This document shows, piece after piece, positions 1 through 40,190 of a stretch of 40,190 nt of DNA (position 1 is the first letter of the stretch; each line of letters starts with the position of its first letter). Both the position numbers and the translations under genes were made by a program. The notes beneath the pieces were generated by a model. The model had not been told where the DNA came from and ran no database searches. It saw nothing but the letters and a program-made list of their open reading frames with translations. The stretch lies in NCBI GenBank assembly GCA_050116375.1, contig JASFOT010000001.1:1-40190 (forward strand), written 5' to 3'. This DNA is from Gammaproteobacteria bacterium. GTDB lineage: Bacteria; Pseudomonadota; Gammaproteobacteria; Steroidobacterales; XN24.

Positions 1-344
1 TTATCCGGCCGCGAGGCCGGCGGGATCGGCGCAACTCTCCGCCTGAGCGCCAGTTCCTGTGCGATGGCTGTCCGTTTCTCCACGCTCTCCTCCGATTCGG
101 TAAACAGTTTTGCAGCTTCCCGGGCGGCTCCCCGCCTGTCGCTGACGGCATCCACCGTGATCTCGTACCGGAAGTGTCCCCGGGATATATCGATGCTGTC
201 GCCGATCTTTACATTCCTGGACGGCTTGGCCCTTTGACCGTTCAGATGAACCTTGCCCCCGGTTACCGCCTCCCGCGCGAGGGCGCGGGTCTTGAAAAAC
301 CGGGCTGCCCAAAGCCATTTATCCAGTCGCACATCGTCGCTCAT
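1..344 (-). CDS. hslR: Ribosome-associated heat shock protein Hsp15 (S4 RNA-binding domain); C-terminus cut by window edge
   Basis: Absent from the ORF track because there is no stop in the window. Manual translation from the ATG (complement of 342-344) gives [49 protein letters not shown]... This matches the remembered E. coli HslR N-terminus ([38 protein letters not shown]) almost residue for residue. The frame is still open at base 1. Confidence 0.88.
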
Positions 345-415
345 AACGCCTCGACACCCGGTTCCTGCCGTTACCCGCACTCGTCACGATCAGCCCGGGT
401 ACAGGCCATTCCCGC

Positions 416-424
416 TGATATAAT
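416..424 (+). promoter_or_regulatory. Candidate extended -10 promoter element (TGaTATAAT) for kbl-tdh
   Basis: TGATATAAT at 416-424, about 29 nt upstream of the kbl ATG (453), in the hslR/kbl divergent intergenic region. No good -35 hexamer, which is compatible with an extended -10 promoter. Sequence match only. Confidence 0.3.
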
Positions 425-452
425 TGACCGCCTTTCCCGAGGAGGCTGCCAG

Positions 453-1643
453 ATGAACCCTGCGTTTCTCAACACCCTCGCCGACGAAACCGAATCACTG
501 AAGCCCGCAGGCCTGTTCAAGGCGGAGCGGGTAATCACGACGCCCCAGGATGCCGCCATAAGCATCCAGGGAGATCGAAAGGTAATCAATCTGTGCGCCA
601 ACAACTACCTTGGTCTGGCGAATCACGCGGAGCTGATCAAGGCTGCACACGAGGGTCTGGACCGTTACGGTTACGGCGTTGCGTCCGTGCGTTTCATATG
701 CGGCACCCAGACCGTGCACAAGGAACTGGAAGACCGAATCAGCGGATTTCTGGGCACAGAGGACACCATCCTTTACTCGTCCTGCTTCGACGCCAACGGC
801 GGCCTTTTCGAGACCCTTCTGGGGCCTGAGGACGCGGTGATCAGCGACGAACTGAACCATGCTTCCATCATCGACGGCATTCGCCTGAGCAAGGCGAAAC
901 GCTATCGTTATACCCACAATGACATGGCGGATCTCGAGGCGCGACTGGCCGAGTCCCGGGACGCCCGGGTGCGTCTGATCGCGACAGACGGCGTCTTCTC
1001 CATGGACGGCACCATCGCCAATCTGGAAGCCATCTGCGACCTGGCCGATCGTTACGATGCGCTGGTCATGATAGACGATTGCCATGCCACCGGTTTCCTC
1101 GGCGAATCCGGACGAGGGACCCACGAATACCGCGGCGTGAGGGATCGGGTGGACATTATCACCGGAACACTGGGCAAGGCCCTGGGCGGGGCGTCCGGCG
1201 GCTTTACATCCGGGCGCAGGGAAGTGGTGGCCTGGCTGCGGCAACGATCCCGTCCATACCTGTTCTCCAATTCTCTGGCTCCGGTGATCGCCGCCACCTC
1301 GATTCGCGTTCTGGACCTGCTGGAGGACGGCGCCGATCTCCGTGACCGACTGTGGCGTAACACGCAATACTTCCGCGACAGGATGACCGCACTCGGATTC
1401 GATCTTCTGCCCGGCCAGCATCCTATTATTCCCGTCATGCTGGGGGATGCCCGACTTGCTTCCCGAATGGCGGATCGACTGCTCGAGGAAGGCGTTTACG
1501 TGGTCGGGTTTTCCTTCCCCGTGGTGCCCGAGGGCAAAGCGCGTATCCGCACGCAGATGTCAGCCGGGCTGGAAATCGACCACCTGGACACGGCCCTTGC
1601 TTCTTTTGAGAAAGTCGGTAAGGAAATGGGCATAATAAACTAA
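453..1643 (+). CDS. kbl: 2-amino-3-ketobutyrate CoA ligase (glycine C-acetyltransferase), PLP-dependent alpha-oxoamine synthase
   Basis: ORF 174..1643 trimmed to ATG 453, which is preceded by GGAGG (441-445). The protein aligns end to end with remembered E. coli Kbl: [51 protein letters not shown]-lysine context [33 protein letters not shown]. Confidence 0.93.
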
Positions 1644-1659
1644 TTAACAAGGTTTTTTT

Positions 1660-2688
1660 ATGAAAGCTCTCGTCAAGCAAAAGGCCGAACCGGGCATCTG
1701 GATGGAGGACATTCCCGAGCCGGCGCCGGGGCACAACGACGTGCTGATCCGGGTCAACAAGACGGCTATCTGCGGCACTGACATACACATTTACAACTGG
1801 GACGACTGGGCCGCCCGGACCATTCCGGTACCCATGGCGGTCGGACATGAATTCTCCGGCGTCATCGAGGAAGTCGGCGGCGAGGTTCGCGGGCTCAAGC
1901 CGGGGGACAGGGTTTCCGGCGAGGGTCACATCACCTGCGGTCACTGCAGAAACTGCCGCGCCGGGCGGCGCCACCTGTGTCGCAACACGGTGGGCGTCGG
2001 CGTCAATCGACAGGGCTGCTTCGCCGAATATCTCGTCATCCCCGCAAGCAACGTCTTTGTGCTGCCGGAGGTCATCACCGACGACATCGCCTCGATCCTC
2101 GACCCTCTCGGAAACGCCACCCATACCGCACTCTCCTTCGACCTGGTCGGCGAAGATGTCCTCATCACCGGCGCAGGCCCCATCGGCATCATGGCGGCGG
2201 CCATCTGCCGGCACGCCGGAGCCCGGCACATCGTGATTACAGACGTCAACGACTATCGCCTGGAACTGGCGGGCAAAATGGGGGCGACGCGAACCGTCAA
2301 CGTGGCGGGGGAAAGTCTCGACGAGGTGATGACCGAACTGAAAATGACCGAGGGCTTCGACGTCGGGCTCGAGATGTCAGGGAATCCCGATGCATTCCGG
2401 GACATGCTGCGCACGATGCATCACGGGGGCAAGATCGCCCTCCTGGGAATACCGCCCGGTGACACGGCCATTGACTGGAATCAGGTGATCTTCAAAGGCC
2501 TCGTGATCAAGGGTATTTACGGTCGGGAAATGTTCGAAACCTGGTACAAGATGGCCAGCATGTTGCAGAGCGGCCTGGACGTGACGCCCATCATCACCCA
2601 TCACCTGCCCGTTGCGGACTTCCAACGGGGGTTCGAGATCATGAACTCCGGCCGGTCGGGCAAGGTGATACTCGACTGGAAAAGCTGA
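1660..2688 (+). CDS. tdh: L-threonine 3-dehydrogenase (Zn-dependent medium-chain dehydrogenase)
   Basis: 342 aa with GHEFSG, a structural-zinc Cys cluster ([15 protein letters not shown]) and a GAGPIG Rossmann motif. It lies 16 nt downstream of kbl, as in the classical kbl-tdh operon. Confidence 0.93.
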
Positions 2689-2693
2689 ACCGG

Positions 2694-4532
2694 TCAGCGA
2701 ATTCCGCAGAAGCAGTCGTAATAAATGCCCCGGGGATCGCGCAGCTCAAGCAGGCGCACGGACTCAGGCGCCAGCCGCTTCAGCAAATCTGAAATTGGAC
2801 TGCCGTTCACGTCAAAACCGAAACGCTGCGTCAGACCGCTGACGCCGGTAAGAAAGCGAATCGCCAGCGCGTCGCCGAAATCGATAGGCTGCTCCAGGTA
2901 ACGTACTGTGTACTCGTCCTCGAGGCCGGCACGCGCCGCCGCCGACTCGATGGCGGCATCCAGGCCTCCCAGCTTGTCCACCAGACCCAGACGCCGGGCG
3001 TCCCGGCCTGTCCAGACCCTGCCGCCGGCGACAGGTTCCACGTCTTCCACGCTCATAGAGCGCCCTTCCGCCACCTGCGCCAGGAACCGGCGGTAGCTGG
3101 AGTCCACAGAAAGCTGAATGATCTCCTGCGCCTCCGGGCTGAGGCCGCCCAACGGGCTGAAATCTCCGCTGTAACGAGTCGTTCCGATGCCGTCGAGGCG
3201 GATACCGATCTTCTCCAGCGTCCGATCGGCGACCGGCAGCGCCGCGACCACGCCGATCGAGCCCGTCACGGAATCGGGATTGGCCCAGATCTCCTCGGCC
3301 GCCAGCGAAATCAGGTAGCCGCCCGATGTCGCAATATCCCCCATGGACACAATCAGCGGCTTGCCGGCGTCGCGCAGCAGTTTCAATTCACTGAGAATGA
3401 GATCGGAGGCAAACTGGCTCCCGCCGCCGGAATCGACACGGAGCACGACCGCGCGGATGTCATCGTCGTCCCGCGCCTGTCGAATCAGCTCGATCATGGA
3501 GTCGCTGCCCACGGTCCCCGGTGGCTGCTCTCCGTCCACGATCATGCCGCTCGCGACAATCACGCCGACATCGCCTTCCCCTTCCGTCGATCGGCCCGCG
3601 GCAGGGCGCGTGGCGTGCAGATAATCGCGGAAATCAATCTGGCGGTAGGAGCCCGTTTCCGTGTCTTCTCCCACCAGCTCCGCGAGACGCTGCTCCACTT
3701 CATCGAAGGTGAGAAGCTCGTCCACCAGGCTCTCCTGTTTTGCCAGAAGGGCCATATTGCCATCCGCCGACCGTAATCGGTCGAGATAACCGTCGGCAAA
3801 CTGCTGGATCGCGTCCGGGGTCGTGGACCGCGCTGCCGCTATGCGTTCCCGGTAACCCTGCCAGAGCTGGTCGATGAATATCCGGGCCTCCTGCTTCTCA
3901 ACCTCCGACATCTGCGAGCGGGTCGCCGAATCGTGAAGAGTCTTGTACTCCCCGGCACGAAATACGTGCCAGTCGATCAGCAGGCTGTCCACCGCCTCGC
4001 CGAAGAACAGGCGGTAGTAACCGAACCCCTGGAAGAACACGTCGCCAAGCGGGTGAAGATAGATTTCGTCGGCGGTGGAGGCCAGCAGGTACTGGGCCTG
4101 GGAATAGCCGCCTCCGGACGCCACGATCCGCTTGCCGCTTTCCCGGAATCTGGCGACGGCTTCCGCTACCCGGTTGAGTTTCGTTACACCCCCCGAGCCC
4201 ATCTCGTCCAGGTTCAATACCAGGGCCTCGATACGGGAATCCTCGGCCGCTCTGTCTATCGCCTCTACCAGATCGCCGACCAGGGTCTCTCGCTGCTCGC
4301 CGCCGGCGGCTTCCAGAGCGCGATCCAGGGGCGTCCCGGTCAACTGATCCACGAGGTCACCCGAGGGCGAGATCACAAGAGCCGTGGAGCTCCGGACTAT
4401 GACGGGAGCCGGCGATACAAGCGCCAGGAAGAGCCCCAGAAGGAGCAGCATCAATATCAGGTGGACGACCTTCCTCAAACCGTCCAGCAGGCGCCAGAAA
4501 AATCGGAAAACGGTGCGGATCAGTTTAAGCAT
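2694..4532 (-). CDS. sppA: Signal peptide peptidase SppA, 67K type (S49 family)
   Basis: 612 aa with an N-terminal TM helix (VVHLILMLLLLGLFLALV) followed by two tandem S49/ClpP-like halves (GGGYSQAQYLLASTADEIYLHP and MGDIATSGGYLISLAAEEIWANP). Confidence 0.88.
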   Translation of the reverse strand: MLKLIRTVFRFFWRLLDGLRKVVHLILMLLLLGLFLALVSPAPVIVRSSTALVISPSGDLVDQLTGTPLDRALEAAGGEQRETLVGDLVEAIDRAAEDSRIEALVLNLDEMGSGGVTKLNRVAEAVARFRESGKRIVASGGGYSQAQYLLASTADEIYLHPLGDVFFQGFGYYRLFFGEAVDSLLIDWHVFRAGEYKTLHDSATRSQMSEVEKQEARIFIDQLWQGYRERIAAARSTTPDAIQQFADGYLDRLRSADGNMALLAKQESLVDELLTFDEVEQRLAELVGEDTETGSYRQIDFRDYLHATRPAAGRSTEGEGDVGVIVASGMIVDGEQPPGTVGSDSMIELIRQARDDDDIRAVVLRVDSGGGSQFASDLILSELKLLRDAGKPLIVSMGDIATSGGYLISLAAEEIWANPDSVTGSIGVVAALPVADRTLEKIGIRLDGIGTTRYSGDFSPLGGLSPEAQEIIQLSVDSSYRRFLAQVAEGRSMSVEDVEPVAGGRVWTGRDARRLGLVDKLGGLDAAIESAAARAGLEDEYTVRYLEQPIDFGDALAIRFLTGVSGLTQRFGFDVNGSPISDLLKRLAPESVRLLELRDPRGIYYDCFCGIR

Positions 4533-4635
4533 GGAAATCTTTCAGTTTTCTCGTGATAAACGGATGCCGCGCCGCCCGTCACGCCCCCGCCGCCTCGATA
4601 GTATGCCGGCACCGCATGTCGAGGTTCTGCTGAAT

Positions 4636-5889
4636 TCATCCGAGCAGCACATTTGAAAGCGAGGGCACAAAGGTAATGATCATGACAGCCAGCAGAAGAA
4701 TCAGAAGAAACGGGAGTGTCGCCCAGTAGATCTGGGTGATGCTCTTGTTGAAGCGATAGCTGGCGATGAACAGATTGAGCCCGACTGGCGGCGTCAGATA
4801 ACCGAGCTGCATCGCGGCGAGGAACACGATACCGAGATGGACGGGATCGATTCCGTACCCTGCCGCCACGGGCAAAAGCAGTGGCACCACGAGAACCAGC
4901 GCCGAAAATATGTCCAGGATGGCGCCCAGAACCAGCAGGAAAGCGAGCAACAACCAGAGGAAACTGATGGGCCCCGATACCATGCTGCTGACCGTTTCGA
5001 ACAGCATTTCGGGCACCCCGGCATCGATCATCACGTTGGTCGAGGCCAGCGAGACTCCGAGAATCAGAAGAATGCCGCCAACCAGCACCATGGACTCGCG
5101 CATGATAACCGGCAGCCGCCGCCACGGGATGTCCCGAAGCACGATCATCTCGGTGACGAGGACATAGATGGCGGTCACGGCTGCAGCCTCGGAGACCGCA
5201 AAATAACCGCTGTAGATCCCCCCCAGAACGATAAACGGGAGAGGGATCTCCCAGCGGCTGTCCCACAACGCGGCGGAAGCCTCGCGCCAGGAAAAATGCG
5301 ACAGCGGCACCGCGCTCTTGCGGTTGACCCACAGGCTCCAGCCAGCCAGCAGGATGATCATCAGCACGCCAGGGAAAACACCGGCGAGAAACAGGTCGTC
5401 GATCGAGACCTTGGCCACGACGCCGTAGAGAATCAGCGGCAAAGACGGCGCAAACAAAAGGCCGAGGCTGCCCGAGGTGGTCACGAGACCGAGATTGAAA
5501 TTGTCCGGGTACCCGGCCTTGCCAAGGGCTGGATAGAGCAGCGCACCGAGAGCGATGATGGTGACGCCGGATGCACCCGTGAAAGCGGTAAATACGGCGC
5601 AGGCCGCCAGAGAGATGATGGCCAGACCCCCGGGCAACCAGCCGAACAGCGTCTGGCTGACCCTCACCAGCCTCTGGGGCGCGCCGCCTTCGCTGAGCAG
5701 GTAGCCCGCGAAGGTAAACAGCGGAATCGCCGCCAGAACCGGCATCTCCGCCACCCCGAACACCTCGATCGCTATGGCCTGCAAATCGATGCCGGCCTGC
5801 TGGTAGCCCCAGAGGGCACCGGCGGCAATGACCACGAACAGCGGCACTCCGGCGATTGCCAGGATCCCGAGAATGACGGCGACCGTCAT
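4636..5889 (-). CDS. dctM: TRAP transporter large permease subunit (DctM family)
   Basis: 417 aa polytopic membrane protein with a DctM-like sequence (PLFTFAGYLLSEGG, LGIVFLAAMQLGYLTPPVGLNLF). Its ATGA start overlaps the dctQ stop. Confidence 0.88.
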   Translation of the reverse strand: MTVAVILGILAIAGVPLFVVIAAGALWGYQQAGIDLQAIAIEVFGVAEMPVLAAIPLFTFAGYLLSEGGAPQRLVRVSQTLFGWLPGGLAIISLAACAVFTAFTGASGVTIIALGALLYPALGKAGYPDNFNLGLVTTSGSLGLLFAPSLPLILYGVVAKVSIDDLFLAGVFPGVLMIILLAGWSLWVNRKSAVPLSHFSWREASAALWDSRWEIPLPFIVLGGIYSGYFAVSEAAAVTAIYVLVTEMIVLRDIPWRRLPVIMRESMVLVGGILLILGVSLASTNVMIDAGVPEMLFETVSSMVSGPISFLWLLLAFLLVLGAILDIFSALVLVVPLLLPVAAGYGIDPVHLGIVFLAAMQLGYLTPPVGLNLFIASYRFNKSITQIYWATLPFLLILLLAVMIITFVPSLSNVLLG

Positions 5890-6401
5890 GGCTCTATCGC
5901 CGGCGATCGGGGCCGTCCCAGCAGGGAGAGAAACGCGTTGAGCAGATGGCGCCAGCCGATCATAAAGAACGCGACGGGCAGAATGACCTGGACCGCCCAG
6001 GCCGGTACCGTGCCCATAAGAATATCGCCGTAGCCGTAGGTTTCGCGCACGAAAGCGAGGGAATACCAGCCAATGATTATCGAGACCGCGGCGGTGAGGA
6101 GGTCGGCGCCCGCTTCGAGAAACCGCAGCGGAAGACCCTTCAGATAACGGGCAGCCAGGTCGATTCGTAGCTGCCGGCGGTCCCGGGAAGCCGCTACGGC
6201 CCCGAGAAGCGCCAGCCAGAGAAGAAGCAGGCGTTGGGATTCATCGGCCCAGCTGAGGCTCACGCCGAGAACGTTCCTCATAAAAATCTGCCAGCCGCCA
6301 ATAAAGATCATGGCGGTAAGGAGAATCATGAGAAGAGCATCCTCCAGGCGACGGGACAGCCCGGCGGCAGCCCGGAGCCAGCGCGCTGCCGCCGCCCGCA
6401 T
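5886..6401 (-). CDS. dctQ: TRAP transporter small permease subunit (DctQ family)
   Basis: 171 aa with about 4 TM segments, lying between dctP and dctM. It overlaps both neighbours (TGATG at 6399-6403, ATGA at 5886-5889). Confidence 0.8.
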   Translation of the reverse strand: MRAAAARWLRAAAGLSRRLEDALLMILLTAMIFIGGWQIFMRNVLGVSLSWADESQRLLLLWLALLGAVAASRDRRQLRIDLAARYLKGLPLRFLEAGADLLTAAVSIIIGWYSLAFVRETYGYGDILMGTVPAWAVQVILPVAFFMIGWRHLLNAFLSLLGRPRSPAIEP

Positions 6402-7435
6402 CAGCGGCCCGCAGGCGCCGCGGAGGCCATTGCGTCAGATTCCCCGGTACGGAAGTCCTCCAGCGCGGCCAGCATCTCTTCGTAGAGGCTCAGCGAGACC
6501 ATGCCGCTGGCGGCGTTGGCCAGATTATTGGCAAGCACCTGCCCTCGCCAGGTATCCACGGCCCCCGGTGACGGGTTCACTATCTCGATACCGTTGGCCT
6601 CGAGCGCCTCCCGGGCATCGGCGTTCTCGGTTACGCTCGCCGCGTCGAACTTGGCGTAAATCTGCTCCATGACCTCCCTGAACGTCTCCTGATCAGCGGC
6701 TTCGAGTCGGTCAAAGACCTTTTTCTCCACAACCAGGACCGCGTAGGTATAGGTCACCGGAAAATCGGTCAGGTACCGCACCTTGGTGTACCACTGAAGG
6801 GCCACCGCGGCTACCGGCGGCGTCCCGATGACCTCGATGAGGCCGGTCTGCAGCCCCGTGAGAACATCGGTAATCGGCAGAACGACGGGGGATAACTCCA
6901 TGGCCTGCATGGCGGAAAGGGTGACGCTGTCGCCTTCCGGCACCCAGACCTTGCGCCCCTCCAGGTCCTCGCGCGTCCGCACGGGCGCGTTGGACATGAT
7001 TTGCGCAAACCCGCCGCCGGTGATTCCGAAACCGACAAGGCCGGCTTCTTCCAGACCGCTGTTCAGACGCTCATCGAAAAGGCCCCTGATGTAATCGACC
7101 TCCTCGAGAGAATTGAAAACCAGCGGCATGCCGTAGAGATTCAGATCCGGATAACGCTCCGCGAGACCGCTGGGCGTAAAGCTGCCGCCGTGGAGCTGGC
7201 CGATCCGCATTTTCCGGAGCACTTTCCTGTCGTTGCCCATCACGCCGCCACCGTAGAATTTGAGCTGGACCCGACCTTCCGTACGCTTGCTGATCTCCTC
7301 GGCGCCCGCCCGCATTTCCTTCATCCAGGTGGAGTTCTCTGGCGCCAGCGTCGCGATCTTGATCTGGGTTGTCGCGGCCATCAAGGGTCCGGTCGCAAGC
7401 AACATAATCAGTGACAGGGCAAATCTTGGGGACAT
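6401..7435 (-). CDS. TRAP transporter periplasmic substrate-binding protein (DctP/TatP-like)
   Basis: 344 aa with a signal peptide (MSPRFALSLIMLLATGPLMAA). The DctP-type SBP sequence includes IKIATLAPENSTWMKEM and KFYGGGVMGNDRKVLRKMRIGQLHGG. Confidence 0.85.
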   Translation of the reverse strand: MSPRFALSLIMLLATGPLMAATTQIKIATLAPENSTWMKEMRAGAEEISKRTEGRVQLKFYGGGVMGNDRKVLRKMRIGQLHGGSFTPSGLAERYPDLNLYGMPLVFNSLEEVDYIRGLFDERLNSGLEEAGLVGFGITGGGFAQIMSNAPVRTREDLEGRKVWVPEGDSVTLSAMQAMELSPVVLPITDVLTGLQTGLIEVIGTPPVAAVALQWYTKVRYLTDFPVTYTYAVLVVEKKVFDRLEAADQETFREVMEQIYAKFDAASVTENADAREALEANGIEIVNPSPGAVDTWRGQVLANNLANAASGMVSLSLYEEMLAALEDFRTGESDAMASAAPAGR

Positions 7436-7453
7436 GGAATTCCGTCCGTTGAA

Positions 7454-8329
7454 TCAGAAATAATCGTCGGCGCTGGCGAGTAGCTCGGCGGCATCGCGCT
7501 GCGCCAGGGTATTCATGAGTGTACGACCCGGTTCGTGGGGGTCAGTTTCCATGACTTCGTTCAGAAGACGATCATGGAGTCCCCGGTCGTAAAGAAGTCG
7601 CGCGTAGTTTCGCGCAAATTCCACCTTGACGCTGAGATCCCGCCCGTTGGATAGCATGATCGCGCGCTCGAAGTGTTCGCGTGCCTCCTCCGGCTCGCCG
7701 CCGAGTGCGGGTGGACGCAGGGTCTTCAGCACGCCCAGATAGGCGTGCACGCTGCCACGCTCGTAGCCCTCGTCGAGTTCCAGGAGACGATCCAGGAGTG
7801 CTTCGACTTTCGGGAGATCCGCGATCGCTTTCCAGTCCTCCGAATGCGTGCGGATGTACACCAGCCAGCTCAGCCCGAAAGTGTAGAGAGCCGGAACGTC
7901 CCGTGGGCCAAATTCGTCCAGCCGGCCGACCACTTCCTCATAGGACAGGCCGGCCAGTCCGCAACCGGCATCGTTCACGACACAGATTGCCCGCCCCGCG
8001 TAATCCAGGGCGCGACCGGAAAGGCGGGCCGCACGTACCGGATCCTCCACGAACACCGCCGCGTACGCCGCGTACAGCGAGGCGGCTCCGTCCAGGATAT
8101 CCGCGTCCCGGGGCGAACCTTCCACCAGACTGTCCATCAGCAGAAGATACGCGGGAGCGCCGTCCCGAACGGTTTCGGGATCGTCCTGATTCAGGATGGC
8201 AGTCGTCAAATTACTGGAGGCGTTGTCGACCGCCTGCCCGACGACAATAGAGCACCCGCACACGGTGAGCAGGGCCGCCGCGAATACGACGATCCTGACC
8301 GCAATCTCCGGACGCGAAAAACTGGCCAC
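7454..8329 (-). CDS. TRAP transporter TatT-component family protein (TPR-like, probable lipoprotein)
   Basis: 291 aa with a GTG start and a lipobox-like signal (FAAALLTVCGCS). The helical-repeat protein resembles the T-component of TPR-protein-associated TRAP (TPAT) transporters. It lies directly upstream of dctPQM on the same strand. Confidence 0.68.
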   Translation of the reverse strand: MASFSRPEIAVRIVVFAAALLTVCGCSIVVGQAVDNASSNLTTAILNQDDPETVRDGAPAYLLLMDSLVEGSPRDADILDGAASLYAAYAAVFVEDPVRAARLSGRALDYAGRAICVVNDAGCGLAGLSYEEVVGRLDEFGPRDVPALYTFGLSWLVYIRTHSEDWKAIADLPKVEALLDRLLELDEGYERGSVHAYLGVLKTLRPPALGGEPEEAREHFERAIMLSNGRDLSVKVEFARNYARLLYDRGLHDRLLNEVMETDPHEPGRTLMNTLAQRDAAELLASADDYF

Positions 8330-8340
8330 CGGCCCTTGCG

Positions 8341-8694
8341 TCAGACCTTTTCCTTGATTCGGGCCGCCTTTCCAGTGAGCTCCCGGAGGTAGTACAGCTT
8401 CGCCCGGCGGACGTCACCGCGCCTTTTCACGGCGATGTCGCTGATGGCGGGACTGTGGGTCTGGAATACGCGCTCCACTCCTTCACCGTGCGACATCTTG
8501 CGAACGGTAAAGGAAGAGTTGAGTCCCCGGTTTTTCTTGGCGATGACGACACCCTCGAAGGCCTGCAGCCTCTCGCGGTTGCCTTCACTGACCTTGACCT
8601 GGACCACGACCGTGTCTCCGGGTCCGAAATCGGGAATCTCCCGAGTCAACTGCTCTTTTTCCAGTTCTTCGATGATATTGCTCATGTCATTCAC
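8341..8694 (-). CDS. rplS: 50S ribosomal protein L19
   Basis: 117 aa: [13 protein letters not shown]...[45 protein letters not shown]...GVERVF..HSP. This is the canonical L19 sequence. Confidence 0.97.
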
Positions 8695-8714
8695 CTGATC
8701 GCAGGTTTCCTTTT

Positions 8715-9485
8715 TCAGTCAGTCCTGTCCGCGCCGGTCTCGGCGATGTACTCGTCCAGCAGTTCCCTCTGTTCCGCATCCAGCTTGAGCCTGGTGAAAA
8801 GATCAGGACGCCTAGTCCAGGTCCTTCCCAGTGCCTGCTTCAGCCGCCAGCGGCGGATGGCCCCGTGGTCGCCGGAGAGCAGTACCTGGGGCACCCGGCG
8901 CCCCGCATACACCTCCGGCCGCGTGTAATGCGGACAGTCCAGCAGCCCGTCCGCGAACGAATCCTGAGCCGCGGAGTCGGCGTCCCCAAGCACCCCGGGT
9001 TCGAGGCGGGCGACGGCGTCCGCAAGCATCAATGCCGGCAGCTCTCCTCCGCTCAGTACGTAGTCCCCTACCGAAACTTCGTACTGGGCCTCCAGTTCGA
9101 TCAGTCGCTCGTCCGGCCCTTCATAACGACCCGCCACGATGATCAGGCCCGGGCAGGATGCCAATTCAACCACCAGTTCCTGATCCAGCACCCTTCCCTG
9201 GGCGCTCATCACCACGCACGGGCTTGCTGCCGGCAGACGCTCTCGCGCGACCCTCACGGCCCGCTGCAGAGGCTCTACCTTCATCACCATGCCCGGGCCG
9301 CCGCCGTAAGGCCGGTCATCCACCGTGCGATGCAGGTCTTCCGTAAAGTCCCGCGGATCCACCGCATCGAAGGCCAGAATGCCACGCGCCGCAGCCCGCC
9401 CCAAAACGCCGAACTCCGCCAGCGTTGTGACCTGTTCCGGGAACAATGTCACGAAACATATGCGTTTCGTCGGCGCCCCGGCCAT
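8715..9485 (-). CDS. trmD: tRNA (guanine37-N1)-methyltransferase
   Basis: Track ORF 8715..9503 begins at a TTG. The ATG at 9485 has an AAGGA about 7 nt upstream and overlaps the rimM stop (TGATG). TrmD motifs: [42 protein letters not shown]. Confidence 0.94.
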
Positions 9486-9994
9486 CAATAATCCTTTTCC
9501 CAATCCACCAGGATACAGCCGCGATCCTGGTCGATCTCTTTCACTACCGTGTCCCTGACAAACGGTATGAGCCGCTCTCTTTCGCCGCTCACGACCATCA
9601 CGTCGTTCGCGCCGGTCTCGATCAGGTGATCCACGATGCCGAGGGATTCCTCCCGGACATTGATCACCTCGAGACCTATCAGATCGGTCCAGTAGACGCC
9701 GCCCGATTCTTCCGGCAGCTGACTACGGCGTATTGCGATCTCCTGATCGAGCAAACCGGCCGCCTGGTCCCTGTCTTCCACGCCCTCGAAGCGGCCGATC
9801 AGCGTCTTTCCCTGTGGCCGGCCTTCGATCAGCCGAGCCCGCTTCCACTCACCCTCCTTTCCCAGCTCCACTTCCCTGAAACTGAGAAGATTGGATCTCG
9901 GATCCGTGTAGGAAAAAAGCTTCACCCATCCCCGGAGCCCCGAAAGACCGGATACTCGCCCGATGACGATACGCCGGTCGGCCCTGGAGGGCAC
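9485..9994 (-). CDS. rimM: 16S rRNA processing protein RimM
   Basis: 169 aa with a GTG start: IVIGRVSGLSGLRGWVKLFSYTDP...GKTLIGRFEGVEDRD.A. It occupies the canonical position between rpsP and trmD. Confidence 0.92.
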   Translation of the reverse strand: MPSRADRRIVIGRVSGLSGLRGWVKLFSYTDPRSNLLSFREVELGKEGEWKRARLIEGRPQGKTLIGRFEGVEDRDQAAGLLDQEIAIRRSQLPEESGGVYWTDLIGLEVINVREESLGIVDHLIETGANDVMVVSGERERLIPFVRDTVVKEIDQDRGCILVDWEKDY

Positions 9995-10018
9995 GGCGAC
10001 GGTACCGAACGTGCCGCC

Positions 10019-10270
10019 TCAGGCGGCTTCCTTGCGGACGGTCTTGATAAGCCCGGCCACTCGCTCTGACGGCTGGGCGCCCTTCTCCAGCCAGAAATCC
10101 GCACGTCCGAGATCGAGTTGCAGGCGCTTCTCCTGCCCGGTCGCGACCGGATTGAAGAACCCGATCCGCTCGATGTAGCGGCCGTCCCGTCGATTCCGGC
10201 TGTCGGAAACCACGATGTGATAAAAGGGCCGCTTCTTCGCGCCACCCCGCGAAAGACGAATCGTCACCAT
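10019..10270 (-). CDS. rpsP: 30S ribosomal protein S16
   Basis: 83 aa: [41 protein letters not shown]. Confidence 0.97.
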
Positions 10271-10368
10271 TCTGGATAAACCTCGAGTTCCTGCCCGCCC
10301 CCGTTAGAGAGTGCGGGTCTGGGTCAAACCCGTTATTTTACTAGGATTTATATGAATTGGAAGCGGGA

Positions 10369-11721
10369 TTACGGCCGGAATCCCGGGGGCATGCGGCCTC
10401 GCATGGCTTTCATCATCCTCCCCATACCCCCTTTGCCCAGTTTTTTCATCATCTTCTGCATCTGTGTGTACTGTTTCAGAAGACGATTGACGTCCTGAAC
10501 CTGGACGCCGGCGCCGGCGGCAATCCGTCGCTTGCGCGATCCGTCGATAATGCGGGGGAAACGACGCTCTCTGGCCGTCATGGAATCAATGACGGCAACC
10601 TGACGCCGAAGCTGCTTCTCGCCGATCGAGGCGTCGACTCCCGCGGGAACATTCACAGGCAGCTTTTCCATCAGGGCGCCGAGCCCTCCCATCTCCTGCA
10701 TCTGTATCAATTGCTCCCGCAGATCCGCCAGGTTGAATCCCTTGCCGGTCTTGAGCTTGCGGGCCAGGCGATCCGCCTTGCCCCGATCTACCTTCCGCTC
10801 CACCTCCTCGACCAGGGACAATACGTCGCCCATTCCGAGAATGCGTGACGCCACACGATCCGCGTGAAACGGCTCCAGGGCATCGACTTTCTCGCCCGAG
10901 CCCATGAACTTGATCGGGCAACCCGTGACCTGTCGTACCGACAGCGCCACTCCGCCCCGGGCGTCACCGTCCGTTTTGGTGACGACAACCCCCGTCAGCG
11001 GAAGCGCCTCAGTGAACGCCCGCGCGGAATTCACGGCATCCTGCCCGGCCATGCTGTCGATCACGAACAACGTTTCCACGGGCTGCGCCGCCTCATGTAC
11101 CCGGCGAATTTCGGCCATCATTTCGTCGTCCACATGCAGCCGACCGGCGCTGTCGATAATGACGACGTCAAAAGCTTTTCGCCGTCCCCGCTCTATGGCA
11201 CGACCGACGATGTCGACAGGGTTCTCGTCGCTCTCACAGGCTTCGAATTCGGCACCGACCTGTCCGGCCAGGCGCTGGAGCTGAAGAATCGCGGCCGGCC
11301 GATAGATATCCGCACTCACCAGAAGCACGCTCTTTTTCTCCCGCTCCTTCAGATAGCGGGCCAACTTTGCCGCGGTGGTCGTCTTGCCCGCACCCTGCAG
11401 ACCGGCCAGCAGGATGACCGCCGGCGGCTGGGTCGCCAGGTCGAGAGACGCCTCGGCCTCGCCCAGGGTCCTTACCAGTTCGTCGTGGATTATCTTGATC
11501 AGCGCCTGTCCGGGCGTGAGGCTGCGGGCCACCTCGGCGCCCACCGCGCGCTCCTTGACGCGGGCGACGAAATCGCGAACCACTGGCAGAGCCACGTCCG
11601 CCTCGAGCAGCGCCATGCGCACGGCCCGGAGCGTGTCCCTGATATTGTCCTCGGTCAGTCGCCCCCGACCCTTCAGGGCAGCAGTGGTTCTGGAAAGTCT
11701 GTCGCTTAGATTCTCGAACAT
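10369..11721 (-). CDS. ffh: Signal recognition particle protein Ffh
   Basis: 450 aa: MFENLSDRLS, NG domain with GLQGAGKTTT, DTAGR-equivalent IIDSAGRL and TKTDGDARGG, plus a Met-rich M domain (QMQKMMKKLGKGGMGRMMKAMRG). Confidence 0.97.
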   Translation of the reverse strand: MFENLSDRLSRTTAALKGRGRLTEDNIRDTLRAVRMALLEADVALPVVRDFVARVKERAVGAEVARSLTPGQALIKIIHDELVRTLGEAEASLDLATQPPAVILLAGLQGAGKTTTAAKLARYLKEREKKSVLLVSADIYRPAAILQLQRLAGQVGAEFEACESDENPVDIVGRAIERGRRKAFDVVIIDSAGRLHVDDEMMAEIRRVHEAAQPVETLFVIDSMAGQDAVNSARAFTEALPLTGVVVTKTDGDARGGVALSVRQVTGCPIKFMGSGEKVDALEPFHADRVASRILGMGDVLSLVEEVERKVDRGKADRLARKLKTGKGFNLADLREQLIQMQEMGGLGALMEKLPVNVPAGVDASIGEKQLRRQVAVIDSMTARERRFPRIIDGSRKRRIAAGAGVQVQDVNRLLKQYTQMQKMMKKLGKGGMGRMMKAMRGRMPPGFRP

Positions 11722-11868
11722 GACGTCAGATCAACCTTTTTTTGCTGCGGGTCATGCGTCCGGTCGCGGATTATAGCGCTCCGGCCGGCCGGCAATCCCT
11801 TCTAATGGCCCTGTGCTTATGACATCATCAGGTTTGCGGCGAATCCGCCTGCCAATCTGACGAACTCT

Positions 11869-12675
11869 GTGCTTCGCATTGCCATCCTCATCTGCTACCT
11901 CGTCGCCGCCTGGCTGCTCGCGGCCCTGCGCTATGGAAGAGGTGAGAAAACCGGATTCAGGCAGGCCCTGCCGGCCCTCGTCTTCGGCCTGGCAGGATTG
12001 GTCCTCCATGGCATTCTTCTCGCGCAATCGATCCGTTCGGAATCCGGACCGGAACTGAGCATCGCCAACGTGTTCTCGCTGGTGGGCTTCGGACTCGCCC
12101 TTGCGGGTGTGGCCGCGGCCACCTGGCCCGGCCTGCGCGGCCTGGGAGCGGTGATGCTGCCGGTCGGTGCCATCGGCGCCCTGGCCAGCGGTCTCGGCGA
12201 CTTCGCGCGCACACTCGACGGGCTGGGCTGGGAAATGAAGGCCCACATCGCCATCTCCGTCGTGGCCTACACTCTGCTCAGCCTCGGCGCCCTCATCTCG
12301 CTCCTCATCTATTTTCAGGACCGCGCCCTCAGACGAAAAAGTGGGGCCGCCTGGCTCAGCGTGCTGCCGCCCCTCGTCACCATGGAGCAGGTCCTTTTCA
12401 CCACCATCCATGCCGGCGTCGTGCTGCTGACTCTTTCCGTATTCAGCGGCCTGATATTTGTCGATAACGTTTTCGCCCAGCACCTGGTTCACAAAACAGT
12501 CCTGTCGATCATCGCCCTGCTGGTGTTTGGAGTCCTGTTACTGGGTCGCTGGCGCTTCGGTTGGCGGGGCCGCAAAGCCATCCACTGGACCCTGGTCGGT
12601 TACGGACTGCTGGTCCTGGGATATTTCGGAAGCCGGTTCGTACTGGAGGTCCTGCTGCAGCGCCAGTGGGGTTGA
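11869..12675 (+). CDS. ypjD: Cytochrome c assembly (CcsA/ResC-like) family inner membrane protein, YpjD-like
   Basis: 268 aa with a GTG start and about 8 TM helices. It is divergent from ffh, as ypjD is in E. coli. Confidence 0.72.
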   Translation: MLRIAILICYLVAAWLLAALRYGRGEKTGFRQALPALVFGLAGLVLHGILLAQSIRSESGPELSIANVFSLVGFGLALAGVAAATWPGLRGLGAVMLPVGAIGALASGLGDFARTLDGLGWEMKAHIAISVVAYTLLSLGALISLLIYFQDRALRRKSGAAWLSVLPPLVTMEQVLFTTIHAGVVLLTLSVFSGLIFVDNVFAQHLVHKTVLSIIALLVFGVLLLGRWRFGWRGRKAIHWTLVGYGLLVLGYFGSRFVLEVLLQRQWG

Positions 12676-12754
12676 TGGCGCCCGACCGATTTGACACCTC
12701 GAGAAGGCCTGCACCACACTAATTCCCACAAATTTCCCGGAGGAGCTCCACAAC

Positions 12755-14017
12755 TTGACTGAGGTGCCGCTGGAAACGCTGTTCGGCGTTCTCGCGATCC
12801 TGATATTGCTCTCGGCGTTTTTTTCCAGCAGCGAAACGGCGCTGATGAGTATCAACCGATACCGGCTGCGTCACCGCGCCAAGGAAGGGCACAAGGGCGC
12901 CCTGCTCGCCGAAAAGCTGCTCCGCCGCCCGGACCGGGTCATCGGGCTCATCCTTCTGGGCAACAATTTCGTCAATATCCTGGCGTCTTCCCTCGTCACC
13001 GTCATCGCGCTTCAGGTCGGGGGCGAAGGCGCGGTGGCGGCGGGAGCCGGCATCCTCACCCTGGTGATCCTGATCTTCGCGGAGGTGGCGCCGAAGACCT
13101 TCGCCGCGCTGCGGCCCGAAACGCTGGCCTACCCGGCCGCTTTCATCTACGTCCCGCTGCTCAAGCTCACCTACCCTATCGTCTGGCTCGTTAACCTGAT
13201 GGCCAACGGACTTCTGAAACTGCTGCGGATCGAGCCGAAGGGCATTGGCGGAGAGGCGTTGAGCCGCGAGGAACTGCGAACGGTGGTAGCGGAGGCGGGA
13301 GCGCTGATCCCGGGTCGCCATCGGGAGATGCTGGTCAGCATCCTCGACCTGGGCAAGGTGACTGTGGACGACATCATGGTGCCCCGTAACGAGATCGTGG
13401 GTATCGATCTGGATGACGACTGGGACCACATCGTGGAACAGCTGGAGGACAGTCAGCATACCCGCCTGGTCGTCTATCGGGACGAACTGGACGAGACCGT
13501 GGGCATTCTTCACCTGAGATCGATCCTCAAGGACATGGCGGACGGGAATCTTTCACCCGCCAGACTTGAATCTCGGGTCCGGGAAGCCTATTACGTACCG
13601 GAAGGCACGCCCCTGCAGCGGCAGCTGGTGAATTTCCAGCGGATCAAGCGTCGAGTGGCGCTGGTCGTCGACGAATACGGGGATATCCAGGGCCTCGTGA
13701 CACTGGACGACATTCTCGAAGAAATTGTCGGCGAGTTTACTACCGACCCATCGGACGTCTATCGCGAAGTCCAGCCGGAAGCGGACGGGACCTTTGTCGT
13801 CCAGGGCAGCGCCAACGTTCGGGAACTCAACCGGACCATGCACTGGCGACTGCCCGTGGAGGGTCCCAAGACTCTGAACGGCCTGATCCTGGAGCGCATG
13901 GAAACCATTCCGGACGCGGGCGTAACGCTGAGCATCGACGGTTACACCATGGAAGTCATGCAGGCCACCGGCAACGCCATTCGGTCAGTCCGCGTCACAC
14001 CGCCCGCGCTGGCGTGA
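12755..14017 (+). CDS. HlyC/CorC family transporter (CNNM/DUF21 - CBS pair - CorC_HlyC), YfjD-like
   Basis: 420 aa with a TTG start 9 nt after GGAGGAG. The N-terminal DUF21 membrane domain contains SAFFSSSETALMS. This is followed by CBS-pair and C-terminal transporter-associated regions. It lies downstream of ypjD, as yfjD does in E. coli. Confidence 0.84.
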   Translation: MTEVPLETLFGVLAILILLSAFFSSSETALMSINRYRLRHRAKEGHKGALLAEKLLRRPDRVIGLILLGNNFVNILASSLVTVIALQVGGEGAVAAGAGILTLVILIFAEVAPKTFAALRPETLAYPAAFIYVPLLKLTYPIVWLVNLMANGLLKLLRIEPKGIGGEALSREELRTVVAEAGALIPGRHREMLVSILDLGKVTVDDIMVPRNEIVGIDLDDDWDHIVEQLEDSQHTRLVVYRDELDETVGILHLRSILKDMADGNLSPARLESRVREAYYVPEGTPLQRQLVNFQRIKRRVALVVDEYGDIQGLVTLDDILEEIVGEFTTDPSDVYREVQPEADGTFVVQGSANVRELNRTMHWRLPVEGPKTLNGLILERMETIPDAGVTLSIDGYTMEVMQATGNAIRSVRVTPPALA

Positions 14018-14041
14018 TCCTGCAAGCCTTGATCACGCCAG
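14009..14041. terminator. 11-bp perfect inverted repeat spanning both stop codons of the convergent corC-like and radA genes (possible bidirectional terminator or RNA stability hairpin)
   Basis: CTGGCGTGATC (14009-14019), an 11-nt loop, then GATCACGCCAG (14031-14041). There is no clear U-tract on either strand. Confidence 0.35.
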
Positions 14042-15382
14042 CGCGTCTATGGCCTGGGTCAATCGGCTGACAGGAACGATCTCGATTCCGTCCACCGGGG
14101 ACCGCGGAACGTTGGTCCTGGGAACGATCGCTCTGCGGAAACCGTGCTTCGATGCCTCGCGGATCCGCTCCTCGCCGAACGGCACGGGCCGGATCTCACC
14201 CCCAAGGCCGATTTCGCCGAAAGTGACGGTGTCTCTCGGAACCGTGTGATTGCGCAGGCTCGCCAGCGCGGCCAGGATCACCGGCAGGTCCGCCGCCGTT
14301 TCGCCGACCCGAACTCCGCCGACAATATTGACGAATACATCCTGGTCGTACATCGCGATGCCGGCGTGTCGATGTAGCACGGCCAGCAGCAACGACACGC
14401 GGCCTGGATCCAGACCTGCCGCAAGTCTTTTCGGGTTGCCCCCGTAGCTCGTGTCCACCAGCGCCTGGACTTCCAGCAGCAGCGGCCTGCTGCCCTCGCG
14501 GGCCACCATGACCACGCTTCCAGGGACGGCCTCGGCGTGATTCGACAGAAAAATCGCCGACGGATTGCGGATTTCCCGCAATCCATCCTCGGTCATGGCG
14601 AAAACCCCGATCTCGCTGGCCGCGCCAAAACGGTTCTTCACCGCCCTGACGATCCGCAGACGGCTGCCGGGGTCGCTTTCGAAATAAAGCACCGTATCCA
14701 CCATGTGCTCCAGAACCCGGGGGCCGGCAATCGCGCCCTCCTTGGTGACGTGACCCACCAGGAAAACGGCGACGCCGTGCTGTTTGGCGAATCTCACCAG
14801 CCGTGCCGTGCACTCTCTGAGCTGGCCCACGGCCCCCGGCGCCGACTCCAGCGCTTCGCTGTACACGGTCTGGATCGAGTCCACGATCAGGGCTCCGGGA
14901 GACATGGATCCTGCGTGATCCAGCATTGCCTCCAGACAGGTCTCGGCCAGAACGTGCAGCCTGTCGGCCCGGACGGCCAGCCGGCGGGCACGCAGGCCGA
15001 CCTGCCGCAGGGACTCCTCCCCTGTCACGTACAGGACGGGAAGCTGATCGGCCAGACAGGCGGCAGCCTGCAGCAAGAGGGTGGACTTTCCGATCCCCGG
15101 ATCGCCACCCAGCAGGATGACCGAGCCGGGCACCAGGCCGCCCCCGAGCACGCGATCCAGTTCACCTATCCCGATGGATGTGCGGGATTCCAGCTCGCCA
15201 TCGATGGAGCCAAGGGTCCGGGGCGCCTCGCCGGCATATCCTCCTGCCCGAGCCGGCGACGGCACGCTCCCCGCCATTTCCTGCATCGTGTTCCATTCGC
15301 CGCATTCCTGGCACTGGCCCTGCCACCGTGGCGCGCTGGCGCCGCACTCGGAACAAACGAACACAGGACGTTTTTTTGCCAT
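14033..15382 (-). CDS. radA: DNA repair protein RadA/Sms
   Basis: 449 aa with an N-terminal zinc ribbon (FVCSECGASAPRWQGQCQECGEWNT), Walker A GGDPGIGKSTLLLQ, KNRFG motif and a Lon-like C-terminal domain. Confidence 0.97.
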   Translation of the reverse strand: MAKKRPVFVCSECGASAPRWQGQCQECGEWNTMQEMAGSVPSPARAGGYAGEAPRTLGSIDGELESRTSIGIGELDRVLGGGLVPGSVILLGGDPGIGKSTLLLQAAACLADQLPVLYVTGEESLRQVGLRARRLAVRADRLHVLAETCLEAMLDHAGSMSPGALIVDSIQTVYSEALESAPGAVGQLRECTARLVRFAKQHGVAVFLVGHVTKEGAIAGPRVLEHMVDTVLYFESDPGSRLRIVRAVKNRFGAASEIGVFAMTEDGLREIRNPSAIFLSNHAEAVPGSVVMVAREGSRPLLLEVQALVDTSYGGNPKRLAAGLDPGRVSLLLAVLHRHAGIAMYDQDVFVNIVGGVRVGETAADLPVILAALASLRNHTVPRDTVTFGEIGLGGEIRPVPFGEERIREASKHGFRRAIVPRTNVPRSPVDGIEIVPVSRLTQAIDALA

Positions 15383-15548
15383 TTCGCAGAGTAAACCCGC
15401 AGAACAGTTGTCTGGAGCGGGACTGTAACGCGAGCGGCAGTCCCGTGTCTCGCCGCCACCGGATATCCCGTAGTGTTAAGTCTGTCATTGTGAAGGGGCG
15501 CCGGCGGTGCTAGAAATGCCGCAATCTTTCCAGCGATGACGGTCGCGT

Positions 15549-16370
15549 ATGTTCGGCCCATATGAACTGAAAAGCGAGATCGGCAAGGCGCCCCTGGGGG
15601 GGCTGTACCTGGGCGCTCGGCCAGATGGCGCGACGGCGGTGATCAAGACCCTTGCCCTTGCCACGGAATTCGAACCTCGCGACCAGGCAGAGGTTCGCAA
15701 GCGATTTTTCCGAGAGGCCGAGGCGGCAGCCCGTCTGCGTCATCCGGGCATACGGCGGATCGTGGCCAGCGGTGAAGACAACGGAACCGCCTGGGTTGCC
15801 ATGGAGAGGCTCGAAGGCAAGCCCCTCAGCCATTTCACCGTTCCCTTTCGACTACTTCCGGTGGGGGACACGCTGGAACTGGCCGCCCGGGCGGCCGAAG
15901 CGCTGAATTACGCCCACTCCGAAAACGTGGTACATCGGGACATCAAGCCCGCCAATATCATTTATGATCCGGTCACCGACCGACTCAAGATCACGGACTT
16001 CGGTTTTGCTCATATCACGGACAGCGGCAGAACCCGTACCGGACTTGTGCTCGGGACACCCTCTTTCAAGTCTCCCGAGCAGCTCTCTGACGGCAGGGTG
16101 ACCGCAGCTTCTGACCTGTTTTCTCTTGGTGTTACTCTATATCAACTTTTGACCGGGAAACTGCCGTTCCAGTCAGGATCGATGATCGGTTTGATGCAGA
16201 GTATTATCGCGCGTCCCCATGTGCCTCCTTCAGAGGCCCGGGACGATCTGGATCCGGTCCTGGACGATATTCTGGGCAGGGCGCTGCAAAAACGACCCCC
16301 GGACAGATTCGCCGATGGCGCAGAAATGGCCGCGGCGCTCAGGGCATGCGCTGAGACGGTGTGTGGATGA
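15549..16370 (+). CDS. Hanks-type serine/threonine protein kinase, catalytic domain only
   Basis: 273 aa with AVIK (catalytic Lys), HRDIKPANI, ITDFGFA and SPEQ (APE-like). The Gly-rich loop is degenerate (IGKAPLGGLYLG). There is no TM or sensor extension. Confidence 0.85.
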   Translation: MFGPYELKSEIGKAPLGGLYLGARPDGATAVIKTLALATEFEPRDQAEVRKRFFREAEAAARLRHPGIRRIVASGEDNGTAWVAMERLEGKPLSHFTVPFRLLPVGDTLELAARAAEALNYAHSENVVHRDIKPANIIYDPVTDRLKITDFGFAHITDSGRTRTGLVLGTPSFKSPEQLSDGRVTAASDLFSLGVTLYQLLTGKLPFQSGSMIGLMQSIIARPHVPPSEARDDLDPVLDDILGRALQKRPPDRFADGAEMAAALRACAETVCG

Positions 16371-17215
16371 ACAAGAAAGTCAGCAGTACCCAGAACCTGC
16401 GTAACAAGATAAGAATCGTGCACCATACCGATACGGGTCGCGTGAGGGATCACAACGAGGACGCCGCCGCAGCGGACATGGATATCGGCCTCGTCGCCGT
16501 GGCCGACGGCATGGGCGGATATAACGCAGGCGAAGTCGCCGCCGAACTGGCCATCAAGACCGTCATGAACCTGGTACGGCAGGGCCTTGAGCGAGAACCC
16601 CGCGGCGACATCGACCCGGAATCGGGCCTGATGCGCCAGAGTATCGTTCTGCGAAATGCAGTAGCGCGGGCCAACAAGATCATCTGGCAGACCGCCCAGA
16701 GCCAGCCTCAGTGCAAGGGCATGGGGACGACCCTGGTGGCCTGCCTTTTCTATGATGACCGGATTTCCGTCGCCCACGTGGGGGACTCCCGCATTTATCG
16801 GCGGCGCGGGGATCGCCTGGAGCAGCTGACCCTGGATCATTCCCTGTTGCAGGAACTCGTGGATCGGGGTTTTTATTCGGCCGAGGAGGCCCAGCGATCA
16901 ACCAATCGTAACTACGTGACGCGCGCACTGGGGGTCGAGTCCACGGTGGAAGTCGAAATCCAGGAGGGCTCGGTGCAGCCGGGAGATATCTACGTTCTTT
17001 GTTCCGATGGTCTTACGGACATGGTCGAGGATGAAGATATTCATTTAACGATCAACACGTTTAGTGCTAATCTTCAGACCGTTGCTGAGCAGTTGATCGA
17101 GCTGGCCAACGACAACGGGGGCCGTGACAACATTACGGTGACCCTGGCTGAAATCACGGGTTCCTTTGCGGAGAAACAAGGACTGGTAGGGCGCCTCAAG
17201 GGCCTGATCCGGTAA
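16367..17215 (+). CDS. PP2C-family Ser/Thr protein phosphatase (Stp1-like)
   Basis: The track ORF starts at GTG 16361. The ATG at 16367 overlaps the kinase stop (ATGA). PP2C motifs: RDHNEDA, VADGMGG, GTTLVA, AHVGDSR.Y, LCSDGL and GGRDNITV. Confidence 0.86.
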   Translation: MNKKVSSTQNLRNKIRIVHHTDTGRVRDHNEDAAAADMDIGLVAVADGMGGYNAGEVAAELAIKTVMNLVRQGLEREPRGDIDPESGLMRQSIVLRNAVARANKIIWQTAQSQPQCKGMGTTLVACLFYDDRISVAHVGDSRIYRRRGDRLEQLTLDHSLLQELVDRGFYSAEEAQRSTNRNYVTRALGVESTVEVEIQEGSVQPGDIYVLCSDGLTDMVEDEDIHLTINTFSANLQTVAEQLIELANDNGGRDNITVTLAEITGSFAEKQGLVGRLKGLIR

Positions 17216-17227
17216 CGCCAGAACACC

Positions 17228-17923
17228 ATGTCCCGACTCATACTCAGCCTGCAGGGCCAGACGCTGGCGGAATACAACATGACCAAGGAGCGGTACACCG
17301 TGGGCCGCCTCCCGGACAACGACGTCCGAATAGACAATCCTGCCGTCAGTGGTCACCACTCCCTGATCATCAATATTCTCAACGACTCTTTCCTCGAGGA
17401 CCTGAACAGCACCAACGGGACCTACGTCAACGGCCGTCTCATCAAGAAGCATGCCCTGCAGCACGGGGATGTCATCACCATCGGTCAGCACCAGATCCGC
17501 TTCGTCGAAGAAAACGTGGACGAGGCCGATCAGGAGGAGTTCGAGAAGACCATGGTGATCAACCCCCGCACGCAAAGCCAGGTTGCCATGGAGCACGCGC
17601 GGGAAGCGGTCACCGCTGCGGCGAAGAGTAACGGCGGCGAAGCCGGGAAATCGGTGGAGATCGCAAAGCTCCAGGTGCTGTCCGGCCAGTTCGCCGGGCG
17701 GGAGCTGGAGCTGGTCAAGGCGCTTACGACCCTGGGACGCCAGGGCGGCCAGGTCGCGGCCATCACCCGTCGTTCAGACGGCTACTACATTGTCCAGGTA
17801 TCCGCCGCCGGCGGAGGCTCTCCAACCGTCAACGGCCAGAAGATCGGCAATCAGGCCCGTCGCCTGGAGGACAGCGACGTCATAGAACTGGGTGGCGTGA
17901 AGATGGGTTTCTTCACCAGTTGA
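17228..17923 (+). CDS. FHA domain protein (N-terminal canonical FHA plus a C-terminal FHA-like domain)
   Basis: 231 aa. N-terminal part: YTVGRLPDNDVRIDNPAVSGHHSLI...DLNSTNGTYVNGRLI...LQHGDVITIG. C-terminal part: LTTLGRQGGQVAAI...TVNGQKIG...LEDSDVIELGG. Confidence 0.84.
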   Translation: MSRLILSLQGQTLAEYNMTKERYTVGRLPDNDVRIDNPAVSGHHSLIINILNDSFLEDLNSTNGTYVNGRLIKKHALQHGDVITIGQHQIRFVEENVDEADQEEFEKTMVINPRTQSQVAMEHAREAVTAAAKSNGGEAGKSVEIAKLQVLSGQFAGRELELVKALTTLGRQGGQVAAITRRSDGYYIVQVSAAGGGSPTVNGQKIGNQARRLEDSDVIELGGVKMGFFTS

Positions 17924-17938
17924 GACCGGTGATGGCGG

Positions 17939-19015
17939 CTATACCAGCCGCATGGCAACTCGCTGGGTCACGCCGCACAGCAGTTCGTAGGGAATCGTCC
18001 CGGCCTTTCTGGCCAGGTTCTCCACCGGCAACCCTGTCCCCCAGAGAATGACCTCGTCCCCGACCCGGGCATCCGGGATTTCCTCGAGGTTGAGAGTAAT
18101 CAGGTCCATGGAAATACGGCCGGCCAGGGTCGCCGTCTTGCCACGTACGAGAACGGGCGTCCCGCTGCCGAGATGCCGGGTGTAGCCGTCGCCGTAACCG
18201 ATGGCGGCGACCCCGATACGGGTGTCACGGGATGCTGTCCAGACGCCCCCGTAACCCACCCGGCCGCCGGCCGGAACGGTCTTGACCGCGATCAGTTCGG
18301 ACGCCAGCGTCATCACCGGTCTGAGGCCGAGACCCTCGCCGCTCCGTCCCTCGAAAGGTGAGACCCCGTACAGCATGATGCCTGGCCTCACCCAGTCCGA
18401 ATGGCTGTCAGGCCAGGCGAGCACACCAGCGGAGTTCGCGATGCTCCGCTCACCTTTCAGCTCCGCCGTCGCCTCCCGGAAACGCCGGATCTGGTCCGTG
18501 GTAAACGGATCTGTCTGGAGATCTGCGCTGGCCAGGTGCGTCATCAGCCGTGGCCGACCCGCCACCCCGGCACAGGCTGCCAGCCGGCGCTCCAGCTCGA
18601 CCGCGTCTTCGGGCGGGAAGCCGAGCCGGTTCATCCCCGTATCGATCTTGAGCCAGACACGGAACCGGTGTGAGCCGCTGTACTGCTCCAGCATTTCCAG
18701 CTGCTCGTGGGAGTGGACGACGAGTTCGGCGTCCAGAGATGCTGCCTGCGGGATCTGTTCCGCATGGAACACGCCCTCCAGCAGGATCACGACCTGTTCC
18801 ATGCCGGCCTCGCGGATAGCCGCCGCCTCTTCCATGCGTGCGACGGCAAAGGCATCAGCGCCGGAAAGGGCCCGGGCCGCGGGAACGATGCCGTGGCCAT
18901 AGGCATTGGCCTTGATGACCGCCATTATCCGGGCACCCCCGGATGCCTCCTTCGCCGCATTGAGGTTGGCGCGAAGGGCAGATGTATCGATGGTGGCACG
19001 GGCGGCGCGGTTCAC
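17939..19015 (-). CDS. alr: Alanine racemase
   Basis: 358 aa with a GTG start overlapping the dnaB stop (GTGA). The PLP-lysine motif is AVIKANAYGHG, and the C-terminal region has YGGVW, GYGDGY and PYELLC. Confidence 0.92.
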   Translation of the reverse strand: MNRAARATIDTSALRANLNAAKEASGGARIMAVIKANAYGHGIVPAARALSGADAFAVARMEEAAAIREAGMEQVVILLEGVFHAEQIPQAASLDAELVVHSHEQLEMLEQYSGSHRFRVWLKIDTGMNRLGFPPEDAVELERRLAACAGVAGRPRLMTHLASADLQTDPFTTDQIRRFREATAELKGERSIANSAGVLAWPDSHSDWVRPGIMLYGVSPFEGRSGEGLGLRPVMTLASELIAVKTVPAGGRVGYGGVWTASRDTRIGVAAIGYGDGYTRHLGSGTPVLVRGKTATLAGRISMDLITLNLEEIPDARVGDEVILWGTGLPVENLARKAGTIPYELLCGVTQRVAMRLV

Positions 19016-20409
19016 CCGAATGCCTCGTCTCCAAAACTGTCAGGCACGTAGTTCTCGAATTTGGTGTACTCACCGAGGAAAGTCAGGGGCACCTCACCCA
19101 CCGGCCCGTTACGCTGTTTCGCTATGATGATATCGGCTATTCCCTTGCGCATCGTTTCCTTGTTGTAAACCTCATCGCGGTAAATGAACGCGATCACGTC
19201 GGCATCCTGTTCGATAGCACCGGATTCGCGGAGATCGGACATGACGGGACGCTTGTCGGTCCGTTGTTCCACGCTGCGATTGAGCTGCGAAAGCGCAATG
19301 ATCGGGACCGACAGCTCTTTTGCGAGAGCCTTGAGTGAACGGGAAATCTGCGAAATTTCCGTTGCCCGGTTTTCTGCCGTTCCCGGTACCTGCATCAACT
19401 GCAGATAGTCGAGGACTATCAAGCCCAGACCGTGCTCGCGCCGAAGTCGCCGCGATCGCGCCCTGACCTCCGTGGGGTTAAGAGCCGGGGTGTCGTCGAT
19501 AAAGATCTTCGCTTCCGACATCAGGCTGACCGCGGCATTGATCCGGTGCCAGTCCTCGTCGGAGAAATTCCCAGTCCGCAGGTGGGACTGGTTGACTCGG
19601 CCAAGGGAAGAGATCATTCGGAAGGACAACTGCTCCGATGACATCTCCATGCTGAAAATAGCGACCGGAACAGCGGAACTTATTGCCGCATGCTCCGCAA
19701 TGTTCATGGCCAGGCTCGTCTTGCCCATGGAAGGCCGACCGGCCACTACAACCAGATCGCCGCCCTGGAGGCCGGCGGTCATCTTGTCCAGGTCGTCGAA
19801 ACCCGTCGCCAGACCCGTGATGTGTCCCTCGGAGTTCTGGAGTTCGTCGAGACGATCGATGGTCTGGGGAAGAATTTTCCGTAAGGACACAAAGCCGGAT
19901 CCTCGGCGCTTCCCCTGCTCCGCGATCTCGAAAACCCGGCGTTCCGCCTCGTCCACGAGTTCCACGGGGTCGCGGCCGTCCGGATTGTAGGCGCTGGCAG
20001 CGATTTCTCCGCCCACCCGTATGAGCGAGCGGAGCATGGAGCGTTCGCGGACGATTTCCGCGTAGGCAACGATGTTGGCGGCACTTGGCGTATCTTTCGC
20101 CAGCTGCCCCAGATAACCCAGGCCACCAGCGTCATCGAGCTCCGACCGGCGTTCCAGAAATTCCGAAACCGTGACGGCGTCGGAAGGTTGACCGCGCTCT
20201 GCCAGTTCACCGATCGCGTTGAAAATCAGCTGGTGATCGCGCCGGTAGAAATCCTCCGCCACGATCATGTCCGCCAGCCTTTCCCAGGCCCGGTTGTCCA
20301 GCATCAGGCCGCCCAGGACAGACTGTTCCGCCTCTACGGAATGAGGCGGCGTACTGATGCCGCGTTCCGCATCGAGCGTGACTTTCTTTGGCTTAGCTAC
20401 TCCGGCCAC
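19012..20409 (-). CDS. dnaB: Replicative DNA helicase DnaB
   Basis: 465 aa with a GTG start: PPHSVEAEQSVLGGLMLDN, Walker A AGRPSMGKTSLA, LIVLDYLQLM and IAKQRNGP. Confidence 0.97.
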   Translation of the reverse strand: MAGVAKPKKVTLDAERGISTPPHSVEAEQSVLGGLMLDNRAWERLADMIVAEDFYRRDHQLIFNAIGELAERGQPSDAVTVSEFLERRSELDDAGGLGYLGQLAKDTPSAANIVAYAEIVRERSMLRSLIRVGGEIAASAYNPDGRDPVELVDEAERRVFEIAEQGKRRGSGFVSLRKILPQTIDRLDELQNSEGHITGLATGFDDLDKMTAGLQGGDLVVVAGRPSMGKTSLAMNIAEHAAISSAVPVAIFSMEMSSEQLSFRMISSLGRVNQSHLRTGNFSDEDWHRINAAVSLMSEAKIFIDDTPALNPTEVRARSRRLRREHGLGLIVLDYLQLMQVPGTAENRATEISQISRSLKALAKELSVPIIALSQLNRSVEQRTDKRPVMSDLRESGAIEQDADVIAFIYRDEVYNKETMRKGIADIIIAKQRNGPVGEVPLTFLGEYTKFENYVPDSFGDEAFG

Positions 20410-20466
20410 CTGCAGATGCCGCTGAGACCTGATCGAGACTCGACAATAGCATAGCCCGCACGCTGG

Positions 20467-20937
20467 TCAGACCTCGTCACCGCTCTCCTTTTCTTCCGCC
20501 TCGACGAGGACCGGCACCTCGACGTTGACGTCTGTGTGGAGATGAATCTCGATCGTGTGCTCGCCGACGACGCGGATGGGGCCTTCCGGCAAGCGGATTT
20601 CACTTCGCGCCAGCTCGATACCGGCCCGACTGGCCGCATCGGCAATGTCGATGGTGCCTATGGATCCGAAAAGCTTGCCCTCGGAACCGGCCTTGACCGG
20701 GATGACCAGCTTGAGATCTGCGATCTTCTCCGCCCGCGCCGTGGCTTCCGCCAGGTCCTCGGCAGCCTTCGCCTCCAGCTCGGCGCGCTTGGCTTCGAAA
20801 GCCGCGAGGTTTTCCCGCGTAGCCGGCGTCGCCTTGCCCTGGGGGATTAGGTAATTCCGCCCGTACCCGGGTTTCACCTTGACCTTGTCGCCGATACCGC
20901 CGAGATTCTCGACCTGTTCCAGCAGTATTACTTCCAT
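20467..20937 (-). CDS. rplI: 50S ribosomal protein L9
   Basis: 156 aa: [36 protein letters not shown]. Confidence 0.95.
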
Positions 20938-20989
20938 CGTTCCATCCTCTCCTTTGATGCCACGATCCGCATCGCGGCATCGATAAAAC

Positions 20990-21850
20990 CTAGGCGGACT
21001 CCAGCCGGCGCCTGAAGTCCAGCCAGTTATCCACCATCCCGAACAGCGCCAGCACCGGCGCCATGACGCTCATGCCGAAAACCAGCAGCACGTAAACGAC
21101 CGCCAGGGCGGCGCCGGGCCACTTCCGCGCGGCGGCGGCGGCGTGAATCAATGCCAGACCCTGCAGCACAAAAACCGACATCGCGACCAGCAGCAGATTT
21201 GCCAGCAGCGGGTGGTTCGTGGTCAGCCCGCCCAGCAAAATCGCGAGACCTGCAGCCGCCAGGGCCTTGCCCAGCCGAAGGTTCCGAAACGCCTTGCCCA
21301 GAGCACCCGGGCTCGACAGCGACGCGTGCCAGCCCATGCCCAGCAGGAGCCCGCCGACGGCGGCCAGCAGCAGTGTCAGCGCCATTACGCCGGGCACCAG
21401 CGTCAGCATCATGGTCACGGCTTCCTGCTGGAAACCGGCATCTTCCAGCAGCGGCACCAGCTGCTGCCCGAGAGCCTCGGGCACATCGCCCCCGGCCGTC
21501 ACGATCCACATGACGGCCAGAGCGGTACTCGCCACGGTGGCCGTCTGAATTGCCAGACTCAGGGAGCCTGACCGTTTCAACACCTCTGCCAGGCCGATGG
21601 CCGGTGCCCAGAAGACCAGTCCGGCCAGTATAGCCGCCAGCGGCTGTGCTCCGCCGGCGACCGAGGCCAGCAGCAGAATCAGCGTCGCCACCGCCGCCGC
21701 CGACCAGGCCGCACCACTGCCCCGCCTCAGATCCGTCAACACCAACAGGCCCGATCCGACGATTCCGAGCAGCGGGACAAGCGCCAGCGCCGCTGCCGCA
21801 AGACCAGCACGATAAGCCCTCTGCGTGATCCACTCGACGAATTGTTTCAC
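20990..21850 (-). CDS. Polytopic membrane protein of unknown function (DUF2232/YybS-like by position) inserted between rpsR and rplI
   Basis: 286 aa with a GTG start and about 7-8 hydrophobic helices rich in Ala/Leu/Gly. It occupies the same position as an uncharacterised membrane protein in the Pseudomonas rpsF-rpsR-X-rplI-dnaB-alr arrangement (from memory). Confidence 0.65.
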
Positions 21851-21880
21851 GGGGTGATCGGTTATCCGAACCGACCGTCC

Positions 21881-22105
21881 TCAGTGTCGATCGGTGTAGG
21901 GCAGCAGGGCCAAATACCGCGCTCGCTTGACAGCCTGAGACAGCTGCCGCTGGTACTTGGTCTTCGTTCCGGTGATCCGGCTCGGAACGATCTTCCCGGT
22001 CTCGGTGATGTAATTCTTCAGCGTGGCCAGATCCTTGTAATCGATCTCCTCCACGCCCTCTGCCGTAAAGCGGCAGAACTTACGGCGTCTGAAATACCGT
22101 GCCAT
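21881..22105 (-). CDS. rpsR: 30S ribosomal protein S18
   Basis: 74 aa: [47 protein letters not shown]. Confidence 0.97.
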
Positions 22106-22133
22106 CGTTCATATCCTCTCTGTCTTGACCTTC

Positions 22134-22607
22134 TCAGGCTGAAGGTGATGCGGTGTCTTCCTCGGTGTCGGCCTTGCGCTCGCCAGACTCCTGCGCGGAA
22201 TCCTCGTCATCATCCTCAGCGAAATCGGAGTCGTCGTCCGACCCGGATTCCTCGGATTCAGCTCGTGCCGCCGGCCGCTCCTCGATCTCACCCGCCTTGG
22301 CCATGGGCGAAGGCTCTGTGACGGCCGCATCCTTGCTGATCACCAGGTGTCGCAGGATCGCGTCGTTGAACCGGAAGCCCCCCAGAAGCTCGTCGAGCGT
22401 GGCCCTGTCGCACTCGATGTTGAGAAGGATGTAGTGAGCCTTGTGGATCTTGGCTATGGGATATGCGAGCTGGCGTCGGCCCCAGTCCTCTTCGCGGTGG
22501 ATTACACCGCTATTGGCCTCGATCATGGCCCGGTAACGCTGGACCATGGCCGGAACCTGCTCGCTCTGATCCGGATGGACCAGGAAAACGATCTCGTAGT
22601 GACGCAT
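22134..22607 (-). CDS. rpsF: 30S ribosomal protein S6 with extended acidic C-terminal tail
   Basis: Track ORF 22134..22652 trimmed to the ATG giving [18 protein letters not shown], the canonical S6 N-terminus. 157 aa. Confidence 0.94.
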
Positions 22608-22664
22608 TGTGTGTCTCCCTCTGGCTTGCAGCCACCCGTTGGCGTCAACCACGGTGTGGCAAGG

Positions 22665-22690
22665 AGAAAAGAAAAGCCCTGACGGGCCGG
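22665..22690 (-). terminator. Weak candidate intrinsic terminator after rlmB
   Basis: On the minus strand there is a short GC stem (GCCC-GTCA-GGGC, 22676-22687) followed by TTTTCTTTTCTCC. The stem is only 4-5 bp, so support is weak. Confidence 0.25.
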
Positions 22691-22700
22691 GCGCGGAATA

Positions 22701-23495
22701 TTAATCAAAGCCCGTGTCGGAGGCAAGTTTGCCGGCCGGTCGCTGACCGAGCGCCGCATACAGACAGATCCCTGTCGCCACCGAGACATTAAGGCTCTCG
22801 ACGGCGCCCAGCATGGGCAGGCTCACGAGCAGATCGCAATTCTCCCGGGTAAGGCGCCTCAGGCCCCTGCCCTCCGCCCCCATGACGATGGCGATGCTGC
22901 CGCTGAGGTCGGCCTCGAATATCGATACGGGCGCGTGCCCGTCTGCGCCGATTCTCCGGATATTCCGGTGGCCCAGTTCCCGAAGGGTTCGCGCCAGGTT
23001 TGTCACCTGCATGAAGGGCACCGTCTCGGAGGCTCCGCACGCGACCTTGCGTACGGCCGGGGTCAGACCCGCCGCCCGGTTCCGCGGCGCCACCACCGCG
23101 TGGATGCCGGCCGCGTCTGCCGTCCGGAGACAGGCACCGAGATTGTGGGGGTCCTGCACGCCGTCCAGAATCAGTAGAAACGCTTTTCCTGGAATCCCGT
23201 CGAGTAACTCGGCCAGATCATTTTCGTTGCCGGGCGGTCGAGGCCGAATCATCGCCAGAACGCCCTGGTGGGCCCCGCCTGCGGCCCGTCCGTCCAGAAT
23301 CCGCCGGTCAACCGAAACAGCTTTCAATCCGGCTTTCAAAGCAGTTTCGACGATCGAACCCAGTCGACGATCCTGCCGGTCCTCGGCCACCAGCAGTTCG
23401 ATAACCCGATCGGGAAACGACTCCAGACAATGTCCGACGGCGTGTATCCCGTAAATCACCGTCTCCGTTTCCCGGCCGGCCGACCTACGCTTCAC
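22701..23495 (-). CDS. rlmB: 23S rRNA (guanosine2251-2'-O)-methyltransferase RlmB (SpoU/TrmH family)
   Basis: 264 aa with a GTG start overlapping the rnr stop (GTGA). SpoU motifs are present: LDGVQDPHNLGACLRTADAAG, VMGAEGRGL and ESLNVSVA. It lies downstream of rnr, as in E. coli. Confidence 0.9.
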   Translation of the reverse strand: MKRRSAGRETETVIYGIHAVGHCLESFPDRVIELLVAEDRQDRRLGSIVETALKAGLKAVSVDRRILDGRAAGGAHQGVLAMIRPRPPGNENDLAELLDGIPGKAFLLILDGVQDPHNLGACLRTADAAGIHAVVAPRNRAAGLTPAVRKVACGASETVPFMQVTNLARTLRELGHRNIRRIGADGHAPVSIFEADLSGSIAIVMGAEGRGLRRLTRENCDLLVSLPMLGAVESLNVSVATGICLYAALGQRPAGKLASDTGFD

Positions 23496-25738
23496 CGCCG
23501 CGCTCTCCGTCTCCGGGGCCGGTCCCGCCTGCCGCCATCTTCGCCGCGCGGACCCGCGTCCGCGAGCTCGAAGTCGATCTTCTTCTGCTCCAGATCAGCG
23601 CGAATCACACGCACCTTCACGGTGTCAGCCAGCTGCCAGCTGCGTCCGCTGCGCTCGCCGGTGAGGCGACGGTGAACCATGTCGCGGCTGAAGTACTCGG
23701 AACCGAGGGAGCTGACGTGGACCAGCCCCTCGATCTGCAAATCCGGAATCTGCACGAACAAACCAAAATCCACGACGCCGGTCACCACCGCGTCGAATTC
23801 ATCGCCGATCTTGTCCTGCATGAATTCGCACTTAAGCCAGTCCAGCGCCTCTCGAGTTGCGTCGTCGGCCCTGCGCTCGGCGTTCGAGCAGTGAACCCCG
23901 AGCCGCTCCATGTCGCCGCGAGGGTAGCCGAAATCACCCGGTCCGCCACCCTCCAGAACGTGCCGGATAGCGCGATGGACCATGAGGTCCGGGTAGCGAC
24001 GAATGGGCGACGTGAAATGTGTGTACTCGGAAAGCGCGAGGCCGAAATGGCCCGTGGGCTCCGCCTGGTAAACGGCCCGCGGCAGGGACCGCAGCAGCAC
24101 AATTTCGATCAGGGCCTCGTCGGGCCGGCCCTTGATTCGGTCGACGATCTGGTTGTAACGGGAGGGATCAATGCGGTCTCGTCGCGGCAGTCGTATCTCG
24201 TAGGCTTCCAGGAAGGCCGCGAGATCCTCCAGCGCCTCTTCCTCGGGACCGCTGTGGGTTCGATAGAGGGCGGGCATCCTGTTCCGCTTGAGAAAACGTG
24301 CGGCTTCCACATTCGCGGCGATCATGCATTCCTCGATGATCCGGTGAGCATCATTGCGGGTCCGGGGAACGACCCGGGCGATCCGTCCGCGACGATCAAA
24401 GGCGAAGGTGACTTCCGGTATTTCGAACTCGATGGCGCCTCGCCGACGTCTTGCCAGTGCCAGCGCCCGATAGACGCCGTGCAGACACTCGAGCCTCGGC
24501 ATGAGGGCCTCCAGCCGCCTGGCTTCGGCGGAATCCGCGTTTTCCAGCGCTGCCGCCACCTCGTCATAGATCAGCCTCGCATGGGACCGGATCACCGCCG
24601 GAAAGAACCTCGAGACGGTCACCTTGCCCTGGCGGTTGACGTGCATCTCGCAGGCCATGCACAGACGATCAACCCGCGGATTTAGCGAGCACAGCCCGTT
24701 GGAGAGGGATTCCGGCAACATGGGCACAACCCGGCGGGGGAAATAGACAGATGTGCCGCGTTCCCGGGCGCTCGAGTCGAGGGCTGTTTCGACCTGGACG
24801 TAATGCGAGACGTCGGCGATTGCCACGATCAGTCGCCAGCCGGATCCCGCCCGCTCGGCATATACCGCATCGTCGAAGTCCTTGGCGTCGGCCCCGTCGA
24901 TGGTGACCAGGGGAAGCTCCCGCAGATCCTCCCGGTCCCGTTTGTCCTTCGGCCTGACCCGGCCACCCAGGCCCTCTGCTTCGGCCAACGCCTCCTCGTT
25001 CCATTCGAAGGGAATGCCGTGGGCGCGGATCGCCACTTCCGTCTCGATATTCGGAGCATCCGCGGCTCCGAGGACCTCGACAATCTCGCCCACCGGCTGA
25101 GTCTCGCTGCCGGGCTGCTCGGTGAGGTGGGCAACCACGATCTCACCAGGCTTGGCGCCACCGGACTTGCGCGGCGGAATCGCAACGCTGTGGGTGATGC
25201 GCGTATTGTCCGGAACCACGAATCCGATTCCGCTTTCGCGGACATATCGCCCCACCACCTCCGTAGTGTTGCGCTCCAGGACCTCCACGACGGACCCTTC
25301 CGGGCGACCGCGGTGATCACGCCCCTTGATTCGAACGGCCAGCCGGTCTCCGTGCATCACCTCCCGCATCTGTCTGGGCGACATGAAGATGTCCTCTGAG
25401 CCATCGTCCGGCACCAGGAATCCGTAACCGTCCCGATGCCCGATGACCCTGCCGACGACCAGCGGCATCCGCTGGACCAGGCAGTAGTCGCCGTTTCGAT
25501 TGATGAGAATCTGGCCGTCGCGAATCATGGCCTTGAGGCGGGCGTTCATGGCCTCCTGCTGTTTCCGCGACGGGAGGCCCAGCCGGGACATCAAGCGTTT
25601 CGGCGATATCGGTCTGTCACTGGATCGCAGAATGCCGATCACGTCATTTCGGCTGGGAATTTCAAATCGGTAGCGACGCGGTCGGCGCTCGGAAGAGTCT
25701 TGCGAACGGTTCCCCCGGCTCGCTGGTTTCTTTTTCAT
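23492..25738 (-). CDS. rnr: Ribonuclease R
   Basis: 748 aa with cold-shock-like N-terminal domains, an RNB domain (VTIDGADAKDFDDAV, YFPRRVVPMLPE, HFGL....YTHFTSPIRRYPDL), a C-terminal S1 domain and an Arg-rich tail. Confidence 0.96.
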   Translation of the reverse strand: MKKKPASRGNRSQDSSERRPRRYRFEIPSRNDVIGILRSSDRPISPKRLMSRLGLPSRKQQEAMNARLKAMIRDGQILINRNGDYCLVQRMPLVVGRVIGHRDGYGFLVPDDGSEDIFMSPRQMREVMHGDRLAVRIKGRDHRGRPEGSVVEVLERNTTEVVGRYVRESGIGFVVPDNTRITHSVAIPPRKSGGAKPGEIVVAHLTEQPGSETQPVGEIVEVLGAADAPNIETEVAIRAHGIPFEWNEEALAEAEGLGGRVRPKDKRDREDLRELPLVTIDGADAKDFDDAVYAERAGSGWRLIVAIADVSHYVQVETALDSSARERGTSVYFPRRVVPMLPESLSNGLCSLNPRVDRLCMACEMHVNRQGKVTVSRFFPAVIRSHARLIYDEVAAALENADSAEARRLEALMPRLECLHGVYRALALARRRRGAIEFEIPEVTFAFDRRGRIARVVPRTRNDAHRIIEECMIAANVEAARFLKRNRMPALYRTHSGPEEEALEDLAAFLEAYEIRLPRRDRIDPSRYNQIVDRIKGRPDEALIEIVLLRSLPRAVYQAEPTGHFGLALSEYTHFTSPIRRYPDLMVHRAIRHVLEGGGPGDFGYPRGDMERLGVHCSNAERRADDATREALDWLKCEFMQDKIGDEFDAVVTGVVDFGLFVQIPDLQIEGLVHVSSLGSEYFSRDMVHRRLTGERSGRSWQLADTVKVRVIRADLEQKKIDFELADAGPRGEDGGRRDRPRRRRARR

Positions 25739-26018
25739 TAATACTCTCGGGACAGGCTAGCTGTGGTGATGACTGAAAGGAACCGACAGCGGCAGCCGTT
25801 TCCCTGGTTTATCTGGCAAGGCCGGAGCCTCTCGGGGCACCCCTGGCGAGATCGCGCCCGGGGTCCGCGCGCCCCGTCCGGCGGGTACCGGAGGCGCAGA
25901 GTTTTTCATATTTTTCGGCAAAGTGTAGCAGGAGACACGGAGCCAGCCGTCTCCGGATTGAGTCGAACGGCAACAAATAGTGTAATTGTCGTAACCGATC
26001 ACCGACCGGTGGGGCACA

Positions 26019-27038
26019 ATGTCCTTGTCGTCGTCGGCCCGCGGTAAACCAGCCCGATTCCGACCCGGAATTTTCAATACCATGTACCACACCATTCTGA
26101 AAAAAGCCTCGCGCTTCCTGGTGATGAAGTCGGTCTTCTTCCTGCCGCGCGAACGACGCATCGCCATCGAGCGCCGGCATCGCGGACGGGAGCAGTACGG
26201 CAAGCTTCGACGGGCTGATTACACGGTAGTTTCGTTCGGCAAGAGCGGCCGCACCTGGCTCCGCGTCATGATTTCCCGGGTATTTCAGGTCAAACACGAT
26301 TTGTCCACCGGCGCGCTGCTTTCCTTCGACAACTTTCACCGCCGTGATTCCGCGATACCGACGGTGTTTTTCACGCATGACAACTACATCCGTGACTACA
26401 CCGGCAGCACAGATGTGCGATCCGACTATGGGGATCGCAAGGTCGTGCTCCTCGTGCGACATCCGGCCGACGTTACGGTCTCCCAGTATTTCCAGTGGAA
26501 GCACCGCATGAAGAGCCGGAAAGTGGACCTCCTGGAGTTCCCCGGCCGGGACCGGGAGATCAGCCTCTACGAGTTCCTCATGGACCCGAAATTCGGGCTG
26601 GTGCGAGCCATCGATTTCATGAATCTCTGGGCGCGGGATATTCCGAGCCTCGAACATTTCCTGATGGTCAGATACGAGGACCTGCGGGCCGATCCCGGCG
26701 CCGCTCTTGACAAGGTTCTGCAGTTCATGGGAACGACCGCCACCGAAGCCGAACTCAGGGACGCGGTGGAATTCGGTTCCGTGGAAAACATGCGAAAGAT
26801 GGAGCAGAAAGGAAGTTTCTGGCTCAGCGGCGGCCGCATGAAACCGCGTGATCGTGACAATCCGGATTCCTACAAGGTGAGGCGCGCCAAAGTCGGTGGA
26901 TACCGGGATTACTTCGACGACGAACAGGCGGCCCGTATCAGTGAGCTGCTGGAATCACGGCTTTCCCCGATCTATGGCTATACCAGACAGTCGCCCGACG
27001 CCACCACAACCCCGGAAACCCGCAAGGCCACCGCATGA
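26019..27038 (+). CDS. PAPS-dependent sulfotransferase family protein (paralog 1)
   Basis: 5'-PSB loop FGKSGRTWLRV and 3'-PB region LVRHPADVTVSQYF, plus RYEDLRADP and YKVRRAKVGGYRDYF, which are shared with the two paralogs. The alternative start ATG 26082 (MYHTILKK) matches the paralog N-terminal lengths better. Confidence 0.8.
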   Translation: MSLSSSARGKPARFRPGIFNTMYHTILKKASRFLVMKSVFFLPRERRIAIERRHRGREQYGKLRRADYTVVSFGKSGRTWLRVMISRVFQVKHDLSTGALLSFDNFHRRDSAIPTVFFTHDNYIRDYTGSTDVRSDYGDRKVVLLVRHPADVTVSQYFQWKHRMKSRKVDLLEFPGRDREISLYEFLMDPKFGLVRAIDFMNLWARDIPSLEHFLMVRYEDLRADPGAALDKVLQFMGTTATEAELRDAVEFGSVENMRKMEQKGSFWLSGGRMKPRDRDNPDSYKVRRAKVGGYRDYFDDEQAARISELLESRLSPIYGYTRQSPDATTTPETRKATA

Positions 27039-27994
27039 ATGACGCCAGACAGAAACCGCCCCCGGAATCGGAGAAGAACGGAGCCGATACCGTGAAACCC
27101 TGCGTCTTCATTCACACCAACGAAAAGCAGATGCTCGGCGCGCTGGTATCCCGTTACTCGTTACGTAGAAACAGCGCGCACGCAGATCGTTTCGACATCC
27201 GTTTCATCGAGGCGGGCGCGCAGGCATTTATGCTGGAGCGTGAAGGCCAGCTATACCTCCGTGACGGGGAAAAACGACCCTGGCTGAACGACGATCTGCA
27301 GTCATTCACGCCGCTGCGATTCATGCCGCCGGAACTCATGGGTTACCGGGGAAGGGCCCTGGTTATCGATCCGGACATTTTTGCGGTCAGGGACGTATGG
27401 GAGCTCTTGTCCCGGGATATGGACGGCAAGGCCATCATGTGCCGTCCCAAGTCAGGCTCGAAGGGCAAACGCGGTGCCCTGGCCTCCAGCGTAATGCTGC
27501 TGGATTGCGCCAGACTCACGCATTGGAAAGTGGCCGAGCAGTTCGCGGAAATGTTCGATTTCAGCCGGGATTACATGGACTGGATCTCACTGAAACTCGA
27601 GGACCGGAGCACGATCGGTCTTTTCGGCCCCGAGTGGAACGATTTCGACCATCTGGACGAGAACACCCGCCTCCTTCACAACACCAAACGCAAGACCCAG
27701 CCCTGGAAGACAGGTCTGCCGGTCGATTACCGGCCCGCCGACACTTTCCGGCTTTTTCCGCCCCGACACTGGATACGTCGGGCACGCCGTGCCCTGTTCG
27801 GCGATTACCGTTTTGCAGGGCGCTACAAGGAGCACCCGGATCCGCGGCAGGAACAGTTCTTTTTCGGCCTTCTTAGGGAATGCATGGACCAGGGAATCGT
27901 CGATGAATCGCGACTGCGGCAGGAAATGAGCAACAATCACATCCGCCACGACGCGCTGGAGATAATAGCCAGAACGCCCCCGCTGGCAGCATGA
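27035..27994 (+). CDS. GT8-like (GT-A fold, DxD) glycosyltransferase with conserved C-terminal extension (paralog a)
   Basis: By-eye alignment to the LgtC/GT8 pattern. CVFIHTNEKQ...IRFIEAG matches IVFAADDNY...IRFHVLDAG. SFTPLRFMPPEL..GRALVIDPDIFAVRDVWELL is the DxD region. SSVMLLDCARLTHW matches NAGVLLINLKKW. HNTKRKTQPW matches H..G..KPW. The ATG overlaps the stop of sulfotransferase 1 (ATGA). Confidence 0.68.
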   Translation: MNDARQKPPPESEKNGADTVKPCVFIHTNEKQMLGALVSRYSLRRNSAHADRFDIRFIEAGAQAFMLEREGQLYLRDGEKRPWLNDDLQSFTPLRFMPPELMGYRGRALVIDPDIFAVRDVWELLSRDMDGKAIMCRPKSGSKGKRGALASSVMLLDCARLTHWKVAEQFAEMFDFSRDYMDWISLKLEDRSTIGLFGPEWNDFDHLDENTRLLHNTKRKTQPWKTGLPVDYRPADTFRLFPPRHWIRRARRALFGDYRFAGRYKEHPDPRQEQFFFGLLRECMDQGIVDESRLRQEMSNNHIRHDALEIIARTPPLAA

Positions 27995-28034
27995 ATTAGC
28001 GGCTGCGGTAACACGCTCTGGGACTCGGATTCCC

Positions 28035-29018
28035 TCAGGGCGTGCCCGATTTTTCCTGCTCCGGTTGTGCCGGCAATTCCTGAGGCCGGGCCCGGTCTTC
28101 GTCGGTCGCCGGCACGCTGCTGTAGCCAAACCGCGAATCCAGATCCCGCTCCAGCATGGCATCGATCTGCTTTACCTGGTCATCGGTGAAATAATCCCGG
28201 TATCCGCCGACTTTGGCCCGGCGAACCTTGTAGGAATTCGGATTGCCCTTCTCTCCCGGCACCAGCCGCCAGCCGGTACGCCACAACGGGAAGGAGCTTT
28301 TCTCCTCCATCTTCTTGAGATTGTCGAAGGCCGCGAATTCCACTGCGTCACGAACCTGCTCTTCGCTTGCGGGGGTTCCCGTGAAAGCGAGTATCTTCGC
28401 CAGCACTGCGCCGGGGTCTGCGCGCATGTCCTCGTATCGAATCACCAGCACGTCACCCAGTCTAGGGACCCATTCCAGCCAGGCATTGAAGTAGCTGATG
28501 ATCCTGGGCAATCCCTGTTCCGGGTACATCACGAAGTCGAAAACGGACATCTCTTCGCCGTGGGCCGGGTAGTCATTCAGGCGTTTCTTGTGGGGCCGCA
28601 TCCGATACCGCCACTGGAAATACTGGGAGACCGCCACGTCCCGGGGATCCCGGACGAGAAACACGATTTTCTTACCCATGAAATCGATCTTCGTGTCATA
28701 GCCGTGACCCGTGTAGTCGCGCAGATAATTGCCGTGGGTGAAGAAGATCCTGGGAACCCGCCTGTCCATGCGATTCAGGTTATCGAAATCCAGCATGTGG
28801 TAGTCGGGGAGATCGAACATCAGCTGATAGACGCGTGACAGCATGACGCGCAGCCAGGTCCTGCCGCTCTTGCCCCATGAAACCAGCAGCCAGTCGGCCC
28901 GGTGCAGTTTCCGAAATTCTTCCCTGCCCCGAAGCCTGCGATCGATGGCCTTTCGTTGGGAATACGGCAGAAAGAAAAGCAGCGCGAGCTTCGCGTGCCT
29001 GGACAGGGCTTCCCACAC
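28035..29018 (-). CDS. PAPS-dependent sulfotransferase family protein (paralog 2)
   Basis: 327 aa with a GTG start: WGKSGRTWLRV, LVRDPRDVAVSQYF, RYEDMRADP and YKVRRAKVGGYRDYF. Confidence 0.8.
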   Translation of the reverse strand: MWEALSRHAKLALLFFLPYSQRKAIDRRLRGREEFRKLHRADWLLVSWGKSGRTWLRVMLSRVYQLMFDLPDYHMLDFDNLNRMDRRVPRIFFTHGNYLRDYTGHGYDTKIDFMGKKIVFLVRDPRDVAVSQYFQWRYRMRPHKKRLNDYPAHGEEMSVFDFVMYPEQGLPRIISYFNAWLEWVPRLGDVLVIRYEDMRADPGAVLAKILAFTGTPASEEQVRDAVEFAAFDNLKKMEEKSSFPLWRTGWRLVPGEKGNPNSYKVRRAKVGGYRDYFTDDQVKQIDAMLERDLDSRFGYSSVPATDEDRARPQELPAQPEQEKSGTP

Positions 29019-29295
29019 GGCTGAGCGTCCTATAGAACCAAATTCGCGGACTGTTCCGACCGGTCCGGCAGTGACGCGGACCGACCTCGATCGCTGCGCC
29101 TCCGGAACTCCGCCCGCGGGACTCCCGGCGACCCCGGAAGGATAACACGTCGATACCTCTTCGCCCCCCTCGCCGACAACGATTTCGGCCAGTTCCGCGA
29201 TGGAGCCGCAGCGTTTCCCGAGTGGCTATTCGAACCCGATCCCGGTACCCTTTCTCCATCCCAGGCAAGGGCTCCGGCCCTCGAGGAATGAAGCC

Positions 29296-29934
29296 ATGAC
29301 CGTGCTCGATCTAGGCGCCATAGACGCAGCACCCCTTCAGACAGATCCCTTTGATTTTCTTGTAGTTCCCGGCTGCATTCGTCCCGATGACCTGACCGCG
29401 ATCAACGGGGACTATCCGAATATTGATCGACCGGGGAATCTCAATCCGGAGGACACCCGTTACGGCCCGCTTTTCCAGGGCTTTCTGCAGGAACTGGAGG
29501 GCGAGGAACTCGCTCGACACCTGGGGCGCAAGTTCGGCGTGGATCTTACCGGCTGCGGGACGACAGTGACCGTGCGAAAGTACTGTGAGCAGAGCGACGG
29601 CAACATTCACACCGATCACCCAAGCAAGATCATCACGGTGCTGGTGTATTTCAACGAGGGATGGGCCAATCCCGAGGGACAGCTCAGGATGCTGCGCTCG
29701 TCCTCCGACATCGAGGATTATGCGGCGGAGGTGCCGCCGCTCGGCGGGACGCTGCTTGCGTTCCGACGCACCGATCACTCCTACCACGGACACAAGTCAT
29801 TCGTGGGCGAGCGCCGTATGGTACAGATGAACTATCTGAAATCCGGGCGTCTGTCCCAATGGAAACAGCAGATCGATCGATTCGGCACCCGGACCATGAA
29901 AAAGGCCCTGCGCCTGCTGCAACCCGGCGCCTGA
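29296..29934 (+). CDS. 2-oxoglutarate/Fe(II)-dependent oxygenase family protein
   Basis: Track ORF 29200..29934 trimmed to ATG 29296 (MTVLDLG). It has an HxD facial-triad motif (NIHTDHP), a distal His (SYHGH) and a downstream Arg (ERRMVQMNY), in a 2OG-FeII_Oxy-like layout. Confidence 0.72.
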   Translation: MTVLDLGAIDAAPLQTDPFDFLVVPGCIRPDDLTAINGDYPNIDRPGNLNPEDTRYGPLFQGFLQELEGEELARHLGRKFGVDLTGCGTTVTVRKYCEQSDGNIHTDHPSKIITVLVYFNEGWANPEGQLRMLRSSSDIEDYAAEVPPLGGTLLAFRRTDHSYHGHKSFVGERRMVQMNYLKSGRLSQWKQQIDRFGTRTMKKALRLLQPGA

Positions 29935-29948
29935 CGGCGGCAGTCAGG
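29930..29948. terminator. Short hairpin enclosing both stop codons of the convergent oxygenase and ELM1a genes
   Basis: CCTGAC (29930-29935), a 7-nt loop, then GTCAGG (29943-29948). The 6-bp stem has no U-tract. Part of the symmetry is a trivial consequence of TGA/TCA. Confidence 0.2.
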
Positions 29949-31113
29949 TTATCTCTTTCACAAGCGCCCGGACTCTGGCCACCACCCGTGGCAGATCGTC
30001 CGGAATTTCACCCGTGGGCTGGCCCAGCGGTCTTCCGGCCTCCACAGCCAGACCTCGTTCAATCAGGAGATCGTGCACAGCCGTGAAGTCGCGGGTCCTC
30101 GGCAGGATCCGCAGACGAGCGCCAATCGCTCGCAGCAAATGCCGGATCCGGTCCCCCGCCCCGCCTTTGTCCGGCTGGTAAAGCCAGCGAGCGCCGACAC
30201 GACGGATCCGGTCAATTTTGTGCAGCCATCCATAAGGCAGGCGGAAAATCGCGAGAGGTTTCCTGAGCTTCACCACCTCCACCATCATGGAGATGCTGTC
30301 ACCGGTGACGACAAAGCCGTCCGCGAGCCCCAGGAGGGCCTGATACGGATTGCCCTCCGCACCCCTTTTCCATTCGAAAAAACGGGCGCCCTCCGGCAGC
30401 CCTTCCCGGAGAGCATTCACCACTCGCGGAGGCGTCCTCGGACTGGTCGTCACATAGGGCGTGCCCCCGTCCCGTTCGATCACCTCCCGCGCCGTCTCGA
30501 TCAGTCCTTCCCTGACCTGCCTGTCGAACATGAACGGATTCGTCGGCCCGCCGACCAGAATGCCGATCAGGGGCCGCGGAAGATCCGAAAGCCTCTCGCG
30601 CCACTCTTCGGTGGCGGAACGGATCCGTTCCTCGTCAACCTTCAGCAGGGGAAGAGAAATCCGCATAACGTTGGGCGTCGGAGCGATCTGCACTTCGGCG
30701 CTGGTAATGATCAGGGAGAACGGATCGCTGGATCCCGAGGGCTTGCCCACCAGCACGAGCTTCGTCCGGCCTCCCGACTGCTCGCGGATCCAGAGGGCTA
30801 CCATGGACAAACGCCGACCGACGGTGATGACGACATCAGGCCACGGCGGCGAAAGTGGATCCGAGTTCTCCAGATCCAGGTGATGAAGCGACGGGATGAC
30901 CTTGGGCTTGCCCTTGATCCAGGGAGCCTTGACTCGAACATATCGCCTTTCGCAGGGCATCCCCAGCGCCGCGACAAGATTTTCCACCTGAGCATTGTCG
31001 CCGAGACGATCGCCGACGATCATCCATATCCGTGGCGGGGATGAATTCGAACGCAATCCGTCCGGCGTGCCGACGGCCCCCGGACCGTCCGTCGCTGCCT
31101 CCCGGTGTGTCAT
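29944..31113 (-). CDS. ELM1/DUF1022 family protein, putative GT-B-type glycosyltransferase (paralog a)
   Basis: The track ORF starts at TTG 31125, and the first ATG is at 31113 (MTHREA). Motifs shared with the other two paralogs: IWMIVGDRLGDNAQV, PWPDVVITVGRR, GILVGGPT, TTSPRTP, NPYQALLGLADGFVVTGDSISMMVE. Confidence 0.72.
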   Translation of the reverse strand: MTHREAATDGPGAVGTPDGLRSNSSPPRIWMIVGDRLGDNAQVENLVAALGMPCERRYVRVKAPWIKGKPKVIPSLHHLDLENSDPLSPPWPDVVITVGRRLSMVALWIREQSGGRTKLVLVGKPSGSSDPFSLIITSAEVQIAPTPNVMRISLPLLKVDEERIRSATEEWRERLSDLPRPLIGILVGGPTNPFMFDRQVREGLIETAREVIERDGGTPYVTTSPRTPPRVVNALREGLPEGARFFEWKRGAEGNPYQALLGLADGFVVTGDSISMMVEVVKLRKPLAIFRLPYGWLHKIDRIRRVGARWLYQPDKGGAGDRIRHLLRAIGARLRILPRTRDFTAVHDLLIERGLAVEAGRPLGQPTGEIPDDLPRVVARVRALVKEIT

Positions 31114-31155
31114 CGACTGCTGCAACTGCCGGTCCGTTTTCCCCGTCGGAATCCG

Positions 31156-32130
31156 TCAGCCCGACGCGGTGGCGGGCTGGGAAGCCTCCTCGTCCGCCGG
31201 ACCGTATCCGAGACTCGGCGAGAGCCGTGCACGGACGATTTCCTCCAGTTCGGCGACCTGCTCCGGTGTAAAGTAATCCCGGTATCCGCCAACCTTGCCA
31301 CGACGCACCTTGAAAGTATTGGGGTCCTTGGGATCACGGAGCGTCAGGCCTCCCTGGCGGAAAAACCCCTTGGTCTCAAGCTGACGAAGATTGTCGAAAG
31401 AGCCGAAACGAACGGCTTCCTGGATCTCGTCGTCGCTGAAATCCCGTTCCATCAGTTCAACTACGCGCCTGAGATTCTCGGCCGGCCGGGCGCGCAGATC
31501 CTCGTAGCGCAGGACCATCCCGCGGTCGAGAGCCGCGACGTTCCGCTCCCAGGTATTCAGGTAATCCACCAGAAACGGCAGCCCGATATCGCTGTGCCGG
31601 ACAAAATCCCACATGCCAATGGTGCGTCGATCAATGGGATGATCGATGAAATGGTTGATCAGCTCCTGCTTGTGCCGCGACTGTCGTTTTGTGAACTGGA
31701 AAAACCATGAAACCGCGATGTCGCAGGGATGACGGGCGATGAAAAGAACGGGCTTGTGGCGAAGATCGGAGTCCGGCGCGCCCGGCGCCAGCGCTTCACC
31801 GATGATGCCCTCGTAGCTGTAATAACCGTTACTCGCGGCGAGCCGCGGAATCTCGGGATGTTTCAGCGCCAACTCGTCTGTGTTGATAAGCCGGGAGGCG
31901 GGCAGGCCGTACCGGACCTGAAACAGCCGGGAGATCATCACCTTGAGCCAGGTGTTCCCGCTCTTGGGATGACCGATAATGAGCAGCTGGGCCCGACGGG
32001 CCTTGGCCAGCTCCAGTCTCGCCAGATGACGGCGACGTATGGAGACGCGCTGACGTGCCGGAAGTGGGTAAGTCGGCAGCAAGATAGACCATTTCTTGAC
32101 GCCGTCGCTGATCCTGAGCATGTGAGTCAC
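31156..32130 (-). CDS. PAPS-dependent sulfotransferase family protein (paralog 3, most divergent)
   Basis: 324 aa with GTG 32130 or ATG 32121 as the start: GHPKSGNTWLKV, IARHPCDIAVSWFF, RYEDLRARP and FKVRRGKVGGYRDYF. Confidence 0.8.
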   Translation of the reverse strand: MTHMLRISDGVKKWSILLPTYPLPARQRVSIRRRHLARLELAKARRAQLLIIGHPKSGNTWLKVMISRLFQVRYGLPASRLINTDELALKHPEIPRLAASNGYYSYEGIIGEALAPGAPDSDLRHKPVLFIARHPCDIAVSWFFQFTKRQSRHKQELINHFIDHPIDRRTIGMWDFVRHSDIGLPFLVDYLNTWERNVAALDRGMVLRYEDLRARPAENLRRVVELMERDFSDDEIQEAVRFGSFDNLRQLETKGFFRQGGLTLRDPKDPNTFKVRRGKVGGYRDYFTPEQVAELEEIVRARLSPSLGYGPADEEASQPATASG

Positions 32131-32354
32131 CGATGTCAGGAGCCAGGCGGCGGAGGTGCCGGCGCCGGTCCTGGCCCAGTTGGAATGAAGTCAGCCGCCT
32201 ATTATGGGCCAGCCCTGGTCAGATCGCCACCTGCGACACCGGTTGCGGGTAACGGCGGCGCGGGTCCGGTCACCCCCCGGCGACCGACCTGCCGGATGTC
32301 ATACAATCCCGCCGGCGCCCCGCATGGATTGAACGCCTCGTCTCGACAGATTTC

Positions 32355-33452
32355 ATGAACCAGCCATCCCAACCGGATCTGCAAGCGGGAGCGACCGTCA
32401 TAGCGTCCCGGCCCCAGCCCCTGGTCTGGGTCATCTCCGGGTACAGGGCGGGTGAAACAACCCAGTTACTGGCGCTGGCGGAGGCACTGGGATGGCCCTT
32501 CGAGGTCAAAGAACTCCGCCATCGCCGCTGGGATTTCGTCCCGGGCCTTCTTCGTCTCAGCAGCCTGGCCGGAATCGAAAAAGCGGCACGGGAGGATCTC
32601 CGGGCTCCGTGGCCGGATCTGGTGATAAGCGCCGGCATGCGGAACGAACCGCTCGCGAGATGGATCAAGGACCGCGCGGGAGGAGAATGTCGCCTCGTCA
32701 ACGTGGGAAGGCCCTGGGCGGGCTTCGATCATTTCGATCTTGTGATTACGACGCCCCAGTATCGCCTGCCCGAACGGCCCAATATCCTCCAGAACATCGG
32801 CACCATGCATCTGTTCACCGACCACGCGCTGGCCGCCGCCGCACGGCGCTGGAAACCGGAATTCGAGCACCTTCCCGGGCCCTACATCGGAGTACTCATC
32901 GGCGGCCACAGCGGCCCGTATACGTTGGGCCCGGCCGCGGCCCGGCGACTGGCCGTCGCTGCCGGGCGATTGGCCCGGGAGATGGAGGGATCACTTCTGG
33001 CCACCACCAGTTCCAGAACATCCGCCGCCGCCACCGAGGCCTTTGCCGGGGCTCTCGACTGCCCGCACTACCTTTTCAGGTGGTCGCCGGACTCCATCCA
33101 GAACCCCTATCAGGGCATCCTGGCTACCGCCGATCTGCTGATTGTCACCAGCGACACGGTGTCGATGATTTCGGAAGCCGTGGGCACCGGCAAACCTGTT
33201 TTTGTCTTCGACCTGGACGGCGACGACGACTTTCGCCTGGGCGCGCTTTTCTACCGCCTCCTGATGCGCGTCGGGCATCCCCGCCTCACCCGGGATCTGG
33301 AATTATTTCATCGTCGGCTCACAGAGACGGGCCGGGCCGCCTGGCTGGGGGAGTCGCTGTCGAAAGTCAGGTCCGAGCCCCTGGACGATCTGGCGCGGGC
33401 GGTGACCCGGGTTAAGGCGCTCGTCACCAGCCGCGATTCCCGAAACGCTTGA
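32355..33452 (+). CDS. ELM1/DUF1022 family protein, putative GT-B-type glycosyltransferase (paralog b)
   Basis: 365 aa: VWVISGYRAGETTQL, PWPDLVISAGMR, GVLIGGHSG, TTSSRTS, NPYQGILATADLLIVTSDTVSMISEA. Confidence 0.72.
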   Translation: MNQPSQPDLQAGATVIASRPQPLVWVISGYRAGETTQLLALAEALGWPFEVKELRHRRWDFVPGLLRLSSLAGIEKAAREDLRAPWPDLVISAGMRNEPLARWIKDRAGGECRLVNVGRPWAGFDHFDLVITTPQYRLPERPNILQNIGTMHLFTDHALAAAARRWKPEFEHLPGPYIGVLIGGHSGPYTLGPAAARRLAVAAGRLAREMEGSLLATTSSRTSAAATEAFAGALDCPHYLFRWSPDSIQNPYQGILATADLLIVTSDTVSMISEAVGTGKPVFVFDLDGDDDFRLGALFYRLLMRVGHPRLTRDLELFHRRLTETGRAAWLGESLSKVRSEPLDDLARAVTRVKALVTSRDSRNA

Positions 33453-33673
33453 TATGAGACGCAGACACCCGGGCCCCGCCAGGCCCCGCGCCACGGGACC
33501 GGCGAATACATCCGGCGGCGGCGATTCCGGGCAATTCACCCCGGCCGGCATACGCGGTAACATACCGGTCGGGCGGACACGGGATTGTCCCATCCGCCGG
33601 GAAGCTGTTGGTCCGCACTATTTGCGCATCAAGACATCGGCTCCACAGCCCGAAGAACGACAAGGGAGTTTCG

Positions 33674-33928
33674 ATGGCCACCTATGAAGAGTGCCTGAAG
33701 ATAGTCCGGGATGTTCTGGGCGATCAGCTGGAACCGGGGAAAACAGCCGACGAAAAAGATGCTCTGGTAGCCGATTTGGGAATGGGATCCCTGCAGATGC
33801 TGGAGCTCGTAGTGGAAATCGAGGACCTTCTCGACATCAGCCTGCCGCTGAACCAGTTACCCGAGATCCAGACCGTGGAGGATTTTGCCCGGATGCTGGA
33901 ATCGGTTTCTGCCGGATCTTCCCAATGA
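33674..33928 (+). CDS. Acyl carrier protein (dedicated, SPT-associated)
   Basis: Track ORF 33608..33928 trimmed to ATG 33674, which follows AAGGGA. 84 aa. LVADLGMGSLQMLELVVEIEDLL aligns with E. coli ACP [23 protein letters not shown], with Ser at the phosphopantetheine position. The stop overlaps the spt start (ATGA at 33925-33928). Confidence 0.8.
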   Translation: MATYEECLKIVRDVLGDQLEPGKTADEKDALVADLGMGSLQMLELVVEIEDLLDISLPLNQLPEIQTVEDFARMLESVSAGSSQ

Positions 33929-35127
33929 GCCTTTTTGACAAGTTTGCGCCCCTGTCGAACCTTCGGAGCGATCTGCTCGAGCACGGCATCCTGCCGTTCG
34001 GAGTGGTAACCGAGAAGATTCTCTCTCCCACCGAGGGTATCGTGGATGGCCGCAGGACCATACTTGCCGGTACCAACAATTACCTGGGTCTGACCTTCGC
34101 CCCCGAGTGCGTGGAGGCCGCCCGCAAGGCATTGTCCGAAGAGGGCACCGGCACCACCGGCTCCCGCATGGCCAACGGCACTTACGGAGCCCACGCTGCT
34201 CTGGAGCGAGAACTCGCCGAGTTCTTCGATCGTGAACACGCGCTGGTTTTCACCACCGGATTTCTGGCCACGATGGGCATGGTGTCCACGCTGGCGGGGC
34301 GCGGTGATGTGCTGCTTATCGACGCCGATTCCCACGCCAGTATCTACGACGGCTGCCGGCTCAGCGGGGCCGAAGTCATCAGGTTCCGCCACAACGATCC
34401 CAAAGATCTCGATAAACGCCTCGGGCGGCTCGGAGACCGCAGCGGCAACACCTTAGTGGTAGCCGAGGGTCTGTACAGCATGCTGGGCGACCAGGCGCCC
34501 CTGCAGGAAATTGTCGATGTCAAGGACAAACACGGCGCGATCCTGCTGCTGGACGAGGCCCATTCCATGGGCGTTTTCGGTGATCGCGGGCGCGGCCTGG
34601 CTGAAGCCGCAGAGGTCGAAGACCGGGTCGACTTCGTCGTGGGGACGTTCAGCAAGAGCCTGGGCTCCGTTGGGGGCTTTTGCGTCAGCAACCATCCCGA
34701 ACTGGAGCTCGTCCGGATGGCGGCGCGGTCCTATATATTCACGGCGTCACCGACTCCGTCGGTGGTGGCGTCGACTCGTGCGGCCCTGAAGATGATCAGC
34801 GATCATCCTGAACTGAGAGACCGTCTCTGGGACAATTCGCGGCAACTGTATGACACCCTTGCCCGGGCAGGTTTCCAGCTGGGCCCGCAACCAGGTCCGG
34901 TCGTGGCTGTCTTTGTCGACGATCCGAAACGGGCAGTGTCATGGTGGCACCGACTCCTCGAACAGGGCGTTTACGTGAACCTGGTGATCCCGCCGGCGAC
35001 GCCCAGCACCAGTTGCCTGCTCCGTTGCAGTATCAGCGCGGCCCACACCCGGGAACAGGTGGACCGGATTTCAGAGGCCTTTGTCTCGCTGCTCCCGAAG
35101 CGCCAGGCGGCGGGCTCCGCAGTCTAG
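33925..35127 (+). CDS. spt: Serine palmitoyltransferase (alpha-oxoamine synthase family, PLP-dependent)
   Basis: Track ORF 33691..35127 trimmed to ATG 33925 (MSLFDKF). 400 aa. Long collinear matches to remembered Sphingomonas paucimobilis SPT: SPTEG.V.G..TIL.GT.NY.G.TF, DADSHASIYDGC....AE.IRFRHN...DLDKRLGRL, G.YSMLGD.APL.E.V.V..KHGA.L..DEAHSMG.FG..GRG, DFVVGTFSKS.G.VGGF.VSNHP, YIFTAS.PSVVA, LLRCSI.A.HT. These are much closer than to the Kbl encoded at 453..1643. Confidence 0.88.
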   Translation: MSLFDKFAPLSNLRSDLLEHGILPFGVVTEKILSPTEGIVDGRRTILAGTNNYLGLTFAPECVEAARKALSEEGTGTTGSRMANGTYGAHAALERELAEFFDREHALVFTTGFLATMGMVSTLAGRGDVLLIDADSHASIYDGCRLSGAEVIRFRHNDPKDLDKRLGRLGDRSGNTLVVAEGLYSMLGDQAPLQEIVDVKDKHGAILLLDEAHSMGVFGDRGRGLAEAAEVEDRVDFVVGTFSKSLGSVGGFCVSNHPELELVRMAARSYIFTASPTPSVVASTRAALKMISDHPELRDRLWDNSRQLYDTLARAGFQLGPQPGPVVAVFVDDPKRAVSWWHRLLEQGVYVNLVIPPATPSTSCLLRCSISAAHTREQVDRISEAFVSLLPKRQAAGSAV

Positions 35128-36857
35128 GTTTCTCCGGAAGCCCGATCACGTTTGGGCGCCGCGCCCGACTCGTGGGACTCCAGTCTCCCTTCCACCATCC
35201 GATAGACGGTATTCGAGAACTCAGCCAGCGCTGGCTGATGAGAAACCGCCACGATTGTGATCTCCCGCGCCAACGCCTTCAGTGTCCTGCAGATTTCTGC
35301 CTCGCTTTCGGCGTCAAGAGCGCTGGTAGCCTCATCCAGCACCAACAGCCTTGGCCCGTGGACGAGCGCCCGCGCCAGCATGATTCGTTGCCTCTGCCCG
35401 GCAGAGACCCTCGCACCACGTTCACCGACGCTGGTATACATCCCTTCGGGCATTGACTCGACGAACGACCACGCATCTGCCTTTTCCAGGGCCCTGCGGG
35501 CGTCGGCTTCGGAGAGGTCCGGATCTCCGAGGGTCACGTTGTTGAGAATCGTATCGTGCAGCAGGACAGTATCCTGGGGCGCATAGCCGATCTGTTTCCT
35601 CCACTCGTGGAGGTTGACGGAATCCAGCGGAATCCCGTCGATTCGCACTTCACCCGTATCCGGCGAGTGCAGACCGGCAATAAGATCGAGTATGGTGGTC
35701 TTCCCCGAACCGGATCGGCCGATGATTGTCGTCAGCCCTCGGGTCGGAATTCGCAGGTCGACGTTTTTGAGAACCGGCTCTCCCTCGTAACTGAAGGAGA
35801 CGTCGTCCAGCACGATTTCCCGATCCAGGCCAGGCGCCGGTGCGCCGCCATATTCCTCACGCTTGGCGTCGGCTTCCTCAACAGCCTGGAGCATCGACCA
35901 GTAGGCGCTCTCCGCCGCCACCATTTTCTGATAGTGCTTCTGTATCTTTCCCAGATGCGCCAGAACCCGGGTCAGCACCAGAACCAGTACCAGAACCTCG
36001 GCAATCGGCATGCCCCAGCGTTCGAGCAACAGGAAGATACCTGCCGCTATTACGACCGCGAACATGGGTTCCTGGGCCGAGGTCAGCATGGCCTTGCTGA
36101 ACACCTCCTTTTCCAGCGCCTTGTTGAGCCGACCGGTCTCGGTTCTCAGCACGTTATCCGCCAGGCCCTCCCGTCCCATGGCTTTGAGAGTCTTGACCGA
36201 GTGAAGCGTATCGGTCATACGCGACAACAGGGATCTCAGCAGGACCGTCTGTCGCTTTCCGGCCTTGCGGGTCATTTTCACAAGGAAATGCGACACGAAG
36301 AGAATCACGAAACCCGCGGCCAGCGAGGCAAGGGTCGCCCGCCAGGAAACCATCATGGCTACCGATCCGTAGATGACAGCCTGGATGCCGTAAGCCACGA
36401 TGCCGACGCCGAATTCGTAGGCGATCGAGGCCCGCCATGCCTCCGTCGCCATGCTGTTGGTGAGCCGACCCACCGGCTGATGAACAAAATAGCTCCAGCG
36501 GCTGGACATCACGGCCCTCAGCAGACGCAGCCGAAGATCCGTGGTCACCCGGGCCTTTGTGTACCCGACCTGCCGCTCCGCGACGAGCAGCAGAATACTT
36601 TTCAGAAAGATCCCGAGGACCGCCACCACCAGCAGGTTACCGATCGTCGGCGTGATTCCCGCATTGGTGAGAAATTCCGTCACCTGCCTGGCGAATTCGG
36701 ACTGCTGACCTCCATCTGCCCCGCTGTCCACGGCAAGGCTCAGTATGGGCAGCAGCACCGAGATGCTGGAGCCTTCCGCCAGCCCGGCCAGCAAAAGCGC
36801 CGCGACCATCAGGAGGCTCTGCCAGGGATAAGCCCGGGTGAAAGTGACGAGAATCAT
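35124..36857 (-). CDS. ABC transporter, fused permease/ATPase exporter (MsbA-like type I exporter)
   Basis: 577 aa with six N-terminal TM helices followed by an NBD. The NBD has Walker A GRSGSGKTT, Q-loop, signature VSAGQRQR, Walker B LLVLDEATSALD and H-loop VSHQ. Confidence 0.9.
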   Translation of the reverse strand: MILVTFTRAYPWQSLLMVAALLLAGLAEGSSISVLLPILSLAVDSGADGGQQSEFARQVTEFLTNAGITPTIGNLLVVAVLGIFLKSILLLVAERQVGYTKARVTTDLRLRLLRAVMSSRWSYFVHQPVGRLTNSMATEAWRASIAYEFGVGIVAYGIQAVIYGSVAMMVSWRATLASLAAGFVILFVSHFLVKMTRKAGKRQTVLLRSLLSRMTDTLHSVKTLKAMGREGLADNVLRTETGRLNKALEKEVFSKAMLTSAQEPMFAVVIAAGIFLLLERWGMPIAEVLVLVLVLTRVLAHLGKIQKHYQKMVAAESAYWSMLQAVEEADAKREEYGGAPAPGLDREIVLDDVSFSYEGEPVLKNVDLRIPTRGLTTIIGRSGSGKTTILDLIAGLHSPDTGEVRIDGIPLDSVNLHEWRKQIGYAPQDTVLLHDTILNNVTLGDPDLSEADARRALEKADAWSFVESMPEGMYTSVGERGARVSAGQRQRIMLARALVHGPRLLVLDEATSALDAESEAEICRTLKALAREITIVAVSHQPALAEFSNTVYRMVEGRLESHESGAAPKRDRASGET

Positions 36858-37029
36858 GGACGATGTGCCGGCAGCCTGTGGACCAATGCGCTCTGGCCGG
36901 GCCGCCGTTTGACTCCGTGGATGGCGATGCTCGCGCTGTGGACCCGAATTATAACCCCAGGTCCGTCATGCATCGTTCCGTGCTGTAGCATTGCCGGTCT
37001 ATGACCGGGCTCGATAAATTCCGTCCCTC

Positions 37030-38145
37030 ATGAACGACCCTGCAAACCCGCCGCCGGGTACCGAGGCACCAGCCGTCTGGGTCCTGCTCGGCCACAAGGC
37101 TGGGGACAACAATCAGGTCATCGCCCTGGCGGAGAGCCTCGGGGTCCCGTTCGCGGAAAAACGCATGCGTTATCGACCCACCGAACTCTGGAGCAACCTG
37201 CTCCTGGGTCCGAATCTGCTGGGGATAAGTCGCGTTTGTGCGGGACAGCTGAGGCCACCCTGGCCGAAGCTGGTCATATCTGCCGGTCGCCGGAACGAGC
37301 CGGTCGCCAGGTGGATACGGCAACAGGCCGGGCCCGCCGTACGCCTGGTTCACATCGGTCGACCATGGGCGCGTCCGGAGCGTTACGACCTGATCATTTC
37401 CACGCCGCAGTACTGCCTCGACCGTTACCCGAACGTCATGATCTTCGAACTGCCCCTGCACCGGATCGCAGAGGATCGTCTGGAGATGGCCGCGCTGACC
37501 TGGCGTGACCGGCTCGCCCACCTGCCGGCGCCGCGGATCGCCGTCCTGGTGGGGGGGGAATCCGGCGGATTCCATCTGGATCGGGCAAAAGCTGCGCGGC
37601 TTGGGCGGGAGGCCGATCGCCTGGCACAAGGTCTGGGCGGATCGCTGATGATTTCGACCAGCGCGCGAACCCCGCGGCATGCAGCCAGGGAACTGACCGC
37701 TGAACTGCGCTCACCCTTCTTTCTTTTTGATTGGCATGCCGGGGGCGCGGACAACCCCTACCTGGCTTTTCTAGCCATGGCAGATCGGTTCATCGTCACC
37801 GGCGAGAGCATGTCGATGCTGACCGAGGCCTGCGCCACCAGGCGGCCTGTCTACATCTTCGATATGTCCGACAGGCCGGGCTCGGGTCGGGAATCAGCGC
37901 CTGCAGACCTGTTCGGACGCATCGCCAATTCGCTCCGCTACCGCGCCATCACCCACCGCCTCGCGCAGCATCTGGCGCCTGTCAGGATGCGGCGCGACGT
38001 ATCACGGCTGCACCGCGCGCTGATCGGCTCCGGTCGGGCAGCGTGGCTGGGTGAGGAATTTCCCCAAGCGCCCCCGCCTCCCCTGCCGGACGCCACCGGC
38101 GCCACCGAGAGGGTGCGGGAGCTGCTGGAATCGCGACAGCGGTGA
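37030..38145 (+). CDS. ELM1/DUF1022 family protein, putative GT-B-type glycosyltransferase (paralog c)
   Basis: 371 aa: VWVLLGHKAGDNNQV, PWPKLVISAGRR, AVLVGGESG, STSARTP, NPYLAFLAMADRFIVTGESMSMLTEA. It is closest to paralog b. Confidence 0.72.
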   Translation: MNDPANPPPGTEAPAVWVLLGHKAGDNNQVIALAESLGVPFAEKRMRYRPTELWSNLLLGPNLLGISRVCAGQLRPPWPKLVISAGRRNEPVARWIRQQAGPAVRLVHIGRPWARPERYDLIISTPQYCLDRYPNVMIFELPLHRIAEDRLEMAALTWRDRLAHLPAPRIAVLVGGESGGFHLDRAKAARLGREADRLAQGLGGSLMISTSARTPRHAARELTAELRSPFFLFDWHAGGADNPYLAFLAMADRFIVTGESMSMLTEACATRRPVYIFDMSDRPGSGRESAPADLFGRIANSLRYRAITHRLAQHLAPVRMRRDVSRLHRALIGSGRAAWLGEEFPQAPPPPLPDATGATERVRELLESRQR

Positions 38146-38169
38146 CCCTGTCGCTTCCGAGCCCGCCCC

Positions 38170-39105
38170 TCAGGCGGGGAGCTCCATGGGCAGACTCGGC
38201 GCCGGGGCCAGGGGCGGGGTCCTGTCAACGACTTCGAGCGCATCGTGGCGAACGTGGTTCTTCGACATTTCCTGCCGGAGCATCTCTTCGCTGATGACGC
38301 CCGTGTCCAGACACTCCTTCAGCAGACCGAAGAAAAAGCGCTCCTGGTTCGGATCCGGATGCGCCTTGTAGTTGCCGAGAAAGGCGTACTCACCAAACAG
38401 CTTGCGACGAGCCCGCATCGCCCACGCGACGGGCGGGAACAGCCGGAATCGCTCTGCCGGGCGCCAGTCGGTCGGCAAACCGGTTTTCCACGGCTGGGTC
38501 CTCCGGCGAGTGTTGTGGAGCATCTTGGTCTGACGGGTCAAACGATCGAAATCGTTCCATTCAGGCTCGAAAAAGCCGATGGATTCTCTGTCCTCGAGCT
38601 TCAGGCAGATCCAGGGCTGATAGTCGCGCTTGAATTCGAACATCTCACGGAATCCCTGCTCCGCGTCCCAGTGTCGCAGCTTCGCGCAATCCAGCAGCAT
38701 GACGCTGCTCGCCATACACTTGTCGATGTATCCCTTGGGCCCGGACCTCATCCGGCACATGACGGCCTTGTCTTCCATGTCGCGGCTGAGGAGTTCCCAG
38801 ATATCACCGACGGCGAAAATGTCGGGATCGATAACGACGGCCCGTCCCTGGTAGCCCATAAGTTTCGGCGGCATGAAACGCAGCGGCGTAAACGACTGCA
38901 GGTCGTCGTTCAGCCAGACCCGCTGGACGCCGTCCCGCAGATACATCCTGCCTTCGTGTTCCTGCAGCCAGGGGTAGTCCGCCGTGTCGATGATCTGGAC
39001 ATCGAATTTGTCGGCATTGGGAGAATTCCGCTTGAGTGCGTACTTGGCCACCAGCGCACCGGTGATCTGTTTATGGTTCGTATGGATGAATACGCAGTGA
39101 TCCAC
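38170..39105 (-). CDS. GT8-like (GT-A fold, DxD) glycosyltransferase with conserved C-terminal extension (paralog b)
   Basis: 311 aa, collinear with 27035..27994 over its whole length and roughly two-thirds identical by eye. Shared blocks include WLNDDLQSFTPLRFMPP, VIDPDIFAV.D.WELLSRDM, ASSVMLLDC, TQPWKTGLP, HPDP.QE.FFFGLL.EC and LRQEMS.NH.RHDALE...RTPPLA. Confidence 0.68.
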   Translation of the reverse strand: MDHCVFIHTNHKQITGALVAKYALKRNSPNADKFDVQIIDTADYPWLQEHEGRMYLRDGVQRVWLNDDLQSFTPLRFMPPKLMGYQGRAVVIDPDIFAVGDIWELLSRDMEDKAVMCRMRSGPKGYIDKCMASSVMLLDCAKLRHWDAEQGFREMFEFKRDYQPWICLKLEDRESIGFFEPEWNDFDRLTRQTKMLHNTRRRTQPWKTGLPTDWRPAERFRLFPPVAWAMRARRKLFGEYAFLGNYKAHPDPNQERFFFGLLKECLDTGVISEEMLRQEMSKNHVRHDALEVVDRTPPLAPAPSLPMELPA

Positions 39106-39261
39106 GGCTGCATACCTCGCGCAACTTCGTCAATGACGCCGGCCGGAGAAAGCCCGTGGCTGTCCGCATCGGCTGCGGCATCTCAATGTGCCCAACCGCA
39201 TATTATCGCTTTAACCACCTCATCTTGCGACCTGCCCGGGGGCAGGCGGCGCTGAGGCGCC

Positions 39262-40190
39262 TTATCTCAGAACTCCGCGCCGATACAGTCGCCAGAGCTC
39301 TCCCCAGACGTGAAGCCACGGGCGTCGCCTGACCCGCTCCGGAATCTGCACCGGAACGCCGCTGTGGCGCTCCAGTTTCCAGGCAGCGTAATCCAGCCCG
39401 CCTTCGAATGTGGCAAGGGCTTTCAGCCAGCGCGCCGGACTCATGAGTTTGCCTGTGATCCTGCGTGTCGCCCAGGCGAGCCGGGCGCCGCGGACCCGCC
39501 ACGGCGACACCGAACTGATGAATACCGCCTGCCCTCCCGTGTCCGTCATATCCAGCCCCAGACTCGGGGCCAGCGACGCGGTCAGGCTCCGGTAAAACTG
39601 CGCATTGTCCTCGACCAGCTCCCTCGACCGGCTGCCGGATTCGGGCCGCAGCTCGGTCCCGTAACTCAGTTCCAGCGCGCCGGTCCAGATCTCCAGCGCG
39701 TCCGCCGGCGACCGGGCCAGCGGGATGGTGCGCCTAAGCAGGGTTTCCGCGGCTGCCGCGAGACACCCGACGACGGCCTCCCGGGCCGAAGGGTCGCGGG
39801 CGTATGCCAGAAGACACGGCTGCGCGAATCGGCCCCAGAGGTAAGGGTGAAACCACTTGCCTCCCGTGCCCCGGCGGAAATCCCGGAGACTGATCACGGC
39901 GTACTTGGCGCGGATCTTCCCCCCCTGATCCTCGATCTCCATGTAGCCCACCGATGGCGGAAGAACCGCCGCCAGGAGCCTGTCCCGAACCGTTCTGTAG
40001 GCGGCTGCGTAGGACGTCACGATGACGTAGAGATCCACGATTCCGTCCCGCGGATCGTTCTTCCTGAGGCAGGATCCGTAGAAGACGACCGCAGAAACCG
40101 CGTCTCCGAAGCGCTGGCACATTTCGCCAGCCAGCATGTCGATAGCCCGGGGAGCGGCCTGATTCGAACGGGCGCGGATGATTTTTTCGG
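39262..40190 (-). CDS. Tam41/Mmp37-like nucleotidyltransferase-fold protein (possible lipid-phosphate cytidylyltransferase); N-terminus beyond window edge
   Basis: The track ORF is 39262..40137, but the frame stays open to base 40190 (EKIIRARSNQAAPRAIDMLAGE...). By-eye matches to remembered yeast Tam41 follow. VVFYGSCLRKNDPRDGIVDLYVIV matches FVFGYGSGVFEQ...IDIILGV. AKYAVISLRDF....PYLWGRFAQP matches VKYGVVSMETLLKD...FYLAGRLQKP. LELSYGTELRPE matches ALSYAGDIRYK. GGLDYAAWKLER matches KSIKYAWAKKLK. Confidence 0.55.
   Translation of the reverse strand, partial: EKIIRARSNQAAPRAIDMLAGEMCQRFGDAVSAVVFYGSCLRKNDPRDGIVDLYVIVTSYAAAYRTVRDRLLAAVLPPSVGYMEIEDQGGKIRAKYAVISLRDFRRGTGGKWFHPYLWGRFAQPCLLAYARDPSAREAVVGCLAAAAETLLRRTIPLARSPADALEIWTGALELSYGTELRPESGSRSRELVEDNAQFYRSLTASLAPSLGLDMTDTGGQAVFISSVSPWRVRGARLAWATRRITGKLMSPARWLKALATFEGGLDYAAWKLERHSGVPVQIPERVRRRPWLHVWGELWRLYRRGVLR

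Follow-up and report, generated by a model that had tools for sequence, protein, structure and literature searches.

We analysed a window of 40,190 nucleotides from an uncultured sediment gammaproteobacterium, in which sulfotransferase, glycosyltransferase and lipid-type exporter genes are interleaved with sphingolipid-synthesis genes. Positions 1–25738 hold housekeeping genes (kbl/tdh-like, TRAP transporter, trmD, ffh, radA, alr, dnaB, rplI, rpsR, rpsF, rlmB and rnr), and 26019–40190 is an unbroken run of 13 genes, none of them housekeeping, as the first-pass annotation had described: three PAPS-type sulfotransferases, three ELM1/DUF1022 proteins, two GT8-like proteins, a 2OG-Fe(II) oxygenase, an ACP with a serine palmitoyltransferase (SPT), an ABC half-transporter and a Tam41-like protein. 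That annotation had asked what lies beyond 40190, and the cluster runs approximately 6.6 kb further, up to a tRNA-Leu. Read on a 99.8%-identical contig, this continuation encodes a metallophosphoesterase, a nucleotidyltransferase (NTP_transf_3), an AasR-like fatty acyl-AMP ligase (NF006624, with 803 bits, above the cutoff of 600) and a CerR-like reductase, genes that match the published Caulobacter sphingolipid/ceramide-phosphoglycerate locus CC_1152-1168 (PMC11324152 S1 Text; PMC12275187). The window had appeared to lack both the reductase CerR and the ceramide synthase bCerS; the CerR-like gene, together with the AasR-like one, in fact lies just past the window end, and the approximately 49 kb readable for the source organism yielded no bCerS-like, ceramide-kinase-like or LptF/G gene, although bCerS-like genes occur inside related clusters.

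The ACP and SPT genes are coupled, as first read. The dedicated, AcpR-like ACP of 84 aa (33674–33928, + strand; precomputed PF00550 (PP-binding) match), whose open reading frame reads DLGMGSLQMLEL, shares 4 bases with the SPT gene, which starts at 33925, and an ACP lies upstream of SPT in most of 53 SPT loci. A longer open reading frame at 33454–33687 was considered as acp and rejected as being in the wrong frame. The SPT (33925–35127, + strand, 400 aa; PF00155, E = 3e-57) carries the PLP-lysine motif TFSKS and scores 631 bits against NF047599, the NCBIfam SPT equivalog, above its cutoff of 500.

The neighbouring ABC half-transporter (35124–36857, − strand; TMD + NBD, ABC_membrane and ABC_tran) is a candidate flippase. 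It alone in the cluster has transmembrane helices; the biosynthetic proteins all lack them. The domains agree with its earlier description as a lipid-type ABC exporter, but it falls under every NCBIfam cutoff and scores higher for HepA (277 against 725) than for MsbA (234 against 602). Its orthologs, at 47–88% identity, adjoin SPT or the ELM1_B gene in L008, L064, L066, L067, L069, L070, L075, L121, L137 and L141. The transporter, ELM1_C and GT8-like B sit between spt and the Tam41-like, CpgC/CC_1161-like gene (39262–40190, − strand), the 5′ end of which lies outside the window (full gene 327 aa, locus L001, 15338–16321). This protein has no Pfam match; the original call of a Tam41-like nucleotidyltransferase is upheld to the extent that a profile of 11 homologs has Tam41 (6ig2) as its best, though weak, PDB match (E = 0.089). 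Of the 53 SPT-centred loci, 14 have a homolog adjoining SPT, and in Caulobacter CC_1161, a neighbour of spt, is annotated as Tam41/Mmp37-like and is required for ceramide phosphoglycerate (PMC11324152 S1 Text). The Caulobacter phosphosphingolipid genes CC_1161/CpgC, CC_1158 and CC_1153/CpgD are the counterparts of the Tam41-like, metallophosphoesterase and nucleotidyltransferase genes, respectively (PMC11324152 S1 Text; PMC12275187), so the headgroup may be phosphate-linked.

All three predicted sulfotransferases belong by Pfam profile to Sulfotransfer_1 (PF00685) and are paralogous, with SulfA and SulfB 49% identical and SulfC 34–36% identical to either. SulfA (26019–27038, + strand; E = 8e-22; likely start 26082, giving 318 aa) carries the PSB loop FGKSGRTW, FFTHDNY and RRAKVGGYRDYF; its stop overlaps the start of GT8-like A by 4 bases, and its orthologs in L064, L066 and L067 share 53–83% identity. 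SulfB (28035–29018, − strand; E = 6e-25) has 5487 homologs at E <= 1e-10 and counterparts of 83–70% identity in L064, L065 and L066, and its PDB matches are cytosolic SULT-type enzymes, for example SOT18 at 1e-11. The divergent SulfC (31156–32121, − strand; E = 3e-22, over the C-terminal two-thirds) retains PKSGNTW and RRGKVGGYRDYF but, like 5/5 orthologs, has AASNGYY in place of the FFTH motif, which holds the putative catalytic histidine; this loss counts against the reading that we favour below. The 2OG-Fe(II) oxygenase (29200–29934, + strand; PF13640 (2OG-FeII_Oxy_3), E = 2e-7; likely start 29296, giving 212 aa) contains an HTD...H motif. It adjoins the ELM1_A ortholog in each related cluster examined and SulfB in all except L133.

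Five further proteins are predicted glycosyltransferases. Three are ELM1/DUF1022 paralogs (Mito_fiss_Elm1, PF06258, clan GT-B, by Pfam profile; 32–43% identical among themselves): ELM1_A (29944–31023, − strand; E = 2e-49), ELM1_B (32355–33452, + strand; E = 4e-63) and ELM1_C (37030–38145, + strand; E = 2e-64). An AF2 model of ELM1_B (pLDDT 88) retrieves GT-B folds with Foldseek, including GT1 UGTs, the MGD1 galactolipid synthase and MurG, at E ~1e-7. ELM1_B neighbours ACP-SPT in L008, L012, L020, L067, L069, L070, L075 and L141, and in L012 and L020 it does so although other cluster genes are missing nearby. The remaining two, GT8-like A (27035–27994, + strand) and GT8-like B (38170–39105, − strand), are 66% identical to each other. 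They had been described as GT8-like DxD enzymes, yet neither has a Pfam or NCBIfam match (best, GT8 at E = 0.24). The AF2 model of GT8-like A (pLDDT 80, pTM 0.81) has a predicted GT-A fold, its top Foldseek matches are all GT8/GT24 (among them 3tzt, XXYLT1, LgtC, GlyE, LARGE1 and glycogenin; E 1e-8 to 1e-5), and DPD 112–114 is invariant across 31 sequences; the GT8-like call draws solely on this predicted fold and motif. TM-scores for the GT8-like and ELM1 fold matches are modest (0.4–0.5) and also count against the favoured reading. The GT8-like A family has 6501 homologs, and among the matches listed all named ones are ‘hypothetical’. GT8-like B is the most conserved protein of the cluster (78% identity in Haliea), and a 69%-identical copy adjoins a Caulobacter-type sphingolipid cluster in the alphaproteobacterial MAG L013. 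Taken over the whole cluster, profile and structure searches upheld the family assignments first made by eye.

Beyond the source organism, the gene set turns up again with its order changed: in Haliea sp. E17, in a Thiogranum MAG, on two complete gammaproteobacterial MAG chromosomes and on numerous metagenome contigs. Seven more loci carry it in differing orders (L064, L065, L066, L067, L068, L069 and L070), with L067 from the cultured Haliea sp. E17, L068 from the Chromatiales-labelled chromosome CP070671, L069 from the gammaproteobacterial chromosome CP070833 and L070 from Thiogranum. Each of the three sulfotransferase, three ELM1 and two GT8-like paralogs has a one-to-one ortholog in Haliea (54% identity for ELM1_A, 49% for ELM1_C). 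Searches seeded with a sulfotransferase, GT8-like or ELM1 protein led, in six further lineages, to clusters with this gene set beside SPT/ACP or AasR/CerR. Among 24 sulfotransferase-centred metagenome loci, each at least 12 kb long, ELM1 genes occur in 21, GT8-like genes in 18 and ABC genes in 12, and SPT, Tam41-like or bCerS-like genes in 14; in compact metagenome loci, L121, L137, L141, L133 and L111 among them, the sulfotransferases are flanked by bCerS-like, DAGK (ceramide-kinase-like), Tam41-like, ABC and SPT genes. The ten others of the 24, without such a marker within reach, and L135, in which housekeeping genes surround just an ELM1–sulfotransferase–GT8-like trio, count against the reading favoured below. 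A GFO_IDH_MocA-PhyH fusion gene is conserved in L060 and L068. The first-pass annotation had allowed that spt/acp might be an adjacent but separate module; the recurrence of the set and its interleaving across relatives argue strongly against this, as the two groups of genes do not assort independently.

Among the closest described systems is Caulobacter crescentus CC_1152-CC_1168 (Spt, AcpR, AasR, CerR, bCerS, CpgA-D and LptF2/G2/C2), which shares with the source cluster ACP-SPT, AasR-like, CerR-like, Tam41-like CpgC, a calcineurin-type phosphoesterase (CC_1158-like) and NTP_transf_3 (CC_1153/CpgD-like) (PMC11324152, PMC12275187). Relatives of the source add, like Caulobacter, a ceramide-kinase-like DAGK, a bCerS-like GNAT and LptF/G paralogs. 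The Caulobacter locus, in contrast, is without sulfotransferase, ELM1, GT8-like, 2OG oxygenase and ABC half-transporter genes (gene list, PMC11324152 S1 Text). In Caulobacter the Wzx-like CC_1166, rather than an ABC half-transporter, is the candidate flippase, and the locus has CpgA, a CDP-alcohol phosphatidyltransferase, none of which was seen in the source cluster.

A ceramide-anchored oligosaccharide, as proposed here, is also found in the glycosphingolipids GSL-1 to GSL-4 of Sphingomonadaceae and Caulobacter, where it is an outer-membrane LPS substitute or companion. The ceramide glucuronosyl/glycosyl transferases of those organisms are of GT4 type, whereas the source cluster has predicted ELM1/DUF1022 (GT-B) and GT8-like transferases. 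Sulfation is not reported for GSL-1 to GSL-4 in the literature examined, whereas the source cluster has sulfotransferases; for these glycosphingolipids see also Okino et al. 2020, as cited within PMC11324152. Eukaryotic sulfatide synthesis by the cerebroside sulfotransferase GAL3ST1 is a PAPS-dependent O-sulfation of glycosylceramide, as the source pathway would be if our hypothesis is right. GAL3ST1, however, belongs to a different family from the SULT-type PF00685 enzymes of the source, and any functional likeness would be convergent. Bacteroidota sulfonolipids (capnine, sulfobacins) are sulfur-containing and sphingolipid-like and are made via an alpha-oxoamine synthase, as proposed for the source lipid, but their C-S bond comes from cysteate and needs no sulfotransferase, whereas the source has three PAPS-type sulfotransferases and an SPT that matches the proteobacterial equivalog.

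The gene families, folds, synteny and co-occurrence point to the region being the larger part of an approximately 21 kb, 18–19-gene biosynthesis and export cluster, the product of which is probably an anionic, O-sulfated, glycosylated sphingolipid for the outer membrane, LPS-like but ceramide-based. The sulfated glycosphingolipid reading of the first-pass annotation is to this extent supported in silico, the two computational checks that it had suggested, family assignment and comparative genomics, having both agreed with it. We infer the acceptors, step order, sugar and sulfate numbers and destination as follows. AasR would charge the dedicated ACP with a fatty acid, SPT would join acyl-ACP and serine to 3-ketosphinganine, and a bCerS-type N-acyltransferase (none located in the source organism) and the CerR-like reductase would complete the ceramide, steps that follow established Caulobacter biochemistry. 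Soluble enzymes would assemble the headgroup at the cytoplasmic face of the inner membrane. ELM1_B, constantly adjacent to acp-spt, is the leading candidate to make the initial transfer, to either ceramide or ceramide phosphate; the headgroup may be elongated by ELM1_A, ELM1_C and the pair of GT8-like, retaining-type enzymes, the 2OG oxygenase may introduce a hydroxyl, and SulfA, SulfB and SulfC may sulfate up to three positions with PAPS as donor, ‘five sugars, three sulfates’ being an upper bound. The Tam41-like protein, metallophosphoesterase and nucleotidyltransferase, with the ceramide-kinase-like protein in relatives, may indicate a phosphate-linked element like that of Caulobacter ceramide phosphoglycerate. 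The ABC half-transporter would flip the finished lipid, and LptF/G paralogs, which are in-cluster in Haliea, Thiogranum and others (L067, L070, L008 and L075), would pass it to the Lpt bridge.

It is unlikely, though worth weighing, that the sulfotransferases, ELM1 and GT8-like proteins instead decorate LPS/LOS (a sulfated core or lipid A) and lie near sphingolipid genes only through clustering of outer-membrane-lipid genes and shared Lpt transport. ELM1/DUF1022 proteins have no demonstrated bacterial activity, and the only place in bacteria where the literature reports them is the Acinetobacter baumannii LOS outer-core locus, where GtrOC1, 14, 19 and 22 (PF06258, clan GT-B, the Pfam family of the window ELM1 proteins) have ‘no known function in bacteria’ (PMC10327509); that surface-glycolipid context is LOS and not sphingolipid. 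The LOS galactosyltransferase LgtC is among the structural neighbours of GT8-like A, related clusters contain genes of LPS-flavoured families (LpxL-like lipid A acyltransferases adjoining SulfC in L066, L068 and L072, a Wzy_C/O-antigen-ligase-like gene in L070) as well as GT4 and LptF/G genes, and 10 of the 24 long sulfotransferase loci have no sphingolipid marker within reach. However, neither the window nor L001/L060 contains a Kdo, heptosyltransferase, waa or lpx gene, the tailoring genes alternate in numerous independent layouts with spt, acp, cpgC-like, bCerS-like and ceramide-kinase-like genes, ELM1_B stays beside acp-spt even when isolated, and in Caulobacter the LptF/G paralogs within sphingolipid loci are sphingolipid-specific (bioRxiv 10.64898/2026.04.12.717747).

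Direct sulfation of the lipid, on a long-chain-base hydroxyl or on one that the 2OG/PhyH proteins place on a hydroxy-fatty acid, with ELM1 and GT8-like enzymes making a separate glyco- or phospho-sphingolipid and no sulfated sugar, appears quite unlikely. It would agree with the small or hydrophobic acceptors (steroids, bile salts, glucosinolates, glycopeptide aglycones) of the cytosolic SULTs that are the closest solved relatives, with the constancy of the oxygenase beside ELM1_A and, outside L133, SulfB, and with the conserved PhyH fusion. PF00685 also includes carbohydrate sulfotransferases, however, and the sulfotransferase–GT8-like–ELM1 trio moves as a unit without the other genes in L135, where it stands amid housekeeping genes, and in L117, a pattern suggestive of successive steps on a single headgroup. 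Least plausible, and very improbable in our judgement, is that the tailoring genes and transporter make a sulfated oligosaccharide, exopolysaccharide or small molecule and SPT/ACP provide an unrelated amino-ketone block. The transporter does score best against HepA, of a polysaccharide/glycolipid exporter family, and is no MsbA equivalog, but the SPT passes its equivalog cutoff, the full ceramide toolkit (AasR, CerR, bCerS-like) co-clusters with ceramide-phosphoglycerate genes, and the window lacks Wzx/Wzy, polysaccharide co-polymerase and OPX genes.

We found no description of a pathway for an O-sulfated glycosylated sphingolipid of this kind in the literature searched. From the layout that the source organism has in common with its relatives, a cultured Haliea strain among them, we predict a sulfated glycosphingolipid, so far undescribed, in the bacterial outer membrane.

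Thirteen consecutive cluster genes run from position 26019 to the window end, an extent proposed in the first-pass annotation and borne out by the ORF listing and profile searches; by profile searches, the sequence upstream of 25738 is entirely housekeeping. The series opens with the sulfotransferase SulfA (26019/26082-27038, plus strand) and the putative glycosyltransferase GT8-like A (27035-27994, plus), followed by the sulfotransferase SulfB (28035-29018, minus), a 2OG-Fe(II) oxygenase called by profile search (29200/29296-29934, plus), the ELM1/DUF1022 protein ELM1_A (29944-31023, minus), the third sulfotransferase SulfC (31156-32121, minus) and ELM1_B (32355-33452, plus). Next come an 84-aa PP-binding ACP (33674-33928, plus), serine palmitoyltransferase (SPT; 33925-35127, plus), an ABC half-transporter (35124-36857, minus), ELM1_C (37030-38145, plus), GT8-like B, a paralog of GT8-like A (38170-39105, minus), and a Tam41-like gene (39262 to beyond 40190, minus). 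The headgroup-building enzymes have no transmembrane segments, and Rfam reports no RNA element in the cluster apart from a bordering tRNA-Leu. A 77-aa ORF at 33454-33687 was rejected as the ACP, its translation being Arg/Pro-rich and without a Pfam match; the real ACP lies in a different frame. G+C reaches its window minimum of 0.586-0.588 over 26001-29000 (SulfA, GT8-like A and SulfB; elsewhere mostly 0.59-0.66), which hints faintly at separate acquisition of this sub-module.

Three features of the upstream flank deserve mention. A second alpha-oxoamine-synthase-family gene (Aminotran_1_2, E 2e-67) adjoins a Zn-dependent alcohol dehydrogenase at 174-2688; this pair is probably kbl-tdh, serving threonine catabolism and unrelated to spt. 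At 15549-17923 a eukaryote-like signalling trio stands in a row, made up of a Ser/Thr protein kinase, a PP2C phosphatase and an FHA-domain protein. ARAGORN calls a 91-nt tRNA-Ser (anticodon AGA) at 15481-15571, overlapping the start of the kinase ORF, and this call is doubtful because the Rfam tRNA model gives no report at its gathering threshold.

The coupling of ACP and SPT noted earlier stands: SPT scores 631 bits against the NCBIfam equivalog NF047599 (cutoff 500), and the PP-binding protein overlaps spt as a dedicated AcpR-type neighbour. Exact look-up of the SPT and GT8-like B proteins found a near-identical metagenome contig of 190 kb (ERZ27279932 k141_7240222; 99.8% identity to the window across 16.3 kb), of which two readable stretches, L001 and L060, continue the cluster. 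The source organism is an uncultured gammaproteobacterium, and cluster members bear the name 'Gammaproteobacteria bacterium SG8_31'. Past the window end the Tam41-like gene is completed (327 aa in full), and after it come a metallophosphoesterase, an NTP_transf_3 nucleotidyltransferase and, across a spacer of ~800 nt, a fatty acyl-AMP ligase and a 320-aa epimerase-family reductase. The stretch closes with a secreted protein of 305 aa, the tRNA-Leu(CAG) gene and a GFO_IDH_MocA-PhyH fusion. The ligase, on L001/L060, is AasR-like (NF006624, 803 bits, cutoff 600). The reductase, on the same stretches, is CerR-like, with 40-46% identity to proteins beside SPT in 27 loci, which places outside the window the ketosphinganine reductase (CerR) that had been listed as missing from it.

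The spacer (L001 18130-18936, about window-equivalent 42054-42860) lies between the nucleotidyltransferase and AasR-like genes, which are divergent, and within it there is neither a convincing ORF nor an Rfam match. The 305-aa protein (L060 2324-3241) has a signal peptide and weak homologs (27%) in Haliea-type clusters; as a candidate for the ceramide synthase bCerS it was rejected, being secreted and without a family match. The tRNA-Leu(CAG) gene (L060 2172-2258) marks the far cluster border in the source organism. The fusion protein (623-626 aa; L060 271-2142 and, on the Chromatiales-labelled chromosome L068, 16754-18634) sits at the edge of the cluster in two lineages whose gene orders differ and is probably a further tailoring enzyme.

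The Caulobacter locus CC_1152-1168 encodes AasR, CerR, AcpR and Spt, the Tam41/Mmp37-like CC_1161/CpgC, the DAGK-type ceramide kinase CpgB, the CDP-alcohol transferase CpgA, the calcineurin-type phosphoesterase CC_1158, LptF2/G2, bCerS and two nucleotidyltransferases (PMC11324152 S1 Text), one of which, CpgD, makes CDP-glycerate (PMC12275187). Sphingolipid transport requires LptF2/G2/C2 (bioRxiv 10.64898/2026.04.12.717747). Across 53 SPT-centred loci in GTDB genomes, the recurring neighbours of SPT are an ACP, ligase, reductase, Tam41-like protein, phosphoesterase and nucleotidyltransferase, together with a ~385-aa GNAT (bCerS-like by position) and LptF/G. Because the Caulobacter locus and these 53 loci share the core genes, the window is read as holding a known kind of sphingolipid core with ten extra genes inserted; the ABC, ELM1_C and GT8-like B genes sit between spt and the cpgC-like gene. 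Compared with the proteobacterial ('Rhodobacteria'-type) ceramide cluster, the source organism shares SPT, ACP, AasR-like and CerR-like genes, whereas bCerS is absent from the sequence read. Neither the window nor L001 contains a homolog of the bCerS-like GNAT that neighbours SPT in 21 loci, the gene calls for the additional L060 stretch include none either, and the ~49 kb readable for the source organism likewise hold no DAGK ceramide kinase and no LptF/G. Related sulfotransferase clusters do contain a bCerS-like gene (L111, L121, L133, L137 and L141), and the CpgB-type kinase (DAGK_cat), which the window, L001 and L060 lack, is present in Haliea (L067) and in L075, L121, L137 and L141. No match to PF01066, the family of a CpgA-type CDP-alcohol phosphatidyltransferase, occurs in the precomputed gene tables examined (L001, L060 and L064-L070).

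The Tam41-like protein matches nothing in Pfam or NCBIfam. The best PDB match to a profile built from 11 homologs is yeast Tam41, weak at E=0.089, and homologs are SPT neighbours in 14 of the 53 loci; exact look-up with the window-truncated ORF returned nothing because the gene continues past the window end. For the ABC protein, described earlier as an MsbA-like exporter, the exporter architecture holds and assignment at MsbA equivalog level does not: it falls below every NCBIfam cutoff, with scores of 234 against 602 for TIGR02203 (MsbA), 188 against 867 for PRK11176 and, at best, 277 against 725 for the HepA family.

All three sulfotransferases match PF00685 above the Pfam cutoff (E 8e-22 to 6e-25), have solved cytosolic SULT-type enzymes as their PDB matches, and keep (G/P)KSG(R/N)TW, R-x-P-x-D-x-x-VS and RR(A/G)KVGGYRDYF (5'-PSB loop, 3'-PB region and GxxGxW-like motif), in agreement with their designation as PAPS-type enzymes. 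The family is large, with 5487 homolog clusters at 90% identity. SulfA and SulfB carry FFTH[DG]NY, a putative catalytic His motif at the spacing expected from SOT18 STHIPY, in a segment where the HMMER alignment is unreliable. In its place, all five SulfC orthologs (window 31156-32121; L066 6904-7863; L067 7030-7971; L068 13893-14855; L069 8710-9675) have AASNGYY while retaining both PAPS-binding motifs; SulfC may use a different base or have a non-catalytic role.

The ELM1 proteins, three as annotated, belong to PF06258 (E 2e-49 to 2e-64). For GT8-like A and ELM1_B, comparing their sequences with the PDB yielded no meaningful match, so structure prediction was required. The ELM1_B model (pLDDT 88) has Foldseek matches to GT-B glycosyltransferases, among them two lipid-directed enzymes, MGD1 and MurG. 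An AlphaFold2 model of GT8-like A from 31 homologs (pLDDT 80, pTM 0.81) has as its best PDB neighbours exclusively retaining GT-A enzymes of GT8/GT24 (3tzt, XXYLT1, LgtC, WbbM, GlyE, LARGE1, UGGT and glycogenin; E 1e-8 to 1e-5, TM-scores 0.4-0.5, probability 1.00 for the top matches), and the DPD motif, a DxD feature of the GT-A fold, is invariant in the homolog alignment. Neither paralog matches Pfam or NCBIfam, and GT8 membership by sequence (PF01501) reached only E=0.24 and 11 bits in one, with no match in the other. Of the two GT8-like DxD proteins called in the first-pass annotation, the GT-A fold and DPD motif are thus retained and membership of the GT8 sequence family is not; the count of five predicted glycosyltransferases holds at fold level and not beyond it, since support for the GT8-like proteins and ELM1_B comes from structural models. 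The GT8-like family has 6501 homologs (clusters at 90% identity), and among the matches listed all named ones are 'hypothetical'. PF06258 is described as having 'no known function in bacteria', its context being Acinetobacter LOS outer-core loci (PMC10327509).

Two other loci are of note. An 801-aa protein (L117 12008-14413) has its ELM1 domain at residues 434-698 behind an N-terminal region of ~430 aa without a family match. In an alphaproteobacterial MAG whose sphingolipid cluster is of the canonical Caulobacter type, a GT8-like gene (L013 19302-20210) is 68-69% identical to the window's; the SPT of this MAG is 58% identical to the window SPT, below the figure for the GT8-like gene, which suggests horizontal transfer of the latter between sphingolipid producers.

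The SPT-seeded GTDB scan used exact peptide patterns, recovered 53 loci with SPT identity of at most 61% and missed relevant lineages; none of these loci held a sulfotransferase or 2OG gene. Taken alone, it made spt/acp and the tailoring genes appear to assort independently, a picture overturned by searches that located the contigs carrying homologs, both near and remote, of SulfB, GT8-like A and ELM1_B. These searches, which carried out the proposed comparative-genomics check, were decisive and found the same gene set with sphingolipid genes in relatives. Three close relatives (L064, L065 and L066) retain the window gene order, adjoining rnr. In Haliea sp. E17 (L067; GCA_048323675.1) the order is Metallophos, SPT, ACP, ELM1, ABC, LptF, LptG, SulfC, ELM1, 2OG, SulfB, SulfA, GT8-like, ELM1, GT8-like, Tam41-like, DAGK. 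A separate best ortholog exists there for every paralog in the window (49-78% identity), so the paralogs are old and individually maintained. On the Chromatiales-labelled chromosome CP070671 (L068), sulfotransferase, GT8-like, sulfotransferase, 2OG, ELM1, sulfotransferase, LpxL-like, methyltransferase and GFO/PhyH genes adjoin CerR and AasR; CP070833 (L069) has sulfotransferase, 2OG, ELM1, sulfotransferase, ELM1, ACP, SPT, ABC, ELM1 and GT8-like, without CPG genes. A Thiogranum MAG (L070) has SPT, ACP, ELM1, ABC, LptF, LptG, ELM1, Wzy_C, GT4, a protein without a family call and a sulfotransferase. Its Wzy_C (O-antigen-ligase/polymerase-like) and GT4 genes (16320-18797) lie between ELM1 and the sulfotransferase, and this variant may attach a longer glycan in the periplasm.

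Scanning metagenomes with a sulfotransferase profile yielded 80 loci, of which the 24 of at least 12 kb were used for counts. ELM1 is present in 21 of these, a GT8-like gene in 18, the 2OG oxygenase in 13 and the ABC gene in 12, and at least one of SPT, Tam41-like or bCerS-like in 14. Compact metagenome loci interleave sulfotransferase, ELM1, ABC, phosphate-module and sphingolipid genes; L141, for example, reads ELM1, ABC, NTase, Metallophos, DAGK, bCerS-like, Tam41-like, ELM1, sulfotransferase, ELM1, ACP, SPT. ELM1_B stands next to acp-spt even where no other cluster genes are nearby (L012 and L020). The cluster is widespread in environmental Gammaproteobacteria. One minimal trio of ELM1, sulfotransferase and GT8-like genes (L135 7702-10875, LJSS01000073.1) lies amid cysH, gshA, pntAB and GGDEF-EAL genes, with no sphingolipid gene within 7-8 kb.

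We consider a sulfated glyco(phospho)sphingolipid the probable product. The first-pass interpretation as a sulfated glycosphingolipid pathway is supported by the in-silico checks it proposed, family searches and comparative genomics, with the product itself predicted from genes. Against this, a sphingolipid marker is absent within range in 10 of the 24 long sulfotransferase loci, the ~49 kb read for the source organism show no bCerS-like, ceramide kinase or LptF/G gene, and SulfC has AASNGYY in place of the FFTH motif. Decoration of LPS/LOS by the cluster enzymes is unlikely: the 13 window genes and the six beyond include no LPS/LOS core genes (Kdo, heptosyl or waa transferases, lpx), and pointing the other way are LpxL-like and Wzy_C proteins in relatives, families typical of LPS synthesis. 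The LpxL-like lipid A acyltransferase gene (PF03279) is absent from the window and found only in L066 (5790-6764), L068 (14935-15918) and L072 (6023-7021), adjoining SulfC in each; its product could acylate the glycolipid or be a pointer towards LPS. Sulfation of the lipid moiety itself, instead of its headgroup, we hold to be less probable again, and a non-lipid product takes what likelihood is left.

For a sulfated glycosphingolipid, ceramide would be made via the AasR/AcpR/Spt/CerR route and the headgroup assembled by soluble enzymes at the cytoplasmic face. ELM1_B would probably be the first transferase, the remaining ELM1 and GT8-like enzymes would lengthen the headgroup, the oxygenase would hydroxylate it, and the three PAPS-dependent sulfotransferases would add sulfate esters. 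A phosphate-linked element may be supplied by the products of the Tam41-like, kinase, nucleotidyltransferase and phosphoesterase genes. The ABC exporter would then flip the lipid, and LptF/G paralogs would carry it to the outer membrane. More tentatively, we picture an LPS-like outer-membrane lipid in several marine and estuarine lineages of Gammaproteobacteria, an oligoglycosyl (possibly phospho-) ceramide with up to three sulfate esters, cytoplasmic assembly, dedicated ABC flipping and sphingolipid-specific LptF/G; these lineages would include SG8_31-type sediment MAGs, Halieaceae, Chromatiales-labelled MAGs and Thiogranum.

How bacteria make and transport sphingolipids has been elucidated only recently, and the headgroups so far known on these lipids are simple sugars or phosphoglycerate. 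The conserved cluster joins three sulfotransferases and an oxygenase to five predicted glycosyltransferases, which come from two uncharacterised families, and to a dedicated ABC exporter; the predicted product is a strongly anionic envelope lipid of a new class. To our knowledge the sphingolipid flippase of Gammaproteobacteria has not yet been identified, and the cluster suggests its ABC protein as a candidate. A literature search of incomplete coverage, in which absence of evidence is all that can be read, found nothing on sulfotransferases with bacterial sphingolipids, Haliea with sphingolipids, or ELM1 with DUF1022; the sole PF06258 paper found concerned the Acinetobacter LOS outer-core loci (PMC10327509). 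The cluster assigns testable functions to ELM1/DUF1022 and to a GT8-like family without Pfam or NCBIfam match, and Haliea sp. E17, a cultured carrier, makes it open to direct test. If the prediction is true, the product would rank as the first O-sulfated glycosphingolipid from a bacterium; ELM1/DUF1022 would gain a first function in bacteria, with ELM1_B a ceramide-directed transferase, a new GT8-like family would be defined, and sulfatide-like chemistry would have arisen with non-homologous enzymes. Speculatively, sulfated surface lipids may bear on cation binding, on resistance to phage and antimicrobial peptides, and on sulfur cycling in sediments.

Follow-up and report, generated by a model that had tools for sequence, protein, structure and literature searches.

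Taken as a whole, positions 33674..35127 of the window (the entire stretch of 40,190 nucleotides that was analyzed) are very probably an acpR-spt operon for the committed step of bacterial sphingolipid synthesis, in which a small acyl carrier protein (ACP) gene is followed by an overlapping serine palmitoyltransferase (SPT) gene. The features of this operon are:

33535..33563, plus strand: candidate sigma-70-type promoter of acpR-spt (TTCACC, 17-nt spacer, TAACAT), proposed from conservation
33662..33668, plus strand: Shine-Dalgarno sequence AAGGGAG, 5 nt upstream of the ACP start codon, by sequence inspection
33674..33928, plus strand: ORF of an acpR-type ACP, 84 aa (ATG at 33674, TGA at 33926-33928)
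33925..33928, plus strand: ATGA overlap of the ACP stop and the spt start, read from the sequence and indicative of translational coupling
33925..35127, plus strand: spt ORF, 400 aa (ATG at 33925, TAG at 35125-35127)

The initial annotation had proposed that the 400-aa protein is a genuine SPT and not a Kbl/BioF paralog, and we make the same assignment for 33925..35127 from its predicted sequence, with support from a curated HMM, tree topology, active-site residues, gene context and an AcpR profile. The protein matches PF00155 (Pfam, E=1.9e-57) and scores 632 bits (cutoff 500) on the NCBI curated equivalog NF047599 for alpha-, beta- and gamma-proteobacterial SPT, on which the characterised E. 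coli B SPT scores lower (599 bits), and it stays under the cutoffs of all sister families considered (bits/cutoff: bioF 338/426, kbl 317/460, ALAS 246/339, CqsA 199/428). Its ranking against PDB sequences starts with the SPTs of S. wittichii (2x8u, 458 bits) and S. paucimobilis (433 bits), followed by Kbl (234), cysteate acyltransferase (198), BioF (173), ALAS (162) and CqsA (105); cysteate-C-fatty acyltransferase thus failed as a candidate nearest relative. A phylogeny of alpha-oxoamine synthases (AOS), of the kind suggested in the initial annotation, was built by neighbor joining (NJ; 395 columns, 100 bootstraps). The protein fell within the alpha/beta/gamma SPT clade with 100/100 support; this clade includes the characterised enzymes of S. 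wittichii, S. paucimobilis and E. coli B and is separate from Kbl, ALAS and other AOS. Identity to the serine-using enzymes of this clade is 52–57%, and a Flavobacteriales AOS whose function is uncertain groups elsewhere, with 33% identity.

The catalytic residues are kept, namely the PLP lysine K244, H137, D210, H213 and the serine-carboxylate arginine R367 (Lys265, His159, Asp231, His234 and Arg390 in S. paucimobilis numbering), and two serines, S80 and S243, are common to the aligned SPTs, with other residues in their place in the Kbl, ALAS and Flavobacteriales sequences of the alignment. All three motifs quoted in the initial annotation (DADSHASIYDGC, IRFRHNDPKDLDKRLGRL and DFVVGTFSKSLGSVGGFCVSNHP) occur in the translation. 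Its further point that the enzyme is distant from, and not redundant with, the Kbl encoded at 453..1643 also held, with 32% identity between the two proteins and separate curated models for each; with 667 bits on the model for glycine C-acetyltransferase (cutoff 460), the 453..1643 product is itself a genuine Kbl. Pfam likewise identified the flanking core genes (ffh, trmD, rimM, radA, alr, dnaB, rplI, rpsR, rpsF, rlmB and rnr), in agreement with the gammaproteobacterial genome deduced earlier from rnr, rlmB, the rpsF operon, dnaB and ffh; no priB was found between rpsF and rpsR.

The 84-aa product of 33674..33928 is, by its predicted sequence, a specialised acpR-type ACP and the dedicated partner of spt. 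It matches PF00550 (Pfam, E=1.9e-9), with a predicted phosphopantetheine attachment site at Ser39 within DLGMGSLQ, and fails the housekeeping AcpP equivalog models (at most 36 bits, cutoffs 66–92). An HMM of spt-linked ACPs, constructed from 33 ACPs of other lineages with its own clade left out, gave 68 bits, and identity to E. coli AcpR is 33%. The residue preceding the attachment serine, usually Asp, is Gly here and Ser in the relative L003.

The ORF coordinates confirmed the ATGA overlap reported in the initial annotation. Together with the weak ribosome-binding site in front of spt, this overlap points to translation of spt by ribosomes that are finishing the ACP. The overlap supports translational coupling, and the "stoichiometric" expression claimed earlier is more than an overlap supports. 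Close spacing is general among related loci: 36 of the examined loci have an ACP gene directly 5' of spt, and wherever an upstream ACP was recognised the gap is −8 to +10 nt in all cases but one, most commonly −4. The genes acpR and spt are co-transcribed in situ, as RNA-derived metatranscriptome contigs (33580-34084, 33578-33949 and 33850-34200), for which DNA carry-over is possible, match the window at 100% and all cross the ACP-spt junction. RNA-derived contigs from three metatranscriptomes start at 33578-33580, and the transcript would begin at its own start, ~95 nt 5' of the ACP. The TTCACC-TAACAT block is the sole conserved stretch in an otherwise divergent intergenic region upstream of acpR (window, L001 and L003), although a generic promoter and terminator scan, whose counts were about those of shuffled sequence, left it uncalled. 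An Rfam search of the whole window gave no match and so no sign of a regulatory RNA in the ~95-nt leader, whose predicted folding is no stronger than that of shuffled controls (z=+1.4).

Further genes of the pathway lie just beyond the window. Two contigs 99.8–99.9% identical to it (L005/L007) carry, ~7.7 kb 3' of spt and just off the window end, a gene for an AasR-type fatty acyl-AMP ligase (FAAL, 585 aa), 47% identical to the E. coli ligase and scoring 804 bits on NF006624 (cutoff 600). It is directly followed by a gene for a 320-aa protein of the Epimerase/NmrA family, 40% identical to the epimerase of the E. coli spt locus and probably a CerR-type NAD(P)-dependent reductase. The initial annotation had listed acyl-ACP synthetase, reductase and N-acyltransferase as absent, which is literally correct within the window; the first two lie 2.7–5.5 kb past its 3' end. 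Of the partners that were to be sought there in the rest of the genome, AasR and CerR homologs turned up on these contigs, and no bCerS in the 28 kb examined and the related clusters: BLASTP and tblastn with E. coli YghO gave no match in the window, L005/L007, L001, L003 or L062-L066. When metagenomes were scanned with an alignment of 15 YghO sequences, 80 bCerS-bearing loci were retrieved, none assignable to this clade (tetranucleotide correlation to the window ≤0.93, vs. 0.96–0.99 for same-clade controls). The lack of a bCerS hit in these searches counts against the operon reading, as do the Gly before the ACP attachment serine and the Ile of the SPT at the Arg378 position, and ceramide is a putative product at most; in other bacteria, bcerS is often unlinked from the other sphingolipid genes (PMC9386255).

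Family membership of the SPT, the ACP and AasR, as well as the gene order, follow directly from computation, and the substrates and products proposed for acpR, spt, aasR and cerR are transferred from Caulobacter and E. coli B, where such systems have been characterised. By this analogy, AasR would charge the 84-aa ACP with a fatty acid on its phosphopantetheine arm, the PLP-dependent SPT would condense the acyl-ACP with L-serine to 3-oxosphinganine and CO2, and the CerR-type NAD(P)-dependent enzyme would reduce the keto group at some stage.

The operon is embedded in an island of predicted glycosyltransferase, sulfotransferase and exporter genes (three ELM1-type GT-B, two GT8-like and three PAPS-type sulfotransferase genes, a 2OG oxygenase gene and an MsbA-like exporter gene), parts of which recur with spt in other lineages:

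26019..27038, plus strand: PAPS-type sulfotransferase, first island gene after rnr (PF00685, E=8e-22; sulfotransferase motifs)
27035..27994, plus strand: second GT8-like paralog, 319 aa (66% identical to the 38170..39105 protein; L064 ortholog 57%)
28035..29018, minus strand: PAPS-type sulfotransferase, 327 aa (PF00685, E=6e-25; motifs GKSGRTW and RRAKVGGYRDYF)
29296..29934, plus strand: 2OG-Fe(II) oxygenase, 212 aa per gene finders (PF13640)
29944..31023, minus strand: ELM1a, third ELM1-family GT-B protein (PF06258, E=2e-49; orthologs of 44–52% in L063 and L064)
31156..32121, minus strand: PAPS-type sulfotransferase, 321 aa (PF00685; motifs PKSGNTW and RRGKVGGYRDYF)
32355..33452, plus strand: ELM1b, ELM1-family protein of GT-B fold, predicted glycosyltransferase (PF06258, E=4e-63)
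35124..36857, minus strand: MsbA/HepA-like ABC half-transporter, predicted lipid flippase/exporter (PF00664 and PF00005)
37030..38145, plus strand: ELM1c, second ELM1-family GT-B protein (Pfam, E=1.7e-64; orthologs of 45–50% in L063, L064 and L065)
38170..39105, minus strand: GT8-like GT-A glycosyltransferase, 311 aa, without a Pfam domain (predicted structure, DPD motif)
39262..40190, minus strand: conserved protein of ~312 aa without a Pfam family, truncated by the window end (homolog neighbourhoods)

Neighbourhood families were limited to those supported by Pfam or BLAST; raw ORFs in this high-GC DNA are full of antisense shadow ORFs. One ORF, 31729..32358 on the plus strand, was dropped as a gene, being called by no gene finder and overlapping the opposite-strand sulfotransferase.

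Within this SPT subclade, ELM1b is the gene most consistently linked to acpR-spt: it adjoins ACP-spt in L014, L022, L064, L065 and L066, and a comparison of the best 120 ELM1b with the best 120 SPT homologs revealed 19 contigs of equal size, including contigs of 3–5 kb. Its AF2 model (pLDDT 88) has Foldseek matches to GT-B enzymes including MurG, MGD1, WaaG and UDP-GlcNAc 2-epimerases. The GT8-like protein of 38170..39105 (AF2 pLDDT 82) matches GlyE, LgtC, glycogenin and LARGE1 with probability 1.00 and has at least 6531 homologs, with 73–79% identity across orders and an invariant DPD motif. The ABC half-transporter gene converges on spt so that the stop codons of both overlap; its product is under the cutoffs of the MsbA, HepA and CydD models and has orthologs of 47–55% identity in the related clusters L010, L064 and L065. 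Among the sulfotransferases, that of 28035..29018 finds its closest solved structures in cytosolic SULTs and Teg12/Teg14/StaL, and that of 31156..32121 is transcribed in situ (metatranscriptome contigs). The truncated 39262..40190 protein recurs with spt in alpha- and gammaproteobacterial loci, and its homologs show a faint Tam41 match and have a DAGK_cat kinase as neighbour. The locus also contains an NTP_transf_3/CofC-like nucleotidyltransferase, a phosphoesterase and, off the window, a GFO/PhyH fusion oxygenase gene as the second oxygenase gene besides 2OG-FeII_Oxy_3. Related clusters in other lineages include LptF/LptG, Wzy_C (ligase-like) and DAGK_cat (ceramide-kinase-type) genes; no ceramide kinase, PgsA-like transferase or LptF/G was found in the 28 kb examined here.

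For the island as a whole we tentatively propose, at somewhat less than even chances, that acpR-spt acts as the lipid-anchor module in a conserved system for an envelope glycolipid (three ELM1 proteins, two GT8-like proteins and the MsbA-like exporter, with LptF/G paralogs and a ceramide-kinase-type gene in other lineages), to which three PAPS sulfotransferases were added in a sediment/wetland clade, giving rise to a sulfated glycosphingolipid. Judging from gene context, the ELM1-type GT-B proteins (three) and GT8-like GT-A proteins (two) may add sugars to the sphingoid lipid, the three PAPS-type sulfotransferases may sulfate it, and the MsbA-like ABC protein may export it as a lipid of the outer membrane. 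A plausible product of the predicted gene set would be a sulfated glycosphingolipid.

It is rather unlikely that the glycosyltransferase, sulfotransferase and ABC genes modify the LPS core or another envelope glycan and stand beside spt only through clustering of envelope genes. In its favour, the only bacterial ELM1-like protein studied, from A. baumannii, acts on the inner core of Kdo2-lipid A (PMC10936431); adding sugars to the LOS core is also the classic role of GT8 transferases such as LgtC, and LptF/LptG and a Wzy_C (ligase-like) gene occur in related clusters. Against it stand the adjacency of ELM1b and acpR-spt in at least six independent arrangements, the 19 size-matched contigs among the best 120 homologs of each, short ones included, and the presence of ceramide-kinase-type and other spt-recurrent genes in related clusters; moreover, spt-linked LptF/LptG paralogs are already known in Caulobacter and E. 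coli B (PMC11324152).

An improbable explanation is that the locus makes a secreted sulfated amino-lipid natural product instead of a membrane sphingolipid, with FAAL, ACP and oxoamine synthase as a starter cassette. FAAL-ACP-AOS cassettes and SULT/StaL-type sulfotransferases are indeed known in secondary metabolism, and there are two oxygenase genes (one in the window, one off it), but many genomes keep the same genes beside core genes, related clusters carry genes for Lpt-type transport of outer-membrane lipids, and no PKS/NRPS or tailoring-enzyme signature was detected. We regard as quite improbable that this SPT-clade synthase uses an amino acid other than serine, i.e., alanine or glycine to yield 1-deoxy bases or cysteate to yield sulfonolipids. 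Amino-acid choice is not readable from sequence, the island is rich in sulfur-transfer enzymes, and anoxic marine water is rich in sulfated and sulfono-1-deoxyceramides of unknown origin (PMC11334938); against this, the enzyme lies deep within the serine-using clade, retains R367 and the SPT-shared serines, and scores far lower with the solved cysteate acyltransferase than with SPT (198 vs. 458 bits). Finally, the chance that the protein is a redundant Kbl or BioF paralog, as database names might imply, is close to nil, given the bioF and kbl cutoffs, the NJ tree, the gene context and the true kbl at 453..1643.

The initial annotation regarded sphingolipid synthesis as a little-recognised trait in Gammaproteobacteria, a view that is outdated: the acpR-spt-aasR arrangement has been published for alpha-, beta- and gamma-Proteobacteria, including E. 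coli B, A. vinelandii and P. luteola (PMC9386255, PMC11324152), and an NCBI equivalog model names such proteins. The acpR-spt pair itself is thus an already described gammaproteobacterial gene arrangement, and its value is mainly in correcting database names: NCBI lists the identical protein as a generic aminotransferase, and JGI lists close homologs as BioF (8-amino-7-oxononanoate synthase). It also adds an abundant uncultured sediment/wetland gammaproteobacterial clade to the likely sphingolipid producers. The island context of glycosyltransferase and sulfotransferase genes around spt appears to be undescribed. Linkage of ELM1-type and GT8-like genes to acpR-spt provides a testable functional hypothesis for bacterial ELM1 proteins and for a large uncharacterised family, and the three sulfotransferases hint at how bacteria may make sulfated sphingolipids. 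If correct, the envelope glycolipid proposal would offer a candidate genetic source of the sulfated sphingolipids of anoxic marine settings and would, for the first time, place bacterial ELM1 proteins in a functional setting other than LPS.

Among known systems, the closest is the AcpR-Spt-AasR system of 'Rhodobacteria' (C. crescentus CC_1163/1162/1165; E. coli B ECD_02853/02854/02851; S. wittichii; Padilla-Gomez et al., 2022, PMC9386255), which shares the tight coupling of an upstream ACP, bearing out the likeness to Sphingomonas wittichii and Caulobacter loci drawn in the initial annotation, as well as an aasR-type ligase and an epimerase-family reductase in the locus, with aasR-cerR in the E. 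coli order. Identities to the E. coli proteins are 53% (Spt), 47% (AasR), 40% (CerR) and 33% (ACP). Unlike that system, aasR-cerR here lies ~7.7 kb from acpR-spt with other genes between, the neighbours are different with no yghO/bCerS nearby, and the ACP attachment site is GS (or SS), not DS. The solved SPTs of S. wittichii (2X8U) and S. paucimobilis (2JG2/2JGT) are 55% and 52% identical to the window SPT over the full length and have identical PLP-Lys, His, Asp, His and Arg390-equivalent residues, whereas the equivalent of S. paucimobilis Arg378, before the PPATP loop, is Ile here (Leu in the functional E. coli SPT). Kbl (453..1643), BioF and cysteate-C-fatty acyltransferase have the same alpha-oxoamine synthase fold and PLP chemistry but are 32–34% identical, belong to other clades and models and have no ACP partner.

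The Caulobacter cluster CC_1152-CC_1168 (ceramide phosphoglycerate, LptC2/F2/G2; PMC11324152, PMC9393093) also groups ceramide-core, head-group and transport genes, and the nucleotidyltransferase and phosphoesterase of the present locus are, likened by type alone, the enzyme types described for CC_1153 and CC_1158; a Caulobacteraceae MAG locus (L021) is without counterparts of CpgA-C or CC_1152/1153/1158. Unlike the Caulobacter cluster, the present locus has three ELM1-type, two GT8-like and three sulfotransferase genes and an MsbA-like ABC protein. The A. baumannii ELM1-like protein 2903/GtrOC1 (LOS core; PMC10936431, PMC4172580) is of the same PF06258 family and GT-B fold and is likewise encoded in an envelope glycolipid locus; its acceptor is Kdo2-lipid A, whereas the ELM1 genes of the window are linked to spt.

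The 84-aa acyl carrier protein (ACP) and the 400-aa protein that the initial annotation described as an overlapping gene pair were recovered with exactly the same coordinates, and all of the peptide blocks quoted for the latter are present in its translation. The locus comprises:

33535-33563 (+), promoter-like block TTCACC-N17-TAACAT, just 5' of the RNA contig starts
33662-33668 (+), Shine-Dalgarno sequence AAGGGAG of the ACP gene, read in the sequence
33674 (ATG) to TGA 33926-33928 (+), ACP gene, 84 aa (PF00550, E=1.9e-9)
33925-33928 (+), ATGA stop/start overlap of the two genes
33925 (ATG) to TAG 35125-35127 (+), spt, 400 aa (PF00155, E=1.9e-57)

Pfam assigns the products to the phosphopantetheine-binding carriers and to the class I/II aminotransferase fold, respectively. 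The locus is found in wetland metatranscriptomes, with RNA-derived contigs (33580-34084, 33578-33949 and 33850-34200, 100% identity) crossing the ACP-spt junction and three such contigs starting at 33578-33580. Compared with two relatives whose serine palmitoyltransferases (SPTs) are 87% and 77% identical to that of the window, the promoter-like block is the sole conserved part of an otherwise diverged intergenic region; the leader has neither an Rfam match nor unusual folding. Since merely a weak GGA precedes spt and the two frames overlap, the sequence suggests translation of spt by termination-reinitiation coupling.

The identification of the 400-aa protein as an SPT is supported by a curated model, structure ranking, phylogeny and active-site residues. 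It scores 632 bits on the NCBI equivalog NF047599 (serine palmitoyltransferase, cutoff 500), on which the characterised E. coli B enzyme reaches 599 and a Nitrosospira homolog 592, and it is under cutoff on the curated BioF, Kbl, ALAS and CqsA models. Among solved structures, the SPTs of S. wittichii (458 bits), S. paucimobilis (433) and Sphingobacterium (287) rank above Kbl (234), cysteate-C-fatty acyltransferase (198), BioF (173), ALAS (162) and CqsA (105). A neighbour-joining tree of 24 sequences, including three characterised SPTs, ALAS, the window Kbl and one Flavobacteriales and one actinobacterial alpha-oxoamine synthase, places it inside the alpha/beta/gamma-proteobacterial SPT clade in 100/100 bootstraps; a Kbl or BioF paralog is excluded by this placement and by both curated cutoffs. 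Identity is 55% to S. wittichii, 52% to S. paucimobilis and 53% to E. coli B SPT. The PLP lysine K244, H137, D210 and H213 are conserved, and S80 and S243 are common to the aligned SPTs, with other residues in the compared Kbl, ALAS and Flavobacteriales sequences. A physiological amino acid other than serine is a minor alternative for an enzyme that retains the serine-carboxylate arginine (R367); S. paucimobilis Arg378 is replaced by Ile here and, in the E. coli SPT, which is functional, by Leu. The identical protein is under-annotated in databases, where it is named a generic aminotransferase and close homologs are named 'BioF'.

The claim of a dedicated ACP is likewise borne out. The ACP falls below all housekeeping AcpP models (<=36 bits, cutoffs 66-92) and scores 68 bits on a profile built from 33 ACPs encoded just 5' of spt in other lineages (the window's clade excluded), with which it shares the signature E-I-E-D-x-L-D-I-S-L-P-L-N. 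An ACP was recognised directly 5' of spt in 36 examined loci, with a gap of -8 to +10 nt in 35 of them and the 4-nt ATGA overlap most frequent. The predicted attachment serine, Ser39, lies in M-G-S-L (residues 37-40, 33782..33793), and in L-S-S-L in the related closed genome L003; the preceding residue is thus Gly or Ser, vs. Asp in almost all other ACPs (D-S-L/V), and the remaining ELM1-linked ACPs deviate likewise (A-S or T-S).

Two public contigs, L005 (190.8 kb, ENA) and L007 (NCBI GCA_050049635.1), match 9.7-12 kb of the window at 99.8-99.9% identity and extend 8.9 kb beyond its 3' end, where they carry, in window orientation:

first, the remainder of the gene cut at 40190
second, a metallophosphoesterase
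third, an NTP_transf_3 nucleotidyltransferase
fourth, a fatty acyl-AMP ligase, 585 aa
fifth, an epimerase-family reductase, 320 aa
sixth, a secreted protein, 305 aa
seventh, a GFO/PhyH fusion

Full-length identity of the ligase to its counterpart in the E. coli spt locus is 47%, and it passes NF006624 (804 bits, cutoff 600); the reductase and the epimerase of that locus are 40% identical. By this resemblance, aasR and cerR are present ~7.7 kb downstream of spt. Of the partners to be sought outside the window, acyl-ACP synthetase and CerR homologs were found past its end, and the N-acyltransferase bCerS (YghO-type) gave no match within the 28 kb examined or in related clusters; a metagenome scan returned no bCerS contig attributable to the window's clade. 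The bCerS gene is unlinked in many bacteria (PMC9386255), so that its absence from 28 kb is not decisive. We consider it very probable that the core pathway runs from AasR via SPT and CerR to an N-acyltransferase: AasR would load a fatty acid onto AcpR, SPT would condense acyl-AcpR with L-serine to 3-oxosphinganine, CerR would reduce the keto group, with ceramide then formed by an N-acyltransferase that is unlinked or unknown. A secondary-metabolite role is a minor alternative.

The pair lies in an island that spans from rnr to the window end and further, and includes:

within the island, three Sulfotransfer_1 proteins with intact PAPS-binding motifs
29944..31023 (-), 32355..33452 (+) and 37030..38145 (+), three distinct ELM1-family proteins by Pfam (ELM1a, ELM1b, ELM1c)
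38170..39105 (-) and 27035..27994 (+), two paralogous proteins of 311 and 319 aa, without Pfam domain
within the island, a 2OG oxygenase
within the island, an MsbA/HepA-like ABC half-transporter
39262..40190 (-), cut by the window end, a ~312-aa protein without Pfam family (homologs: L064 7672..8607, L063 12912..13847)

ELM1b is predicted to adopt a GT-B fold (AlphaFold2, pLDDT 88), with MurG, MGD1, WaaG and UDP-GlcNAc 2-epimerases among the nearest structures, and the 311-aa protein a GT8-like GT-A fold (pLDDT 82) resembling GlyE, LgtC and glycogenin. The family of the latter, with at least 6,531 members and no Pfam domain, has an invariant DPD motif and is unusually conserved, at 73-79% identity across orders (Sedimenticola, Halieaceae, Pseudomonadales and a MAG labelled Planctomycetes). 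From gene context, the GT-B and GT-A enzymes would add sugars, the sulfotransferases would transfer sulfate from PAPS, and flipping of the lipid for export would fall to the ABC protein; that the island enzymes glycosylate, sulfate and export the sphingolipid is a tentative but real possibility. The main rival, in our view rather unlikely, is that they act on LPS or some other glycan and are only neighbours of spt. The only functional study on a bacterial ELM1 protein deals with the core of LOS in A. baumannii (PMC10936431), and we found no paper on an association of ELM1 or GT8-like proteins with spt.

The link to spt extends outside the window's clade: ELM1b adjoins acpR-spt in five loci (L014, L022, L064, L065 and L066) and lies directly 3' of spt in another (L010), several of which also hold the ABC protein, ELM1c, the GT8-like protein and LptF/G. 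Contigs equal in size to those of the best 120 SPT homologs, some just 3-5 kb, carry 19 of the best 120 ELM1b and 6 of the best 120 GT8-like homologs. The ~312-aa protein repeatedly accompanies spt in loci of alpha- and gammaproteobacteria; the clusters L062-L064 also carry Wzy_C and an Sfp-type PPTase, and there its homologs stand beside a DAGK_cat kinase and match Tam41 (CDP-DAG synthase) faintly. It might activate phosphorylated ceramide, and may correspond to Caulobacter CpgC. Apart from the window's clade, the sulfotransferases occur only in a single MAG, labelled Planctomycetes. In two relatives with SPTs of 67-69% identity, spt is directly followed by an EPSP_synthase-family (enolpyruvyl-transferase-like) gene (L065 11329..12609; L066 11197..12492), which in L066 abuts the spt stop codon; the window's island has no such gene.

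The entire island is kept in relatives L001 and L003. In the window and L001, its sulfotransferase/ELM1/acpR-spt/ABC block comes after rnr; in L003 (CP070833.1, 2.89 Mb) the block has an FtsX/MacB-type gene on one side and unrelated genes on the other, with no aasR, cerR, NTP_transf_3 or metallophosphoesterase within 10 kb; given these different flanks, the block is rearranged within the clade. In a single run, one metatranscriptome contig joins 29081 to 37801, omitting 8.7 kb; one of its two arms is only 21 nt long, and it probably arose as a chimera in assembly.

The surroundings are as initially annotated, with core genes including ffh, dnaB, rpsF, rlmB and rnr, and further rimM, trmD, radA, alr, rplI and rpsR, at a uniform GC of 59-66% throughout. 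The gene at 453..1643 encodes a genuine Kbl (667 bits, cutoff 460), and after it comes a gene of the zinc-dependent alcohol dehydrogenase family, as would fit tdh; the similarity of this Kbl to the 400-aa protein is indeed low (32% identity). The order rpsF-rpsR-DUF2232-rplI (20467..22652, -) lacks priB. A TRAP transporter operon (4636..8329, -; DctP, DctQ, DctM and a TAtT T-component gene) adjoins an S49 signal-peptide peptidase gene. In the radA/alr interval, genes for a eukaryote-type Ser/Thr protein kinase, a PP2C phosphatase and an FHA-domain protein are consecutive (15549..17923, +), and the first 23 nt of the kinase gene's longest ORF (15549..16370) overlap a 91-nt tRNA-Ser call (ARAGORN; 15481..15571, +) whose anticodon, AGA, is uncommon in bacteria.

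Overall, the island around acpR-spt, as a possible sulfated-glycosphingolipid system, is worth separate attention. The rarity in Gammaproteobacteria implied by the initial annotation did not hold. Padilla-Gomez et al. demonstrated a preference for acyl-AcpR in the SPTs of C. crescentus, E. coli B and S. wittichii (PMC9386255). A. vinelandii and P. luteola are added as further species in PMC11324152, and the annotation 'spt: serine palmitoyltransferase' is already in RefSeq for E. coli genomes. Our genome scan revealed homologs of 51-62% identity in a Wenzhouxiangella isolate, Steroidobacteraceae, Panacagrimonas, a Halomonas MAG, Pseudomonadales MAGs, Nitrosospira and many alphaproteobacteria. 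In view of these systems and homologs, the acpR-spt pair is well supported, of a known type and no surprise for the class, the less ordinary part being its context rather than the pair itself.
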